This document shows, piece after piece, positions 1 to 64,000 of a DNA stretch of 64,000 bases. This stretch comes from Candidatus Eiseniibacteriota bacterium (lineage in GTDB: Bacteria > Eisenbacteria > RBG-16-71-46 > CAZAMP01): contig OZ245046.1 of NCBI GenBank assembly GCA_965224245.1, positions 384,001 through 448,000 of the forward strand, written 5' to 3'. The notes beneath the pieces were generated by a model. The model was given only the letters and a program-made list of their open reading frames with translations, was not told the DNA's origin and made no database searches. How positions within the stretch are numbered: the stretch's first letter is position 1; every line of letters starts with the position of its first letter. The position numbers and the translations under genes are program-made.

Positions 1-2
1 TC

Positions 3-2183
3 GGGGTCATCGTGGACGAGCTGACCGGCGACGGTCTTCCGGACATCGCCGTGACCAACTACGGCTGGATCGGTCAGGGAACGACCATCGACGTCCTGCC
101 GGGCGACGGCGCCGGGGGATTCGGACCGGCGATCGCACATGCGGTCGGGGAAGGGCCGTGCACTCTCGTATCCGGTGACGTCGACGGGGACGGCCTCACC
201 GATCTCGCCACTGCTCTCGATGCCTATCCCCACATGGCCACCCTCATCTTCAACGAGGGCGGAGGTGAGTTCTCGGCGCCGGTGACCTATACCGCGAGCA
301 TCGGCGTCGTGGGCAGCTACGCCAGCGTGGCGCTGGCCGATCTCGAGAACGACGGCGACCTGGATCTGCTCTTCTCCGACTCCGGCACGCGCTCGGGGTC
401 CACGACCGACGCCGGGACGATCGTGATCTACCGGAATCAGGGTGACGGCACGATGGGGCCGATGGAGCTCCTGCCGTTGCTCCCGTACACGGCGGGACCG
501 AGAGATCTCCATCTCGCGGACGTCAGCGGGGATGGCTGGGTGGACGTCCTCGCGGTCCACTACAGCGGTCGGGCGAGCGACGGCTGGGAGCTGGTGCTCA
601 ACGACGGCGCCGGCGGCTTCCGGGACCCGGTACACCACACCGCGGGGCAGGGCACGATCGGCGTCCGGACCGCGGACGTGGACGGCGACGGCGACACCGA
701 CGTGGTCACCACCGACAACTACTCGATGGAGATCACCGTCCACGAGAACCTCGGCGCCGGTACGTTCCTGAAGCCGCCGACGTACCCGACGGTTCCGATC
801 TCGCTGTATCTCGATACGGGGGACATCGACCACGATGGTGATCTGGATCTGCTCACCACCGGCGGCGCCACCTATCCGGTCGCGGCGGCGATTCTCCTGA
901 ACGAGGGCGACGGCCGCTTCGGTCCCTACCAGGTCATGGCGCCGCCCTACGATTCCTGCTTCGGCAAGCTCCGCGATCTCGACGGCGACGGAAACCTCGA
1001 CATCCTGATGGCCGGAGGCCCGCCGTATCCGTTCTACACCGCGCTCGGGAACGGCGACGGGACGTTCGGCCCGATGACGATGTGGCCCGTTCCCACGTGC
1101 GGCGCGGGCGACATCGACGCGTTCGACCTCGACGGCGACGGAGCGCTGGACGTCTGCTATCTCGAGTACCTCGGCTGTCCGAGCGGCGGCAACAACCGGC
1201 TCTTCATCAGCTTCGGCCGGGGCGACGGCACGTTCGGTGCCCCGGTGGTGGAGACGATCGACGTCGGTCCGTACCAGCTGGTGGGAGCGGACTTCGACGA
1301 GGACGGGAACATCGACCTGGCCACCGCGCACTACGGCTACTACGGCTCGGAGAACGCGGTCGACGTGCTGCTCGGCAACGGTGACGGGACGTTTCAGCCG
1401 CGACGGACCCACACGGTGCCGAACGGCCCCAAGGACATCCTCGCGGCGGATCTCACCGGCGACGGCATTCTGGATCTGGCGACCTGCAACACCGGCAACG
1501 GCTCCGCCGGCATCGAGACCATGTCGGTGCTGCGGGGTCTCGGCGGCGGCGAGTTCTCGCCACCGACGACGTACTACGCCGCGTACAGCTCCGATCTGCT
1601 CGGCGTGAACGCGATCACTGCCGGGGACGCCGACGCGGACGGCGACCTGGACCTGATGGTGTCCAACAGCCCCGCCAACGACGTCAGCTACTACGAGAAT
1701 CGGGGCGACGGCACCTTCGAGACGCAGATCCGGTTCGGGGTGGGGCCGTCGACCTGGTCGGCCACGTACGCGGACGTCACGGGGGACGGCATCGGCGATC
1801 TCGTCGCGGTCGTCGGCCAGGGGCCCTCCGGCCTCGACGGAGCGGTGGCCGTGGTGGCGGGCACCGGGACGGCTCCCGTCGCGGTGGACGCCGGCCCGAC
1901 CGGGCCCCGTCTCCTCGTGGGCAAGGCGACGCCCAATCCGTTCCGGTTCCGGGTGGAGGTTCCGTATCTCAACCCCGCGGCCGGTGCGGTCCGCCTTCGC
2001 GTGTTCGATCCGGCAGGCCGCCTCGTCTTCGACCGCACCGATGACGATGCGGGCTCCGGCTGGAACGTCGCCGGGTGGGACGGACGCTCGCTGCAACACG
2101 AGCGGGTGGCGCCCGGGATATACTTTCTCCGCCTGGACGCCGGAGGGCGGTCGGCCCGAGAAAAGGCCCTGCTCGTCGAGTGA
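3..2183 (+). CDS. FG-GAP/VCBS repeat protein with C-terminal FlgD-Ig (T9SS-CTD-like) domain; 5'-truncated by window edge
   Basis: Many DxDGDGxxDL repeats; C-terminus PNPFRF...WDGRS...APGIYFLRL; frame is open from base 3. Confidence 0.9.
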   Translation, partial: GVIVDELTGDGLPDIAVTNYGWIGQGTTIDVLPGDGAGGFGPAIAHAVGEGPCTLVSGDVDGDGLTDLATALDAYPHMATLIFNEGGGEFSAPVTYTASIGVVGSYASVALADLENDGDLDLLFSDSGTRSGSTTDAGTIVIYRNQGDGTMGPMELLPLLPYTAGPRDLHLADVSGDGWVDVLAVHYSGRASDGWELVLNDGAGGFRDPVHHTAGQGTIGVRTADVDGDGDTDVVTTDNYSMEITVHENLGAGTFLKPPTYPTVPISLYLDTGDIDHDGDLDLLTTGGATYPVAAAILLNEGDGRFGPYQVMAPPYDSCFGKLRDLDGDGNLDILMAGGPPYPFYTALGNGDGTFGPMTMWPVPTCGAGDIDAFDLDGDGALDVCYLEYLGCPSGGNNRLFISFGRGDGTFGAPVVETIDVGPYQLVGADFDEDGNIDLATAHYGYYGSENAVDVLLGNGDGTFQPRRTHTVPNGPKDILAADLTGDGILDLATCNTGNGSAGIETMSVLRGLGGGEFSPPTTYYAAYSSDLLGVNAITAGDADADGDLDLMVSNSPANDVSYYENRGDGTFETQIRFGVGPSTWSATYADVTGDGIGDLVAVVGQGPSGLDGAVAVVAGTGTAPVAVDAGPTGPRLLVGKATPNPFRFRVEVPYLNPAAGAVRLRVFDPAGRLVFDRTDDDAGSGWNVAGWDGRSLQHERVAPGIYFLRLDAGGRSAREKALLVE

Positions 2184-2231
2184 TCGATGCGCCCCAGGTC
2201 GTCGTCGTGGGGCTAGGGTGGGCTCTCGCCC

Positions 2232-3137
2232 CTACGCGTCGACCTCGGTGGGGTCGAACGGCTCCACGTGGACGAGCACGTCGCGGACCACGTGACACCG
2301 ATCCCGGATCACGTCCTTGACGTCGTGCGCGATGCGGTGTCCGTCCACCACCGGCAGCATCGGGTCGACCTCGATGTGGACGTCCGCGAAGTACTCGAGA
2401 CCGGACTTGCGGAGGCGAAGGGTCTCGATGCACTCGACACCGGGAACCGAGCTCGCCGCCGCGTGAACCGCGCGCTCGAGCTCGGGATCGGCCTGCACGT
2501 CGAGGAGCTCGTTCGCCCCGCGCAGGAACAGCGTGACACCCGACCACACGATCAGCACGACCACGACCAGGGCCGCGACGTCGTCGGCCCACATCAGGCG
2601 CTCACCCCCGAGCCGGACGACGGCCAGCCCCACGAGCACCGCCAGCGAGCAGAGCGCATCGGCCCGGTGGTCCCAGGCGTTGGCGAGCACGGCGCCGGAG
2701 CCCACGGTGCGCGCGGTCGCCGCGTTGTACCGATAGAGCCCCTCCTTGATCACGACGTTGGCGGCGGCGATCCAGAGCGCCCACACGGGCGGAAGCGCAT
2801 GGATGTCGGGCAAGCGCCGGATGGCTTCCCAGCCCACGATGGCGGCCGAGAAGACGATCACCAGCGCCACGTTGGACGCAGCGATGGCCTCGGCGCGCGT
2901 GTGGCCGTAGGGATGGCGCCGGTCCGCCGGCCGCTGGGCGAATCGGAGGGCCGACAGGACCGCCACCGAGATGAGCCCGTCCCCGAGCGAGTTCACCGCA
3001 TCCGCGACCAGCGCGAACGACTGCCCCAGGAGACCAGCCACGAGCTTGGCCAGGCCCAGCGCCACGTTGATGACGAGCCCGGCGAGGATGGCCCGGGATG
3101 CGCGACCGTAGGGAGAGCTCTTCCGAGAACCTGACAT
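2232..3137 (-). CDS. Cation diffusion facilitator (FieF-like) transporter
   Basis: SFALVADAVNSLGD, PADRRHPYGHTRAEA and ANAWDHRAD motifs; C-terminal dimerisation domain ending VLVHVEP. Confidence 0.92.
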   Translation of the reverse strand: MSGSRKSSPYGRASRAILAGLVINVALGLAKLVAGLLGQSFALVADAVNSLGDGLISVAVLSALRFAQRPADRRHPYGHTRAEAIAASNVALVIVFSAAIVGWEAIRRLPDIHALPPVWALWIAAANVVIKEGLYRYNAATARTVGSGAVLANAWDHRADALCSLAVLVGLAVVRLGGERLMWADDVAALVVVVLIVWSGVTLFLRGANELLDVQADPELERAVHAAASSVPGVECIETLRLRKSGLEYFADVHIEVDPMLPVVDGHRIAHDVKDVIRDRCHVVRDVLVHVEPFDPTEVDA

Positions 3138-3234
3138 GCGATCTCACCCGTGGGCGGCTCGTTCTCGACGAGCCCCACCGCGTCACGGCGTCGGAGCCGG
3201 GGAAGAGCCCGCGACGCCGTGACCTATGGTCGCG

Positions 3235-4005
3235 TCACCGAGAATGCCCGTGCTCGTCGGAGCCCTCTCTCAGGTTGACGCCGACGAGCAGCCGGATCTG
3301 GCTCTCGGCCGAGCCCGCCTCGCCGTCACCCAGTCGGAAGAGCGATCCGAGCGCCATCCAGAGGCCCCCGACACCGTGTCCGATGACCGGACCGATGTAG
3401 TGCGTGTCGCCGTCACTCTTGGCCTCGGCCCCCACGCTGAAGAGATAGGTCGGTGTCCAGGACGCGCCGAGCGTGATCTCGGCCTCGGACTCCCACTCGT
3501 CCTCGTCCTCTTCCTTCTCCAGCTCGAGCGTTGGGTTCAGGGCGAACCGGAAGTCACCCAGCGTGCGGCCCAGAATCACCTTCGCTTCCACTTTTGGAGA
3601 GGATCCGCTCGGTGTGCCCTCGTACTCGAGGTATCCGACGGCGTCCAGTGGAAACCGACGCGCGTGCGCGATCCAGTGCCGGAGCCGGAGCTTGTAGCCG
3701 GCGTAGCGCAGTGCCTCGTCGGCCCCCTGCTCGAAGACCTGGTAGAGGCCCACGTCGAACTGGTCGTTCATCCCGATCTCGAGCTCCAGCTCCAGCTCGG
3801 TGGCCGTCCGCTCGCGCCCGTCGACCTCCGTGGTCGCGAACGTGGAGTACTGCTCGAACTCGGCCTCGCCTCGCTCCATTGTCTGGGCTTCGTAGGTCCA
3901 CACCAGGGTGCGGCGATCGGCCGCCGCATCCCGGGAGAAGATCATCAGATAGAGCAGGCTACCCAGGGCGGCGGCCCAGGACCGAGTAATGCGTGGCGAA
4001 ACCAT
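3235..4005 (-). CDS. Exported protein, probable outer-membrane beta-barrel, upstream of the CDF gene
   Basis: AGGAG RBS before ATG 4005; signal peptide (..DAAA/DRR); alternating amphipathic strands; acidic loop EKEEDEDEWESE. Confidence 0.6.
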   Translation of the reverse strand: MVSPRITRSWAAALGSLLYLMIFSRDAAADRRTLVWTYEAQTMERGEAEFEQYSTFATTEVDGRERTATELELELEIGMNDQFDVGLYQVFEQGADEALRYAGYKLRLRHWIAHARRFPLDAVGYLEYEGTPSGSSPKVEAKVILGRTLGDFRFALNPTLELEKEEDEDEWESEAEITLGASWTPTYLFSVGAEAKSDGDTHYIGPVIGHGVGGLWMALGSLFRLGDGEAGSAESQIRLLVGVNLREGSDEHGHSR

Positions 4006-4179
4006 GTGCGGGCGTTCTCCTGACTCGATCGAGGTGAGGCGGCTCCGGCGACGACGCCGATCTGCCGCGTGTTTGGATGACCGGGGATGATAGACGCCGG
4101 TCGACGCGAAGTCACCCACCATCGTCGAGCGGGACCGGCGCGTGCCGAGACGCGCTCGGAGCTCGGACGCGCTCGGCGC

Positions 4180-4368
4180 TCACCGTAGAACGACCAGCTT
4201 TCGGGACATGACGCGGGACGCGGTCTCCACGCGTGCGAAGTACACGCCGTCCGAAATCGGTTCCCCGTCGGCGATGCGGTCCCAGGACACGCGATGGTCA
4301 CCCGCCGTCCGGTGTGTCTGTTCGAGCCGGGCCACCTCGCGTCCGAGCACGTCGACGACGCTGACTTG
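4180..4368 (-). pseudogene. Orphan FlgD-Ig/CTD domain fragment
   Basis: QVSVVDVLGREVARL..AGDHRVSWD..DGVYFARVETASRVMSRKLVVLR* with no signal peptide or cargo domain upstream. Confidence 0.6.
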
Positions 4369-4482
4369 CGGCGTGCTGCATCCACGACATCCTCCGGTTT
4401 TCGTGAGGGGGCCGATTTCGCCTGACCGGACAACGCCGCGCGGGGGCACAAACGCACGGCGACGCCTCTTCCGGCGGGGCCC

Positions 4483-4720
4483 ATGTGCGTGCGTGACGTC
4501 AGACGCATCAGTGCCGGCAGCGGTGGCTCCGGCGGGGGGCTGCAGCGACGTGAGCTCTTCGGCTTCGCCGTGGCCCCGATCGGCGACCTCGACGGCGACA
4601 CACGCCATCGCGGTCTGGGCGGTCGGTCGGGGTCGGGATGGGCCGGGAGATCCGGTCTCGGGGGCGCTGTGGCTGCTCTCAGAACACGAGGCCGGTGCCG
4701 TCGTGGAGCTCGTCCGGGAC
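4483..4720 (+). pseudogene. Frameshifted FG-GAP (integrin-alpha type) repeat remnant
   Basis: RISAGSGG..ELFGFAVAPIGDLDGD, then after a frameshift near 4600 AVG..DGPGDPVSGALWLL. Confidence 0.55.
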
Positions 4721-4848
4721 GGTCGCTCCCGCGCGCTCGGCACCGGGCAGGTACGTCGTGACGGCGGTGGCCGGAGAGCATCGCGTCGCGCGATCGCTCG
4801 TCAGGTTCCGTGACCTCGTGACGTCGCCGCGGGTCGACCGGCGTCGGC

Positions 4849-5631
4849 TCAGTACGTGGCCTTCAGCCGGCCCCAGCTCAGCACGTCGACGGGGTTCGTC
4901 GGCGGCGTGCATCGGCACCCGTTTGCGTTGAGCTCGGCCCAGTCTCCGGTGCCACCGAACCCGGCGGCGCCGGTTCCGTTGTGGTACTGCACACCGTTAG
5001 ACGGGTTGATCGCCGCGGCAATCTCACCGTCCAGGTACGCGCCGTCCTGAAGGCCGTCGCCGTGCAGGACCAGGATGTCCCGATACGCGCACGCGTAGTC
5101 CTCTACGTCGTCGTGCATGCAGTCTCGACCGTCGCCGGCGTAGCTCGACTCACTGAAGTGGTTGTCTCCGGTCGGGGACGTCACCGGGCAGTAGTCGGCA
5201 CTCATGATCGCGCCGGTCAGGTGGTTGCCGCGAGTATAGGTGCAGAACACCCCGAGGATCACGTTTCCGCCCAGGTCCGCGTACGCTGCGAGAACGTCTC
5301 CGTATCGCTCGGCTTCGAAGAACGGGAAGTTGGCCCACACGATGACGCAGTCGTAGTCGAGCAGGAGGTCGAGCGAGGGGGTACCCGCTCGTGCGTCGTA
5401 GTAGTCACACGTGCCGCCGATCTCGGTGGCGATCCGCGCGCGATAGCTCGGATCGTCACCGTGTGACGGTGCGTACAAAACGGCCGGTCCGACGTCCATC
5501 CGAACGGTGTCGAGGCGGTGTCCCTGGAACACGAATGCATCCTCACCGCCGACGTTGACCGGCTGGAGATCTGCCACCGCAGGTCCGACCACGACCGCGA
5601 GCAAGGCGAGCACGTGCAGAGGGCCGTTCAT
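4849..5631 (-). CDS. Secreted hypothetical protein with C-terminal SWGRLKATY tail
   Basis: AAGGAGG RBS before ATG 5631; signal peptide MNGPLHVLALLAVVVGPAVA; ends PVDVLSWGRLKATY*. Confidence 0.8.
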   Translation of the reverse strand: MNGPLHVLALLAVVVGPAVADLQPVNVGGEDAFVFQGHRLDTVRMDVGPAVLYAPSHGDDPSYRARIATEIGGTCDYYDARAGTPSLDLLLDYDCVIVWANFPFFEAERYGDVLAAYADLGGNVILGVFCTYTRGNHLTGAIMSADYCPVTSPTGDNHFSESSYAGDGRDCMHDDVEDYACAYRDILVLHGDGLQDGAYLDGEIAAAINPSNGVQYHNGTGAAGFGGTGDWAELNANGCRCTPPTNPVDVLSWGRLKATY

Positions 5632-5690
5632 CGCAGCCTCCTTCGAGGTGACCTCAATCGTACCAGACAGACCGTGGCGTCGGGGGGACA

Positions 5691-7712
5691 TCAATCTCGC
5701 ATGGCGAGTCCCTCGACGTGCTCGGTGCCGACCGGAACGACGAGGCTGCTGCCCTCGAGATCGTCGCCGATCGGCTCCGCTCGTCCGCCCAGATGCTCCG
5801 CCAGGAACGACTCCACCACGGCGCGGAACGCGAGATCGTTGGCCGGGCGCCGGAGCCCGTGTCCCTCGCCCTCGAACAGCAGGTAGGTCACCGGGACGTC
5901 GTTGGCCGTCATCGCGGCGACCATCTGCTCGGCCTCCCGCACCGGCACGCGCGAGTCGTTCTTGCCCTGCATGATGAGCAGCGGTCGCCGGATCTCGGCC
6001 GCGTCGAAGAGCGGTGACTGGGTGCGGAGCTCCGCGCGGCCCGCATCCGTCGTGGCGTCGCCGACCCGCAGGAGATACTCGCGCCGAAACGCACGCCAGT
6101 ACTCGGGAAGACCATCGTAGAGGGTGATGAGACTCGTCGACCCCGACGAGCTCACGGCACACGCAAATCGCTCCGGACTCGTCGTGAGGACGCGCAGCGC
6201 GAAGTAGCCGCCGACCGACGCCCCCATCACGGCCATGCGCTCGCGGTCGGCGATCCCGACGGTCACCGCCCAGTCCGCGGCATCCACGATGTCGTTGGTC
6301 ATGCGTCGGCCCCACTGGCGGTTGCCGGCATTCAGCCTTGCCTTTCCGCGGCCGGTGGAGCCGCGATAGTTGGGGAGGATCACGGCGTATCCGCGATTCG
6401 CGAGCCACTGACCGAAAAGATCGAATCCCACCCGGGAGCGATCCCACGGTCCTCCGTGCGGCAGCACGATCGTGGGAACGGGCACGTCGGGGCGTCCGTT
6501 CCCGTCGGCGTCGGCGCCGTGCGGAAGCACCACGAACACGGTCATGTCGTGACCGTCGCGCGTGCGAACCGTCTCCGGACGCATCGGCGTGAAGGCGTGT
6601 CCGTCGAGCGCGGGGTAGACGTCGACGAGCGTCCGGAAGCGAGCGGGCATCCGTTCCACGAGGACGTAGCTCGCGGGGTCGGTGCCACTTCGATAGGCGC
6701 TGAACGCGGATCCGTCGCCGGTGAAGGCGGTGATGTCGATCCGGCCGGGCAGCTCGGACTCGAGCCGATCGAAGACATCCGTCCAGTCCGGATCCAGAAC
6801 GTGCCATCGCTGGTGACCGTCATCCACGGCGTAGGCGATCGGTGCACCCGTTCGCGGGTGGAGCGCGACGTCCACGACGTCGAGCGCGTCGTGTGCGGCG
6901 ACGAGCGCCCGCGTGCCTCTGGCCACGTCGATCTCCACCAGCGCATACGTGTCGCGCCGGTGGGCGTCCAGCGCGAGGAACCGATCGCCGTCCTCGTGAA
7001 ATCCGAGGATCTCGAAGCCTCGCGCGTCCGCGAACGGGATCGTGAGCAGCGGGACGACCTGACCGGAGTCGTCGAGACGGTCGAGCCGGACGTCGCCCGT
7101 CGAGGGGTCGGTGTACCGGAGGAGGCGGAGGCGGCCCCGGCGATCGACGTGAAGGCCCACGTAGCCGGCGTCATTCTGGAAGAGCGAGACACGCTCCCCG
7201 GTCACCAGGTCGATCCGGTAGAGGTCCGCCCGCTCGGGAACGCGGTCGTTCATCGAGACGATCACGTGATCCGGGTCGTGAGCGGAGAGGGCTTCGATCG
7301 TGGCGCGCTCACCCTCGCCGGGAGTCAGCGGTCGGAGCGAGCCGGCGTCGAGATCCAGACACTGGATGCGGAAACGCTCGTCACCGGCGTTGTCGGACAG
7401 GAAGAGCAGGCGCCTGCCATCGGGCGTCCACCGGGGATCGAAGACTCCGAGCGACGAGCGCGTCAACGGACGCGCGTCGTCCGCGTCGTCCCCGACGGAC
7501 GCCATCCAGAGGTTCGGCACCCTCTCCAGCGGCGCGATGAACACGTAGCGATCGCCGTCCGGGCTCATCGTCACGTCCTGCGGCGCGGCCTGGGACGAGA
7601 ATGCGGTGCGAGGGATGAGCGGGACATCCACGCCGATGGCGTCGGGGTGCGATGTCGCGGACGCGAGCACCGGGACGACGGAGGTCAGGACGAGGAGCGA
7701 TCGGCATGACAC
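5691..7712 (-). CDS. S9 family (prolyl oligopeptidase/acylaminoacyl) peptidase, exported
   Basis: Signal peptide, propeller N-terminus, HGGPW, NYRGSTG, GASVGG nucleophile, ND.RV Asp, EGHG His. Confidence 0.92.
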   Translation of the reverse strand: MSCRSLLVLTSVVPVLASATSHPDAIGVDVPLIPRTAFSSQAAPQDVTMSPDGDRYVFIAPLERVPNLWMASVGDDADDARPLTRSSLGVFDPRWTPDGRRLLFLSDNAGDERFRIQCLDLDAGSLRPLTPGEGERATIEALSAHDPDHVIVSMNDRVPERADLYRIDLVTGERVSLFQNDAGYVGLHVDRRGRLRLLRYTDPSTGDVRLDRLDDSGQVVPLLTIPFADARGFEILGFHEDGDRFLALDAHRRDTYALVEIDVARGTRALVAAHDALDVVDVALHPRTGAPIAYAVDDGHQRWHVLDPDWTDVFDRLESELPGRIDITAFTGDGSAFSAYRSGTDPASYVLVERMPARFRTLVDVYPALDGHAFTPMRPETVRTRDGHDMTVFVVLPHGADADGNGRPDVPVPTIVLPHGGPWDRSRVGFDLFGQWLANRGYAVILPNYRGSTGRGKARLNAGNRQWGRRMTNDIVDAADWAVTVGIADRERMAVMGASVGGYFALRVLTTSPERFACAVSSSGSTSLITLYDGLPEYWRAFRREYLLRVGDATTDAGRAELRTQSPLFDAAEIRRPLLIMQGKNDSRVPVREAEQMVAAMTANDVPVTYLLFEGEGHGLRRPANDLAFRAVVESFLAEHLGGRAEPIGDDLEGSSLVVPVGTEHVEGLAMRD

Positions 7713-7730
7713 GAGGGTGTCCTCCCGAGG

Positions 7731-8375
7731 TCATCGTGCGGGGCCGCTCGAGGCCCCGATCACGGTGGTGGCCATCGCCACGATGTCGGCGACGAGCTGA
7801 TCGCGATCGATGGATTCCGCCTCGACGTCGGTGTCCGGAGCGATCACGAGCTGGTCCTTGCTGATCGAGACGACGTAGCCGACGGCCCGCGACACGCGCT
7901 CGGCCAGCCCGGGATCGGCGCGCTCGCCGTCGAGGAGAAATGCCTCGCAGGCCCGTCGGTGATCGGAGATCTCCTCGAGAACGTCCTGCGGAGGACCGCC
8001 CGGTGTCTGGAGCCAGGTGCGGATCAGGAAGCTCCTGAGGACGCCTGCCTCGCGCGTGTGCAGGTCCACGAACGCCCGTGCCACGGCGGCGACCCGCTCG
8101 CGCATGGAGAGGGGCGTGCGCTCGACCGCCAGCGCCGTCCGGAGGTGACGATCGCGTCGCTCGCGGTAGCGCGACTGCACGACGTCGAGCAGCGCCTCTC
8201 GGGACGGGAAGTGTGCATAGAGGCCCCCGACCGAGATCCCGGCCTCGATCGCGAGGCCGGGCATCGTCAGCTCGGCGAACGGGCTCTCGTTCAGGAGCCG
8301 CTCGGCGGTCCGGAGGATGCGTTCCCGGGTCTCGCGGCTGCGGCGCTGGCGTGGCGGACGCATCGGTTGTTGCAT
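7731..8375 (-). CDS. TetR/AcrR family transcriptional regulator
   Basis: RQRRSRETRERIL..A..AGISVGGLYAHFPSREALL HTH; start at 8375 supported by an adjacent promoter. Confidence 0.9.
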   Translation of the reverse strand: MQQPMRPPRQRRSRETRERILRTAERLLNESPFAELTMPGLAIEAGISVGGLYAHFPSREALLDVVQSRYRERRDRHLRTALAVERTPLSMRERVAAVARAFVDLHTREAGVLRSFLIRTWLQTPGGPPQDVLEEISDHRRACEAFLLDGERADPGLAERVSRAVGYVVSISKDQLVIAPDTDVEAESIDRDQLVADIVAMATTVIGASSGPAR

Positions 8376-8382
8376 GGGATGG

Positions 8383-8411
8383 ACAATAAACGAAACAGAA
8401 TTCGGTTTCAA
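8383..8411 (-). promoter_or_regulatory. Sigma70 promoter for tetR-S9 peptidase, overlapped by a palindromic operator
   Basis: Minus strand TTGAAA-17 nt-TATTGT-7 nt-ATG; imperfect palindrome GAAACAGAATTCGGTTTC at 8392-8409. Confidence 0.75.
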
Positions 8412-8627
8412 GACTCGAATCGGATCCTCCGGAGCCGCATCCACCGCATGGTCTGGTAGTCGCCGTCGTCGGGCATCCTGGGCGTTTCCCGGCACATCGC
8501 GGGGCGCCTCCGAGGACTGACGCCGCGGTTCCGCGGACAGGTTCGTCGGGTCCCCCGCGGCCAGCGGGTGGGTCGCCGGCGTGGTACGATTCCACCCGAA
8601 ACGCGCCGACCCCCGGGCCGTTCCGGT

Positions 8628-8649
8628 CGTCACGTCACGTCACGTCACG
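8628..8649 (+). repeat. (CGTCA)4 simple sequence repeat directly upstream of an RBS
   Basis: cgtca cgtca cgtca cgtca cg followed by GGAGGGAGGG and ATG 8664. Confidence 0.85.
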
Positions 8650-8663
8650 GGAGGGAGGGTCCC

Positions 8664-11162
8664 ATGTACCCCCGATCGCGGCTTCACTGGCGGCCCGTCA
8701 GCCGCATCACGTCGCGCGCCACCGCCGTCTTGCTCGCGATGCTCGCCGTCGCCGCCTCCGGCCGCCCGGCCGGCGCGGGCGATGCCTTCACGCTCACGGG
8801 ACACGTCGAGTTCGAAGACGGATCTCCCGCGCCGGGGGCGTTCGTCTCCATCAACGGGCTCGACGTGGCCGTCCACGTCGATGAGACCGGCGCGTTCGAG
8901 ATCTCCGGCCCTGCGGGCCGGGTCGAGACCCTCGTGCTCGACGCGGTGTCGCGCCGCGACGAGATCAGCCAGGTCGCCTCGCTGGAGCTCGACGGTGCCA
9001 CGACTCAGGGCACCATCGACGTCGGACTCGTGAGCCTCGCCCCGACCTGCGACGGTCCGGTGGTCACGTTCGAAGGCGAGTTCTTGCCGGGGCGAATCTA
9101 CGCCCTCGACCGCGAGTACGACACCGTGGTGGCCGTCGGTCGGGAGGAGAGCGACGACGAGGTGTTCCGGGTCTTCGACATCGCCGACCCGGCGAGCCCC
9201 GTGCTCGTGTCCACGATGCCGGTCGATGGATACGTCGACGACGTGATCCTCGAGGGGGCGGTCGCCTACTTCACCGAGTCGGGTGCCGGCGTGCACGTCG
9301 TGGACTGGGCCGCCCTGCCCATGCCGATCTCGCTGTCGATTGCACCGACCGGCCCGACACCGGGGCGCCTGGTGCTCCTGGACGCGACGCACCTCCTGGT
9401 CTCCGACTGGAACATGGGGCTCAGCGTCGTCGACGCCAGCGATCCCACCGCGCCGATCGTCTACCAGTCTCCGCTGGTCGGAGCGTATGGCGAGTACATC
9501 GGCTACCACGCGGTCCGCGACGGGCTCGCCTTCCTGGCCACGGCATCCGGTCTCGAGATCTACGATCCCCTGTCCACGCTGATCCTGGGATCGCTGGCCC
9601 TCCCGGGCGACGAGCCCGCCACCTCGGTGACCCTCGACGACGATCTCGCCTACATCACGTCGAAGGCGGGACTCGCCATCGCCGACGTGGCGGACCTCGC
9701 GGCGCCGGTGATGATCTCGTGGTCCCCCTTGCTCATGAGCGAGGACGCCGACGTCGAGAACGGCCTGGCCTACCTCGTCGGCTCCACGTTCGCCGGCGGT
9801 TACCTCATGATCGTCGACGTGTCCGATCCCATGACTCCAGTGCTGCGCTCCTTGCTCGAAGCGGGCTACCACCATCGCGCGTCGCTTCAGGTCTCGGGAG
9901 GTCGGGCCCTCGTCGCCGCGCTGAGTCGCGATTTCATGTTCGCCGATCTCCGGGATCCCATTGGAAACGGCATCGCCGGGTTCATCGAGATGCCCTCCAA
10001 CCTGAAGCCCACTGCACTCGTGGACGGCATCCTGGCCGGACCCACGCGGTACTACCCCGGGATGGCGTTCGTCGACGTCTCCGACATCCGGGCGCCGGTC
10101 CTGAAGTCCTGGGTCATGACCGGCGACTACAAGAACGACATCGAGATCCACGGCGGGAACGCGTTCGTGGCCGGCGACGGGGGTGTGCAGATCTTCGACG
10201 TCACCGATCCCACCAGTCCGAGCGAGCTCGCGTACATCACGACCGGCTCCCGCACCGGGCAGGTGGACGTGCACGGCGACCTGGCCTATCTCGCCGCCAA
10301 CCAGCTCCGGATCTACGACGTTTCCGATCCGTCCAATCCCGGTCTGATCTCCTCGTTCGGGGTCGGCGGCGTGGCCAACGACCTGAAGATCAAGGACGGC
10401 GTGGCCTACGTCTCCACGGGGCTCGATCTGGCGATCGTCGACGTCGAGAACCCCTGGCTACCGCATCTCATAGGGGAGCGCCCGGGCTCCAGCGCAAGTG
10501 TGGACGTGCTCGACGAGACCCTCCTCGTAGGCGACGAGCTGGGCTACACGGACGTCTACGACGTGAGCGAGCCGGCGAACCCCTCGTTCCTGACGTCGAT
10601 GGAGTTCATCGGAGACCTCTCCGTGTCCGGGAACCGCGTGGCGTCGACCCGGAGCCTCGGCCGTCTCGAGATCTTCGACCTGAGCGACCCGATGGAGCCG
10701 GTCCTCGTCGAGTCGATTCCAGGGTGGGGCTACCTCTACGTGGCGGGCGCGCTGCTCACGCGAGAGAACCTCTACATCGGCACCGGGACCGGCAGCGGCG
10801 CGGCCCGGTTCGCCCTTCAGATCAACGACTTCATGTGCAGGGGTGACGACATCGGGGGCACGGTCTCGGTCCCCGGACAGTCCCTCGAGCCGTTTCGGCT
10901 GGAGGTGTTCGGCGCCAATCCGTTCCGATCCGGAGTCGAGATGGAAATCGTCCTCGGGTCGACGATGCGACTCCATGCCGGCATCTACGGCGTGAGCGGC
11001 CGGCTGGTGTGGTCCGAGTCCGCGACGCTGGCCGCGGGGCGGCACCGCTTCCGCTGGGATGGACGGAGCTCCGCCGGCGAGAGCGCGCCTCCCGGCGTGT
11101 ACTTCATCCGGGTGGAGAGTCCAATCGGTGACGTGACCCAGAAGCTGACGCTCGTGAGGTAG
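8664..11162 (+). CDS. Secreted LVIVD-repeat protein with N-terminal carboxypeptidase-regulatory-like domain and C-terminal FlgD-Ig domain
   Basis: Signal peptide; many L.IVDVSDP repeats; ANPFRS...WDGRS...PPGVYFIRV. Confidence 0.88.
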   Translation: MYPRSRLHWRPVSRITSRATAVLLAMLAVAASGRPAGAGDAFTLTGHVEFEDGSPAPGAFVSINGLDVAVHVDETGAFEISGPAGRVETLVLDAVSRRDEISQVASLELDGATTQGTIDVGLVSLAPTCDGPVVTFEGEFLPGRIYALDREYDTVVAVGREESDDEVFRVFDIADPASPVLVSTMPVDGYVDDVILEGAVAYFTESGAGVHVVDWAALPMPISLSIAPTGPTPGRLVLLDATHLLVSDWNMGLSVVDASDPTAPIVYQSPLVGAYGEYIGYHAVRDGLAFLATASGLEIYDPLSTLILGSLALPGDEPATSVTLDDDLAYITSKAGLAIADVADLAAPVMISWSPLLMSEDADVENGLAYLVGSTFAGGYLMIVDVSDPMTPVLRSLLEAGYHHRASLQVSGGRALVAALSRDFMFADLRDPIGNGIAGFIEMPSNLKPTALVDGILAGPTRYYPGMAFVDVSDIRAPVLKSWVMTGDYKNDIEIHGGNAFVAGDGGVQIFDVTDPTSPSELAYITTGSRTGQVDVHGDLAYLAANQLRIYDVSDPSNPGLISSFGVGGVANDLKIKDGVAYVSTGLDLAIVDVENPWLPHLIGERPGSSASVDVLDETLLVGDELGYTDVYDVSEPANPSFLTSMEFIGDLSVSGNRVASTRSLGRLEIFDLSDPMEPVLVESIPGWGYLYVAGALLTRENLYIGTGTGSGAARFALQINDFMCRGDDIGGTVSVPGQSLEPFRLEVFGANPFRSGVEMEIVLGSTMRLHAGIYGVSGRLVWSESATLAAGRHRFRWDGRSSAGESAPPGVYFIRVESPIGDVTQKLTLVR

Positions 11163-11200
11163 GTGGCGTTCACGGGGATGCGTTGCCGAGCACGAGGTCG

Positions 11201-13393
11201 TCAGCGTGCGAGCAGCGTGATCCGTTCGGTGACCACCGACTGCCGGGACTCAACCTGTACGAAGTAGACACCGGGTGCGACCGCTTGCCCCGTGACGTTC
11301 GTGCCGTCCCAGACCAGAGATCCGCCGTGCGGCAGGCGCTTGCCGTTCGCGAGCGATGCGATGCGACGACCGGTGACGTCGAGCACGCGGACGGTGACCG
11401 GTGTCGTCGATCGGGCGTCGATCCACACACGTGAGCCCACCCTCGACGGATTGGGATGGACCCACGGCGTACGGGCCGGCATCACGGGCTCGACGCCGAC
11501 CCCGATCGTGACGTCGCATGCTGCATCGAGCAGCGTGATCCGTCCGTCGAAGCCGCCCGACGCGTAGACCCGCTCCTCGGCGACGGTGAGGAAGCGGGCG
11601 GGGGTATCCGTCGGGAGAAGCCCGACCGCTCGCGGAGCGGATTCATCGGAGACGTCGAAGATCTGGATGCCCGTGTCACCACCGGCGTAGAGGTGATGTC
11701 CCGCGAGCGTCAGCCCGTGCGCCTCGTGAAAGGCGCCCCCCAGGTTCCAGAGTGGGGATGCCGAACCCGGCGATGCGGTGTCGATCGCCTGGAGCGAGTT
11801 GATCAGGCTCACGAAGGTGACCGGGCCCAGATTGACCGGCGAGCTCGCCTCGAAGAGACGCATCGAGTCCGTGACGAGCGGCGAGGCGGGATCGGTCACG
11901 TCGACGACGTCGAGCCAGTTGCCGCCGGTCACCACCGCCACGCCATCGGTGACGTCCACGCCGTTTCCGGAGCCCGGTGAGAGGGCCGTGCTCGCGTGCA
12001 GCACGAGCGTCGCCGGAACCGCCACGTCGACGACGTGGAGGCTCCCGCCGCCGCCGACGTAGGCCAACCCGCCGTCCACGTCGATCGATCGCGGTGACGT
12101 CGGCAGGGCCAGCGTGCTCGTCACGACGGGTGCGGCCGGATCGGTCACGTCGACGACGCCGAGCCCCACGTCGGCGATCGCGGCCAGGATCAGGGGCCCC
12201 TCGAGATGCACGAGGTCCCGGACGTCGCCGATCGGTATGGTGGCCAGGATGACCGGGTCGTCGGGACTCGACCAGTCCACACTCCTGAGCCCATCGGTGC
12301 GGCCGGAGACGAAGACCGTCCCATCGAGATCCACGACCGAGCCCGCGAAGCCACCCACGTCGAGGGTCGCGTGTGGTGTGGGCAGCGGATCCCCGTCGAG
12401 GGCGAGCTCGAGGACCATGGAGACGTAGGAGCCCCAGTCGCCGCGCGCGACGGGCCGCTGGTCGACGACCGCGACGTCGTACAGCGAGAGCCCCTCGGGC
12501 AGCGGGAGCCGTGCCGTCACCAACGGCTGGGCGGGATCGGTCCCGTCGACTCGACGGACGGTGCCCCCGCCGATGGCGATCAGCTCGGCGCCCAGCATGG
12601 CGACGTCGGTCGCCGGCTCGAGCCACGTGCCGACGATGCCGGGATCGGACGGGTCGGCCAGGTCGACGACCCGGACGCCGCCGCTGCCGTGCGCGAGGTA
12701 GGCAGTGGCCTCCCCGGCGGCGAGATCCCAGATCGGGGGAAGGGGGGAGAGCGTGCCCACCTCCGATGGTGCCGCGGGATCGACGGCGTCGAAGACGACG
12801 AGGGCGTGGGTATTGGCGGTCACCTCGGCGCGGACGACGAGAACGTCTCCGACGACGTCCACGGCGAACGCGTCTCCCGGCACCATCGCATCCCCGGCCG
12901 CGACCGGAGCGAGAGGATCGCTCGCGTCGACGACGAGGAGGTCACCATTTACGATCACGTACAGCCACGTGCCGAGCTGCGCGAGGTCGTTCGCGTGATC
13001 CTCGAGGTCCAGCTCGCCCAGGGCGACGGGCGTTTCGGGGTCGCTCAGATCGGTCGTGAGGATGCGGTAGCGACACCCGTACTTGTCGCATCCCGAGACG
13101 GCGACATGGGCGAGGGTGCCGTCGATCGCCAGCCCCGTCACGGGGGCGCCGGCGTCGAACGAGGACACGAAGCGAGCGGCCGCGCCGACGTCTCGGATCA
13201 CGACGCTGCCGAGACGACCCTCGTAGGTCGTGCCGTACAGGAGGAGGGATCCGGACGAGGCAAGACGCGTGATCGTCGAGCCAGTCGCGAACCCTCCCGC
13301 GAAGCGCTGATGGCTCGGAACGTCGACGCAGGCCGCATCCACGGACGCGGCGAATGAGAGCATGCCCAGCAGAGCGGCGTAGCGCGTCTTCAG
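11201..13393 (-). CDS. Secreted LVIVD-repeat protein with FlgD-Ig CTD (start CTG 13393 or TTG 13411)
   Basis: LVVDASDP/LDVVDVTDP repeats; HPNPSR..WDGTN..APGVYFVQV; GGAGG RBS 5 nt before CTG. Confidence 0.87.
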   Translation of the reverse strand: MKTRYAALLGMLSFAASVDAACVDVPSHQRFAGGFATGSTITRLASSGSLLLYGTTYEGRLGSVVIRDVGAAARFVSSFDAGAPVTGLAIDGTLAHVAVSGCDKYGCRYRILTTDLSDPETPVALGELDLEDHANDLAQLGTWLYVIVNGDLLVVDASDPLAPVAAGDAMVPGDAFAVDVVGDVLVVRAEVTANTHALVVFDAVDPAAPSEVGTLSPLPPIWDLAAGEATAYLAHGSGGVRVVDLADPSDPGIVGTWLEPATDVAMLGAELIAIGGGTVRRVDGTDPAQPLVTARLPLPEGLSLYDVAVVDQRPVARGDWGSYVSMVLELALDGDPLPTPHATLDVGGFAGSVVDLDGTVFVSGRTDGLRSVDWSSPDDPVILATIPIGDVRDLVHLEGPLILAAIADVGLGVVDVTDPAAPVVTSTLALPTSPRSIDVDGGLAYVGGGGSLHVVDVAVPATLVLHASTALSPGSGNGVDVTDGVAVVTGGNWLDVVDVTDPASPLVTDSMRLFEASSPVNLGPVTFVSLINSLQAIDTASPGSASPLWNLGGAFHEAHGLTLAGHHLYAGGDTGIQIFDVSDESAPRAVGLLPTDTPARFLTVAEERVYASGGFDGRITLLDAACDVTIGVGVEPVMPARTPWVHPNPSRVGSRVWIDARSTTPVTVRVLDVTGRRIASLANGKRLPHGGSLVWDGTNVTGQAVAPGVYFVQVESRQSVVTERITLLAR

Positions 13394-13716
13394 GGGCGCC
13401 TCCCTCGCCAAACAGACCCAGACTTCAACGTTTGATGGTCGAGAGTATAGCTCGGCGGGGGCTCAGGTTGCGACGTTCGATTCTCGGGCATCACTCACCG
13501 GGACCATGCCGGCATCCCGATCGGGCTCGCGCGCATGACCGATGATCGCAATCGTCGGGGCGCGCTCCCGGACGCGTGCCGACGGACGTCGGACGCCGGC
13601 GCGCCGACCTGTGGTACCGTGCGAAGCGGTCGTCTCGGGTCTGAGCGCGCAGACGACGAACACGCGAGTCGTCGATCGACCTCGCATCACGAGATCCGAG
13701 CCCCCGTGGGAGTCCT

Positions 13717-13962
13717 GTGATGGAGCTGGCACTGGTGGGACTCGGGACGTTCCTCGTCAACGTCCCGTTCGGCTTCTGGCGCGGCGGTACCCGTCGCTTC
13801 TCGTGGCGCTGGTTTCTGGCCGTTCACGCACCGGTGCCCCTCGTGGCCACGATGCGCTATCTGGCCGGGGTCCACTGGAGCGCGGTCACGTTCCCCATCC
13901 TGATCGGCAGCTACTTCGCCGGCCAGCTCCTGGGCACCCGGCTGTATCGCGCGCGCGTGTGA
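13717..13962 (+). CDS. Small conserved-looking membrane protein
   Basis: Hydrophobic 81 aa with NVPFGFWR..RFSWRWFLAVHAPVP motif; GGGAG RBS. Confidence 0.75.
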   Translation: MMELALVGLGTFLVNVPFGFWRGGTRRFSWRWFLAVHAPVPLVATMRYLAGVHWSAVTFPILIGSYFAGQLLGTRLYRARV

Positions 13963-14101
13963 CCCCGGTGCCGAGCTCGGGGGCGCCCGGGACGTGAGTC
14001 GTCGCCGCCTCCGCGGCGGGAAGGCTCGCGACCCGGATCATCGCGGCGGGTGCCCGGGTCCGGGCACCCGCCGCGCTCGGATACGCATCGGTCGGATCGG
14101 G

Positions 14102-14626
14102 TCAGTGACCGAAGTGCATCTGGAACGTCACGAAGTCGCCGAGATCCACGAAGAAGCTATCGTCGAAATCACCGCAGGGACCCGGCCCGGAGAACAGTGC
14201 CGAGAAGAGCACGAAGTCGGCCAGGTTCACCAGACCGTTCGCGTCGATGTCGGGCGAGATCACCTCCGGGGTCTCCGCAAAGGCGCCGCCCGAGCTGAAG
14301 AACACCACGGGAGCGGTCACGCATCCCCCGGCGCGCACGTTCCAGACGGCGACACCATCGGGCCCCGTGACGGCGGGCACGATGGCCGGCTCCGCTGGAT
14401 GGAGCCACAGACCCGCAGCCAGTGCGGGGCCGAGATCCATGAAGACGGTCTCGCCGGCGCAGGGCACCCCTGCGACGTCGAACGTCGCGCGGATCTCCAT
14501 GTCGCCCGAGGGACACACCGACACGGAAACCGGGGGCGCGGTGACCCCGGTGCAGGCGGCGAAGGCGCCGGTGCCGGTGCTGACCAGCACGCAGGCGACG
14601 CCGATCGAGAGCAAGGTTCGAGCCAT
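14102..14626 (-). CDS. Secreted protein with C-terminal dockerin-like duplicated Ca-binding motif
   Basis: GAGGAG RBS; signal peptide; SPDIDANGLVNLADF and GDFDDSFFVDLGDF. Confidence 0.75.
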   Translation of the reverse strand: MARTLLSIGVACVLVSTGTGAFAACTGVTAPPVSVSVCPSGDMEIRATFDVAGVPCAGETVFMDLGPALAAGLWLHPAEPAIVPAVTGPDGVAVWNVRAGGCVTAPVVFFSSGGAFAETPEVISPDIDANGLVNLADFVLFSALFSGPGPCGDFDDSFFVDLGDFVTFQMHFGH

Positions 14627-14814
14627 GACGATTCTCCTCGCGTTTCGAGTCGCAAGCGGGCAGTCGAACGGGTCCGTCGTCCGTGCGGGTCTTGACGATG
14701 GAGCGGACGGCCGGACGCCCGGTCATACTCAGGAGTGCGGAATCGGAGGAAGATCTGTCACCCCGGGGCTCCGGAATCCTCCGGGCACGGACTCCATCGG
14801 GCCCGGCCGGGTGC

Positions 14815-16794
14815 TCAGTTGCTCCCGAGCCGCCTCCGGAGCGCGTTCACGTCGGGATCGCCGGGCCTCAGCGCCTCGGCGCGATCGAGGTGAATGGAGA
14901 CGGCCTCCGCGTCGCCGGTTGCGCTCGCGAGCTGCGCCAGGAACAGCCGTATCGCGACCTCCTGACCGGGAGCGGGATCGAGCTCCAGAGCGCGCGTGTA
15001 GAACCGGACCGTCTCGGTGGGATGGCCGGTCAGCCCGAGCACCGTGGCGTAGCTGACGAGCCCGCCCACGAGGCCGGCCGGCCAGGGTCGCCGCGCGTGT
15101 GGCGCCAGGAGCGATCGCTCGATCTCACCGCGCCGCGCGGCGAAGATGGCCTGCGCGCGACGGATCACGTCGGCGTTGCCCCGGCGGCGTAACGCGACGA
15201 GCGCGACCTCGTCGACGTACACGATCGACCAGCGCTCGTCCCGGAGCAGCCATCGCACGAGGCTCCGATGCGCGCCGAAGCGATGGAACAGAAGCACCGA
15301 CTGGATGCCCCACTCGTCGGCGAGCTGCTGCCAGCGCGGTGGCTCGCGGAGGCTCTCCACGTAGCGCGAGAAGAACGCCGTCTCGTAGACCTCGGTCCGG
15401 CCGTCGATGAAGACCCCCTGTCCCAGGGGAGGGTCCCAGGCGAGATAGCCGCCGGACGTGAAGTCGTTGAACATGGGACGGGGAATGCCGGTGGCCCGGA
15501 TGAACGTGATCGCGTCGGTGGGGAAGTAGTGCGACAGCATCCCGACGCCGAACTCGCGGGTCTTTTGATTCGAGCGATAGTAGTCGCCCCGTCCGACGAG
15601 GGCACCGCCGAGGCCCAGTCCGATCGCGACGGCGATCGCGAACAGGGGAGCGAGTCGCGTGGCCATGCGCCGGGTCGGCAAGGGGGCCCGCGCCGCCAGC
15701 GTCGCCGAGCACGCGGCGACGAACGGTGCGGTCGTCAGCACGAACACCGCCATGTTCCGGCGCGCCTGCACCGACAGGTACGCGAACGCGACGAAGACGA
15801 GGAGCCCGGCGAGGTCGAACCGCCGGCGACCGGGACGCGAGAGCATCGCGAGTGCGGATGCCCCCGCGACGACCGCGACGGCGAACACGAAGTAGACCCG
15901 GTACAACCGGACGGCCGTGGTGATGCCCGTGTTCGAGAACGGGCTGTCGAGCTCGGCAATGCTCGCGAACGCGGGGATCGAACGATCGATCCGGGACAGG
16001 AGATCGAGTGGGAAGAGCGCACCGGTGACGCCGAACGGGTTCGCCAGCGTGGCCAGGAGCGAGAGCGCCCCCACGATCACGAGCGTGCGGACCGCCACCC
16101 GGTCGGTGCGTCGTCCGGAGTCGCGGCGGACGAGCCGCACGAGCACCGGCACGCCGAGGTAGGACGCCGTCACGATCAACCCGAGCACGAACAGCGAGTG
16201 ACAGTTGACCCAGAGCGCCATGACGGCCGGGAGCAGCCACAGCCGGCGCCGGCGATCACCGCGGGCGGTCAGGTGGATCCAGAGAACGACCTGGAGCAAG
16301 AGGAACGAGATCATCTCCGGGCGTACCGAGAAGCGCTCCTCGGCGACGATCAACCCCGCCAGCGCGAACGGCGCGGCCGCGATCGGGCCCACGCGAGGGA
16401 TCAGGTTTCGCAGCAGCAGCGCGATGGTCAGCGAGTGGCAGAGAGCGGAGAAGACGACGAGCCACCCGGTGCCCCCGATCCGCGCGATCGTGTAGATCGT
16501 CACGTCGAAGAGCCACTGGACGTTCACCCACGGGTGATCGGGCACCGTGAACGACAGGACGTCCGTATCGGGGACCGAGCGGTGCTCCACGATCCACCGC
16601 CCCGTCGCCAGATGCCACCACGTGTCGTTGTTGTCGATCTTGCGCAGCCCGAAGAGCGCTGCGAGCAGAACGACCAGAACCGGGACCAGCAGCAGAGCGG
16701 CCCGACGGCGACGGCTCGTGGTTGCGAGCCGGTCGGGTCCGGCGACGTGTTCGGAGCGTCCACCGTCGTCCATACACGTCCTCGATCGGGTCAT
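14815..16794 (-). CDS. Multi-pass membrane protein (GT-C glycosyltransferase-like) with C-terminal TPR
   Basis: DTWWHLATGRWI first loop, RPE, LWVNCHS, FIDGRTEVY; many TM segments; TPR-like tail. Confidence 0.7.
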   Translation of the reverse strand: MTRSRTCMDDGGRSEHVAGPDRLATTSRRRRAALLLVPVLVVLLAALFGLRKIDNNDTWWHLATGRWIVEHRSVPDTDVLSFTVPDHPWVNVQWLFDVTIYTIARIGGTGWLVVFSALCHSLTIALLLRNLIPRVGPIAAAPFALAGLIVAEERFSVRPEMISFLLLQVVLWIHLTARGDRRRRLWLLPAVMALWVNCHSLFVLGLIVTASYLGVPVLVRLVRRDSGRRTDRVAVRTLVIVGALSLLATLANPFGVTGALFPLDLLSRIDRSIPAFASIAELDSPFSNTGITTAVRLYRVYFVFAVAVVAGASALAMLSRPGRRRFDLAGLLVFVAFAYLSVQARRNMAVFVLTTAPFVAACSATLAARAPLPTRRMATRLAPLFAIAVAIGLGLGGALVGRGDYYRSNQKTREFGVGMLSHYFPTDAITFIRATGIPRPMFNDFTSGGYLAWDPPLGQGVFIDGRTEVYETAFFSRYVESLREPPRWQQLADEWGIQSVLLFHRFGAHRSLVRWLLRDERWSIVYVDEVALVALRRRGNADVIRRAQAIFAARRGEIERSLLAPHARRPWPAGLVGGLVSYATVLGLTGHPTETVRFYTRALELDPAPGQEVAIRLFLAQLASATGDAEAVSIHLDRAEALRPGDPDVNALRRRLGSN

Positions 16795-16865
16795 GCACTC
16801 GGCATCGCTTGTCCGGCGGGCGGCATGCCACCGCCCGCCGGGGATCTCGAACCGCGCGGATCGCG

Positions 16866-19469
16866 CTACTTCAGGAGCGTCATCGTCCGGGCGACGCTCC
16901 GATCACCGATCGTGATCCGGTAGACATACGTGCCAGACGCCACCGGATGTCCATCCGCATCCCGTCCATCCCAGCGGACGCGGTGCGTGCCCGCCGCACG
17001 ACTCTCCGAGAGCAGCGTGGTCAGCGTCCGTCCCTGCACGTCCAGCACGTCGACACGGACGTGCCCAGGGCGCGCGAGACGGAAGGGGATCACCGTGTAC
17101 GGGTTGAACGGATTCGGATGGTTGGCGAACAGCCGGTCACCGGCCGTCGCCGGGACGTCGTTCACCCCGACCACCACGTCTCCGAGCTTGATCAGCGCCA
17201 TGTCCTGACACGGGACGGGGCCGCTGTCGGTGATCATCCCGGTCAACACGGCGTCACCGCCGGGCAGCATCGCGAGCGCGTACCCGCGATCGGCCTCCAC
17301 GCCGCCGTATACCTCGCTCCACAGCTCGAGGCCGGTGTCGTCGGTGCGAACGAGGTACATGTCGTTCCCACCCGAACCGAACGACGCCGTGAGGCCGGCC
17401 ACGAGGTAGCCGCCGTCGAGCAGCGGCATCACGTAGGAGCCGTAGTCGTCCGCCGGGCCACCGTAGGTCGTGTCCCAGAGCGGGTTGCCGGCGCCGTCGG
17501 TCCGGATCAGGTGAACGTCGGCCCCGCCCGCACCGTAGCTCACGGTGTAGCCGGTGAAGATGAAGCCGCCGTCCGCCGTCTCGCGCACCCAGGCTCCTCG
17601 CTCGTCGTCGGCTCCGCCGTAGGCGCGCGACCACTCGATCGCCCCGTCGGCGTCGACCTTCACGAGCGTGGAGACGAGATCCGAGCCGCCGGTGGCGTAC
17701 GAGTGGCCACCCACGATGAAGCCGCCGTCCGCCGTCAGGTCCACGGAGTCGGCGCGGTCGTCGTTGGACGCGTAGTCCCACATCGTCTGCCACACGAGCA
17801 CGCCGTCGGAGTCCGTGCGGAGGAGCCAGATCTCGTCGTAGAGCGGGAACCCACCGGTGTCGAAGGTGCCGGTCAGGATGAACCCACCATCCGGAAGCAC
17901 CTGGATCGAGCGTCCGTGGTCGTCGAACGCACCGCCGTAGACGCGCTCCCACATCATCGCGCCGGTGGCGTCGAACCGGGCCAGCCACAGATCGTACCCG
18001 CCGGCGCCGGACGATCTCGTCTCGCCCACGATCACGAAGCCGCCGTCGTTGGTCTCCTGGACCTCCCACGCCCGGTCGTGACCGAGCCCTCCGTGGCGCT
18101 GCTCCCAGAGGAGCGCTCCGTCGAGGTCGGTCTTCACCAGCCAGAGATCGTCGTCCGCGTGTCCCGAGATCCGCGTCCATCCGGCCATGATGATCGCGCC
18201 GTCGGACGTGTACTGGACCGATGCACTCGTGTCGTCGCTGTTCGTCACGTTGCGGTGGCGCTTCTCCCACACGGAGGTGCCGCTCGCGTCGAGCTTGGTC
18301 TGGTAGAGATCCGATCCGGTGGCGGAGTCGAGGTCGACGCTGCCCACGAGGACCGGGCTGCCGTCGGTGGCGAACGTGAACTGATACCCGCGGTCGTCGC
18401 CGCTGTCGCCGTACGCCTGACGCCACAGCTCGGTGCCGTCGAGGTCGACCCGGATCACACACGCGTCCTCACCGCCCAGGCCGAAGGACTCGCCGAACCC
18501 CGTGACGAGGTAGCCGGCGGTGATCCCATCGTCGAACTCCACCACGTCGGTGCCGTAGTCGTCCCCGCCGCCGCCGTAGGCCGTCTCCCACTCGAGGATG
18601 CCCGCCGCGTCGGTCTTGATCAGATAGACGTCGGCGCCGCCGGCCCCGAAGCTCGTGGTGTAGCCGGTGAAGATGAACCCGCCGTCCGCCGTCTCGCGAG
18701 CCGTCGCCCCGCGTTCGTCACCGCCCGCGCCGTACTCGCGCGCCCACACGAGGAGCCCCGAGCCGTCGAACTTCACCAGCGTGGACACGAGATCCGACCC
18801 GCCCGTGGCGTAGGAGTGCCCGCCGCAGACGTACCCACCGTCGCTGGTGATGACGAGCGAGTAGCCACGATCGGAGTTCTCCTCGAAGTCCCAGCGGGAT
18901 TCCCAGATCAGGTCGCCCAGCGCATCGGTTCGCAGGAGCCAGAGATCGTCGTAGAGCGGGAACCCGCCCGTGTCGTACGTCCCGGTCACGACGTAGCCAC
19001 CGTCAGCGGTCTGCTCCACCGCGGTGCCGACGTCACGGCCGACGCCGCCGAAGAACTTCTCCCAGACCACATCGCCGGAGGCGTCGGTCTTCACGAGCCA
19101 GAGATCGTCCGATCCGGCGCCGCCCGACGTCGAGGAGCCGGTGACGATGAACCCGCCATCCGCGGTCTCCCGGACGTACTGGCCTCGGTCGTCGCCCGAC
19201 CCGCCGATCTGGCGACTCCAGATCTCGATGCCGTCGGCGTCCGACCGCACGAGCCACAGGTCGTCGTGCGTCTGGCCGAGCGGGCGGGTCCAGCCGGCCA
19301 TGATGTATCCACCGTCCAGCGTGCGCTGGATCGACATCCCCGCATCTGCGCTGTTGTGCGTGCAGCGGTACGTCTTGATCCAGTCCGTGGTGTAGTCCGC
19401 CAGCGCGGTGCTACTCAGTGCGAGCGCCAGGAGCGTCGCGATCAGCGCTCGGGGTCCGAATGCCCACAT
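16866..19469 (-). CDS. Secreted double beta-propeller repeat protein with FlgD-Ig CTD
   Basis: GGGAGG RBS before ATG 19469; about 14 repeats of T.DGG.I..G...DLWLVKTD..G...W; NHPNPFNPYT..WDGRD..VASGTY. Confidence 0.88.
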   Translation of the reverse strand: MWAFGPRALIATLLALALSSTALADYTTDWIKTYRCTHNSADAGMSIQRTLDGGYIMAGWTRPLGQTHDDLWLVRSDADGIEIWSRQIGGSGDDRGQYVRETADGGFIVTGSSTSGGAGSDDLWLVKTDASGDVVWEKFFGGVGRDVGTAVEQTADGGYVVTGTYDTGGFPLYDDLWLLRTDALGDLIWESRWDFEENSDRGYSLVITSDGGYVCGGHSYATGGSDLVSTLVKFDGSGLLVWAREYGAGGDERGATARETADGGFIFTGYTTSFGAGGADVYLIKTDAAGILEWETAYGGGGDDYGTDVVEFDDGITAGYLVTGFGESFGLGGEDACVIRVDLDGTELWRQAYGDSGDDRGYQFTFATDGSPVLVGSVDLDSATGSDLYQTKLDASGTSVWEKRHRNVTNSDDTSASVQYTSDGAIIMAGWTRISGHADDDLWLVKTDLDGALLWEQRHGGLGHDRAWEVQETNDGGFVIVGETRSSGAGGYDLWLARFDATGAMMWERVYGGAFDDHGRSIQVLPDGGFILTGTFDTGGFPLYDEIWLLRTDSDGVLVWQTMWDYASNDDRADSVDLTADGGFIVGGHSYATGGSDLVSTLVKVDADGAIEWSRAYGGADDERGAWVRETADGGFIFTGYTVSYGAGGADVHLIRTDGAGNPLWDTTYGGPADDYGSYVMPLLDGGYLVAGLTASFGSGGNDMYLVRTDDTGLELWSEVYGGVEADRGYALAMLPGGDAVLTGMITDSGPVPCQDMALIKLGDVVVGVNDVPATAGDRLFANHPNPFNPYTVIPFRLARPGHVRVDVLDVQGRTLTTLLSESRAAGTHRVRWDGRDADGHPVASGTYVYRITIGDRSVARTMTLLK

Positions 19470-19683
19470 GTCGTACCTCCCGAACAATGAAACGTTGGAA
19501 TGTGACCGACGGGCCGCACGGCGGACGGGCCCTGGGCGGTACATCGAATCGTATGGAGATGATCAGTCGGGCAACGATGTCGACGAGCGATGCGCCGCGG
19601 GCGACCCCTGTGTTGCCGCTTCCCGCCGGACTCTCATGCCGCAGACCGGAGCAAACATGATCCCGCCTGATCGGGTCGGGGAG

Positions 19684-19705
19684 GAATGATGCGATTGCAT
19701 CATTC
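19684..19705. promoter_or_regulatory. Perfect AT-rich inverted repeat, probable operator in a divergent intergenic region
   Basis: GAATGATGC-GATT-GCATCATTC. Confidence 0.6.
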
Positions 19706-19887
19706 TGGGGGGAGATCCGGCACCAGCCGACGGTCAGCCCATCGGGACGGGTGGGCTCGGGAGGTCGGAGTGGACAGAATGCCCCCCGCCGCGTGCTCCA
19801 TCGCGCCCTGAGCCGTGCCTGTTGCTCGACCGTGCGGATCGTCAGCTGCCACCGTTTCGCGGAGAGTGCGATGCTATACTCTCAGCC

Positions 19888-20160
19888 ATGAACGTCCGTA
19901 CGTCGCCTCGCGCCGCGGCTCTGCCGCCGGTCGCGGCCCAGGCAGCCTCCGGGGAAGCGCTACTCACCGTCAGCCGTCTCCCCGACGGGCCAGGGCCCGC
20001 ACGCGCCCCGGAGTGGACGCCCGCCGACGTCGTCTCCGGTGCCCCGTTCGAGGCCGCGTTCGCGCTCCTGGGCGACCTCACCTCGGTCCCGGTCGAGACG
20101 GCGAGCTGGGCGCGTCTGAAGTCGCTCCACGGCCCACCGTCACCTCGCGGTGGCGACTGA
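19888..20160 (+). CDS. Small ORF (90 aa) or gene remnant carrying the SWARLKSLH tail, upstream of ECF sigma
   Basis: Extended -10 TGcTATACT 7 nt before ATG; contains VPVETASWARLKSLH; stop 2 nt before the ECF GTG. Confidence 0.5.
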   Translation: MNVRTSPRAAALPPVAAQAASGEALLTVSRLPDGPGPARAPEWTPADVVSGAPFEAAFALLGDLTSVPVETASWARLKSLHGPPSPRGGD

Positions 20161-20162
20161 CG

Positions 20163-20756
20163 GTGGTCGGCTCGCGCCGTCCCCCGAGCGAGTCCACGGC
20201 CACCCTGCTCACCCGTGTGCGAGCCGGTGACGCCGCGGCACGCAACCGCCTGTTCGCCCGTTACCTCCCGATGCTCCAGGCGTGGGCACACGGCCGGCTG
20301 CCCGCGAATGCGCGGAATCTCTCGGACACCGACGACCTCGTGCAGATCACTCTCATTCGAGCATTGAATCGGGTGGAGGCCTTCGTACCGACCCGGGAGG
20401 GGGCGTTCCTGGCCTACCTGAGGCAGATCCTGCTCAACGCCGTGCGCGAGCAGATCCGCCGTTCCCGGAGGCGGGGTGATCAGGAGCCCGTGACCGAGGA
20501 GCTCCCGGGAACCGGTCCCTCGCTGATCGAGGAGCTCGTCGGCCGGGAGCTTCTGGCGTCGTACGAGGAGGCGCTGGTCACGCTGGACGCCCGACAGCGC
20601 GAGGCCGTGATCCTGCGCGTCGAGTTCGGATTCGACTACGGCGAGATCGCCGAGGCGATCGGCAGCCCGTCGCGAAACGCCGCACGCATGGTCGTGAGCC
20701 GCGCGCTGGTGAGGTTGAGCGAGGCGATGAACGAGCAGTCGAAGGATGAGGCATGA
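20163..20756 (+). CDS. ECF RNA polymerase sigma factor coupled to a Ser/Thr kinase
   Basis: Region 2 (DTDDLVQ..FLAYLRQILLN) and region 4 (REAVILR..YGEIAEAIG); ATGA overlap with the kinase; start approximate. Confidence 0.9.
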   Translation: MVGSRRPPSESTATLLTRVRAGDAAARNRLFARYLPMLQAWAHGRLPANARNLSDTDDLVQITLIRALNRVEAFVPTREGAFLAYLRQILLNAVREQIRRSRRRGDQEPVTEELPGTGPSLIEELVGRELLASYEEALVTLDARQREAVILRVEFGFDYGEIAEAIGSPSRNAARMVVSRALVRLSEAMNEQSKDEA

Positions 20757-23700
20757 GTGACCGGGAGCGGCGTCTTCTGGACATCGCGAGCTCCGTCGCG
20801 GATCGAGCGGAGGTCGACTGGGATCAGGCCGACGACGGTGTGGTGACCGACGTCGTCAGACGCTTGCGGGACGTCGAGCGCGTCATGCACGGGTTCCAGA
20901 CGATCGGTCCCGCGGCCGGGGCGGCGGGTGACGGTGAGCGTGGCTCCCGGCCCGCGCCGCGGTTCCGCTGGGGGCCGATCGAGGTGTTCGAGCGCGTGGG
21001 CAGGGGATCGTTCGGAGACGTCTACCGGGCCGTGGACACGCGGCTGGACGCCGAGGTCGCGCTGAAGATCGAGCGACCGGGCGCGTCCAGCACGCCCGCG
21101 GTTCGCGCGATCCTCGACGAGGCGCGGCAGATGGCCCGCGTTCGGCACCCGAACGTGGTCGCCGTACACGGGGCCGACGTTCACGACGGCCGCGCCGGCT
21201 TCTGGATGGACTACGTGCGCGGCCCCACGCTCGAGGAATACGTGAGCGAGCGGGGCGCGCTCCCGGTCGCGGAGGCGGCCCGCATCGGATGCGATCTGTG
21301 TCGGGCACTGTCGGCCGTCCACGGTGCCGGTCTGGTCCACGGCGACGTCAAGCCCGGGAACGTGATCCTGAACCCCGACGGTCGGGTCATGCTGGCGGAC
21401 TTCGGCGCCGTGAGCGACCGGACCCGTGCACCGGCCGACTGGGTGAGGTCGACGCCCGTCGTCACCGCGCCGGAGGTGTGGTCGGGCGCGGCCGTGTCGC
21501 CGCGGGCCGACGTGTACGCACTGGGTGTCGTCCTCCACTGGATGGTCACGACCGCCTGGCCCGTGGACGGGGCGGATGCGGCCGAGATCGCCTCGCGTCT
21601 GGAGCGAGGGGATCGCGCCGATCTGGGCGCTCTCGCACCGGCGCTCCCCGGGTCGTTTCGGGAAGCCATCGAGTCGGCACTCGCCACCGATCCGGACGAG
21701 CGCCCGGTGGGCCCCGGCGCTCTCGAGACCACACTGCGTGCCTCGGTGCCCGGCGATGCGTCGTCGCCGGAGCCCGGTCGTTCCCGCGGGGGTACGAACC
21801 TCCCGATCGCGACGTCGTCGCTCGTCGGGCGGCGCGACGAGCTCGACGAGCTGCGCAGGCTGGTCGGCGATCACCGGATCATCACGCTGACGGGGACTGG
21901 GGGATCCGGCAAGACGCGACTGGCGCTGGAGATCGGCAGCCGTGCGCTGCCGGACTTCCCGGACGGGGCATGGCTGGTCGAGCTGGCGGACGCCAGCGAG
22001 GCGGACGCGGCACCGCGTCGCGTGAGCACCGTGCTCGGGACCCCGGACGCCCCCGCGGCCGCCGCGCTGACCGGACTCGCCGCGCATCTGGCCCCCCGAC
22101 GGCTCCTGTTGATCCTCGACAACTGCGAGCACGTGCGCGAGTCCGTCGCGGAGGTCGTGGAGGCGATCGCCGGTGCGTGTTCGGCGGTGACGATCGTCGC
22201 CACGAGCCGGGAGCCCCTGGGGGTGGCGGGCGAGGTCCTGTTTCGCGTCCCACCACTGACCGTTCCGTCCGCGGAGGATGACCCGTGGCAGGCCTGCGTG
22301 AGCTCCGAGGCGGCCCGGCTCTTCGTGGAGCGCGCGACCGCGGTCCGCCGTGACCTCGCACTGACCCCGGACGTCGCGAGGGCGATCGTCTCGATCTGCC
22401 GACGGGTCGAGGGGCTTCCCCTCGCGGTCGAGCTCGCGGCGTCGCGCGCTTCGGGGCTTCCCGTGGAGGAAATCGCGCGCGAGCTCGACGGTCACTTCGG
22501 GCTCCTCGAGCGGGCCGGCCGCACCGGGAGCCACCGGCACCGTACCCTGACCGCGCTCATCGACTGGAGTCACGAGCTTCTCACCGAGCGCCAGCGCGCC
22601 CTGCTGTCCAGGCTCGCCGTGTTTCGCGGGGGCTTCGGGGTCGAGGACGCCCAGGTCGTGTGCGCCGGAGGCGACCTTCCGGCCGAGCTCGTACCCGAGC
22701 TGCTCGGCGAGCTCACCGAGCGGTGCCTGGTCGAGCTCGACGTCAGGAGCTCGCGTCGCCATCGCATGCTGGAGACGATTCGCGAGTACGCGCGCGAGCG
22801 CCTGCGCGCCGCCGGAGAAGAGGCGGTGACGGCGCGGCGGCACCTCGCCCGGTACACGTCGGTCGCCGAGGCCGCGATGGATGCGAACGTGCCGGACCGT
22901 GCGGCGGCGATCGGGCGGCTCGATGCGGATCACGACAACCTGCGGGCGGCGCTCCGCACCGCACTCGAGATGGGGGCCGAGGACCCGGACGACGGTGCCG
23001 CCGACCGGCTGGCCGCGGCCCTCGGGGATTACTGGATGCACGGCGGACACTGGAGCGAGGGACGCAGCTGGTGTCGGGAGGTGATCGCACACCGTCCCGA
23101 GACGTGCTCGGCACATCGCGCGGAGGTGCTGCGAATCGCCGGCAACCTCGAGTACATGTCGAGCAGCGTGCCCGATGCGCTCGAGTACTACACGGCGTCG
23201 CTGGCCATGTCAGAGGCGACCGAGGACCGCAAGCGGGCCGCCCGCGCGTCCATGGGGATCGCGGTCGCGGCGAAGGACCTGGGCGACCTCCCTCGAGCGC
23301 ACGAGGCGCTCTCCCGCAGCCTGGCCATCTTCCGGGATCTCGGGGACCGAACCGGGGTCGCGCAGTCGCTGGGAAACCAGGCCCTGCTCCTGCGAACCGA
23401 GGGTCATCTGGAGGACGCGTACGTGCGTCTCTCCGAAGCCGAGGAGCACTTCCGTGCGCTGGATCGCCAGCTCGACGTCGCGAACTGTCTCACCAATCGC
23501 GGGAACATCGCCGACGACCTCGAGCGGATCGAGGAGGCGGCCGCCCTTCGCACCGAGGCGCTCGCACTGGCTCGCCGGCTGGGCAACCGTCACTACGAAG
23601 CCGCCGCACTCAATGCGCTCGCCCACAGCGCGTTCGCGGCCGGCACCCTGGAGCGGGCGCGGGAGCAGGCCGAGGCGGCGCTGGCCATCTTCCGCGACAT

Positions 23701-24100
23701 GGACAACCGCGGCGAGGAGGCCGCCGTGCTCGGACTGCTGGCCCGGCTCTCGCTGGCCGAAGGCGACATCGAGCGCGCGCGGGTCCATCTCCGGCGCGCG
23801 CTCCATCTGCGGATCGCGCAGGGCAACGAGAACACGCTGGGCAGCACCGTCTGGCTGTTCGGTCATCTGGCCCTGGAGGATGGGAAGCCGGAGGTGGCGC
23901 TCCGGCTCCAGGCAGCGGCCCGAGCTCACTTCGTCGCGCTGGGCAATCCGACCTACCTGAGCAGGTTCTACGACTCGGACGCGATCGATGCCCGTGCCGA
24001 GGCGATGCTCGACCCGGAGTGTGCGGCGCGATGCCGGGCCGAGGGCGCCCGGCTCACGCTGGACGGGGCGATCCGGATCGCGCTCGCCGCCTGCGGCTGA
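20753..24100 (+). CDS. Ser/Thr protein kinase + STAND (NB-ARC/AfsR-like) ATPase + TPR protein
   Basis: GRGSFG, VALK, HGDVKPGN, DFG, APE; NLP..SSLVGR, GTGGSGKT, LILDNCEH, TSRE, GLPLAVELAA; TPRs; no TM segment. Confidence 0.92.
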   Translation: MSDRERRLLDIASSVADRAEVDWDQADDGVVTDVVRRLRDVERVMHGFQTIGPAAGAAGDGERGSRPAPRFRWGPIEVFERVGRGSFGDVYRAVDTRLDAEVALKIERPGASSTPAVRAILDEARQMARVRHPNVVAVHGADVHDGRAGFWMDYVRGPTLEEYVSERGALPVAEAARIGCDLCRALSAVHGAGLVHGDVKPGNVILNPDGRVMLADFGAVSDRTRAPADWVRSTPVVTAPEVWSGAAVSPRADVYALGVVLHWMVTTAWPVDGADAAEIASRLERGDRADLGALAPALPGSFREAIESALATDPDERPVGPGALETTLRASVPGDASSPEPGRSRGGTNLPIATSSLVGRRDELDELRRLVGDHRIITLTGTGGSGKTRLALEIGSRALPDFPDGAWLVELADASEADAAPRRVSTVLGTPDAPAAAALTGLAAHLAPRRLLLILDNCEHVRESVAEVVEAIAGACSAVTIVATSREPLGVAGEVLFRVPPLTVPSAEDDPWQACVSSEAARLFVERATAVRRDLALTPDVARAIVSICRRVEGLPLAVELAASRASGLPVEEIARELDGHFGLLERAGRTGSHRHRTLTALIDWSHELLTERQRALLSRLAVFRGGFGVEDAQVVCAGGDLPAELVPELLGELTERCLVELDVRSSRRHRMLETIREYARERLRAAGEEAVTARRHLARYTSVAEAAMDANVPDRAAAIGRLDADHDNLRAALRTALEMGAEDPDDGAADRLAAALGDYWMHGGHWSEGRSWCREVIAHRPETCSAHRAEVLRIAGNLEYMSSSVPDALEYYTASLAMSEATEDRKRAARASMGIAVAAKDLGDLPRAHEALSRSLAIFRDLGDRTGVAQSLGNQALLLRTEGHLEDAYVRLSEAEEHFRALDRQLDVANCLTNRGNIADDLERIEEAAALRTEALALARRLGNRHYEAAALNALAHSAFAAGTLERAREQAEAALAIFRDMDNRGEEAAVLGLLARLSLAEGDIERARVHLRRALHLRIAQGNENTLGSTVWLFGHLALEDGKPEVALRLQAAARAHFVALGNPTYLSRFYDSDAIDARAEAMLDPECAARCRAEGARLTLDGAIRIALAACG

Positions 24101-24196
24101 GCGTGACCGCTCCTGACGAGCCGACGCCGAACGACTCGTAGCCCCGGTCTCCTCCGTGGATCCGTACTCCGGAGAATCCCGCGCCGCCGGACGCGA

Positions 24197-24793
24197 TCAT
24201 GTGTCGGGTCGCCCGCCGGGCTCATCCGACATCGCATGACGGAGCCACATCTTCGCGAACCACCACTCCCGCTGCACCGTGCGCCGTGAAAGATCGAGGA
24301 CATGCGCGATCTCGTCCTCGGTGAGCCCGCCGAAGAAACGGAGCTCGACGACCTGAGCGGCGCGTGCGTCCTTCTCGGCCAGCCGATCGAGCGCGTCGTC
24401 GAGCTCGAAGAGATCCACGTCGGCCCGGGCGAGGACGTTCAGACGCTCGTCCAGCGTGACGCGCTCCCAGCCGCCGCCGCGCTTGGCCGCCGCGCGCTCG
24501 CGGGCGTGGTCGACGAGAACCTGTCGCATCGCACGAGCGGCGACCCCGAAGAAATGGGCCCGGTCCTCCCATCGCAGGTCCGTTGCACCGACGAGCCTCA
24601 GGTAGGCCTCGTTGACGAGCGCGGTCGGCTGCAGCGTGTGTCCGGGTCGCTCGCGATGCATCAGGCCGGATGCGAGTCCGCGAAGCTCCCGTTGCACGGC
24701 GGCGAACAGGCGCTCGGCCGCCCCGGGGTCGGCGTTCGGCCCGGAGGCGGCGCTCAGGAGCTGCGTCAGATCGGGCGGCTGTGCGGACGTCAC
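24197..24793 (-). CDS. ECF sigma factor, TIGR02999/ECF43-like
   Basis: HTLQPTALVNEAYLRL, HFFGVAARAMRQVLVDHAR, KRGG, VELRFFGGL. Confidence 0.92.
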   Translation of the reverse strand: MTSAQPPDLTQLLSAASGPNADPGAAERLFAAVQRELRGLASGLMHRERPGHTLQPTALVNEAYLRLVGATDLRWEDRAHFFGVAARAMRQVLVDHARERAAAKRGGGWERVTLDERLNVLARADVDLFELDDALDRLAEKDARAAQVVELRFFGGLTEDEIAHVLDLSRRTVQREWWFAKMWLRHAMSDEPGGRPDT

Positions 24794-25022
24794 GTCGTCG
24801 GTCTCTCATGGGGTGTGGTGTCTTCGCTCTCGCCCGGCGCGCCCGATCGGGCCGAGACGCTGCGGACGGAGCGGATCGAGAAAGGCAGGAAAAGTGTACC
24901 CGGCGTGACGCTTCCGGACAGGTTTCTCCGCAGGACAGGGTGGAAGGACGAAGTCGTTGACCCGTAAGTCTCTGGAATTCAGCGATCTCCGGAGATTCAC
25001 CTGAACCGTGAGGAGATCCTCC

Positions 25023-25727
25023 ATGTCGGCTTCCACTCGTTCGTCGGCCGTCCACGCCGCTCGGTGTCTGGCGCTTCTGTCACTCGTGGCCTCCACCGCC
25101 GCCGGGTCGCGGCAATCCGGGGCGAGCGCCTGCGGTCCGGACCGCGGGCAGGCGGCGCCGACCGCCGCCACGCCCACGGCGGTGGCGATCGCGGCCGGCA
25201 CCGTGCCGGTGACCTCCGCCATGGAGATCCCCGACGCGAGTGCCGACGGGCTGACCCTGGGTCCGCTCCGCATGACCGCGACCGGAGTCGTGGAGGGGGT
25301 CTCGCTGTCCGTCTCGATCGCCCACGCCCATGCCGGGGATCTGACGTTCGCGCTGACCCAGGATGTGGATGCGGACGGCGAGCCGGACCTCACCATCCCG
25401 ATCGTGATGGTCGACCGCCTGGACGGGCCGTGGGAGCCCGGTGCGTGTCCGGTGGTGCTGGACGGCGCGTATCTGTTCGAGTCGGATCCCGAGAGCGACG
25501 GATCGGGGCCGGGTGACGGCGTGACGGCGGCGAGGGCCGACGGCGACTGGTACCTGACGATCGTCGACGGCGCTCGCGGTGACGAGGGCTCGGTGTCGGC
25601 GTTCTCGATGACGGTGAAGACGGTGCTGGCGAGCGTCGAGCGCGCGCCCGAGTGGTACGCCGGCTCCGCACTCTCGGGGATCGGCGCCGCGTCCGGGACC
25701 TGTGGGTGTCGCGTGACGTCCGATTGA
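25023..25727 (+). CDS. Exported protein with proprotein-convertase P-domain-like fold
   Basis: GAGGAG RBS; signal peptide; IPD..VSLSVSIAHAHAGDL..ADGDWYLTIVD..DEGSV. Confidence 0.7.
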   Translation: MSASTRSSAVHAARCLALLSLVASTAAGSRQSGASACGPDRGQAAPTAATPTAVAIAAGTVPVTSAMEIPDASADGLTLGPLRMTATGVVEGVSLSVSIAHAHAGDLTFALTQDVDADGEPDLTIPIVMVDRLDGPWEPGACPVVLDGAYLFESDPESDGSGPGDGVTAARADGDWYLTIVDGARGDEGSVSAFSMTVKTVLASVERAPEWYAGSALSGIGAASGTCGCRVTSD

Positions 25728-25758
25728 CGTCGAGCGGAAAGGATGGCGGTGAGAGGCA

Positions 25759-25796
25759 GGCCCGATCGCGGGCCCGATCGCGGGCCCGATCGCGGG
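25759..25796 (+). repeat. 12-bp tandem repeat (GGCCCGATCGCG)x3
   Basis: Three exact copies, intergenic. Confidence 0.9.
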
Positions 25797-25903
25797 ATGG
25801 CGGCCCGTTCGGGTTCCGGACGCGTGCTAGGATGGCCATTCTCAGCGTCGGGCCGAAGAGGCTCCGCGCGCATCCGGTTCACATCGGTCGAAGGAGTGAG
25901 TTC

Positions 25904-26632
25904 ATGCACGCCCATCCGCACACCGGTCGACATGCGCGGTCGCTCGCCCTGGTCGGCGCGCTGCACGTGGTCCTCACCGCGGCCGTCGGGTCCGGGTCAG
26001 CCCATGCGGGAGACGTGTCGTACATCATCCGCGGCACGGCGATGGGGGTGTATCACCAGCACATCGACGTCTGGGACGACACCTATGCGGCCATCGAGGA
26101 CGCCGGCGTCACCGTGAACGGGATCGTGATCCCACACGCCGGGGGCGCTCGCTACTCCGGAACGCTCGACGCGGCGCTGGTGCCGGGCGACCCGGTCGAG
26201 CTCGTGGTCGAGATCGGGGCCTCCACGGTGACTGCGACCGACGTCGTCCCCAACACCGCGGTCATCACGGTTCCATCCGATGGTCAGCTGATCCCCTTCG
26301 AGGAGCCGCTCGTCGTGGAGTGGACCTGCGAGAACGATCCCGACCGGTTCATCATAAGCCCCTACCCGTGCGACGGGAACTGCAACACCGACGTGGACGG
26401 CGCCCTCCGGAGCGCCGTGATTCCCACCGACCAGTTTCCCGCCGACGAGCCGGTGCAGATCCGCATCTACTCGTACAACGACGGCACCTACGATGGCCCG
26501 GCGCACGAGAGCTGCGCGATGGCGCTCCGCTACTGGCAGGGCCCGGGTCCGTTCGTCTCGGTGGATCCCGAGACGCCCGCGACCCGGACCTCGTGGACGA
26601 GCGTGAAGGCCCGCCATCGCGACGGCGAGTGA
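25904..26632 (+). CDS. Secreted hypothetical protein with C-terminal SWTSVKARH tail
   Basis: AAGGAG RBS; signal peptide (..GSAHA/GD); ends TPATRTSWTSVKARHRDGE*. Confidence 0.78.
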   Translation: MHAHPHTGRHARSLALVGALHVVLTAAVGSGSAHAGDVSYIIRGTAMGVYHQHIDVWDDTYAAIEDAGVTVNGIVIPHAGGARYSGTLDAALVPGDPVELVVEIGASTVTATDVVPNTAVITVPSDGQLIPFEEPLVVEWTCENDPDRFIISPYPCDGNCNTDVDGALRSAVIPTDQFPADEPVQIRIYSYNDGTYDGPAHESCAMALRYWQGPGPFVSVDPETPATRTSWTSVKARHRDGE

Positions 26633-26689
26633 GCCCGTCGGTCCCGCGGCCCCGTCGGCGCCGGGCGAGGCACGCGGCCCCGCGCAGCG

Positions 26690-26977
26690 TCACCCTCCGG
26701 AGATGGCCTGATGAATCAGGATGCCGTCTCCGTCGCGCAGCTCGGTGGTCATGACGTCGCGGCGGGGCAGACACGCATCGTTGAGGATGCACAGGATGTG
26801 CGGTCGCAGCTCGCCCGAATCCTGGAGCAGGTGATGGCGCAGCGCCGGCGCCTCGGCGAACGCGGCCTCCAGCGCCTCGCGAATGGTACGTCCCGTCAGA
26901 TCGAACCGGTGGCGTCCGGCCACGGCCGTCAGGAGCGAAGGTAGCTCCAGCGTCACCGACGGGACGCCCGCGCGCAT
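26690..26977 (-). CDS. MoaD/ThiS family ubiquitin-like protein
   Basis: 95 aa beta-grasp pattern ending AISGG*; TGATG overlap with the upstream gene. Confidence 0.88.
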   Translation of the reverse strand: MRAGVPSVTLELPSLLTAVAGRHRFDLTGRTIREALEAAFAEAPALRHHLLQDSGELRPHILCILNDACLPRRDVMTTELRDGDGILIHQAISGG

Positions 26978-28098
26978 CACACCACCGCCGCCGAGACCGA
27001 GTTCACCGGCGGCAGGTACTCCGAGATCGCCGACCAGCTGGCGCCGGCGTCGGCGCTGGCGAACACCTGGCCCCCGCCGGTGCCGAAGTAGATGCCGCAG
27101 GGGTCGTACGCGTCGGACGTCATCGCCTGTCGCAGCACGCTCACGTAGGCGTTCTTCTGGGGAAGCCCTTTCGAGAGCTTCTTCCATCCACGGCCGTTGC
27201 TCCTGGGCCGGTACACGTTGAGCGCACCGTCGGTGGCGCGAAACGCGTATCCTTCGGGCTGCAGGGGGATCACGTAGCACGCGTCCGGATCGTTTCGATC
27301 GAGCGCGAGTCCGAAGCCGAAGTCGTATGGGAGTCCGTCGTCGATTCGCTGCCACGTGTCGCCGTGGTCATCGGACCGGTAGACGCCGACGTGATTCTGC
27401 TGGAACAGCCGTCCCCGCTCGGTGGGATGGGCGAGCAGCTTGTGCACGCACGTTCCGACGGTGGTCTCCTCCGGGGCCCCGGTGTACTTGGCGACCGCGG
27501 AGTTGATCGGTCTCCAGCGCTTGCCGCCGTCGTCGGTACGGAACGAGCCCGCGGCGGAGATCGCCACGTACATGCGCATGGGATCGTGCGGGTCGACCTG
27601 GATGCTGTGCAGGCTCTGTCCGCCTGCCCCCGGCGACCAGTCCTTGCGGCTGGAGTGGCGATTGATGGCGGTCACCGGCTCCCAGCCCTTGCCGCCGTCG
27701 TCGCTGCGGAAGAGCCCCGCCGGGGCCGTGCCGGCGTAGAGCACCTTCTTCTCCTTCGCCGGACCCGGCTCGATCAACCACAGCCGCTTGGTCATGTCGA
27801 GCCCGTACTGCCGGGCGAACTTCCGGGCCTTGGGGTTGAGATCCGGCGCCACCGGCGGATGCTCGGACGCGCGGAGCTTGTCCCCGGAGATCGGCCCCGA
27901 GAACGCGTTCGACGCGAAGCTGAAGTTCTCGGCCGCCACGTGCAGTCGCGGCGTCCCGCGCGTGTCGATCATGGCGTGGTGAACCGTCCAGCCCTTCATG
28001 AAGGGGCCCCGTGTGGTCCAGCGCCGCCGCTGTCGGTTGGATTCGAGGAGAAACAGACCTCGCTTGGTTCCCACGCAGAGAATCAACTTGTCCGCCAT
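26977..28098 (-). CDS. BNR/Asp-box (sialidase-like) beta-propeller protein, cytoplasmic
   Basis: VGTKRGLF N-terminus; Asp-boxes SDDGGKGW, TDDGGKRW, SDDHGDTW, SADAGASW; CVHK and QQNH motifs. Confidence 0.88.
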   Translation of the reverse strand: MADKLILCVGTKRGLFLLESNRQRRRWTTRGPFMKGWTVHHAMIDTRGTPRLHVAAENFSFASNAFSGPISGDKLRASEHPPVAPDLNPKARKFARQYGLDMTKRLWLIEPGPAKEKKVLYAGTAPAGLFRSDDGGKGWEPVTAINRHSSRKDWSPGAGGQSLHSIQVDPHDPMRMYVAISAAGSFRTDDGGKRWRPINSAVAKYTGAPEETTVGTCVHKLLAHPTERGRLFQQNHVGVYRSDDHGDTWQRIDDGLPYDFGFGLALDRNDPDACYVIPLQPEGYAFRATDGALNVYRPRSNGRGWKKLSKGLPQKNAYVSVLRQAMTSDAYDPCGIYFGTGGGQVFASADAGASWSAISEYLPPVNSVSAAVV

Positions 28099-28297
28099 TC
28101 GCAACCTTCCTCGCCACGACCGAAGTCGCCAAGAACGTGTGGGTGGGCTCGAGAACCGTGAGCGCGCGAGGCGCGCGGCGAGTCGGAAGTGTCCGATGTC
28201 GCCGCGCGCGATGCAACCGCCGCGCCACTCACCACCGCGTACCCCGAGCCGGGGACGCCGAGCAGGCGAGGTGAGAGTGCCGACTGTATACATGCCA

Positions 28298-28337
28298 CCG
28301 GTCCGCCGCGGTGGACCGGACGACCGCGGCGGACCGG
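28298..28337 (-). terminator. 15-bp perfect GC-rich hairpin downstream of the 28343-29989 gene
   Basis: CCGGTCCGCCGCGGT-10 nt-ACCGCGGCGGACCGG. Confidence 0.6.
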
Positions 28338-28342
28338 CCGGT

Positions 28343-29989
28343 TCAGTGCAGCCGAACCACGCGTGTGACGCGGGACACGCCGTCGACGACGGCGCGGGCG
28401 AAGTAGGTGCCGGGCGCGACCGGGTTGCCGTCGCCGTCCCGACCGTCCCAGCCGACGCGATCGAGCGCGGCCGGCGACGTCAGGCGCCGCACCACGCGAC
28501 CGCCCACGTCCAGGATCGTCACGTCACCACTCGCGCCGGGGACGTGGATCTGGACGAGGCTGCGGAACGGGTTCGGCTCCACCCGGAGGCCGAGCATGCT
28601 CGAGCCGGAGGTGGGATCACCCGCGGCCAGAAGATCTCCCAGCGTGCCGTCGGACAGGATCTTCTTCGCGTGGACGTCGACGTTCGTGGCACTGATGGGG
28701 CGCTCGAACACGATGATGCTCGCGTCGTCGGTGGTCTCGCAGATCTGGGGTGCCACGTACGCCGAGAGTGACGACGTGGAGACGACCTCGCCGCCCGGCG
28801 TCCACTGCTCCACGCCCGCCGCGTCGTACGTCTGAGCCATGAAGACCGCGTTGAGCGAGGGCCACGTGATCACGGCCTCACCGGCGCCGTTGACGCGCAC
28901 CCCGGGGCCGATGCTGGGCAGCCTGGGACCGACCACGACGCCGCCGCCCCAGCCCTGGGCACCCGCCCCCGACACGTGCGACAGCGCGATGACCCAGCTC
29001 CCGGCGCGCGTGTCGGCGTAGCCCACGTAGGCACCACCGCTGCCGTCGGCGGCCACGACCTGGCCGAACTTCGCGTTGGTGACAGGGCCGACCTCGAGAT
29101 CCGCGCCGCCGTTCCACAGCGTCGCTCCGCTGGCGTCGAGGCGCTGGGCCTTCAGATCCAGCCACGTGGAGCTCCAGGTCACGATCACGCCGCCCTGTCC
29201 GTCGGCGACGATCTCCACGTTCGGGTAGTTGGTGCCCGTGGTGCTGATGGTGACGTAGCCCCACTGATCGACACCGGCGGCGTCGATGCGGCGCGCGAGG
29301 ACCGATCCGATGGCGAGGTCGTTGACCACGAGGATGACCCCACCTGCGCCGTCGCTGGCCAGGCGCACGTTCCGCTCGGCGCCCGAGGTCGTGAAGAGCG
29401 CTCGCCCTTCCGCGGCCCACAGGCGATTGCCGTCCAAGTCCACCCGCTGGCCGTAGATGTCCTCCTGGTTGTAGCGACGCGTGTCGTTCCAGGCGATGAA
29501 CGCGCCGCCGGCGGGATCGGTCAGGATCCGCGGCCGGTACTGCTGTCTCAGCTCCTCACAGATCTCGAGGCCGTCGGCGACCCAGAGCTTGTTGCCGGCC
29601 GCATCGAAGCGCTGGCCGTAGACGGCGCCGCTCGCCACGCGGGAGTCGCCCCACACGCAGATGACGCCGCCGGCCCCGTCGCTCGCGATCCGCGGATCGA
29701 ACTGATTGGCGCCACCATCGCCGGCGAGCACGCCGTCGGGGGTCCACATCGCGTCTCCGTCGGCCGAGAGTCGCTGCACGTAGGTTCGATACACGCTGCC
29801 CCGGTAGTCCTCCCAGGCGACGTATGCGCCGCCCGTGCCGTCGGGGATCGTGTGGATCTTCCGCTGGTCCTGGGTGGCGGCGGTCACGACGTTGTCGACC
29901 GCGGGATCGGTCGACCACGTCGCCAGGCTCGGCGTGCTCGCGGCCAGGGAGAGGACCGCCAGGGCGATCGATCGGATCGGGACGGACAT
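28343..29989 (-). CDS. Secreted beta-propeller repeat protein with FlgD-Ig CTD
   Basis: GGAGG RBS; signal peptide; repeats DG.GG....W.D.R...YGQR.D..G...W; EPNPFRS..WDGRD..VAPGTYFAR. Confidence 0.88.
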   Translation of the reverse strand: MSVPIRSIALAVLSLAASTPSLATWSTDPAVDNVVTAATQDQRKIHTIPDGTGGAYVAWEDYRGSVYRTYVQRLSADGDAMWTPDGVLAGDGGANQFDPRIASDGAGGVICVWGDSRVASGAVYGQRFDAAGNKLWVADGLEICEELRQQYRPRILTDPAGGAFIAWNDTRRYNQEDIYGQRVDLDGNRLWAAEGRALFTTSGAERNVRLASDGAGGVILVVNDLAIGSVLARRIDAAGVDQWGYVTISTTGTNYPNVEIVADGQGGVIVTWSSTWLDLKAQRLDASGATLWNGGADLEVGPVTNAKFGQVVAADGSGGAYVGYADTRAGSWVIALSHVSGAGAQGWGGGVVVGPRLPSIGPGVRVNGAGEAVITWPSLNAVFMAQTYDAAGVEQWTPGGEVVSTSSLSAYVAPQICETTDDASIIVFERPISATNVDVHAKKILSDGTLGDLLAAGDPTSGSSMLGLRVEPNPFRSLVQIHVPGASGDVTILDVGGRVVRRLTSPAALDRVGWDGRDGDGNPVAPGTYFARAVVDGVSRVTRVVRLH

Positions 29990-30289
29990 GGTTCCTCCAA
30001 CGAAGGCTGAGACTCATGGCCCGGCTGGGCGAAAGGAGTCGGTCGTGCCTGAAGAACACCTCTAACCCGAGGAACCGCACACCCGATGGCCCGGAAACCC
30101 CGAGTCCGGCTCACGCCGAGCTAGAAGAGTGGAACGGGCACCGGAGACCGCATCGATCCGGGGCAATATCGAGATGTGTTTGGTAGAATGGATACGTTCG
30201 CCGTCCGGGACCGACGAGACCCGGGCCTGTTCTTCGAGTCGGCATCCTCGCCCGTGAGCTTCGCTCGCGTGATCCATCAGGAGTGCTCG

Positions 30290-32443
30290 ATGACGATCTC
30301 CCGCGACGCCGGCAGGATGGCGGCTCTCGGAGTCTGCCTCGCGACGGTCTCGTTGCCGGGCCCGACCGCCGAGGCCGAGTGCCTCTCGTACCGCGACCGA
30401 CTTCACGTCTCCGATCTCGTTCCGACCGGCTACACGCCGGGTGCGCTGGAGCGGGTCGGGACCACACTCTACCAGGCCGACGGTCAGCTGGGGCTCTTCC
30501 TGTTCGACGTCGCCGACCCGAGGCATCCGGTCGCGCTCGGCGCCGCCACGTCGCTCGAGCGGGCCTCGTCGCTCGCGGTCGAGGGAAGTGTGGCGATGGT
30601 CGCCGGACGCCTGGGCGGCGAGTACGGGTTCTTCTTCCTCGACGTGACGGCGCCGACGGCCCCGTCGATCCTCGGGAGCGTGATCTGGACCGACTACACC
30701 TCCAGAGGCGCTCTCTCGGGCGGTCGGGCCTACGGAACCTCCCGCGACGAGCTGATCGTCATGGACGTTGCCGACCCGAGCGCACCGTCGGTGCTGGGCA
30801 CGATCGGTCTCGCCGCAGATGCCAACGCATTCGCCGTGGATGGCGATGTCGCGTACGTCCACGTGGAGGACACCGGGCTTGCGGTGTACGACGTCTCCGA
30901 CCCGTCGTCACCGACCCAGCTCGCGCTCGTCGCGGAGCTGACCTTCGACGCGCGCACCGTGGCGCTCACGGGGGGAAAGCTCTGGGTCATCGATGACCGC
31001 CTCCAGGTCGTGAACGTCGAGGATCCCTCCCACCCGGTGATCGAGGAGACCCTGACGTTCGACGATCCCATCTGGGGAGTCCACGAGGACGGAGCGATCA
31101 GGTACGTCTACGGCGACTACGTCAGCGCGGCGCTCTCCGTCGACGAGGTCACCGGTGCGATCCAGGTGATTGCGTCGTGGGCGAGCCCCACGACGCTGGA
31201 CATGCTCGTCGTCGACGACGTGGCGATCTCCACGGCCCCGCACTATGCGGGGCTGGCGATCACAGACGTGGGCCGACTCGTGGCCGCCGAGCCGATCGCC
31301 AGCTACGGGACGGGCAACCAGAATCGGTACTCGGCCATGCAGTCGCCGTACATCTACAAGTCCGACGCGGACGTGGGCCTTCGTATCATCGACGTCGGCG
31401 ATCCTCTGCATCCGGTCGAGGTGGAGAACGTCCGCGACGTCTCGATCGATGGCTCGGCCGGGGTGGCCGTGGATGGGGACGTGGTGTACCTCGCCGCGGC
31501 GGACGGGATTCACGCGTTCGACGTGACCGATCCCACCGAGCTGCCGCTCCTGTGGTTCTTTCCGTGGTCGAGCAACGTGTTCGATCTGGTCAAGACGGGC
31601 GATCACCTCGTGTTCACGAGCCAGTCGGCGGTGGGGGTGCTGAAGCTCGGCGGTGCCTCGCCGGTGCTCGAGAGCGAGCTCGCCTACGACTGGGCGTGGA
31701 GCCTCACGGTCCACGGGGACTACGTCTACGTGTCGGACACCGCGGGCAGCGTGAAGCAGCTGGTCGTCCTCAAGCGCAACGCGGTCGGCCGGCTGGCGCT
31801 CTGGAACGTGGTGAACCTCGGCGTGATCATCCGCGAGATGGCGATCTCGGGAGACTACGGGTTCTTCGGCGGGCTCGGGGTCATGGACCTCTCCGATCCG
31901 GTCGACCCGTCCATCGTCGCGGGCTGGCCCGACCCCACGTCGTGGCTCTTCGAGGGAAAGGTGCTCCTGCACGACGACGTCGCGTACGTGTCGATGTTCC
32001 GCGACGGTCTCCAGCTGTTCGACGTCCGCGATCCGCTCGCGCCGACACCGATCGGTCGCGCTCGAACGTACCTGGCGGGGGACCTGCACACCGATGGCGA
32101 CTACGTGTTCGTGGCGTGCGAGGATCCGGGCCTCATCGCGTATCCCACGGCCTGCGGCCCGGCGGTCGGCGTCGAGGGGGTCGTCATGCAGATCCCTCCT
32201 CTCGCGTCACCCAATCCTTTCCGGGCACTCACCACGTTTCCGCTGGCAGAGGCGGGGGGGATGCTCGAGATCTTCGACGTGGCGGGCGGCCGTGTCGTGC
32301 GGCTGCGCGCGCCCGTACGGGGAGATCGGGTCACGTGGGACGGTCGCGACTCTGCCGGACGCAACGTGCCGCCGGGAGTCTACTTTGCGCGGGAGCCCCG
32401 AGCCGCCGGTGGACGCACGGTGCGGATCGTCCGGCAGCCGTGA
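30290..32443 (+). CDS. Secreted LVIVD-repeat protein with FlgD-Ig CTD
   Basis: AGGAG RBS; signal peptide then AECLSY; LIVMDVADP repeats; SPNPFR..WDGRD..PPGVYFAR. Confidence 0.87.
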   Translation: MTISRDAGRMAALGVCLATVSLPGPTAEAECLSYRDRLHVSDLVPTGYTPGALERVGTTLYQADGQLGLFLFDVADPRHPVALGAATSLERASSLAVEGSVAMVAGRLGGEYGFFFLDVTAPTAPSILGSVIWTDYTSRGALSGGRAYGTSRDELIVMDVADPSAPSVLGTIGLAADANAFAVDGDVAYVHVEDTGLAVYDVSDPSSPTQLALVAELTFDARTVALTGGKLWVIDDRLQVVNVEDPSHPVIEETLTFDDPIWGVHEDGAIRYVYGDYVSAALSVDEVTGAIQVIASWASPTTLDMLVVDDVAISTAPHYAGLAITDVGRLVAAEPIASYGTGNQNRYSAMQSPYIYKSDADVGLRIIDVGDPLHPVEVENVRDVSIDGSAGVAVDGDVVYLAAADGIHAFDVTDPTELPLLWFFPWSSNVFDLVKTGDHLVFTSQSAVGVLKLGGASPVLESELAYDWAWSLTVHGDYVYVSDTAGSVKQLVVLKRNAVGRLALWNVVNLGVIIREMAISGDYGFFGGLGVMDLSDPVDPSIVAGWPDPTSWLFEGKVLLHDDVAYVSMFRDGLQLFDVRDPLAPTPIGRARTYLAGDLHTDGDYVFVACEDPGLIAYPTACGPAVGVEGVVMQIPPLASPNPFRALTTFPLAEAGGMLEIFDVAGGRVVRLRAPVRGDRVTWDGRDSAGRNVPPGVYFAREPRAAGGRTVRIVRQP

Positions 32444-32507
32444 GTTCCGGCGCCTGCGGTGCCGACCTGCACTCGGGCGGCCGGTCGCGCGGACGCGCGC
32501 CGTGCCC

Positions 32508-34769
32508 TCATCGGAGCACCACGAGTCGACGAACCGAGCGGACTCCATCCACGAGGACGTCCAGGTAGTACACGCCGGCGGCATGGCCCGTGCTTGTCCA
32601 CGTGATCACGTGGCGCCCGCGCGGCAACGGTCCGTCGTGGATCACCTCCACGCGCCGACCGGCAACGTCATGGACACGCGCACGGACATCCCGGGATCGC
32701 TCGAGGCCGATCGCCACGCGCACCCGATCCGACATGGGGCTGGGAGATGCCGGTCCGATGGTGAAGAGGCGCGGTGGATCGAACGCGGGAGGATCCGGAT
32801 CGGTCGGTGTGGCGTCGTCCTCGCACTGGAGGGGTCGCACCTCCACGCGAGTCGGGCTGTTGCCGAGGACGAACAGGAGCTCGTCGGTCAGGCTCACGGC
32901 GGCGGTCACGTAGATCTCGAAGTTGCCGGTGACGGTGGGCGCGATCGGATCGGTGACGTCGAGTACGTGGCAGCGGGCGTAGGCGGTGGTCGGGTTTTTC
33001 TCGGTCACGTAGGCTGTGTGGTCCAGGACGCGGACGCCAATGGCCTCGTCGGGTGTCGGCCACGATGCGACCGGATCGGGCTCGGTCGGGTTCGAGACGT
33101 CGAAGACCAGGAGCCCGCCCAGGACGTCGGCGACGAGGAGATGCACCCCGGAGAGCGCCACGCCGCTGGCCGAGAACGGAACCTCGACGACGTTCAGGAT
33201 CTCGGCGTTCGATGGGGTCTCGACGTCGACGACCAGAACCCCCATCCGGGCGGCCGCCACGTAGGCGATGGATCCCGAGAACGCGAGGTCGGTCACCGGC
33301 TCATCGAGCGCGAGCACCCGGGTCAGGTGCGGATCGGCAGGGGACGTGACGTCGAAGATGTGCAGCTCCCGCGCGCGAGGCGTGTCACGCTCGGCCCCCA
33401 CGTAGAGGTGTGACCCTCGCACGGCGATCACGTCGTATCGTAGCGACGACGATCGCCCGCCGACGACGTGCGGGTCCCCGGGCGAGGCGACGTTCACGAT
33501 CTGGAGTGAGAGGGAGTCCCCGAAGGCCGGGGTCCCGCTCACGAAGGCATGGTCACCCGACACGCGGATGTGTCTCGGTCTCAGATCCAGCGGGGAGTCA
33601 CCGATCGTGACCGGGCTCTCGACGTCGGAAACGTCGACCACCTGGAAGCGGTCGTCGTCGTCTCCGACGAAGGCGAGACGATCACGGACGTCCAGCGCCT
33701 TGGTTCGAAAGGCAAACGTGCCCAGGACCGGCGCCGTGTCGGGTCGGGCGATGGCGATCACGTGTAGTCTCGGCACGTAGACCGGCTCGTACCCCTCGTC
33801 GATCACGTACGCGAACCCGTTCGACACCGCCACCCCCGAGGCCTGATCCGGCACCCAGGTTCCGCCGACGAGCGTCGGCGTCGTCGGGTCGCTGACGTCG
33901 ACCGTCTCGAAGCCGCTCTGAAAGCCGTTGGCGAGGAAGGCGACGTCGCCCTGGACCGCGACGCTCCTGCCCGAGCCCGACTCGAGGTGGCCCAGAAGCG
34001 TCGGCGTCGTCGGGTCGCCGACGTCGATGATGTCGAGGCCGTTCCCCACGACGTAGGCGAGAGATCCCGAGACGACCAGGTCCGCCACAGGCCCCAGGTC
34101 GGTGAGCTCTCCGACGACGATCGGATCGGTCGGCGTGCTCACGTCGACGACGTGGAGGGTCGAGGAGCCGAGGAGATACGCGTACGTCCCCTCGAGTGCG
34201 ACCCGGAACGTCGGGAGGCTGACGGTTTGCACGATGAACGGCGACTCGGGATCCGAGACGTCGACCACCCGGAGTCCCCAGCCACTGTCGGCCACGTACG
34301 CGAACCCGGACGAGACGGCGACGTCGACCGCGTCCCCCGGCGTCGCGACCGACCCCAGGGGTCGGGGATCGCCGGGGTCGGAGAGATCGACGATCTCGAG
34401 GCTGGAGACGTCGGCGACGAACCCGGTGGCGCCATCCAGCGCGAGGCCCGCCGCCCAGCTCGGTGTGTCCAGAGCCGCGAGGATCATGGGGTCGAGCGGG
34501 TCGGAGACGTCCACGACCAGGAGCCCCTCCGGGCCTCCGGCGACGTAGACGGTCTCATCAGCCGCGACCACGTCGAACGGCGCGCCGAGCTCCAGGCTGC
34601 TCACCCAGTGCAGGTAGCTCGCGTAGTCGATGCACTCCGCGACCGCCGATGGCGCGAGCGACCAGAGGATCGACGTGCCCACGATCCACGACCGCGTGAG
34701 CCCGGTGGCCGCGTACGTGCGCGCGAAGGGGATCTCGGGTCGGTACGTGGGGACGAGCGCGCGCATCAC
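32508..34769 (-). CDS. Secreted LVIVD-repeat protein with FlgD-Ig-like CTD
   Basis: Signal peptide then AECIDY; LLVVDVSDP repeats; SPSPM..DVAGRRV..AAGVYYL. Confidence 0.87.
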   Translation of the reverse strand: MMRALVPTYRPEIPFARTYAATGLTRSWIVGTSILWSLAPSAVAECIDYASYLHWVSSLELGAPFDVVAADETVYVAGGPEGLLVVDVSDPLDPMILAALDTPSWAAGLALDGATGFVADVSSLEIVDLSDPGDPRPLGSVATPGDAVDVAVSSGFAYVADSGWGLRVVDVSDPESPFIVQTVSLPTFRVALEGTYAYLLGSSTLHVVDVSTPTDPIVVGELTDLGPVADLVVSGSLAYVVGNGLDIIDVGDPTTPTLLGHLESGSGRSVAVQGDVAFLANGFQSGFETVDVSDPTTPTLVGGTWVPDQASGVAVSNGFAYVIDEGYEPVYVPRLHVIAIARPDTAPVLGTFAFRTKALDVRDRLAFVGDDDDRFQVVDVSDVESPVTIGDSPLDLRPRHIRVSGDHAFVSGTPAFGDSLSLQIVNVASPGDPHVVGGRSSSLRYDVIAVRGSHLYVGAERDTPRARELHIFDVTSPADPHLTRVLALDEPVTDLAFSGSIAYVAAARMGVLVVDVETPSNAEILNVVEVPFSASGVALSGVHLLVADVLGGLLVFDVSNPTEPDPVASWPTPDEAIGVRVLDHTAYVTEKNPTTAYARCHVLDVTDPIAPTVTGNFEIYVTAAVSLTDELLFVLGNSPTRVEVRPLQCEDDATPTDPDPPAFDPPRLFTIGPASPSPMSDRVRVAIGLERSRDVRARVHDVAGRRVEVIHDGPLPRGRHVITWTSTGHAAGVYYLDVLVDGVRSVRRLVVLR

Positions 34770-34848
34770 GGGCTTCAGCCGACGAAGGCGGCCCGGCGGC
34801 CGTTCTTCGCGCCGATGCCACGCACGGCCTCAGGCTCGTGGTGCATGG

Positions 34849-35616
34849 CTAGTCATACAGGCTCCTCAGCCCGCCCCATGTGGTGCGCTCGGTGGGCACC
34901 TCGCGACAGTCGCCGACGTCGATCGTTCCGAAGTACCAGTCGAAGCAGCAGTCGGCACAGCCGTCGAAGCCACAGACCACGACGCCGTCGGTACCCCCGG
35001 GCGACGTGTCTCCCACGCCATACTCGTAGGAGGGGCACAGGCTGAAGATGGCCGCCTGACAGTCGGCGACATCGCAACGCCCGATGCGGGGATCGCACGC
35101 CACCGAGAGCGTCCCGTCGCTTCCAGCATCGACGACGAGGAAGCCGATGCGCGTGAGCCCGTCGGGATTCTCGGTCACCATGCGACATCCGCCGGACCAC
35201 TGCGTCGCGTAGCCGCTGCCGGAGGCGGGCCAGTCGGGCTCGGGAATCTCGGTCCCTCCAGTGCATCCGGTCCACGTGCCGACGGATACCGTAGCCGGAT
35301 AATCGAGCCCGAACTGGATCCCGCCGATACCGCCGGGCGCCCCCGGACCAGATCCGTCGGGCACGCCGTCCACGAGCAGCCACGCATAGTTCGGCTGTCC
35401 GCCCGCGTCCACGAACGACGGCTGGATCGCGTCGCACGAGAGTGCGGCGTCGGCCACCGAGGCCTCGTTGCACCCGGAGTAGCTGGGAAGGGTGAAATGG
35501 ACGTTGATGCTGTACGGAAAGAGATCCCGAGTGCCGCCTCCGGCCACGACGTCGGTCGACGCCAACGACGCGATCGAGGCCAGGGCGACGACCCCGCCGA
35601 ACGAGAGCGTCCTCAT
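34849..35616 (-). CDS. Secreted Cys-rich protein with C-terminal TWGGLRSLY tail
   Basis: AAGGAG RBS; signal peptide; many Cys; ends VPTERTTWGGLRSLYD*. Confidence 0.8.
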   Translation of the reverse strand: MRTLSFGGVVALASIASLASTDVVAGGGTRDLFPYSINVHFTLPSYSGCNEASVADAALSCDAIQPSFVDAGGQPNYAWLLVDGVPDGSGPGAPGGIGGIQFGLDYPATVSVGTWTGCTGGTEIPEPDWPASGSGYATQWSGGCRMVTENPDGLTRIGFLVVDAGSDGTLSVACDPRIGRCDVADCQAAIFSLCPSYEYGVGDTSPGGTDGVVVCGFDGCADCCFDWYFGTIDVGDCREVPTERTTWGGLRSLYD

Positions 35617-35790
35617 CGCGTATCTCCTTCGCGCTGGAGGGAGTGATGTCCCACTCACCAATGATACCGTTCGAATGACCGTGAGGTGAAGGACTGAGCG
35701 AACGTTCACCCGCCGGGCCGGGTGCGAACGAGTGGCGATCCGGGCCGGGATACGACGGTCGCGACGGCGCGTCTCGATCGCACCTCTCGT

Positions 35791-36129
35791 CTATTCGGGG
35801 ACGGCCGACCCCTCCCCGGCACCGCGTCGCAGAACGTCGACGAGGTCGAATCGTTCGATCCGAGGCGGCTCGGTGACCGCGTAGGCGGCGGGTATCGACC
35901 GGCGCAGGTCCGACTCGAGAAAGGCGGTGAGTGCCTCCTCGGAGTCCCACAGGTAGATGCCCGCCCACTCGTCGGCGTCGGCGTCGTACGCGTAGTACTT
36001 CTGAACGAGACCCGTCAGCGCGCGGAACTGCGGCATCCGCTCCCTGGCGCGCGTCACGACCTCCTCGGGCGGGAGACTCGACTTGATGCCCTTGACGATC
36101 ATCATGATGGTGGGCTGCACGTCCGACAT
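35791..36129 (-). CDS. YdhR-like putative monooxygenase (dimeric alpha-beta barrel)
   Basis: GAGGAGG RBS; GLVQKYY...WAGIYLWDSEEA. Confidence 0.78.
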   Translation of the reverse strand: MSDVQPTIMMIVKGIKSSLPPEEVVTRARERMPQFRALTGLVQKYYAYDADADEWAGIYLWDSEEALTAFLESDLRRSIPAAYAVTEPPRIERFDLVDVLRRGAGEGSAVPE

Positions 36130-36369
36130 GTGTCCTCCTCGCGTCACGCGGCCGCTCGCCCCGACGCTTTCGTCGTGGCGATCCATCTCAGCCGATGCGA
36201 CGTGCCGCGGCCCGCGCCACCGCCGGTGTCGGGCCGTCGCCGGACCCGGATCCTGGCAGCCTCGATCACGATCGGCAACGGTCGTGGCGTCGATCCTCTC
36301 CAGGATCGTGTGTGATAGACTTTTTGGGTTCCGGGAATCAGCCGTCGCGCCACGCCGAGGGAGGAGTCC

Positions 36370-39186
36370 GTGCGTCCGCACCGTGCACTCGTCACGTCCG
36401 GTCGGTTCGTTCTCGCCCTCGCCGGACTCGTGGGCTCTTCCGAGGCATACGCCCCGAACTACGAGTCCCCGCACGTCCACCCGATCGACGCCACGTCGAC
36501 GCGGGTGCTCGTGATCAACACGCCCGACGCGCGCCTGTCCATCTTCGACGTGGTCGGCGACGACCTCGTGCTCGCCGACGAGGTGCGCGTCGGCATGGAG
36601 CCGATCACCGTCCGCGCACTCGACGACCAGACGGCGTGGGTCGTGAACCACCTCTCCGACGACGTCACCGTGGTCGACCTCGCCACGGGCTCGGTCGTGG
36701 CCACGATCGCGACCGGTGACGAGCCCGCCGACGTCGCGTTCGTGCCCGATCCCACGAGCGCGGGCGAGACGTGGGCCGTGATCTCGGTCAGCCAGGAGGA
36801 TCGCGTCCTCGTGGTAGAGGCCGACGCGCCGTTCACGGAGGTCGCGTCGCTCGACATCCGGGGCTCCGATCCGCGCGCCCTCGTCGTGGACGGGACGCGC
36901 GTCTGGGTGGCGGTGTTCGAGAGCGGCAACAAGACCACGATCATCCAGCGCGCGCTGAAGGAGTCGGGACCCTGGTCCCACCTCGATCCGCCGCTGCCTC
37001 CGATCGTCCCTCCGCTGAATCCCGATCTGCCCGACAGCCTCCTGCCGGACAACAGCGTGATCGTCCGGAAGAGCGGCGGCGACTGGCTCGACGAGCAGGG
37101 CGGCAACTGGAACTCCGTCGTCACCTGGGACACCTCCGATGCCGACCTGGTCGCGATCGACTGCTCGGTCTCCCCGCCGGCGATCGGCGCCACCGTCTCC
37201 GGGGTCGGGACGCTGCTCTACGACGTCGTGCGCGATCCCGACACGGGCGATCTCTGGGTCATGAACACCGAGGCGCACAACGAGATCTACTTCGAGTCGA
37301 AGCTGACGGGCAACGCGGTGCGAAACCACATCACCCGCGTGAACCCCACGACGCTGGCCACGACCGTGTACTCGCTGAACACGCACGTCGACGTCGGGGC
37401 CCCGGGCTCGCCGACCCCGCCGAGCGCGCCGGCGCTACGGCTCGACTCGATCGCGCTCCCGAACGACGCCGTCGTCTCGGATGCGGCCGGCGCGGACGAG
37501 CTGTACGTGACCGGCATGGGAGGCACCAGGGTCGCCGTGGTCGATCCCGGCACCGGCACGGTCAGCCGCCGCCTTCCGGTCTCCCGTGGCGCGAGCGGGA
37601 TAGCGCGGGTACCGGGAAGCACGCGCCTCGTCGTGGTCAATCGGTTCGATCACGCGCTGGAGCTCGTCGATCCGATGACCGGACTCGTGGGGTCGGCGGC
37701 CATCGGACGCTCGGCCTTCGATCCCACGGCACCGCAGGTGAAGGTGGGACGCGAGCACCTGTACTCCGCGGAGCACTCGGCCCACGGCACCTTCTCGTGC
37801 GCGTCGTGTCACGCGCACGGCAACTTCGATCAGCTCGCCTGGGATCTGGGCGACCCCACCGGCGAGCTGGTTCAGCTCGACCCCGAGGACAACGGTGGCG
37901 AGGAGATCGCCCCGTTCCATCCGCTGAAGGGCCCCATGATGACGCAGACGCTGCGCGGGCTGGCCGACCTCGGGCTTCTGCACTGGCGGGGGGATCGACT
38001 CGATTTCACGGCGTTCAATCCCGCCTTCGCGAGCCTCCTCGGCGGGACCGAGCTCTCGTCGACCGAGATGCTCGCGTTCGAGGAGTTCGGGCTCTCGATC
38101 GAGTATCCGCCCAACCCACTGATCGGCCTGGACGACTCGCCGCCGTCGGTGGTCATGGACGGCTCGCCGTCGGTGGGACGGGTGCTCTTCGACACCGAGA
38201 ACGACGGCTTCTGCGTGGACTGCCATGCACACCCGCGAGGGACCACCGGGTTCGCGGCGCCGATCGACACCGTGGACGGTCTCGGCAATCAGCCGATGAA
38301 GATCGCCCAGCTTCGAAACCTGTACGAGAAGATCGGGTTCGAGAGTCTCACCGCGCAGGACAACAAGCTCGGCTTCGGCTACTTCCACGACGGATCCGAT
38401 CACGACCTGGCCGACTTCCTCCTGTTCTTCCTCGGGTTCTACACCGCGCCGCAGCTCGTCGACATCCAGGCATTCCTGCTCACGTTTCCCACGGGCACGC
38501 ACGGCGGCACCGGCCACCACTTCGCGGTCGACGAGACGAACCGCTTCGACTCCGACATCCTCGATCGGTACACGACGCTGGAGGCCGAGGCCGACGCGGC
38601 CCGACTCGATCTCATCGCGACCACTCGCACCGCCGAGGGGCCGCGGGGCTTCTACCGAAGCACGGGCAGCTATCAGAGCGACCGCATCGGGGAGGAGTGG
38701 ACGTTCACCGATCTCTCCGATCTCGCGGGCACCGGCACCACCGTCTCGTTCATGGCGGTTCCGGTGGGGCAGGGCATCCGGATGGCGATCGACCGCGACG
38801 AGGACGGCTACTACGATCGCACCGAGCTGGACTTCGGCTCCGATCCCGCCGACCCGTCCAGCGTGCCGACGCTCGACGTGGACGAGCCCTTCTCGTCACT
38901 GTTGCCGGGGCTCAGCCGGATCACCCGCGCGTTTCCGGTTCCGTTCCACACGAGGGTGTCGGTGAACGCATACGTCGGGGAGAGCGGCTGGACCGACGTC
39001 TCGGTCTTCGACGTCGGAGGCCGGCGCGTCAGGCGGCTCGTCGGTGGCCATCGCGAGGCGGGGCGTCTGGATGTCCAGTGGGACGGTCGCGACGACGCGG
39101 GGCGGGAGGTCGCGGCCGGCACGTACATCCTCGGGCTCCGGACCGCCAGCGCCGTCCACGCGCGGAAGATCATCCGCGTGAACTGA
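36370..39186 (+). CDS. Secreted YVTN beta-propeller + di-heme cytochrome c (bCcP/MauG-like) protein with FlgD-Ig CTD
   Basis: GGAGGAG RBS; VGMEP/VVNHLSDDVTVVD propeller; CASCH and CVDCH; KGPMMTQTLRG, HWRGDR; PVPFHT..WDGRD. Confidence 0.85.
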   Translation: MRPHRALVTSGRFVLALAGLVGSSEAYAPNYESPHVHPIDATSTRVLVINTPDARLSIFDVVGDDLVLADEVRVGMEPITVRALDDQTAWVVNHLSDDVTVVDLATGSVVATIATGDEPADVAFVPDPTSAGETWAVISVSQEDRVLVVEADAPFTEVASLDIRGSDPRALVVDGTRVWVAVFESGNKTTIIQRALKESGPWSHLDPPLPPIVPPLNPDLPDSLLPDNSVIVRKSGGDWLDEQGGNWNSVVTWDTSDADLVAIDCSVSPPAIGATVSGVGTLLYDVVRDPDTGDLWVMNTEAHNEIYFESKLTGNAVRNHITRVNPTTLATTVYSLNTHVDVGAPGSPTPPSAPALRLDSIALPNDAVVSDAAGADELYVTGMGGTRVAVVDPGTGTVSRRLPVSRGASGIARVPGSTRLVVVNRFDHALELVDPMTGLVGSAAIGRSAFDPTAPQVKVGREHLYSAEHSAHGTFSCASCHAHGNFDQLAWDLGDPTGELVQLDPEDNGGEEIAPFHPLKGPMMTQTLRGLADLGLLHWRGDRLDFTAFNPAFASLLGGTELSSTEMLAFEEFGLSIEYPPNPLIGLDDSPPSVVMDGSPSVGRVLFDTENDGFCVDCHAHPRGTTGFAAPIDTVDGLGNQPMKIAQLRNLYEKIGFESLTAQDNKLGFGYFHDGSDHDLADFLLFFLGFYTAPQLVDIQAFLLTFPTGTHGGTGHHFAVDETNRFDSDILDRYTTLEAEADAARLDLIATTRTAEGPRGFYRSTGSYQSDRIGEEWTFTDLSDLAGTGTTVSFMAVPVGQGIRMAIDRDEDGYYDRTELDFGSDPADPSSVPTLDVDEPFSSLLPGLSRITRAFPVPFHTRVSVNAYVGESGWTDVSVFDVGGRRVRRLVGGHREAGRLDVQWDGRDDAGREVAAGTYILGLRTASAVHARKIIRVN

Positions 39187-39613
39187 TCGGCTCCACACAG
39201 TCCACGCGAGCCGTCGCCGACAGGCGGCAGATCATCACCGTGCCCACGCCCGCCGCGATCACCAGCACCGGTGCGATCACGGGCGCCGTGTGGAGAATGC
39301 GGATCAGCGACGCCGCCACTCCGATCCACATCGCGGCCAGTGTGACGACCTTCGCGCGCGTCGGCATGCGTCGCTCGTGCGCCATCCGGATGTACGCCCC
39401 GAGATGCCGGTTCTCCACGAGCCTGGCGTGCAGGCGCGGGGAGCTGCGCGCGAACAGGTAGGCAGCCAGAAGCAGGAACACCGTCGTGGGAAGACCGGGA
39501 ACGAAGATCCCGATCACGCCCAGCGCGACGCAGACGAGGCCCACGCCGGCCAGAACCAGAGACTGCGCCCGACGAACGGACGTGGCGGCGATGCTGGACT
39601 TCGCGGTGAGCAT
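39170..39613 (-). CDS. YbaN/DUF454 family inner-membrane protein
   Basis: LGVIGIFVPGLPTTVFLLLAAYLFARSSPRLH. Confidence 0.88.
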   Translation of the reverse strand: MLTAKSSIAATSVRRAQSLVLAGVGLVCVALGVIGIFVPGLPTTVFLLLAAYLFARSSPRLHARLVENRHLGAYIRMAHERRMPTRAKVVTLAAMWIGVAASLIRILHTAPVIAPVLVIAAGVGTVMICRLSATARVDCVEPISSRG

Positions 39614-39635
39614 GGCGTCGGCTCCCTGGTGACGG

Positions 39636-39674
39636 AGAAGAAAGGACCGTGGCGCCCGGAAGAGGGCGCCACGG
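39636..39674 (-). terminator. Rho-independent terminator after mddA
   Basis: CCGTGGCGCCC-6 nt-GGGCGCCACGG hairpin followed by TCCTTTCTTCT on the minus strand. Confidence 0.6.
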
Positions 39675-39685
39675 GGAGGCGCTGG

Positions 39686-40453
39686 CTACGCGGCCCGGCT
39701 CGCCGCGGCGGCGGCGGTCCGGCGCGAGGACTTCAGGCCCGGGATCAGCATCGGAACGCGACGGCGATACTGCCGGTAGCTGTCACCATGCTCGTCGATC
39801 AGGTTCCGCTCCTCGAGCTGGATGGCCACGAGGATGTAGGCGGTGGTCATGATCGCAAACAGGAGGTGTGCCGCCGTCATGGTCGGCGTGGCCCAGAAGA
39901 TCATCAGCCAGCCCACGTACAGCGGATGGCGCACGATGCGATAGAGCCACGGCGTCTTGAACGTGGGATGCGTATACTCACGCCCGCGAAGGTGCAGCCA
40001 CACCTGACGGAGTCCGAACAGATCGAAGTGATCGATCAGGAACGTCGACAGGAGAAGCAGCGCCCAGCCGAAGCCGTACAATGAGTACATGACGGCCTTG
40101 CCGGCCGAGCTCGTGATGGTCCAGATCGATCCGCCCATCGGCTCCCAGAGGGCGAACAGCGCGATGAGGGCCAGGCTCGAGAACAGCGTGTAGGTGGAAC
40201 GTTCCAGGTGAACCGGGACGATCCGCGTCCACGCCCGCTTGAACGTCGGGCGCGCCATCACGCTGTGCTGGACCGCGAACAGGGACAACAGTCCCAGGTT
40301 GATCAGGAGCGCTCGACCCACGTCGGCCGTCGGCGCGTGATCGAGACCCGTCGGTACCGCGAAGTTCCCGACGAAACCGATCGCGTAGAGGAACGTGGCG
40401 AGGAAGACCCCGTAACTGACCACACCGTAGAGGAACGAAAGTGCGCGGCTCAT
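39686..40453 (-). CDS. mddA: Methanethiol S-methyltransferase (ICMT-family membrane methyltransferase)
   Basis: YAIGFVGN, FAVQHSVMARP.FK, ERSTY, TFLIDHFDLFGLRQ, VRHPLYVGW, EERNL. Confidence 0.82.
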   Translation of the reverse strand: MSRALSFLYGVVSYGVFLATFLYAIGFVGNFAVPTGLDHAPTADVGRALLINLGLLSLFAVQHSVMARPTFKRAWTRIVPVHLERSTYTLFSSLALIALFALWEPMGGSIWTITSSAGKAVMYSLYGFGWALLLLSTFLIDHFDLFGLRQVWLHLRGREYTHPTFKTPWLYRIVRHPLYVGWLMIFWATPTMTAAHLLFAIMTTAYILVAIQLEERNLIDEHGDSYRQYRRRVPMLIPGLKSSRRTAAAAASRAA

Positions 40454-40566
40454 CGGATTCACTCCAGTATTCGGGTTTGGTTTCTCTGACGGACACCCAA
40501 CCGTTCGAATCCCGGACCCGAAACCTGCAACGGCTCGGGGCGTGCCCCCCCAGCCGACTCCGACGT

Positions 40567-40598
40567 GTATCACAAGATATTGCACTGTAATGAAATAC
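40567..40598. promoter_or_regulatory. AT-rich palindromic site upstream of mddA
   Basis: ATTGCA-C-TGTAAT core (40579-40591) inside an AT-rich island. Confidence 0.5.
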
Positions 40599-40804
40599 GG
40601 CGGACGCCGGAGGCCCCGGAGAACGGACCCGGGCCCCGCCGGGGCGCCCCGGTGGCGATCGGGCGCGGTCGGGTTAGACTCCGTTCCTCGAGCGAACGAC
40701 CCCCTCGCCGCCGGTGTCGACGGCATTCCTGCGGCGCGCCCCCCGGCGGGAAGAGAGACCCGAGCGTCGGGACGGACACACCTACGACGGAGGACTCGCG
40801 AGAC

Positions 40805-41203
40805 ATGGGTAGAGGCCGATACGGAGAGCGACGCGACGGCGTCCAGAAGATCTGGTACGTCGAGCGTCTGTGGACGCTCGCCGAGCCGCTGCCGGTCGAG
40901 GAGGTCGCGATCGCCGACATCCGGGGACCGGACGAGGTGACCTGGTTCCATCCGGACGGTCCGCATCCGACGTGTCGCGCGATCGCCGAGCACTGCCGCC
41001 GCATCAACGAGGTGGACACGAGCTATCCGATCCTGCTCACCGAGGACCGCTGCGTGTTCGACGGCATGCATCGAATCGCGCGGTGCCTGATGGAAGGGCG
41101 CGCCACCATCCGGGCCAAGCGGTTCCCGACCAATCCGGAGCCCGACGAGGTTCACCGGATCGCGCCGCCGGGAGGTGACGACACCGCCCCGGATGCGCGG
41201 TGA
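40805..41203 (+). CDS. Small ParB/Srx-like domain protein
   Basis: GGAGG RBS; W.VERLW, YPILL...VFDGMHRIAR. Confidence 0.7.
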   Translation: MGRGRYGERRDGVQKIWYVERLWTLAEPLPVEEVAIADIRGPDEVTWFHPDGPHPTCRAIAEHCRRINEVDTSYPILLTEDRCVFDGMHRIARCLMEGRATIRAKRFPTNPEPDEVHRIAPPGGDDTAPDAR

Positions 41204-41233
41204 AGATCCACCACGCCGGTCCGGGTCGTTTCC

Positions 41234-41260
41234 TGCAACCGGGCGGCGTTCCGAGCGTAT
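41234..41260 (+). promoter_or_regulatory. ECF-type promoter upstream of the trypsin-like protease
   Basis: TGCAAC-16 nt-CGTAT (the AAC/CGT pattern of ECF promoters). Confidence 0.5.
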
Positions 41261-41306
41261 GCGAACGACATCCCCTCCCGCCCGGCGTCACGACCCGGAG
41301 ATCTCC

Positions 41307-42545
41307 ATGCGAATCGGTCTGATCCTGATGCTGTCCCTGCTCGTCGTCTCCAGCGGCCGCGCGATCGTCGTGCGTCACGATCGCGCCGACGCCGACTTCC
41401 TGACGTCGTCGGCGGAGTTTCCGATGGTGGCGCGGGTCGGCGCCGCGATGGGCACCCTGATCGCGCCTCGCTGGGTGCTGACCGCCGCGCACGTGGCCGA
41501 CGGCGTCTCGACCGGTGTCGGTGACGTCCGCTTCGGGGACCACGCGGTCGCCGTCGCCGACGTCTACGTTCATCCCGACTACGCGCGCGGCGAGGACCAT
41601 CGCGACCTGGCGCTGATCGAGCTGGTCGAGCCGATCGACGGCATCGTTCCCGTGTCCGTCCATCGCGAACCCGACGAGCTCGGGCGCCGGATGACGCTGG
41701 TGGGTACCGGTATCGCCGGCACCGGTCTCACGGGGCCCGCGGGAGAGGGCGGAACCTGGCGACGCGCTCGGAACGTCGTCGATGGAGTGCAACCGGGCTG
41801 GCTCTCGCTCCGGTTCGACGCACCGCCGGACGGCGACGACCTGGAAGGGATCAGCGGGCCGGGAGACAGCGGAGGACCGGCACTCGTTCGCGTCGGCGAG
41901 GCGTGGCACGTGGCCGGCGTGAGCGCCTACAACGACGGCGGCGAGCTGTGCCGGTACGGGACCGTCGATCACTACTCGCGAGTCGCGGACGAGGTCGACT
42001 GGATCGAGGCGGTCATGCGGGGTGACGTCGCCCCGGGACGAGCGCCGGGCGTGCTCCGGTACGGCAAGACCGCGGACGGTCAGACGACCGTCACCCGCGA
42101 GGAGATCACGAGCACGTCGGTTTCATCCCGAGAGGACGTCGAGACCTGGGACGTGGTCGCCGCGCTGTCCGCGAGCCTCCAGGACGAGGATACCGGTGCC
42201 TACGAGGCGCTGTTCGCGGACGCATACCTCGCGCGACGGCGCAGCACCGGGGATCCGCTCGCCGCGGTGCATGCCTTCATGCGGGACGTGATCGGCGTTC
42301 ACGGCGCCATCACCGGGTTCCATGCGCTCTCCGGCGAGGCGTTCGAGATCCCCGAGTCCGCGCATCCGCTTCGTGCGGTCACGTTTCATCTCGCCGATGG
42401 CACATCGGGCTACGTCGGCCTTGCGATCGACGATGACGGCAAGATCGACCACCTGTCCCTGTTCGTTCAGCCGGGGATCTGTCGGAAGCCGCACCCGTGT
42501 CCACTGTCGAGATCGCTGGACGAGAGACGACCCGGGGGACGGTGA
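41307..42545 (+). CDS. Secreted trypsin-like serine protease (S1) with an extra C-terminal domain
   Basis: Signal peptide; LTAAHV, DLALIEL, GDSGGP catalytic triad. Confidence 0.9.
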   Translation: MRIGLILMLSLLVVSSGRAIVVRHDRADADFLTSSAEFPMVARVGAAMGTLIAPRWVLTAAHVADGVSTGVGDVRFGDHAVAVADVYVHPDYARGEDHRDLALIELVEPIDGIVPVSVHREPDELGRRMTLVGTGIAGTGLTGPAGEGGTWRRARNVVDGVQPGWLSLRFDAPPDGDDLEGISGPGDSGGPALVRVGEAWHVAGVSAYNDGGELCRYGTVDHYSRVADEVDWIEAVMRGDVAPGRAPGVLRYGKTADGQTTVTREEITSTSVSSREDVETWDVVAALSASLQDEDTGAYEALFADAYLARRRSTGDPLAAVHAFMRDVIGVHGAITGFHALSGEAFEIPESAHPLRAVTFHLADGTSGYVGLAIDDDGKIDHLSLFVQPGICRKPHPCPLSRSLDERRPGGR

Positions 42546-42566
42546 CGCTCGGGGAGACGCAGGCGC

Positions 42567-43223
42567 CTACTCGCCGGAGGCCTCCTCGCCGGAGGCCCCC
42601 TGGCCGGTGATGTCCGCGCCGGTGGTGTCCGCTCCGGCCGCCTCGCCAGGCGCGGCGCCCGCCCGCAGGAGCGTGCCGATCTCTTCGACCCGCGCGATCA
42701 TGTCCGGCGTCTCGGGATCGATCTCGGCCATGCGGGTCTGGACCTTCTCCTGGAAGCCCGCGAGCTCCGCGGCGATCGCCTCGTCGCTCAACGCATCGGC
42801 TTGAAGCTGCTGCAGACCGGTCTGGAGGGCATTGCCCTCGGCTGTGATCGTACGGGCGGCCTCTTCGTCACCCGTCTGACGCGCGTTCATCAGATCCTGC
42901 CCGAGCGACTGCAGCCGGCTCTGCTTCTCGCGGAGCTCGGGATCGGCGGCCAGCATGTGTCCCTCGACGCGGTCCTGTAGAGACGTGTACGCGGCACGGA
43001 GCGAATCGTCGGTCATCGCCCGTTCCTGAACCTGCGCCAGGCGCTGCTGGATCTGCTGATACTCGGCCATGAGCGCGCCCGGGCCGCTTCCCGCGTCGGG
43101 CTCACCCGGGGTGGCATACGGCCGGGAGTCGGCGTCGGCGGACGGCAAATCGGAATCGGAGCCCGAACAGCTCGTGAGGATGAGTGCCAGGAGGGACGTC
43201 GAGATCACGAGCGACGAACGCAT
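42567..43223 (-). CDS. Coiled-coil lipoprotein
   Basis: Lipobox LTSC; Gln/Glu-rich helical body. Confidence 0.7.
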   Translation of the reverse strand: MRSSLVISTSLLALILTSCSGSDSDLPSADADSRPYATPGEPDAGSGPGALMAEYQQIQQRLAQVQERAMTDDSLRAAYTSLQDRVEGHMLAADPELREKQSRLQSLGQDLMNARQTGDEEAARTITAEGNALQTGLQQLQADALSDEAIAAELAGFQEKVQTRMAEIDPETPDMIARVEEIGTLLRAGAAPGEAAGADTTGADITGQGASGEEASGE

Positions 43224-43430
43224 GGGGATGACTCCCGTCGGTTCCGGAATGCGGACGCGACGTGAGTGCTCGCCCGGAGGATCGCCCGCGAAGACTCCGA
43301 GTGCCGGGGGAGTGTAGCGGATGCGGCTCGAGAACCCGAGGACCATCCGGGACGGTTGGCGGGCGCCGCGTCACGACCGTCCGCCGTTCGATTCCTCGCG
43401 TGGCGAGCCGCATTCACCGGCGCGACGTCG

Positions 43431-44486
43431 CTATCGGATCACGGTGACGGATCGAACGATGGCCGGCGCGCGCTCACTCGAGAGGCGCACCCGGTAGACG
43501 CCGGACGCGAGCCGTGCCGGCGGCCGCCACGCAACGCGACCGGTCACCGCCGGCGCGATCCCGTCGACGAGGTGGGCGACCTCCCGCCCCCGCGCATCGT
43601 AGATGCGAAGATCGACGGCGCCTCCGCGCGGAGCCTCCCAGCCGATCCATACGCTCTCGCGAACGGGATTCGACGAGAGCTGGAGGATCGGTGTCGACGG
43701 CGGTGCCGGTGCGTTCGTCGGGGCTCCCAGGATCTCGTCGCTGGATGCCGCGAAGTCGTCGAACACGACGTGGGTCGAATCTCGCGTGCCGTTGTTCTGA
43801 AGTGATAGCCAGACCCGTGCCTCGGCGCCCATCGTGAAGCTCTGCGTGTGAATCAGCGCGCCGTCGAAGTAGCCCGAGAGCGTCGAGCCCGTGCGCTCGA
43901 TGCGAAAGTGACCTTCGGTGGCGGTCACCGCACGCGTGCCCGCCCAGCCGGTTGGGGGAACGACGAAGACGTGGACGTTGTGTCCGAAGTGCGACTCGTC
44001 GCTCCGGACCAGGCTGAAGGCCACGCCGTCCAGCGCCACGTTCAGCTGCACCTGGTTTCCCGGCATGCCGTCGATGCGATCGACCAGCGCCTCGGTGAAG
44101 AGAACCTCCACCGAGAAGTCCCCCAGGAGAGGCGGGCGAAACGACACCTGCTGGATCTGCAACGCGTAGTCGCCGCCGACCGGCTTCGAGATCTCGACGG
44201 CTCCATCGGTGTCGTCGACCACGTAGAGCGGTTGATCGGTCGAGAGCTCCCAGAACGCGGGGTCGAGCCCGCTCGCGAAGTCGTCGTCGTAGGTGTCCGC
44301 CGGCACGGGCTCCGGCCATGCCGTGGCCGCCAGCGCCAGCGCTAGCGCCACGATCACGAATCGCGTCGCCGGGTGACCCGAGCGGGGAGACGCAGGGGAC
44401 GGAATGCGGCGGGGCGCTCCCGCCTGGATGAACGTGGCGTCGCGCCGAGCGCGCGGTCCGTCGAGATCGGGGCTCCTCGTCGGCAT
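43431..44486 (-). CDS. Secreted ConA/LamG-like domain protein with FlgD-Ig-like CTD (start uncertain)
   Basis: Hydrophobic signal; DDF..LDP..W, GDFSVEV, FRIERTGSTLSGYFDG; SSNPVRE..YDARGREV..LASGVYRVRL. Confidence 0.75.
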   Translation of the reverse strand: MPTRSPDLDGPRARRDATFIQAGAPRRIPSPASPRSGHPATRFVIVALALALAATAWPEPVPADTYDDDFASGLDPAFWELSTDQPLYVVDDTDGAVEISKPVGGDYALQIQQVSFRPPLLGDFSVEVLFTEALVDRIDGMPGNQVQLNVALDGVAFSLVRSDESHFGHNVHVFVVPPTGWAGTRAVTATEGHFRIERTGSTLSGYFDGALIHTQSFTMGAEARVWLSLQNNGTRDSTHVVFDDFAASSDEILGAPTNAPAPPSTPILQLSSNPVRESVWIGWEAPRGGAVDLRIYDARGREVAHLVDGIAPAVTGRVAWRPPARLASGVYRVRLSSERAPAIVRSVTVIR

Positions 44487-44865
44487 CGGAATCCTCGCTT
44501 TCCGGGTCGATCCACGGATGCGGGCGGGCCGCGTTGCCCGCCGGCGTCCGTACCAACGCCGGAAATCGGAGAACCGAACATGCGCGGGCCGAAGTCGCAT
44601 ATCCGGTTCCGGCCCAACGCTTTGGGGCGGCCCTCGTGGCCCCGGTCACTCCACGCACACCGGATGGCGGTCACCCGATCGGTCGGAGTGCCGGATCACC
44701 GCCGGACGTGGGGCGATCCGGCTGCCGGCCGTGGCCGGGCGGCCGGATTGGGGAGCGAGGAGCCCCAGATGGGCAGCCCGATCCCGCCGCGCGCCACGAG
44801 GCAGGGCCGCACGGCCGGCACGTCACTTGCGAGGACACAGGTGACTGCTTAAAGGAGTGTATCGC

Positions 44866-46107
44866 ATGTACCGAATGTCGCAGCTCGCCGCGGTCGCCAC
44901 GATCGCCACGATCTCTCTGCCCGTAGCCGTCTCACAGGCGGCGGCTCCCCGCACGCCGGACGCCGACGATCCCGCGCCGCTCGGCATCCGTCTCGGCCCC
45001 GAGGTCGTCACGACCGGGATGTCTCTGCGAAACGGGCGCCCGCTCGTGGAGGTGATGCTGAACGGCGACGGACCCTTCACGCTGCTTCTCGACACGGGGG
45101 CGGGCGTGACGCTGCTCGGTCGCCAGGCGAGTGAGCGACTCCGACTGGAGTCCGTCGGTCGGACCGAGATCGGAGATCCCTCCGATGCCGAGCAGATCGA
45201 CGTGGACGAGGTGCTGCTGAGCCGTGTGGACGTCGGCGACGCCGCCTTCCTGACGGTTCCCGCGGTGGTTCTCGACGATCCGGCGTTCTCCGAGCACCTC
45301 GGCGTGGACGGCGTTCTCGGCATCACGATGTTCCGCGACTGTCTCCTGACGCTGGACTATCCGGCCGAGGAGGTGCGCATCGAGCACGGGAGCCTGCCCG
45401 CCGACGGCGACGACATCGTGCCGATCCGGTGGGGCGAGTCGATCTTCGAGGTCGTGGCGGGGATCGGGGGCGACGCGCACGCGACCCATCTCGACAGCGG
45501 ATCGCCGGCGGGGTTCACGCTCCCCGCGGCGGTGGTCGAGACGCTGCCGCTGCGGTCCGAGCCGGTCGTCGTGGGGCTGGCCCGAACCATCAACGGCGAG
45601 TTCGAGATCCGAGAGGCCCAGCTCGACGGGTCGATCACGATCGGTGACCACGTCTTCGAAGACCCGACGGTCGTGGTCCAGGATCGCTTTCCGTTCGTCA
45701 ACGTGGGGCTCCAGGTGCTGCGCGACTTCGCGATCACGGTCGACCAGCGGGAGAACCGACTCCGGATGACGCGTGGTCGCACATCCCCTCCCACCTCTCC
45801 GGCGGTGGCCAGGGCCGAGCATGCGACCCCCCGGCGACGCGTGGCATCGGCGTCCGGTGGGGAGCCGCCCCGGCTCGGGCTGATGGCGGTGCCGGCCGAC
45901 GGCGGGCTGCGCGTGATGGGCACCGTCCCGGGGCTTCCGGCCGAGACGGCCGGGCTTCTCGCGGGCGATACCGTGACCGCCGTCAACGGGAAGGCCGTCG
46001 AGGCGTATCCGAAGGACGAGCTCGGAGCGGCGCTCCGGTCGCTGCCGCTCACGCTGACCCTCGAGCGCGACGGTGAGGTGTTGAGCGTGGTCGTCGAGCC
46101 GCGCTAG
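44866..46107 (+). CDS. Secreted twin retropepsin-like aspartic protease with PDZ domain
   Basis: AAAGGAG RBS; LLDTGA and HLDSGS; DGVLG; PAETAGLLAGD.VTAVNG PDZ. Confidence 0.88.
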   Translation: MYRMSQLAAVATIATISLPVAVSQAAAPRTPDADDPAPLGIRLGPEVVTTGMSLRNGRPLVEVMLNGDGPFTLLLDTGAGVTLLGRQASERLRLESVGRTEIGDPSDAEQIDVDEVLLSRVDVGDAAFLTVPAVVLDDPAFSEHLGVDGVLGITMFRDCLLTLDYPAEEVRIEHGSLPADGDDIVPIRWGESIFEVVAGIGGDAHATHLDSGSPAGFTLPAAVVETLPLRSEPVVVGLARTINGEFEIREAQLDGSITIGDHVFEDPTVVVQDRFPFVNVGLQVLRDFAITVDQRENRLRMTRGRTSPPTSPAVARAEHATPRRRVASASGGEPPRLGLMAVPADGGLRVMGTVPGLPAETAGLLAGDTVTAVNGKAVEAYPKDELGAALRSLPLTLTLERDGEVLSVVVEPR

Positions 46108-46369
46108 CGATACCGGTCGTTCTCCACCGAAACCGATGATCCCGGCGTCGTCGGCTCGTATCTGGGGCGATCGCCCCGTCCCGAGCCGCGTACCGGTCCG
46201 CGCGTCGCGGTGCAAACCGCGAAAGCCGATGGGTACGCCGGCACCCCACATGCGATAGGATACCGCGCACGAGATATCGCTCCGCCGGCCCGCATCCGAT
46301 GCGACGCTCGACGCTCGCCGGCCGGAGCAGGATGCCCATTCCGGATCGGACGCTCTCGAGGGACAGACG

Positions 46370-47962
46370 ATGGACGCTCCCGGCCGGGGTGAAGAACGTC
46401 GTGTGGGTCTGTATCTGGCGGCCGTGGCGGTGACCCTGCTCGCCGGCTACGTGCTCACGCTGGCGCGGGTGCACACCTGGGATGCGATCGCCTACACCGC
46501 GAGCGTGAACGGTTCGGCGCTGGGTGGGCACGACTATCAGTCGACCGAGCGGTTCCATCCCCAGCACCTGCTGTTCGTGCCGTTCGCCCAGGGGGTTCGC
46601 GCGCTCCTGGGCCTGATCGGTGTCGAGAGCCACGACCCGTTCCTGCCCATCCAGCTCATGAACGCGCTCTTCGGCGCTGCCGGCGCGTGGCTGCTGGGGC
46701 GCATCGCGTGGCGGCGATCGGGTCACGTCCCGACGGCGCTGGCCATCGCCACGCTCTACGGGATGTCGAACGCGGTGTGGATGTATTCCACGGACGTCGA
46801 CGTCATGCTGCCCACGCTGTTCTTCGCGATCCTCGCCACCTGGCTCTCGTTGGGTCGCTCGCGGGGCCGGTGGATTCTCGTGGCGGTCACGGCGGCCGCC
46901 GCGGTGACGATGCATCAGGTCGCGATCCTGTTCTGTGCGTCGATCCCGCTGATCGAGCTCGCACCCGGGGGCGGCCGCGACGCCGTGTCGCGCGCGGTGC
47001 GGCTGGCGATCGGGATCGCGCTCCTGGTGGTCGGTGCGTACGTCGCGGTGACGGCGATCGCGCTCGGACTTCCGCTGCGTGACGCCGCCGCGTGGAGCGT
47101 GTCGGCCAGCGCGCCCGCCGAGCTCTTCTCGACACCCCTTCGCTGGACGCTGATCAACGGCGCGCGCACGTTCCTGAACGCATTCGTCGCCGTCAACGGC
47201 CTCCCTCCGATGCGGGCGCTCGTCGACGACGTGCGCGGCCTCTCGCTGCTGGTCGCCGCGGGCGTGGGATCGGCCGGTGTCCTGGTGATGTTCCTGCGCG
47301 TGGCGGTCTCGATCCCGCGACTGGTCACGTCCGGTGCCCCGCTGCCGCGCGTCTGCATGGTGTGGCTCGCATTCCTGGTCGCGTTCATCCTGTGGTTCCA
47401 GTCCGACAAGCTCGATCACTGGATCTACGCGGTGCCGCCGGTGCTCCTGCTCACGACCGAGGCGCGGCTGCAGCCCATCCGGTACGGCCGGTTCCTGAGT
47501 CACCTACGCTGGATCACCTGGACCTTCCTGGTCGCCGTGCTCTGGCTCAACCTCGCTCACGGGGCGCTCCCGCGCCGGAACGAGGCGACCGCCCGCTATG
47601 CCGGGGCCGTGGAGTGGACACGTCGCCTGGCGGAGCCGGGTGACGTGGTCCTCTACGACGGGACCGACTACCGGCCCATCGTGCACCTCGCCGTCCCGTT
47701 CTTCACCGGCGTCGATCTGATCGACTTCGCCAGCACCGACGTCGACGAGGCGCTCCATCGGGTGTACGACGCGCTCGCGAGAGGACATGCCGTGTACATC
47801 ACGATCGAGCACGCGCCGCTGGACCTGATGGTGGCGCTCGAGCTCCAGGGCGTGACGGTGGGGGAGCCGGCGGCCGACCATCCCCTGGCGTTTCGTCTCG
47901 ACCTGGCCGACGATGACGGCGCCAGCGATCACTCCCGTCGGCCGATCCAGGAGAGCCCATGA
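46370..47962 (+). CDS. Multi-pass membrane protein, GT-C/PMT-like glycosyltransferase candidate
   Basis: WDAIAY first loop, HPQHLL, W.YST.V; about 10 TM segments. Confidence 0.6.
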   Translation: MDAPGRGEERRVGLYLAAVAVTLLAGYVLTLARVHTWDAIAYTASVNGSALGGHDYQSTERFHPQHLLFVPFAQGVRALLGLIGVESHDPFLPIQLMNALFGAAGAWLLGRIAWRRSGHVPTALAIATLYGMSNAVWMYSTDVDVMLPTLFFAILATWLSLGRSRGRWILVAVTAAAAVTMHQVAILFCASIPLIELAPGGGRDAVSRAVRLAIGIALLVVGAYVAVTAIALGLPLRDAAAWSVSASAPAELFSTPLRWTLINGARTFLNAFVAVNGLPPMRALVDDVRGLSLLVAAGVGSAGVLVMFLRVAVSIPRLVTSGAPLPRVCMVWLAFLVAFILWFQSDKLDHWIYAVPPVLLLTTEARLQPIRYGRFLSHLRWITWTFLVAVLWLNLAHGALPRRNEATARYAGAVEWTRRLAEPGDVVLYDGTDYRPIVHLAVPFFTGVDLIDFASTDVDEALHRVYDALARGHAVYITIEHAPLDLMVALELQGVTVGEPAADHPLAFRLDLADDDGASDHSRRPIQESP

Positions 47963-48369
47963 GGTGGCAGAAGCTGATCCCGATCCTGCTGTTCGCCGTG
48001 GTGATCGTCTACCTGATCCGGGCGCTGCCCGGGAGCTTCAGCACCGACCTGTCGCGGATCGGATCCACGCAGGTGACCGTCGTCGCCGTCCACGACCTCA
48101 ACCTGGTCGCCAGCACGCGCATGATGAGCACGCTGGACCGCGCGAAGGACCGCTTCGACGAGCGGGTGCTGATCCTCGTGGCCGACGTCAACACGCGAAA
48201 TGGCCGTGCGTTCGCCGAGAATCACGCCGCGCCTCCGGCCACGCTGCTCGTGTTCGACGCCGCCGGCGAGAAGATCGACACGATCAGAGGGGACGTCGAC
48301 GACGCGGAGGTCGCCGAGCGGGTCGGCCACGCGTTCGCCACGACGACGTCGTCCCCGGTGATCCCGTGA
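47959..48369 (+). CDS. Membrane-anchored thioredoxin-like fold protein lacking CxxC
   Basis: N-terminal TM; V.VHD.N...S, PATLLVFDAAGEKI; ATGA overlap. Confidence 0.55.
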   Translation: MRWQKLIPILLFAVVIVYLIRALPGSFSTDLSRIGSTQVTVVAVHDLNLVASTRMMSTLDRAKDRFDERVLILVADVNTRNGRAFAENHAAPPATLLVFDAAGEKIDTIRGDVDDAEVAERVGHAFATTTSSPVIP

Positions 48370-49067
48370 AGACGATCGGCATCCTCGGAGGCTTCGGACC
48401 CGATGCCACGATCGAGCTCGAGCGACGGATCCTCGAGGAGTCCCGGCGGCGCATTCCGCCGGCCCTCAACGGCGGCTATCCGCCCGTGGTCACGTTTCAC
48501 CTGCGGCACCCGCCGGTTCGACACGAGCACGGAGCGCCGCCCGCGGGACCGCTCCGCATCGACGATCGCGTGCTGGAGGCGGCCCGCCGGCTCGGCGCGC
48601 TGGCCGATCTCCTGATCATCGGGGCGAACGCGCCGCACCTCTTCGCCGACGAGATCGCTGCCGCAGCCGGTTGCGAGGTCGTCAGCATGGTGGACGTCGT
48701 GGTCGAGGAGATCCGACGGCGCCCGGTGGCTCCGGTCGGCCTCCTCGGGCTCGGGGTCCCGGAGGCCTACGTGAAACGGCTCGACCGTGAGGGGATCGCG
48801 ACCGTCGTGGCCGATCCCCAGGCCCGGCGGGACCTCGACGAGGGCATCCTGCGGACGCTGGAGGGTCGCACCACGGACACACACCGCGAGGCGGCCCGCG
48901 AGGCGGTGCGGTCGGTGCGCGCACGGGGGGCGCAGGCGACCGTCCTCGGGTGCACCGAGATCCCGATCCTCCTGGCCACCGGGGCCGTCGCGCCGGATCT
49001 GATCGATCCCGGCCCGCTCGTCGTCCGCGCGGCCGTCGCACGCGCGATCGACGAGAGCACCGCTTGA
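48366..49067 (+). CDS. Aspartate/glutamate racemase family protein
   Basis: KTIGILGGFGPDAT; LGCTEIP; GTGA overlap. Confidence 0.85.
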   Translation: MKTIGILGGFGPDATIELERRILEESRRRIPPALNGGYPPVVTFHLRHPPVRHEHGAPPAGPLRIDDRVLEAARRLGALADLLIIGANAPHLFADEIAAAAGCEVVSMVDVVVEEIRRRPVAPVGLLGLGVPEAYVKRLDREGIATVVADPQARRDLDEGILRTLEGRTTDTHREAAREAVRSVRARGAQATVLGCTEIPILLATGAVAPDLIDPGPLVVRAAVARAIDESTA

Positions 49068-49166
49068 CCGGATCCGCCGTCTCCTGCACCATCGTCCGCC
49101 CCTGTCCAGCCCCGACGACGTCCGGCGTGCCGATCGGCGCGCCCCCAGCGAGGTGAGTCTCCCGGC

Positions 49167-50858
49167 ATGATCTCGGTATCCGGTCTCGAGAAGAGCTACG
49201 GCGCGAACGTGCTGTTCTCCGGCGTCACGTTCCTCCTCAATCCGGGTGAGCGCTACGGCCTCGTCGGCGCGAACGGATCGGGGAAGACGACGCTGCTCCG
49301 GATCCTGTGCGGCGACGAGGAGCCCACCGCGGGGACCGTCTCGATCCCCAAGCGCCTCGAGCTGGGGCTCTTGCGCCAGGATCAGTTCCTGTACGAGGAC
49401 GAGGAGATTCTCGGGGTCGCGATGCGCGGAAACCCCGAGCTGTGGGAGGCGATCGTCGAGAAGGAGCGGCTCTTCGAGCACGAGGGCGATGCGTTCGACA
49501 CAGAGCGGTTTGCCGTGCTGGAGGAGACCATCCAGCGACACGACGGCTACGCGGCCGAGGCGAGGGCGGCGGAGATCCTGGAGGGCCTGGGGTTCCCGGC
49601 CGAGGTCCACCGGAGACCGATGTCCTCGCTGTCGGGCGGGTTCAAGCTCCGCGTGCTCCTGGCGCAGGCGCTGGCCGGACAGCCCGACGCGCTGCTCCTC
49701 GACGAGCCGACCAACCACCTGGACATCCTGTCGCTGCGCTGGCTGGAGAAGTTCCTGCGCGAGTTCAAGGGACCGCTCGTGGTGATCTCACACGATCACC
49801 GGTTCCTGGACAACGTCGTCACCCACATCCTCGACGTCGACTACCAGACCGTCACCCGGTACACGGGCAGCTACACCGACTTCGAGCGCCTGAAGCTCGA
49901 GGAGCGCGAGCGGCGCGAGAAGGAGATCCAGAAACGCGAGCGCGAGATCGCCCACCACCAGGAGTTCGTCGACCGGTTCCGCGCGAAGGCGAGCAAGGCG
50001 CGCCAGGCTCAGAGCAAGCTGCGGTTCATCGAGAAGCGGTCGGAAGAGCTCGTCGAGCTACCGCAGAGTTCGCGGCGCTACCCGGTGTTCCGGTTCGCGC
50101 AGCGGCGTCCCAGCGGCCGGGACGTGCTCCGGATTCGCGGCATCGAGAAGTCCTACGGCGAGAACCGCGTGCTACACGGCGTCGATCTGGAGGTGCGCCG
50201 CGGCGATCGGCTGGCCATCATGGGACCGAACGGCATTGGCAAGTCCACGCTCCTCAAGATCGTCATGGGCGACCTCGCGCCCGATGCGGGCGAGGTGGAG
50301 TGGGGCTACGAGACGCACCCGAGCTACTTCGCACAGGATCATCACGAGCAGTTCGACCAGCCGAAGCAGACCGCCTACGAGTGGATCTCCGGGTGCTGTG
50401 AGGGGCAGACCACCGGATACGTCCGAAGTGCGCTGGGACGCGCGCTGTTCTCGGGCGAGGACGCCGAGAAGCGTTTGGGCACGCTCTCCGGCGGCGAAGC
50501 GGCGCGGCTCGTGTTCTGCCGGATCTCGATGCAGATGCCCAACGTGCTGGTGCTCGACGAGCCCACGAACCACCTCGACCTCGAGTCGATCACCGCGCTC
50601 GTGGATGCGTTGAAGGACTACGACGGCACGCTGATCCTGGTCTCCCACGATCGGTGGTTCATCTCGCGTCTGGCCACGCGGATCGTCGAGATCTCGGCCG
50701 CCGGCATCCGGGACTACCGGGGGACGTACGAGGAGTACGTGCACGCGTGCGGCGACGATCATCTGGACGTCGACACGGTCGTGCTCGCGGCACGGCGCGA
50801 GAAGCGATCGGCGAGACGCCGCAAGAGCGCCGGCGCGAAGTCCGATTCGACGAGCTGA
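49167..50858 (+). CDS. ABC-F family ATPase (YbiT-like)
   Basis: Two ABC domains (GANGSGKT, GPNGIGKS; LSGG; LDEPTNHLD twice), linker, no TM. Confidence 0.93.
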   Translation: MISVSGLEKSYGANVLFSGVTFLLNPGERYGLVGANGSGKTTLLRILCGDEEPTAGTVSIPKRLELGLLRQDQFLYEDEEILGVAMRGNPELWEAIVEKERLFEHEGDAFDTERFAVLEETIQRHDGYAAEARAAEILEGLGFPAEVHRRPMSSLSGGFKLRVLLAQALAGQPDALLLDEPTNHLDILSLRWLEKFLREFKGPLVVISHDHRFLDNVVTHILDVDYQTVTRYTGSYTDFERLKLEERERREKEIQKREREIAHHQEFVDRFRAKASKARQAQSKLRFIEKRSEELVELPQSSRRYPVFRFAQRRPSGRDVLRIRGIEKSYGENRVLHGVDLEVRRGDRLAIMGPNGIGKSTLLKIVMGDLAPDAGEVEWGYETHPSYFAQDHHEQFDQPKQTAYEWISGCCEGQTTGYVRSALGRALFSGEDAEKRLGTLSGGEAARLVFCRISMQMPNVLVLDEPTNHLDLESITALVDALKDYDGTLILVSHDRWFISRLATRIVEISAAGIRDYRGTYEEYVHACGDDHLDVDTVVLAARREKRSARRRKSAGAKSDSTS

Positions 50859-51049
50859 CGCCCGGCGGGGCCGCGCCTCGCCGCACACCACTCGGCCATC
50901 CCGATCCCCTGTCGCGAGTCTCCTCTGGATGTGTGCCGGGAGAGGTCTATGATGGGGCACCGAGCGAGGACGTCGCGGCCGCGATCGACGCTCCGTCGTG
51001 CGGTCACGCGACGTCCAGAGCCAACCTCTCAACGATCGCGGAGGACGCC

Positions 51050-51802
51050 ATGTACGCGACGGGGATCACGCCGCGCGCTCTGAGCGGGCTTGCGCTGGCC
51101 GGGTTGATCTGGGTGGTGGGCTGTTCCGGTGGTGGCGGAGGCGACGCGCCGCGAGACGCGACGCCTGACACCCGGGCGATGGACACCGACGTGTCGGCGC
51201 CGGTCGACACCGATGTGTCCTCGCCGCCGGCGTCTCCGCCCGGTGCGACGTCCGCCGAGCTCTCCGATGCGACGTTCGGGGACACCAGCCCCTCGGAGCC
51301 ACCCCCGGATCCGCGGGCCGGGTCGACGCACGAGCCGTCGGCGAGTGACGACGTGGCGCCCGCAAGCGACGACGTGGCGCCCGCAAGCGACGACGTGGCG
51401 CCGGAGAGCGACGGCTCCGCACCGGCGAGCGAGGACGCCGCAGATCAGGCGGCGTCGGTCTCCGACGGTTCCGCCGTCGACGGCCCGGTGGCGGTGGCCG
51501 ACACCAAGCCGGGGCTCACGCGCATCGGGGCGGTCAAGTGCAAGATCTGTCACAAGGTGCAGTACGCGTCGTGGGCGGAGTCGGAGCACGCCCTGCGCAC
51601 GCCACCTCTCGACTGCGAGTCCTGTCACGGCTCGGGCAGCGAGTACAAGAAGAAGTCGATCATGCAGGATCCGGAGCTCGCGCGTGCCGCAGGCCTCGTG
51701 ATTCCCGACCGGTCGTTCTGCACGGGCGGCCCGTGTCACCAGGACGGGTGGGAGGACGACATGATCGAGCGCGCGCACGCCCACGCGACCGAGGACGATT
51801 GA
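51050..51802 (+). CDS. Lipoprotein with long Pro/Ser/Asp linker and C-terminal multiheme cytochrome c (c554-like)
   Basis: GGAGG RBS; lipobox VVGC; CKICH, CESCH, CTGGPCH; SDDVAPA x3 repeat. Confidence 0.82.
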   Translation: MYATGITPRALSGLALAGLIWVVGCSGGGGGDAPRDATPDTRAMDTDVSAPVDTDVSSPPASPPGATSAELSDATFGDTSPSEPPPDPRAGSTHEPSASDDVAPASDDVAPASDDVAPESDGSAPASEDAADQAASVSDGSAVDGPVAVADTKPGLTRIGAVKCKICHKVQYASWAESEHALRTPPLDCESCHGSGSEYKKKSIMQDPELARAAGLVIPDRSFCTGGPCHQDGWEDDMIERAHAHATEDD

Positions 51803-51866
51803 CGTACCCTCGACGCGGCGGCAGCCCCCTTCGCGGAGGCCGCCGCACCGACGAGACGAGCCGGGT

Positions 51867-52514
51867 CTAGAGCCTCCGGCGCCTGACGCCGGCCGCTCCC
51901 AGCGACGTCATCAGCACCCCCAGGACGGCCGCCAGCGCGGGACCCATCGCCGGCGCCCGGACCGAATCGACGCCGGCGGACACGATGGCCGGCGCGGTCG
52001 CGTCGTCTCGCACGAAGCGATGGAACGCCTGGCCCTCCGGATCGCCGCGACTGCCCGAGAGCACGTAGGCCTCGAAGTAGATGGGTCCCGCCGATGACGC
52101 CGGTGCGGTGAACGCGAACGTGTGGGAGGTCTGCGTTCCATACCCCGTCGTGTGCGTGATCGCGGCCCCGTCGCAATCCAGCGACCAGGGTCCCGTGATC
52201 GACGTCGTACCGTCCGGGGTCCAGGTCCCCACGTGAGTGCCCGCCGCATCGACGGCCGTGACGACGACGCCGGTGTGCGCAGCGCCGGACAGGGTCACCT
52301 GGATCGGGTCGTTCGGCCCGTACGTGGACACGTCGGTCTCGAGCAGGAACGGTCCCGGGTTCTGGTTCAGGGTGCGGCTGCCCATCGCGGTGATCGTCGA
52401 GAAGTCGGGCTCGATCTCGCAGGTCCCGGAGCCGGACGCGAACGCCCCGGCGCTCGCCACGCATCCGGCGGTCAGCACCGCGCAGGCGATCAGGCTCGAT
52501 ACGGCTCGTCTCAT
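51867..52514 (-). CDS. Reeler-domain surface protein with C-terminal TM + RRRR (IPTL-CTERM-like) anchor
   Basis: AAGGAG RBS; signal peptide; Y.P...IQVTLSG, VGTW, C..AITHT, FTAP...GPIYFEA; APAMGP-TM-RRRRL*. Confidence 0.7.
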   Translation of the reverse strand: MRRAVSSLIACAVLTAGCVASAGAFASGSGTCEIEPDFSTITAMGSRTLNQNPGPFLLETDVSTYGPNDPIQVTLSGAAHTGVVVTAVDAAGTHVGTWTPDGTTSITGPWSLDCDGAAITHTTGYGTQTSHTFAFTAPASSAGPIYFEAYVLSGSRGDPEGQAFHRFVRDDATAPAIVSAGVDSVRAPAMGPALAAVLGVLMTSLGAAGVRRRRL

Positions 52515-53011
52515 GGATGCTCCTTCGTTGCAGTGTGAGTCGTGGAGCTGACGCAGGCGCGACAGCCGGCTTCGTCGCAGCAGATTCCGGTCGGAAAGAA
52601 CCAGCCTCCCGCCACGTGTCCCACGATCGGGTACTTCGCGAGGAAGACGCCATCGAAGAGCTGGTCGAGCGCGCGGATCTGCGCCTCGTCCAGGTCGTCG
52701 CATCGGTCGCTGAGGTCGTCGGGCTCCATCGACATCCTGGCCACGGCGCAGCTGGCATCGCGTCCGGCCAGGAGGTGGTAGTGCCCCCCCGGCACGTAGA
52801 AGTCTCGTCCCTGGCTCACGTCGAAGACGATGCCCCGGAGCGCCACGTAGATCGGGAGGTCGGGGTCGGTTCCGTCGTAGGCCGAGAGCGCCTCCGGGGT
52901 ATACGCCGCCCTGGCCGCCTCGGCGAGTCGCTCGGGCGGGAGGTCGGCCTGGCTCGAGACGGACGTGAAAACGAGCAGCGCGACGATGAATGCGGAGATT
53001 CGGAGCGGCAC
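52511..53011 (-). CDS. Exported cytochrome b5-like heme/steroid-binding protein (MAPR/neudesin-like); start uncertain
   Basis: YTPEALSAYDG, IYVALRGIVFDVS.GRDFY.PGGHY..LAGRDAS, KYPIVG. Confidence 0.85.
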   Translation of the reverse strand: MPLRISAFIVALLVFTSVSSQADLPPERLAEAARAAYTPEALSAYDGTDPDLPIYVALRGIVFDVSQGRDFYVPGGHYHLLAGRDASCAVARMSMEPDDLSDRCDDLDEAQIRALDQLFDGVFLAKYPIVGHVAGGWFFPTGICCDEAGCRACVSSTTHTATKEHP

Positions 53012-53096
53012 CGAAGGAGAATACGACGAGACCCCGGCCGAGAGGAAGCACCGAGGCCGTCGGACGGCGCCGCGGAGTGCCACCCGGGCCGCGGGC

Positions 53097-56624
<3,528 letters not shown>

Positions 56625-57018
56625 GCGGGACCCGTTCCTCACCCTCTCGGGGGTCGAGTGCGCCCGCGCACGCCGGATCGTGTCCGCGTCCGGCGCGCAG
56701 GTCTCGTCGATGATACACGGATGCGGTCGGAGAGAAAGCCGCGGGCGCCTTTCCCGGGCGGCGCCCGCGGCGGGAATCTACCGGCTCCGGGTCAACGCCG
56801 CTCGCTCCTCGGCCCGGGCTCTCGCGGCGGCCAGCCGGGCCTCTCGCGCGGCCACGGGCACCCGGAGCGCTCGAGATCGCGCAGATCCACCTCACTCGTC
56901 GTCCCGAGGTCGATGCCGTCGCCGTCGTCACCGATCCGGCGTGCCTGTCACGGGTCGAGCCGCGCCACGTCGTCGACGTCGAAATGCGGCACGGCCGGCG
57001 CTCGCGAGGCTCGGAACA

Positions 57019-57048
57019 CGGCCCGCGACGTCCGACGGTCGCGGGCCG
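57019..57048 (-). terminator. 11-bp perfect hairpin downstream of the YncE-like gene
   Basis: CGGCCCGCGAC-8 nt-GTCGCGGGCCG. Confidence 0.55.
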
Positions 57049-57062
57049 CTGGAGGAGCGACG

Positions 57063-58157
57063 CTATCGAACGTAGGCGATCCCGAACGGGTTGAGCCCGA
57101 CGATGACCTCGTCGACGAGCGCCGGGAGGCGACTGGTGCCGCGCAGCTCGTACACGGTGACCTTGTCCGACGTGCCGCCCGAGTGGGTAACGAACATCTT
57201 GCGGCCGTTCGTGGTCAGCGCGATGTTGTGCGGGATCGGGTACGGGCTGTCGGTGGGCATGCCGGCCACGGTGTCGGCGCGGGTATCGATCGTGAACAGC
57301 GCGTGCGCCCCGGCGCCCGGAAGGTTCGTCGTGTAGAAGAACCGGCCGTCCTGGCTCATTCCGGCACCGTGGGCGCCGGGAACGTCGATGCTCCGCAGGA
57401 GGGCCAGCGTGCCCATGTCCAGGACGAGGACGACGTTGCTGTTCTGGCACGGCACGTACAGCTTCGGACGCCCGGACGAGATGGACAGCGAGAGGTGCGG
57501 ATCCTTGCCCACGTCGGCGCGCGCGGTCTCCTGGAACGTCTCGGTGTCGAACTGGACGACGGCATCGGTGTCGCCCGACAGGCCGATGACGCTGACGTAC
57601 GCCAGGCGTCCCTTCGGTCCCAGGATCACGTCGTGCGGCTTCCCGCCCAGGGCGACGAGGTCGGCCGGCGTGGGGACGGTCGCGATGACCGAGAGCGTGT
57701 GCGGATCCACGACGGTGGTCGTGTTGTCGATGTCGTTGTTCACCCAGAGCTGCCGGCCGGTCGGGTCCGCCCACATGTGAAACACGCCGTTGCCGGTGGG
57801 GGCGGTGCCCTCCACGTCGAACGAGTGCGAGTCGAACGCGACGACGCGGTCGTTGGCGCGGTCGCCCACGAACACGCGACGAGCGGTCGGGACGGAGACG
57901 ACGTACATGGGCTCGGGCGTCGGCTCCGACGCATCGGCCGGCAGCGCGTGCACTGCGATCCGCTCGTTCGTGTATGCATCGATCACGGAGATCGTGCCCG
58001 ATGCCCGGTCGGCGACGACGATTCGGTCCTGTCCGGCCGGACGGTCGACCGACGTGCGGTCAGGCTCCGCGTCGCGAGCGCCTTCGGGCCCAACGGAGCT
58101 GACCGAGCAACCGGCGATCGCCAGTCCGGTGACGAGAATCGTGAGCATGGTTCTCAT
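57063..58157 (-). CDS. YncE/YVTN family beta-propeller lipoprotein
   Basis: GGGAGG RBS; lipobox IAGC; repeated PH(D/L/N) motifs, VGLNPFGI. Confidence 0.85.
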   Translation of the reverse strand: MRTMLTILVTGLAIAGCSVSSVGPEGARDAEPDRTSVDRPAGQDRIVVADRASGTISVIDAYTNERIAVHALPADASEPTPEPMYVVSVPTARRVFVGDRANDRVVAFDSHSFDVEGTAPTGNGVFHMWADPTGRQLWVNNDIDNTTTVVDPHTLSVIATVPTPADLVALGGKPHDVILGPKGRLAYVSVIGLSGDTDAVVQFDTETFQETARADVGKDPHLSLSISSGRPKLYVPCQNSNVVLVLDMGTLALLRSIDVPGAHGAGMSQDGRFFYTTNLPGAGAHALFTIDTRADTVAGMPTDSPYPIPHNIALTTNGRKMFVTHSGGTSDKVTVYELRGTSRLPALVDEVIVGLNPFGIAYVR

Positions 58158-58462
58158 GGTCTTCTACCTCCCATCGCGTGGTACATCACGAGCGGCGGGT
58201 CCTCGGCGACCGCCGCGACACGTGCGTCGTTCGGACGTTCCGTATGCAAACTCTCGCACGCCCTCCGGAACGGGGTGCGGCCCACGGAACGCTAGCGTCC
58301 GGCCGGTGCGATGGAATCACGGAAGTCTCACGAAACACTAAAAATGACCGTGTGGCACGACGGGAAGAGGAGAGTCGAGGAGAGCGCGCGACGGCAGGCG
58401 GAGAGGGGCTACCAGCCCGACGAGGTGTTCAGTCGGAGGATCGGACGGCCACGGCGGTGGGC

Positions 58463-59359
58463 TCAGCCCTGGATCGCGGCGTCGTTCTCCACGAGCTCGC
58501 GGACGTAGTCCTCGACCCGCCGGCGCGCGCGCCACCCGATCTCGCTGGCTCGCAGGATGTCCAGCGACGCGCTCATGCGGTTCCCCGATCGCGCCGGCAG
58601 CATCTGGACATCGCCGCCGAACAGCTTGGCGAGATCGAGGATCGAGTAGCTCTCCAGGGCGCCCAGCCCGAACTCGTCGCACTCGCCGTGCATGCCCACG
58701 AGGAGCAACCCCTCGACGATGTCGAGAACGTGGGTGAAGTTGCGTTTCTGCGTACCGGGCGATACGACCGGGAGGGGCTCGCCGCGCCGCCGCTTCTCGG
58801 CGAAGATCGCGACCACGGTACCGAACTCGTTCGAGAGCTCCCGGGGTCCGTACACGTTGTAGAAATACGTGATGGCGAACCGGAGCCCGAACCACTCCCC
58901 GTAGTTCTTGACCAGCTCGGTGTTGGCGGCCTTGGTCCACGCGTACGGGCTCTGGTTGATGCCGAGCCCGCCGTCGCCGAACTTGGTGCTGGAGCCGGCG
59001 TACACGAGCTTGCAGCTGCGCTTGCGACAGAACTCGAGGATCGCGAACGTGCCCGCCACGTTGAAGTCCCAGACCCGCTGGACGTCCTCGAAGCTCTTCT
59101 CGACGCGCGCGTACTCCCCGAGGTGATAGACGAGGCTCGTCTCCTCCGGGACCAGCTCGGCGACGTCCTTGGTGTGCCCGCTGCGATAGTCGACGCCCTC
59201 GACGTGATTGTCGCGCGATCCGGTCGAGTAGTTGTCCAGGGAGATGACCGTGTGACCGTCACCGTGTAGGCGCTCGCACAGGTGCGAGCCGATGAAGCCC
59301 GCGCCCCCGGTGACCAGAATCGGGCCGTCGCCGAACTGTCCCTCGATCATCTCCAGCAT
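58463..59359 (-). CDS. NAD-dependent nucleotide-sugar epimerase/dehydratase (extended SDR)
   Basis: ILVTGGAGFIGSHL, YAGSS, YAWTK, NVYGP. Confidence 0.92.
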   Translation of the reverse strand: MLEMIEGQFGDGPILVTGGAGFIGSHLCERLHGDGHTVISLDNYSTGSRDNHVEGVDYRSGHTKDVAELVPEETSLVYHLGEYARVEKSFEDVQRVWDFNVAGTFAILEFCRKRSCKLVYAGSSTKFGDGGLGINQSPYAWTKAANTELVKNYGEWFGLRFAITYFYNVYGPRELSNEFGTVVAIFAEKRRRGEPLPVVSPGTQKRNFTHVLDIVEGLLLVGMHGECDEFGLGALESYSILDLAKLFGGDVQMLPARSGNRMSASLDILRASEIGWRARRRVEDYVRELVENDAAIQG

Positions 59360-59420
59360 CCTCGCTCGTGGTGTACCGCTCGCGCCCCAAGCCTCGGCCT
59401 CGACTGCAAACGGCGATCAT

Positions 59421-59441
59421 CCGAGATATGTCATGTCTCGG
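59421..59441. promoter_or_regulatory. Near-perfect palindrome upstream of the epimerase
   Basis: CCGAGATATG-T-CATGTCTCGG (10-bp arms, 1 mismatch). Confidence 0.4.
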
Positions 59442-60085
59442 TCAAGCCGGTGGCTTTGCCCAGTCGGCCGACGGTCGGGTCCGGCCGACGGGGCCCGGTC
59501 CGCGGGCGTCGATGCCGTGTTTTTGGACGATCCGAGCCGATCGGCTCCTCAGTCCTCGTTCGGCCGCGAGTCCCTGCCCCGAGATCGACACCGATCCCAA
59601 CCCGATGAGCTCCTCGTCGCCGGCCACGGCGAAGGCCGCATCGTTGGGGAACTCGAGCGAGCTCGCGGATCGCTCATGTCGTTCACGCGAATCCCGCCGC
59701 CGAACACGACCGGGCTGAACGCGAGCACTCGACCGCGCTTGCGGTGTTCAGTGGAAGCGTGGCGGCCGACCGCCGGACCACCGCCATGAGCAGGTATCGA
59801 GTCGGGACATGATCGGATCTCGTCATCCTGGATGAGAAACGTCGGCGGCCGGGGCACCTCGCCGGCGGGATTTCGAAACGGACGCAGCGTCCGAAATCTA
59901 GGAGAGAGCGAGGCAAGGGACCGGGCTGCTGTGGCTCGGCGCTCGGCCCTCGGGAGAGCCCCGCTTCCTGGACAGACGGGTCGTCTGGCGGTATAGTCCA
60001 GGTCATTAAATGGACAAAAAGACCACCGTGGAATGCTGATTCCGAGCTCCCGAGCGTTTACCGTTGCGGCGTCCGGGGGAGGGAC

Positions 60086-61483
60086 ATGAACGCGCGTCGC
60101 CGGATCGACAAGCAGAAGCTCGTCATCGTCGCCAATCGCCTGCCGGTTCGGCGCTCCGGGCACGGGGCGCAGCGGCGCTGGGTGCTGAGCCCCGGAGGGC
60201 TCGTGCGGGCGCTCACGCCGGTCCTGAGGACGCGAGAGGGTGTCTGGGTCGGCTGGTGGGGTAGTGTCGGCCGCGCTCCGGAACCCTTCGACCACGACGG
60301 CATCCACCATCTGCCGGTCGGTCTCAATCGACGGGAGTTCGAGCAGTTCTACGAGGGCTTCTCCAACCGCACCATCTGGCCGCTCTACCACGATGCCGTT
60401 CGCTGGCCGGAGTTCCGGCGCGAGTGGTGGTCCGCGTACGTCGCCGTCAACGAGCGTTTCGCCGCCGCCGTGGAGCGCGTGGCCGCGCGCGGGGCCACGA
60501 TCTGGGTGCACGACTACCATCTCCAGCTCGTGCCCGGCATGCTGCGAGCGGCCCGACCGGATCTCCGGATCGGGTTCTTCCTGCACATTCCGTTTCCGCC
60601 TCAGGAGCTGTTCTCGCAGCTCCCGTGGCGCCAGCAGATTCTCGAGGGACTGATGGGCGCGAACGCCGTCGGGTTCCAGACACGCGTGGGGGCTCAGAAC
60701 TTCATCCAGCTCGCGCGTCACTACACCCCGGCGGCGAGATCCCGCACGGGCCTGACGGTCGATGGGCGCACCGTGGTGGCAGGCGACTTTCCGATCTCGA
60801 TCGACCACCGACAGTTCGAGGCGGTGGCAGCCGATCCCGAGGTCCGGGCCAAGGCGGCCGACACCCGGCGGAGGCTCGGCAACCGGCGCATCGTTCTCGG
60901 CGTCGATCGTCTGGATTACACCAAGGGGATTCACCGGCGGCTCCGTGCGTTCGACGAGCTCCTGACCGAGGGCAACGGCATATCCGCGGCGAACTGCGTG
61001 ATGGTCCAGGTTGCGGTCCCGAGCCGGGAAGAGGTCCTCCACTACGCCCAGGAGAAGCGACGCGTCGAGGAGACCGTCGGGCTCGTCAACGGGAAGCACG
61101 GACAGGTCGGACGCAGTGCGGTCCAGTACCTCCACCGCAGTCTCGACATGAAGGACCTGGTGGCGCTGTACCTGGCCGCGGACGTGATGCTGGTCACGCC
61201 GTTTCGCGACGGCATGAACCTCGTGGCCAAGGAGTTCGTGGCCACACGCCTGGACGACACCGGCGTCCTCATCCTGAGCGAGTTCACCGGCGCCGCGCAC
61301 CAGCTGAAGCGCGCGCTCCTGGTGAACCCACACGATCTCGACGGGATGCGGGGCACGCTACGCCGGGCGCTGACGATGCCGGAGCGGGACGTCAAGCGTC
61401 GCATGCGCGCGCTCCGGGCGGTGGTCCGGCGACAGGACGTCTACGAGTGGGCCAACCAGTTCCTGGACGCGCTCGAGACGTGA
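60086..61483 (+). CDS. otsA: Trehalose-6-phosphate synthase (GT20)
   Basis: VANRLP, SPGGL, WPLYH, WVHDYHL, FFLHIPFP, VDRLDYTKG, DGMNLVAKE. Confidence 0.95.
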   Translation: MNARRRIDKQKLVIVANRLPVRRSGHGAQRRWVLSPGGLVRALTPVLRTREGVWVGWWGSVGRAPEPFDHDGIHHLPVGLNRREFEQFYEGFSNRTIWPLYHDAVRWPEFRREWWSAYVAVNERFAAAVERVAARGATIWVHDYHLQLVPGMLRAARPDLRIGFFLHIPFPPQELFSQLPWRQQILEGLMGANAVGFQTRVGAQNFIQLARHYTPAARSRTGLTVDGRTVVAGDFPISIDHRQFEAVAADPEVRAKAADTRRRLGNRRIVLGVDRLDYTKGIHRRLRAFDELLTEGNGISAANCVMVQVAVPSREEVLHYAQEKRRVEETVGLVNGKHGQVGRSAVQYLHRSLDMKDLVALYLAADVMLVTPFRDGMNLVAKEFVATRLDDTGVLILSEFTGAAHQLKRALLVNPHDLDGMRGTLRRALTMPERDVKRRMRALRAVVRRQDVYEWANQFLDALET

Positions 61484-61532
61484 GCGTGACCCTCGACGTC
61501 GGAACCCGACACCCCGGAGGCAACACCATCCG

Positions 61533-64000
61533 ATGAACGACCTGGATCGACGTCTAGAGGCGATCGCGCGCGTGCCGGTTCTGCTCGTGGCCACCGACTA
61601 CGACGGGACGCTCTCGCCGATCGTGCCGAATCCGGCCGAGGCGCGTCCCAACCGCGAGGCGATCGTGGCGCTCCGGAACCTGGCCGCGCTCGAGCAGACG
61701 CACGTGGCGGTGATCTCCGGCCGGGCGCTCGCGGACCTGGCGTCCCTGGCCGGGCTGCCGGACGAGGTACATCTGGTGGGAAGTCATGGCAGCGAGTTCG
61801 ATCCGGACTTCCTGGAGTCACTATCCGATCCGGCGCGGAGCCTTCGCGACGATCTGCGTGACCGGTTGACGGCGATCGCGCGCGCACACTCGGGGTTCCT
61901 CGTGGAGACCAAGCCGGCCAGCGTGGCGTTCCACTACCGGAACGCTCCCGACGACGTGGCCGTGCGTGCGCTCGCCGAGATCGAGGCCGGCCCCGGCCGG
62001 GCCGAGGGCGTTCACACGCGTCACGGCAAGAAGGTCGTCGAGCTGGCGGTCATGGACACCCACAAGGGGCAGGCGCTCGAGGCGCTTCGGTCCCGCGTCG
62101 GCGCCTCGGCCGTCGTGTTCCTGGGCGACGATCGCACCGACGAGGATGCGTTCGCGACGCTCAGGGGACCAGACCTCGGCGTCAAGGTGGGATCCGGCCG
62201 GACGATCGCGACCCACCGCGTGTCGGACACGACCGAGGTGGCGCGCCTGATCGCCCATCTGTCCGAGCGCCGGGCCGCATGGCTGCGCAACGAGACCGCC
62301 GACGGGATCGAGGAGCACGCGATGCTGTCCGATCAACGCACGGCGGCGCTGGTGTCGCCGGCGGGGCGTGTCGTGTGGTTCTGCGCGCCGCGGCTCGATT
62401 CGCCGGCGCTGTTCGCCCAGATCGTGGGCGATCCGAGCTCGGGCTCCTTCGCGATCGCGCCGGCCGGGGACGATCCCCCGCGTCCGACCCAGCGCTACCT
62501 GGACCGGACGATGGTTCTCGTGTCCGAGTGGCCGAGCGTGCGTGTGACCGACTTCCTGGATTGCTCCAGCACCGAGCTCAGCCAACGTACCGGTCGGGTC
62601 GACCTGATCCGCCTCGTCGAGGGCGCGGGACAGGTGTCGGTGACCTTCGCCCCGCGGCTCGACTACGGGAGAACCGCGACCGGCATCGAGGTGCACGAGG
62701 GGGGACTGATCGTCCAGAACGCGTTCGACCCGATCGTGCTGGCATCGCCGGGCGTGAGCTGGCGCGTGGAGACCGAGGGGCGGCATCAGACCGCGCGGGC
62801 CGAGATCGAGCTCCGGGACGAGCCGGTGGTGTTCGAGCTTCGCTATGGGACGCGCAGCCTGAGGGCCGACGTCCAGAAGGCGCTGCAGCGCCGCGACCGC
62901 ACGGCCCGCTTCTGGTCCTCCTGGTCCGCACGGCTCACGCTGCCCCGCACGCATCACGAGCTCGTGGAGCGGAGCGCACTCGTCCTGCGCGCGCTCTGTC
63001 ACGATCCCACCGGCGCGATCGCCGCCGCCGCCACCACGAGCCTGCCCGAGCACATCGGCGGCATCCGGAACTGGGACTATCGCTACTGCTGGCTCCGTGA
63101 CGGCGCCATGGCCGCGTCCTCGCTCGTCCGACTGGGCTCGTTGACCGAGGCGATGCGCTTTCTGGACTGGGTGCTCGGCGTGGTCGATCGCACGCCGTCA
63201 CCCGAGCGTCTGCGTCCGCTCTACACGCTCGTCGGGGGCGATCTCCCCCCCGAGGCCGAGATCGCCGAGCTGGCCGGGTACCGGGGCAGCCGCCCGGTCC
63301 GCGTCAGCAACGCGGCGGCCGGTCAGGTGCAGCTCGACGTGTTCGGTCCGGTGCTCGAGCTCATCCACCTGCTCCTGGAGCGCGACGCACCCCTCTTCGC
63401 CGAGCACTGGCGTCTGGCCGAGGCGCTGGTGGAGGCGGTGGCGAAGCGCTGGCAGGAGCCGGATCACGGCATCTGGGAGTTCCGCACCACGCCCCGGCAC
63501 TACGTGCACTCCAAGGCGATGTGCTGGCTCGCGGTGGACCGCGGCGCACGTCTGGCCGAGCTGTTCGCCGGACGGCGCCGTCCGGACTGGGAGGCGCTCC
63601 GCGATGCGATCGCCTCGGACGTGGAGGCGAACGCGTGGAACGAGGAGCGAGGCGCCTACACCATCGCCTACGGCTCGCGGGATCTGGACGCGTCGGTGCT
63701 GCTCGTGGGGCTCACCGGTCTGGTTCCGCCGGATCATCCGCGCTTCGTGGCGACCGTGCACGCGATCGAGCGGGAGCTCCGGCGCGGTCCGGTCGTGTAC
63801 CGGTACGATCTGGACGACGGGCTTCCGGGTGTCGAGGGCGGCTTCCACATCTGCACGTCGTGGCTCGTCGAGGCGTACCTGGCCATGGGCCGGCGTTCCG
63901 ACGCCGAGGCGCTGATGGACCGGATGTGCGAGCTGGCGGGCCCGACCGGCCTCATGTCCGAGCAGTACGGGTCGCGATCGCGCCGGGCGCTCGGCAATCA
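61533..64000 (+). CDS. otsB: Trehalose-6-phosphate phosphatase (HAD) fused to a GH15 glycoside hydrolase; runs off the window
   Basis: Read manually, absent from the ORF track: ATG 61533 MNDLDRRL..ATDYDGTL..ISGR..GSHG..GDDRTDEDAF, in frame with GH15 AAATTSLPE..GIRNWDYRYCWLRD, QLDVFG. Confidence 0.9.
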   Translation, partial: MNDLDRRLEAIARVPVLLVATDYDGTLSPIVPNPAEARPNREAIVALRNLAALEQTHVAVISGRALADLASLAGLPDEVHLVGSHGSEFDPDFLESLSDPARSLRDDLRDRLTAIARAHSGFLVETKPASVAFHYRNAPDDVAVRALAEIEAGPGRAEGVHTRHGKKVVELAVMDTHKGQALEALRSRVGASAVVFLGDDRTDEDAFATLRGPDLGVKVGSGRTIATHRVSDTTEVARLIAHLSERRAAWLRNETADGIEEHAMLSDQRTAALVSPAGRVVWFCAPRLDSPALFAQIVGDPSSGSFAIAPAGDDPPRPTQRYLDRTMVLVSEWPSVRVTDFLDCSSTELSQRTGRVDLIRLVEGAGQVSVTFAPRLDYGRTATGIEVHEGGLIVQNAFDPIVLASPGVSWRVETEGRHQTARAEIELRDEPVVFELRYGTRSLRADVQKALQRRDRTARFWSSWSARLTLPRTHHELVERSALVLRALCHDPTGAIAAAATTSLPEHIGGIRNWDYRYCWLRDGAMAASSLVRLGSLTEAMRFLDWVLGVVDRTPSPERLRPLYTLVGGDLPPEAEIAELAGYRGSRPVRVSNAAAGQVQLDVFGPVLELIHLLLERDAPLFAEHWRLAEALVEAVAKRWQEPDHGIWEFRTTPRHYVHSKAMCWLAVDRGARLAELFAGRRRPDWEALRDAIASDVEANAWNEERGAYTIAYGSRDLDASVLLVGLTGLVPPDHPRFVATVHAIERELRRGPVVYRYDLDDGLPGVEGGFHICTSWLVEAYLAMGRRSDAEALMDRMCELAGPTGLMSEQYGSRSRRALGN

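Follow-up and report, generated by a model that had tools for sequence, protein, structure and literature searches.

About 110 open reading frames (ORFs) in the 6.9-Mb genome of a Candidatus Eiseniibacteriota bacterium are closed by a short, strongly conserved peptide with the consensus [TV]-P-[VTI]-x3-[ST]-W-[GSA]-x-[ILV]-[KR]-[SA]-x-[YFH]-(R). The initial annotation of the window, that is, the whole stretch of 64,000 nucleotides analysed here, had proposed that this tail is a second terminal tag parallel to the C-terminal domain (CTD) of type IX secretion systems (T9SS); an enrichment of signal peptides, the exclusion of the tail from CTD proteins and swaps of the two tags on paralogous passengers speak for this. 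The earlier observation is confirmed and its interpretation is partly supported. We tentatively regard the tail as a linear docking motif, to which some conserved envelope component would bind without a covalent link.

Results

Four ORFs of the window (4849-5631, 19888-20160, 25904-26632 and 34849-35616) had been claimed to be unrelated and to bear the tail. All four were located at these positions, the motif being far commoner genome-wide, and after removal of the last 35 aa they fell into four different BLAST groups. The gene at 4849..5631 (minus strand) encodes, by its translation, a putative exported protein of unknown fold with 260 aa, which has no Pfam or NCBIfam family and belongs to BLAST group 8 with two members; its tail motif NPVDVLSWGRLKATY (4852-4896, minus strand; tail HMM E=0.0024) is directly followed by the stop codon, and the next gene on the same strand (4180-4800, minus strand) is a small one from the list of CTD ORFs. 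The gene at 25904..26632 (plus strand) has a signal-peptide-like start and encodes a putative exported protein of 242 aa, again of unknown fold and with no Pfam or NCBIfam family, which forms a singleton BLAST group and ends with TPATRTSWTSVKARH (26573-26617, plus strand), RDGE and a stop codon. The gene at 34849..35616 (minus strand) encodes a putative exported Cys-rich beta-sandwich protein of 255 aa from the largest tail family (25 paralogues), in which VPTERTTWGGLRSLY (34855-34899, minus strand) is followed by D and a stop codon. It lies directly upstream of a T9SS-type cargo gene with LVIVD repeats and a C-terminal CTD (32508-34829, minus strand); the pair illustrates how often tail and CTD genes adjoin each other.

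The fourth case is different. ORF 19888..20160 (plus strand) has the tail motif VPVETASWARLKSLH (20086-20130, plus strand; tail HMM E=1.2e-6) followed by 9 aa, but no signal peptide, and GC3 is low upstream. It is probably a gene relic, of a cluster-2-type tail gene, because its likeness to other tail proteins is confined to the last ~45 aa. Of the four tail genes originally listed, all have the tail, but this one is probably no longer a gene. Immediately after it come an ECF sigma gene and a Ser/Thr kinase-TPR gene (20753-24100).

The core of the tail is [ST]-W-[GSA]-x-[ILV]-[KR]-x-x-[YFH]; as a rule, T-P-V-x3 stands before it, and an R and then the stop codon come after it. A position-blind regular expression, [ST]W..[LVIM][KR][AS].[YHF], was run over the six-frame translation of the genome and gave 98 matches: 82 at most 15 aa from a stop codon, 7 at 16-50 aa and 9 beyond. 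With ~1.4 near-stop matches expected under an even spread, the motif is enriched 58-fold over chance at C termini, as the initial annotation had anticipated. A tail HMM of 24 positions, built on the 82 near-stop seeds and used to scan 70160 ORFs, placed 86 matches at most 20 aa from the stop codon and 4 beyond at E<1e-3, and 26 versus 3 at E 1e-3 to 0.1, a positional bias that is partly built in because the seeds were themselves near-stop matches. The tail set comprises the 112 ORFs with E<0.1 at most 20 aa from the stop codon, with no length filter, or 110 if they are to have at least 100 aa. Like the regular expression, two further searches were blind to position. A stop-blind DNA pattern had 119 of its 120 matches in public genomes at most 15 aa from a stop codon. 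A global profile search of 1.84 billion proteins gave 467 significant representatives; among the best 150 of these, 148 finish at most 10 aa from the protein end, and 84 full-length global matches form 38 groups. Within the phylum, the tail was matched in 81 of 101 sampled genomes (E<=1e-5), a search at E<=1e-9 being too strict to inform.

The 110 tail proteins fall into 48 BLAST groups (sizes 25, 17, 14 and 5, five pairs and 39 singletons). A Pfam search with 20 of them found VWA, multihaem cytochrome c, beta-helix, AhpC/TSA and DUF7901 domains and left 14 with no family; the bodies are soluble domains. The three big families of 25, 17 and 14 members could be taken to mean that the tail is nothing but the conserved last strand of one paralogous family, but common descent of this kind is hardly credible in view of the 48 groups, the VWA, multihaem cytochrome, beta-helix and thioredoxin-like folds, the four separate groups to which the proteins of the window belong, and paralogues that share a body and bear different tags.

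Gene calls, start sites and signal peptides were derived with our own crude heuristics. By these, a signal-peptide-like start is present in 87 of the 110 tail proteins and in 157 of 200 CTD ORFs, compared to 211 of 600 control ORFs, so that 35% of the controls score positive too; the enrichment that had been predicted for the tail is to be read with this background. A lipobox was found in only 4 of the 110 tail proteins and a Tat motif in none.

Within the tail, W is conserved in 100%, S/T and K/R in 99%, P in 98%, I/L/V in 97% and Y/F/H in 95% of the proteins, whereas the extension past the motif may have any length between 0 and 15 aa; the final residue is Arg in 54 of 110. This strong constraint suggests a specific reader. 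It is more than would be needed if the tail had no addressing role and merely capped the protein against periplasmic tail-specific proteases, or were a small structural element shared by chance: constraint at as many as 15 positions, with P and W invariant, would then be superfluous, and neither N-terminal or tandem duplication nor a clean alternation with the CTD would be expected. We consider such a cap quite improbable, although it could account for the ending of a hydrophobic residue plus Arg in common with CTD proteins and for the flexibility that AlphaFold2 predicts for the tail. Recognition by PDZ domains or tail-specific proteases differs in that the tail motif has no fixed distance from the carboxylate (0-15 aa) and has copies after the signal peptide or between domains. 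The tail also differs from the BAM beta-signal, in which an aromatic residue closes the last strand of a beta-barrel, by its frequent terminal Arg (54/110) and by bodies that are soluble domains.

As had been claimed, the tail proteins have no transmembrane anchor; within their final 40 aa, the longest run that is free of charged or polar residues has a median length of 6. A Pro/Val-rich linker before both tags, on the other hand, was not seen: the stretch before the tail is not rich in Pro and Val beyond the conserved T-P-V, and the linker before the CTD is Pro/Ala-rich. The proposed amphipathic Trp/Lys helix found no clear support either. For the core, the calculated helical hydrophobic moment is 0.37, compared to 0.32 at control C termini, and the AlphaFold2 model of the 255-aa protein (34849..35616) is poor (mean pLDDT 58.5), with a helix of 8 residues at positions 247-254 that has a pLDDT below 50. 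C-terminal amphipathic helices are known to target proteins such as PBP5/DacA and MinD to the membrane. The tail shares with these its shortness, its terminal position, the presence of Trp, Tyr and basic residues and the lack of a transmembrane segment; in contrast, its moment at 100 degrees hardly departs from the controls (sd 0.17) and its sequence is conserved much more strictly than lipid-binding helices usually are.

Other short C-terminal signals are tripartite and served by dedicated enzymes, as in LPXTG/sortase, PEP-CTERM/exosortase, GlyGly-CTERM/rhombosortase and MYXO-CTERM. The tail resembles them in being a short motif near the C terminus of many unrelated exported proteins of one lineage, with basic residues after it, but only 0-15 residues and no transmembrane helix follow the motif, it is not confined to the C terminus, and none of 24 tail proteins matched an NCBIfam sorting-signal model (E<=0.1 to 1). 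One may nevertheless think of a processing or modification signal, at which a dedicated peptidase or transferase cuts near T-P-V or modifies W or K, leading to removal of the tail or covalent attachment. The invariant P and W and the near-invariant K/R would fit recognition by an enzyme, the variable extension would be tolerated as in a pro-peptide, and a signature motif followed by a short apolar stretch and basic residues looks like a shrunken tripartite signal. The short uncharged run, however, offers no membrane helix to present the substrate to a membrane enzyme, the sorting-signal models do not match, and N-terminal and internal copies are unfit for the removal of a C-terminal piece. As 12% of the tails have R in place of K, a linkage specific for Lys is unlikely. 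Altogether, we judge processing to be unlikely.

No characterised system for the tail had been known to the initial annotation, and we found none either: the tail itself has no matching Pfam or NCBIfam model, we found no paper that describes it, and in the ESM Atlas it matched nothing but short unnamed Eiseniibacteriota clusters.

Relation of the tail to the T9SS C-terminal domain

A CTD HMM was built from TIGR04183 matches of the same genome. It matches 473 ORFs, 10 of which overlap the window by our count, where nine CTD proteins had been given before. None of the 112 tail ORFs is among the 473, in agreement with the mutual exclusion of the two tags that had been claimed, and none of 24 tail proteins has a Pfam or NCBIfam match to the TIGR04183/PF18962/FlgD_ig family. 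A tail followed by a CTD was found in 0 of the 473 CTD ORFs, in none of 150 global matches and not in a Krumholzibacteriia-labelled MAG. At the same time the passengers are shared. For 66 of 110 tail bodies a CTD-bearing paralogue exists, and in 20 of these 66 the tag has been swapped at one and the same junction with the passenger, the homology reaching to at most 25 aa from the tail linker and, in the paralogue, ceasing 22-39 aa ahead of the CTD; in an adjacent pair of metalloprotease-like genes (52% identity over 324 aa) the sequences diverge only past the shared domain. Since the same passenger domains carry either tag, the two tags most likely send proteins to two different fates. The lipobox was considered as a third alternative tag in this genome and rejected, being present in only 2 of 18 untagged paralogues, several of which have diverged tails.

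The type A CTD (TIGR04183/PF18962; here also FlgD_ig, PF13860) is, like the tail, a C-terminal tag of Sec-exported proteins in T9SS-bearing bacteria that is joined by a linker to many unrelated passengers and often ends with a hydrophobic residue plus Arg. It differs in size and structure, a folded beta-sandwich of 40-100 residues as opposed to 15-24 residues, and the tail has neither an HMM match nor counterparts of motifs B, D and E, does not resemble the final strand of the CTD and can be N-terminal, internal or tandem.

Could the tail still be an ultra-short T9SS export signal, by which a PorV-type shuttle or the type IX apparatus itself would take these small proteins through the outer membrane, perhaps for release rather than attachment? 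The T9SS always accompanies the tail: SprA (TIGR04189) is above the cut-off in 21 of 21 genomes, including the host genome, which also has PorV-like barrels and C25 peptidases beside its 473 CTD ORFs. Tail genes adjoin CTD genes in 31 of 110 cases, compared to 272 of 5000 random intervals (fivefold), either tag is found on the same passenger domains, and the hydrophobic-Arg ending is common to both (CTD 37%, tail 32%, controls 4%). There are precedents in the literature. 'Short CTDs' of Prevotella intermedia have 40-51 aa, and of Hbp35 no more than the final 22 residues are described there as absolutely required for secretion of GFP (PMC11969387); specialised shuttle proteins are described to serve different CTD types (PMC12618676). 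Against this stand the lack of any tail ORF that matches the CTD HMM and the scores with a PSSM of the last CTD strand (last 8 CTD residues), which were -5.7 for the best window of the tails, -5.1 for controls and +11.1 for held-out CTDs; mimicry of the last CTD strand (motif E, a basic residue and then aliphatic ones) was rejected on these scores. Of 41 genomes from the phylum, just 7 have PorP/SprF-type shuttles, and copies of the motif lie beside the signal peptide, between domains and in tandem, whereas we know of no CTD that works in any of these positions. We therefore regard a T9SS export signal as rather unlikely. For docking, too, the constant company of the T9SS and the clustering with CTD genes are points to be set against it; they leave room for a T9SS-linked role.

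Copies of the motif away from the C terminus

In one family of 14 proteins, all from outside the host genome, the motif also occurs away from the C terminus. Ten members have the core directly after the signal peptide and again at the C terminus; nine of these match the regular expression at both ends, and the N-terminal copy of the tenth was judged by eye. In two members the motif lies between two domain copies and at the end, and one member has four copies in tandem. Because of these N-terminal, internal and tandem copies, the sequences favour attachment or docking over a strictly C-terminal export signal. The argument comes from a single family with no tailed member in the host genome, whose two homologues have a lipobox instead, and more than 98% of all copies are strictly terminal, which would also fit a signal that needs a free end.

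Search for a reader

A reader of the tail was not found by gene neighbourhood or phyletic contrast, which is a point against docking. The sole recurrent neighbour family has 8 members near 11 tail genes and turned out to be a 72-member Ser/Thr kinase-TPR family; it was dismissed as a reader, since the kinases are paired with ECF sigma factors and look like regulators. For the phyletic contrast, the f8 family initially looked tail-free (0-1 matches), with matches later in 2 of 20 genomes. It retains CTDs, SprA, 8-9 PorV-like matches and 2-3 C25 peptidases. A best-hit table of 41 PorV-like ORFs, some of which were picked in the wrong frame, contained no clade that is absent from f8, and a search for DUF7901 in f8 had no match, the controls being equally negative. 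Reading 1.2 Mb (38%) of one f8 genome then revealed three C-terminal variant tails, TTWGxIKxxY[RKQ], on proteins with signal peptides, and one of these proteins is homologous over its full length to a tail protein from the host genome. Judging from these sequences, f8 is depleted in tails and diverged but not tail-free, and had to be abandoned as contrast group; the contrast with f8 consequently rules out no reader candidate.

Discussion

The tail seems neither to anchor proteins in a membrane nor to be a CTD in miniature or a tripartite sorting signal that is cleaved. In the docking model that we tentatively favour, Sec-exported proteins would bear it as a short address peptide of modular nature, and in this phylum it would be an alternative to the ~80-residue CTD of the T9SS. 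A conserved component of the cell envelope, either a protein or a glycolipid, would bind it non-covalently and thereby keep the exported protein at a defined site. Binding as such, the partner that is bound and the side of the outer membrane where this would take place are points that we infer.

Non-covalent surface anchors are well known, such as the GW modules of Listeria InlB and Ami, choline-binding repeats, SLH and LysM domains, which fold as domains or repeats, have 20-80 aa and are described by Pfam models. The likeness is that they are terminal, hold exported proteins via an envelope polymer and vary in copy number, as does the tail family with 2-4 copies. The tail is different in being a linear motif of ~10-15 aa, usually in single copy and with no family match.

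Terminal address labels decide where exported proteins of bacteria go, and known labels have led to the discovery of sortase, exosortase and the T9SS. Here, a very short and strongly conserved label is found on ~110 proteins per genome and across a whole uncultured phylum. It is plausible, although we put this forward with reserve, that Eisenbacteria and neighbouring uncultured phyla use an address code with two labels, in which the same enzymes are fitted with either a T9SS domain or a 15-residue Trp tail, the latter being read by its own receptor or machine in the envelope; this would be a new targeting or docking system for ~2% of the proteome. For surface display, a tag of 15 residues by which proteins dock to a diderm envelope could be of use. 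Identification of the reader would reveal a new mechanism of envelope targeting or anchoring, or an unexpectedly minimal T9SS signal, and would also sharpen the prediction of protein localisation in these soil and sediment bacteria.

Results

Translation confirmed that four genes of the window (G000:C1:384001-448000, in a genome of 6.94 Mb with roughly 69% GC), located at 4849-5631 (-), 19888-20160 (+), 25904-26632 (+) and 34849-35616 (-), end in the same Trp-containing peptide ("tail") of about 15 residues, as had been seen in the initial annotation. None of the four proteins has a Pfam or NCBIfam family match and, with the last 35 aa trimmed, each falls into a separate BLAST group. The ORF at 19888-20160 has no signal peptide, GC3 is low upstream of it and its likeness to other tail proteins is confined to the last ~45 aa; it is probably a relic. 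It is followed by genes for an ECF sigma factor (~20170-20756 (+)) and a Ser/Thr kinase with TPR repeats (1116 aa, 20753-24100 (+)); a second ECF sigma factor, of the PF07638 type, is encoded at 24197-24805 (-). This kinase is one of 72 paralogues in the genome, ten of which are located 5 kb or less from a tail gene. Another neighbour, an S9 prolyl-oligopeptidase-type gene at 5691-7730 (-), overlaps a long wrong-frame ORF that masks where the tail gene 4849-5631 really starts.

A position-blind regular expression, [ST]W..[LVIM][KR][AS].[YHF], gave 98 matches in the six-frame translation of the genome: 82 are no more than 15 aa from a stop (~1.4 are expected under an even spread), 7 are at 16-50 aa and 9 farther away. 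Enrichment of the motif at C-termini therefore holds genome-wide. An HMM trained on the 82 seeds and searched against 70160 stop-to-stop ORFs found 86 matches within 20 aa of the stop versus 4 farther at E<1e-3, and 26 versus 3 in the E range from 1e-3 to 0.1. Our working set consists of the 110 ORFs with E<0.1 and a length of 100 aa or more; beyond it the genome contains a few additional, more diverged tails. The consensus is [TV]-P-[VTI]-x3-[ST]-W-[GSA]-x-[ILV]-[KR]-[SA]-x-[YFH]-R-stop, with W invariant (100%) and high conservation of S/T (99%), K/R (99%), P (98%), I/L/V (97%) and Y/F/H (95%). The tails carry a net charge of ~+1.8 and contain no membrane-spanning stretch. Their helical hydrophobic moment is unremarkable (0.37 versus 0.32 in controls) and gives the proposed amphipathic helix no clear support; the strand-type moment is moderately above that of controls (0.49 versus 0.27, sd 0.21). 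In an AlphaFold2 model of a window tail protein the last 43 residues have a pLDDT <50, and this low-confidence region includes a short helix spanning W-G-G-L-R-S-L-Y.

The bodies of the 110 proteins, again without the last 35 aa, form 48 BLAST groups (25, 17, 14 and 5 members, five pairs and 39 singletons). Among 20 representatives, Pfam identified VWA, multihaem cytochrome c, right-handed beta-helix, AhpC/TSA and DUF7901 and found no family for 14; no sorting-signal model of NCBIfam matched these representatives. By a crude test, signal peptides are present in 87/110 tail ORFs compared to 211/600 control ORFs and 157/200 ORFs with a T9SS-type C-terminal domain (CTD); this test misses cases, as signal peptides are visible in several of the 23 negatives. 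The suspected link to exported proteins is thus borne out. A lipobox was found in 4/110, a Tat motif in none of the 110. Tail proteins are short, with a median of 243 aa versus 768 aa for CTD proteins (median ORF).

Matches to PF13860 and TIGR04183 (at least 150 passing matches each, among more than 400 candidates) were used to build a CTD HMM, which detected a CTD in 473 ORFs of the genome; in 428 the match ends no more than 10 aa before the stop. The predicted T9SS cargo set is accordingly very large. Ten CTD ORFs overlap the window, at 1-2183, 4180-4800, 8460-11162, 11201-13462, 16866-19562, 28343-30013, 30125-32443, 32508-34829, 36319-39186 and 43431-44645; several are LVIVD-repeat proteins. 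Not a single ORF of the genome combines tail and CTD, nor was a tail-HMM match at E<0.1 found inside any CTD ORF, so that the mutual exclusion proposed for the window extends to all 473 CTD ORFs. For 66/110 tail bodies there is a CTD-bearing paralogue (E<1e-5), and for 20 of them homology extends to 25 aa or less from the tail linker and to within 22-39 aa of the CTD. The clearest tag swap is an adjacent gene pair at ~C1:4291911-4295094 (-), encoding HExxH-type metalloprotease-like proteins (the family name is provisional) with 52% identity over 324 aa, up to '...LNYR..YD.V'; there one continues with the tail and the other with linker and CTD. A CTD gene directly adjoins 31/110 tail genes, including two in the window, versus 272/5000 random intervals.

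The tail is found throughout the phylum. Its profile (alignment A1) matched 19/20 relatives at E<=0.01 and 81/101 sampled phylum genomes at E<=1e-5; the latter tally includes the unpublished genome G033, without which it is 80/100, and no claim hinges on it. At E<=1e-5, 13 of the 15 other sampled families have matches in all their genomes (76/76), as does the sole sampled relative from the organism's own family; the exceptions are families f8 (2/20) and f17 (1/3). Family f8 retains CTDs, SprA, PorV-like barrels and C25 peptidases. A clean loss of the tail in f8 was considered and rejected: 1.2 Mb of one f8 genome contain three variant tails, TTWGxIKxxY[RKQ], all on signal-peptide proteins and nowhere other than at C-termini, and one of these proteins aligns along its entire length, at 32% identity, with a tail protein from the genome studied here. 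Therefore f8 is depleted and diverged, not tail-free, and comparisons of PorV-like, C25 and PorP/SprF proteins against f8 exclude no candidate for the putative recognising component. In the sample of families f8 and f17 (G008, G015, G066 and others), one family whose genomes are small (2.1-3.5 Mb) retains T9SS cargo and has very few tails, in the diverged form.

A stop-blind DNA pattern gave at least 120 matches in public genomes, and 119 of those listed are 15 aa or less from a stop; among 80 listed titles, 36 name Eisenbacteria/Eiseniibacteriota, 39 give no phylum and 5 carry other names. The genome studied here accordingly is a probable member of Eisenbacteria. One MAG labelled Krumholzibacteriia has 15 tail-profile matches at E<=0.001, and in its retrieved stretches 14/14 matches recovered (E<0.01) are terminal. 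MAGs labelled Udaeobacter, Acidiferrales, Woesearchaeota and Gemmatimonadota have 1-8 matches, partly on single contigs, which may be binning errors. Among 1.84 billion representative proteins, the profile had 467 matches at E<=0.001. The best 150 of these include none with a CTD, and 148 end within 10 aa of the protein end; 84 full-length matches form 38 groups, and 61/84 look exported.

Discussion

Literature searches, which included excerpts of PMC11495043, found no published description of the tail. It differs from the T9SS CTD, tripartite sorting signals, PDZ-type C-terminal recognition and the BAM beta-signal, each of whose defining tests it fails. That it is nevertheless a minimal T9SS signal is rather unlikely, but this explanation is kept alive by PMC11969387, in which T9SS signals are as short as 40-51 aa and only the last 22 residues of Hbp35 are absolutely required, and by PMC12618676, in which CTD types are served by specialised shuttles. 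We also considered the tail as a copy of the last CTD strand and rejected this, as the sequences are unlike in a PSSM comparison. An ending of a hydrophobic residue plus Arg is found in 32% of tail ORFs, 37% of CTD ORFs and 4% of controls (figures unaffected by a flawed PSSM in the same analysis); protection from tail-specific proteases is one possible explanation.

The most informative clue to the mechanism comes from 14 members of one protein family (P0012, P0020, P0032, P0086 and P0162-P0171), all encoded in other genomes, in which the motif occurs at various positions. Ten have one core motif directly behind the signal peptide and another at the C-terminus; nine of these fit the regular expression at both ends, and in P0032 the N-terminal one was recognised by eye. 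Both copies are conserved among members sharing only 53% identity. In two members with a lipobox, the motif follows both copies of a duplicated domain; another member with a lipobox has four motifs in tandem at its end, and P0171, the fourteenth, has a single one, behind the signal peptide. Both homologues encoded by the genome studied here, at C1:2288997-2289719 (+) and C1:5853888-5854529 (+), have a lipobox and no tail. Because the motif can be N-terminal, C-terminal or internal and can be repeated within one protein, in a family that is otherwise lipid-anchored, it appears to behave, in this one family, like a docking or anchoring peptide, unlike a signal that requires a free C-terminus.

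Altogether, the tail is genuine and under strong selection, a terminal tag that serves across the phylum as the alternative to the CTD, and its putative function is most likely docking or anchoring at a site of the envelope. The metalloprotease-like pair offers natural material for comparing the role of each tag.
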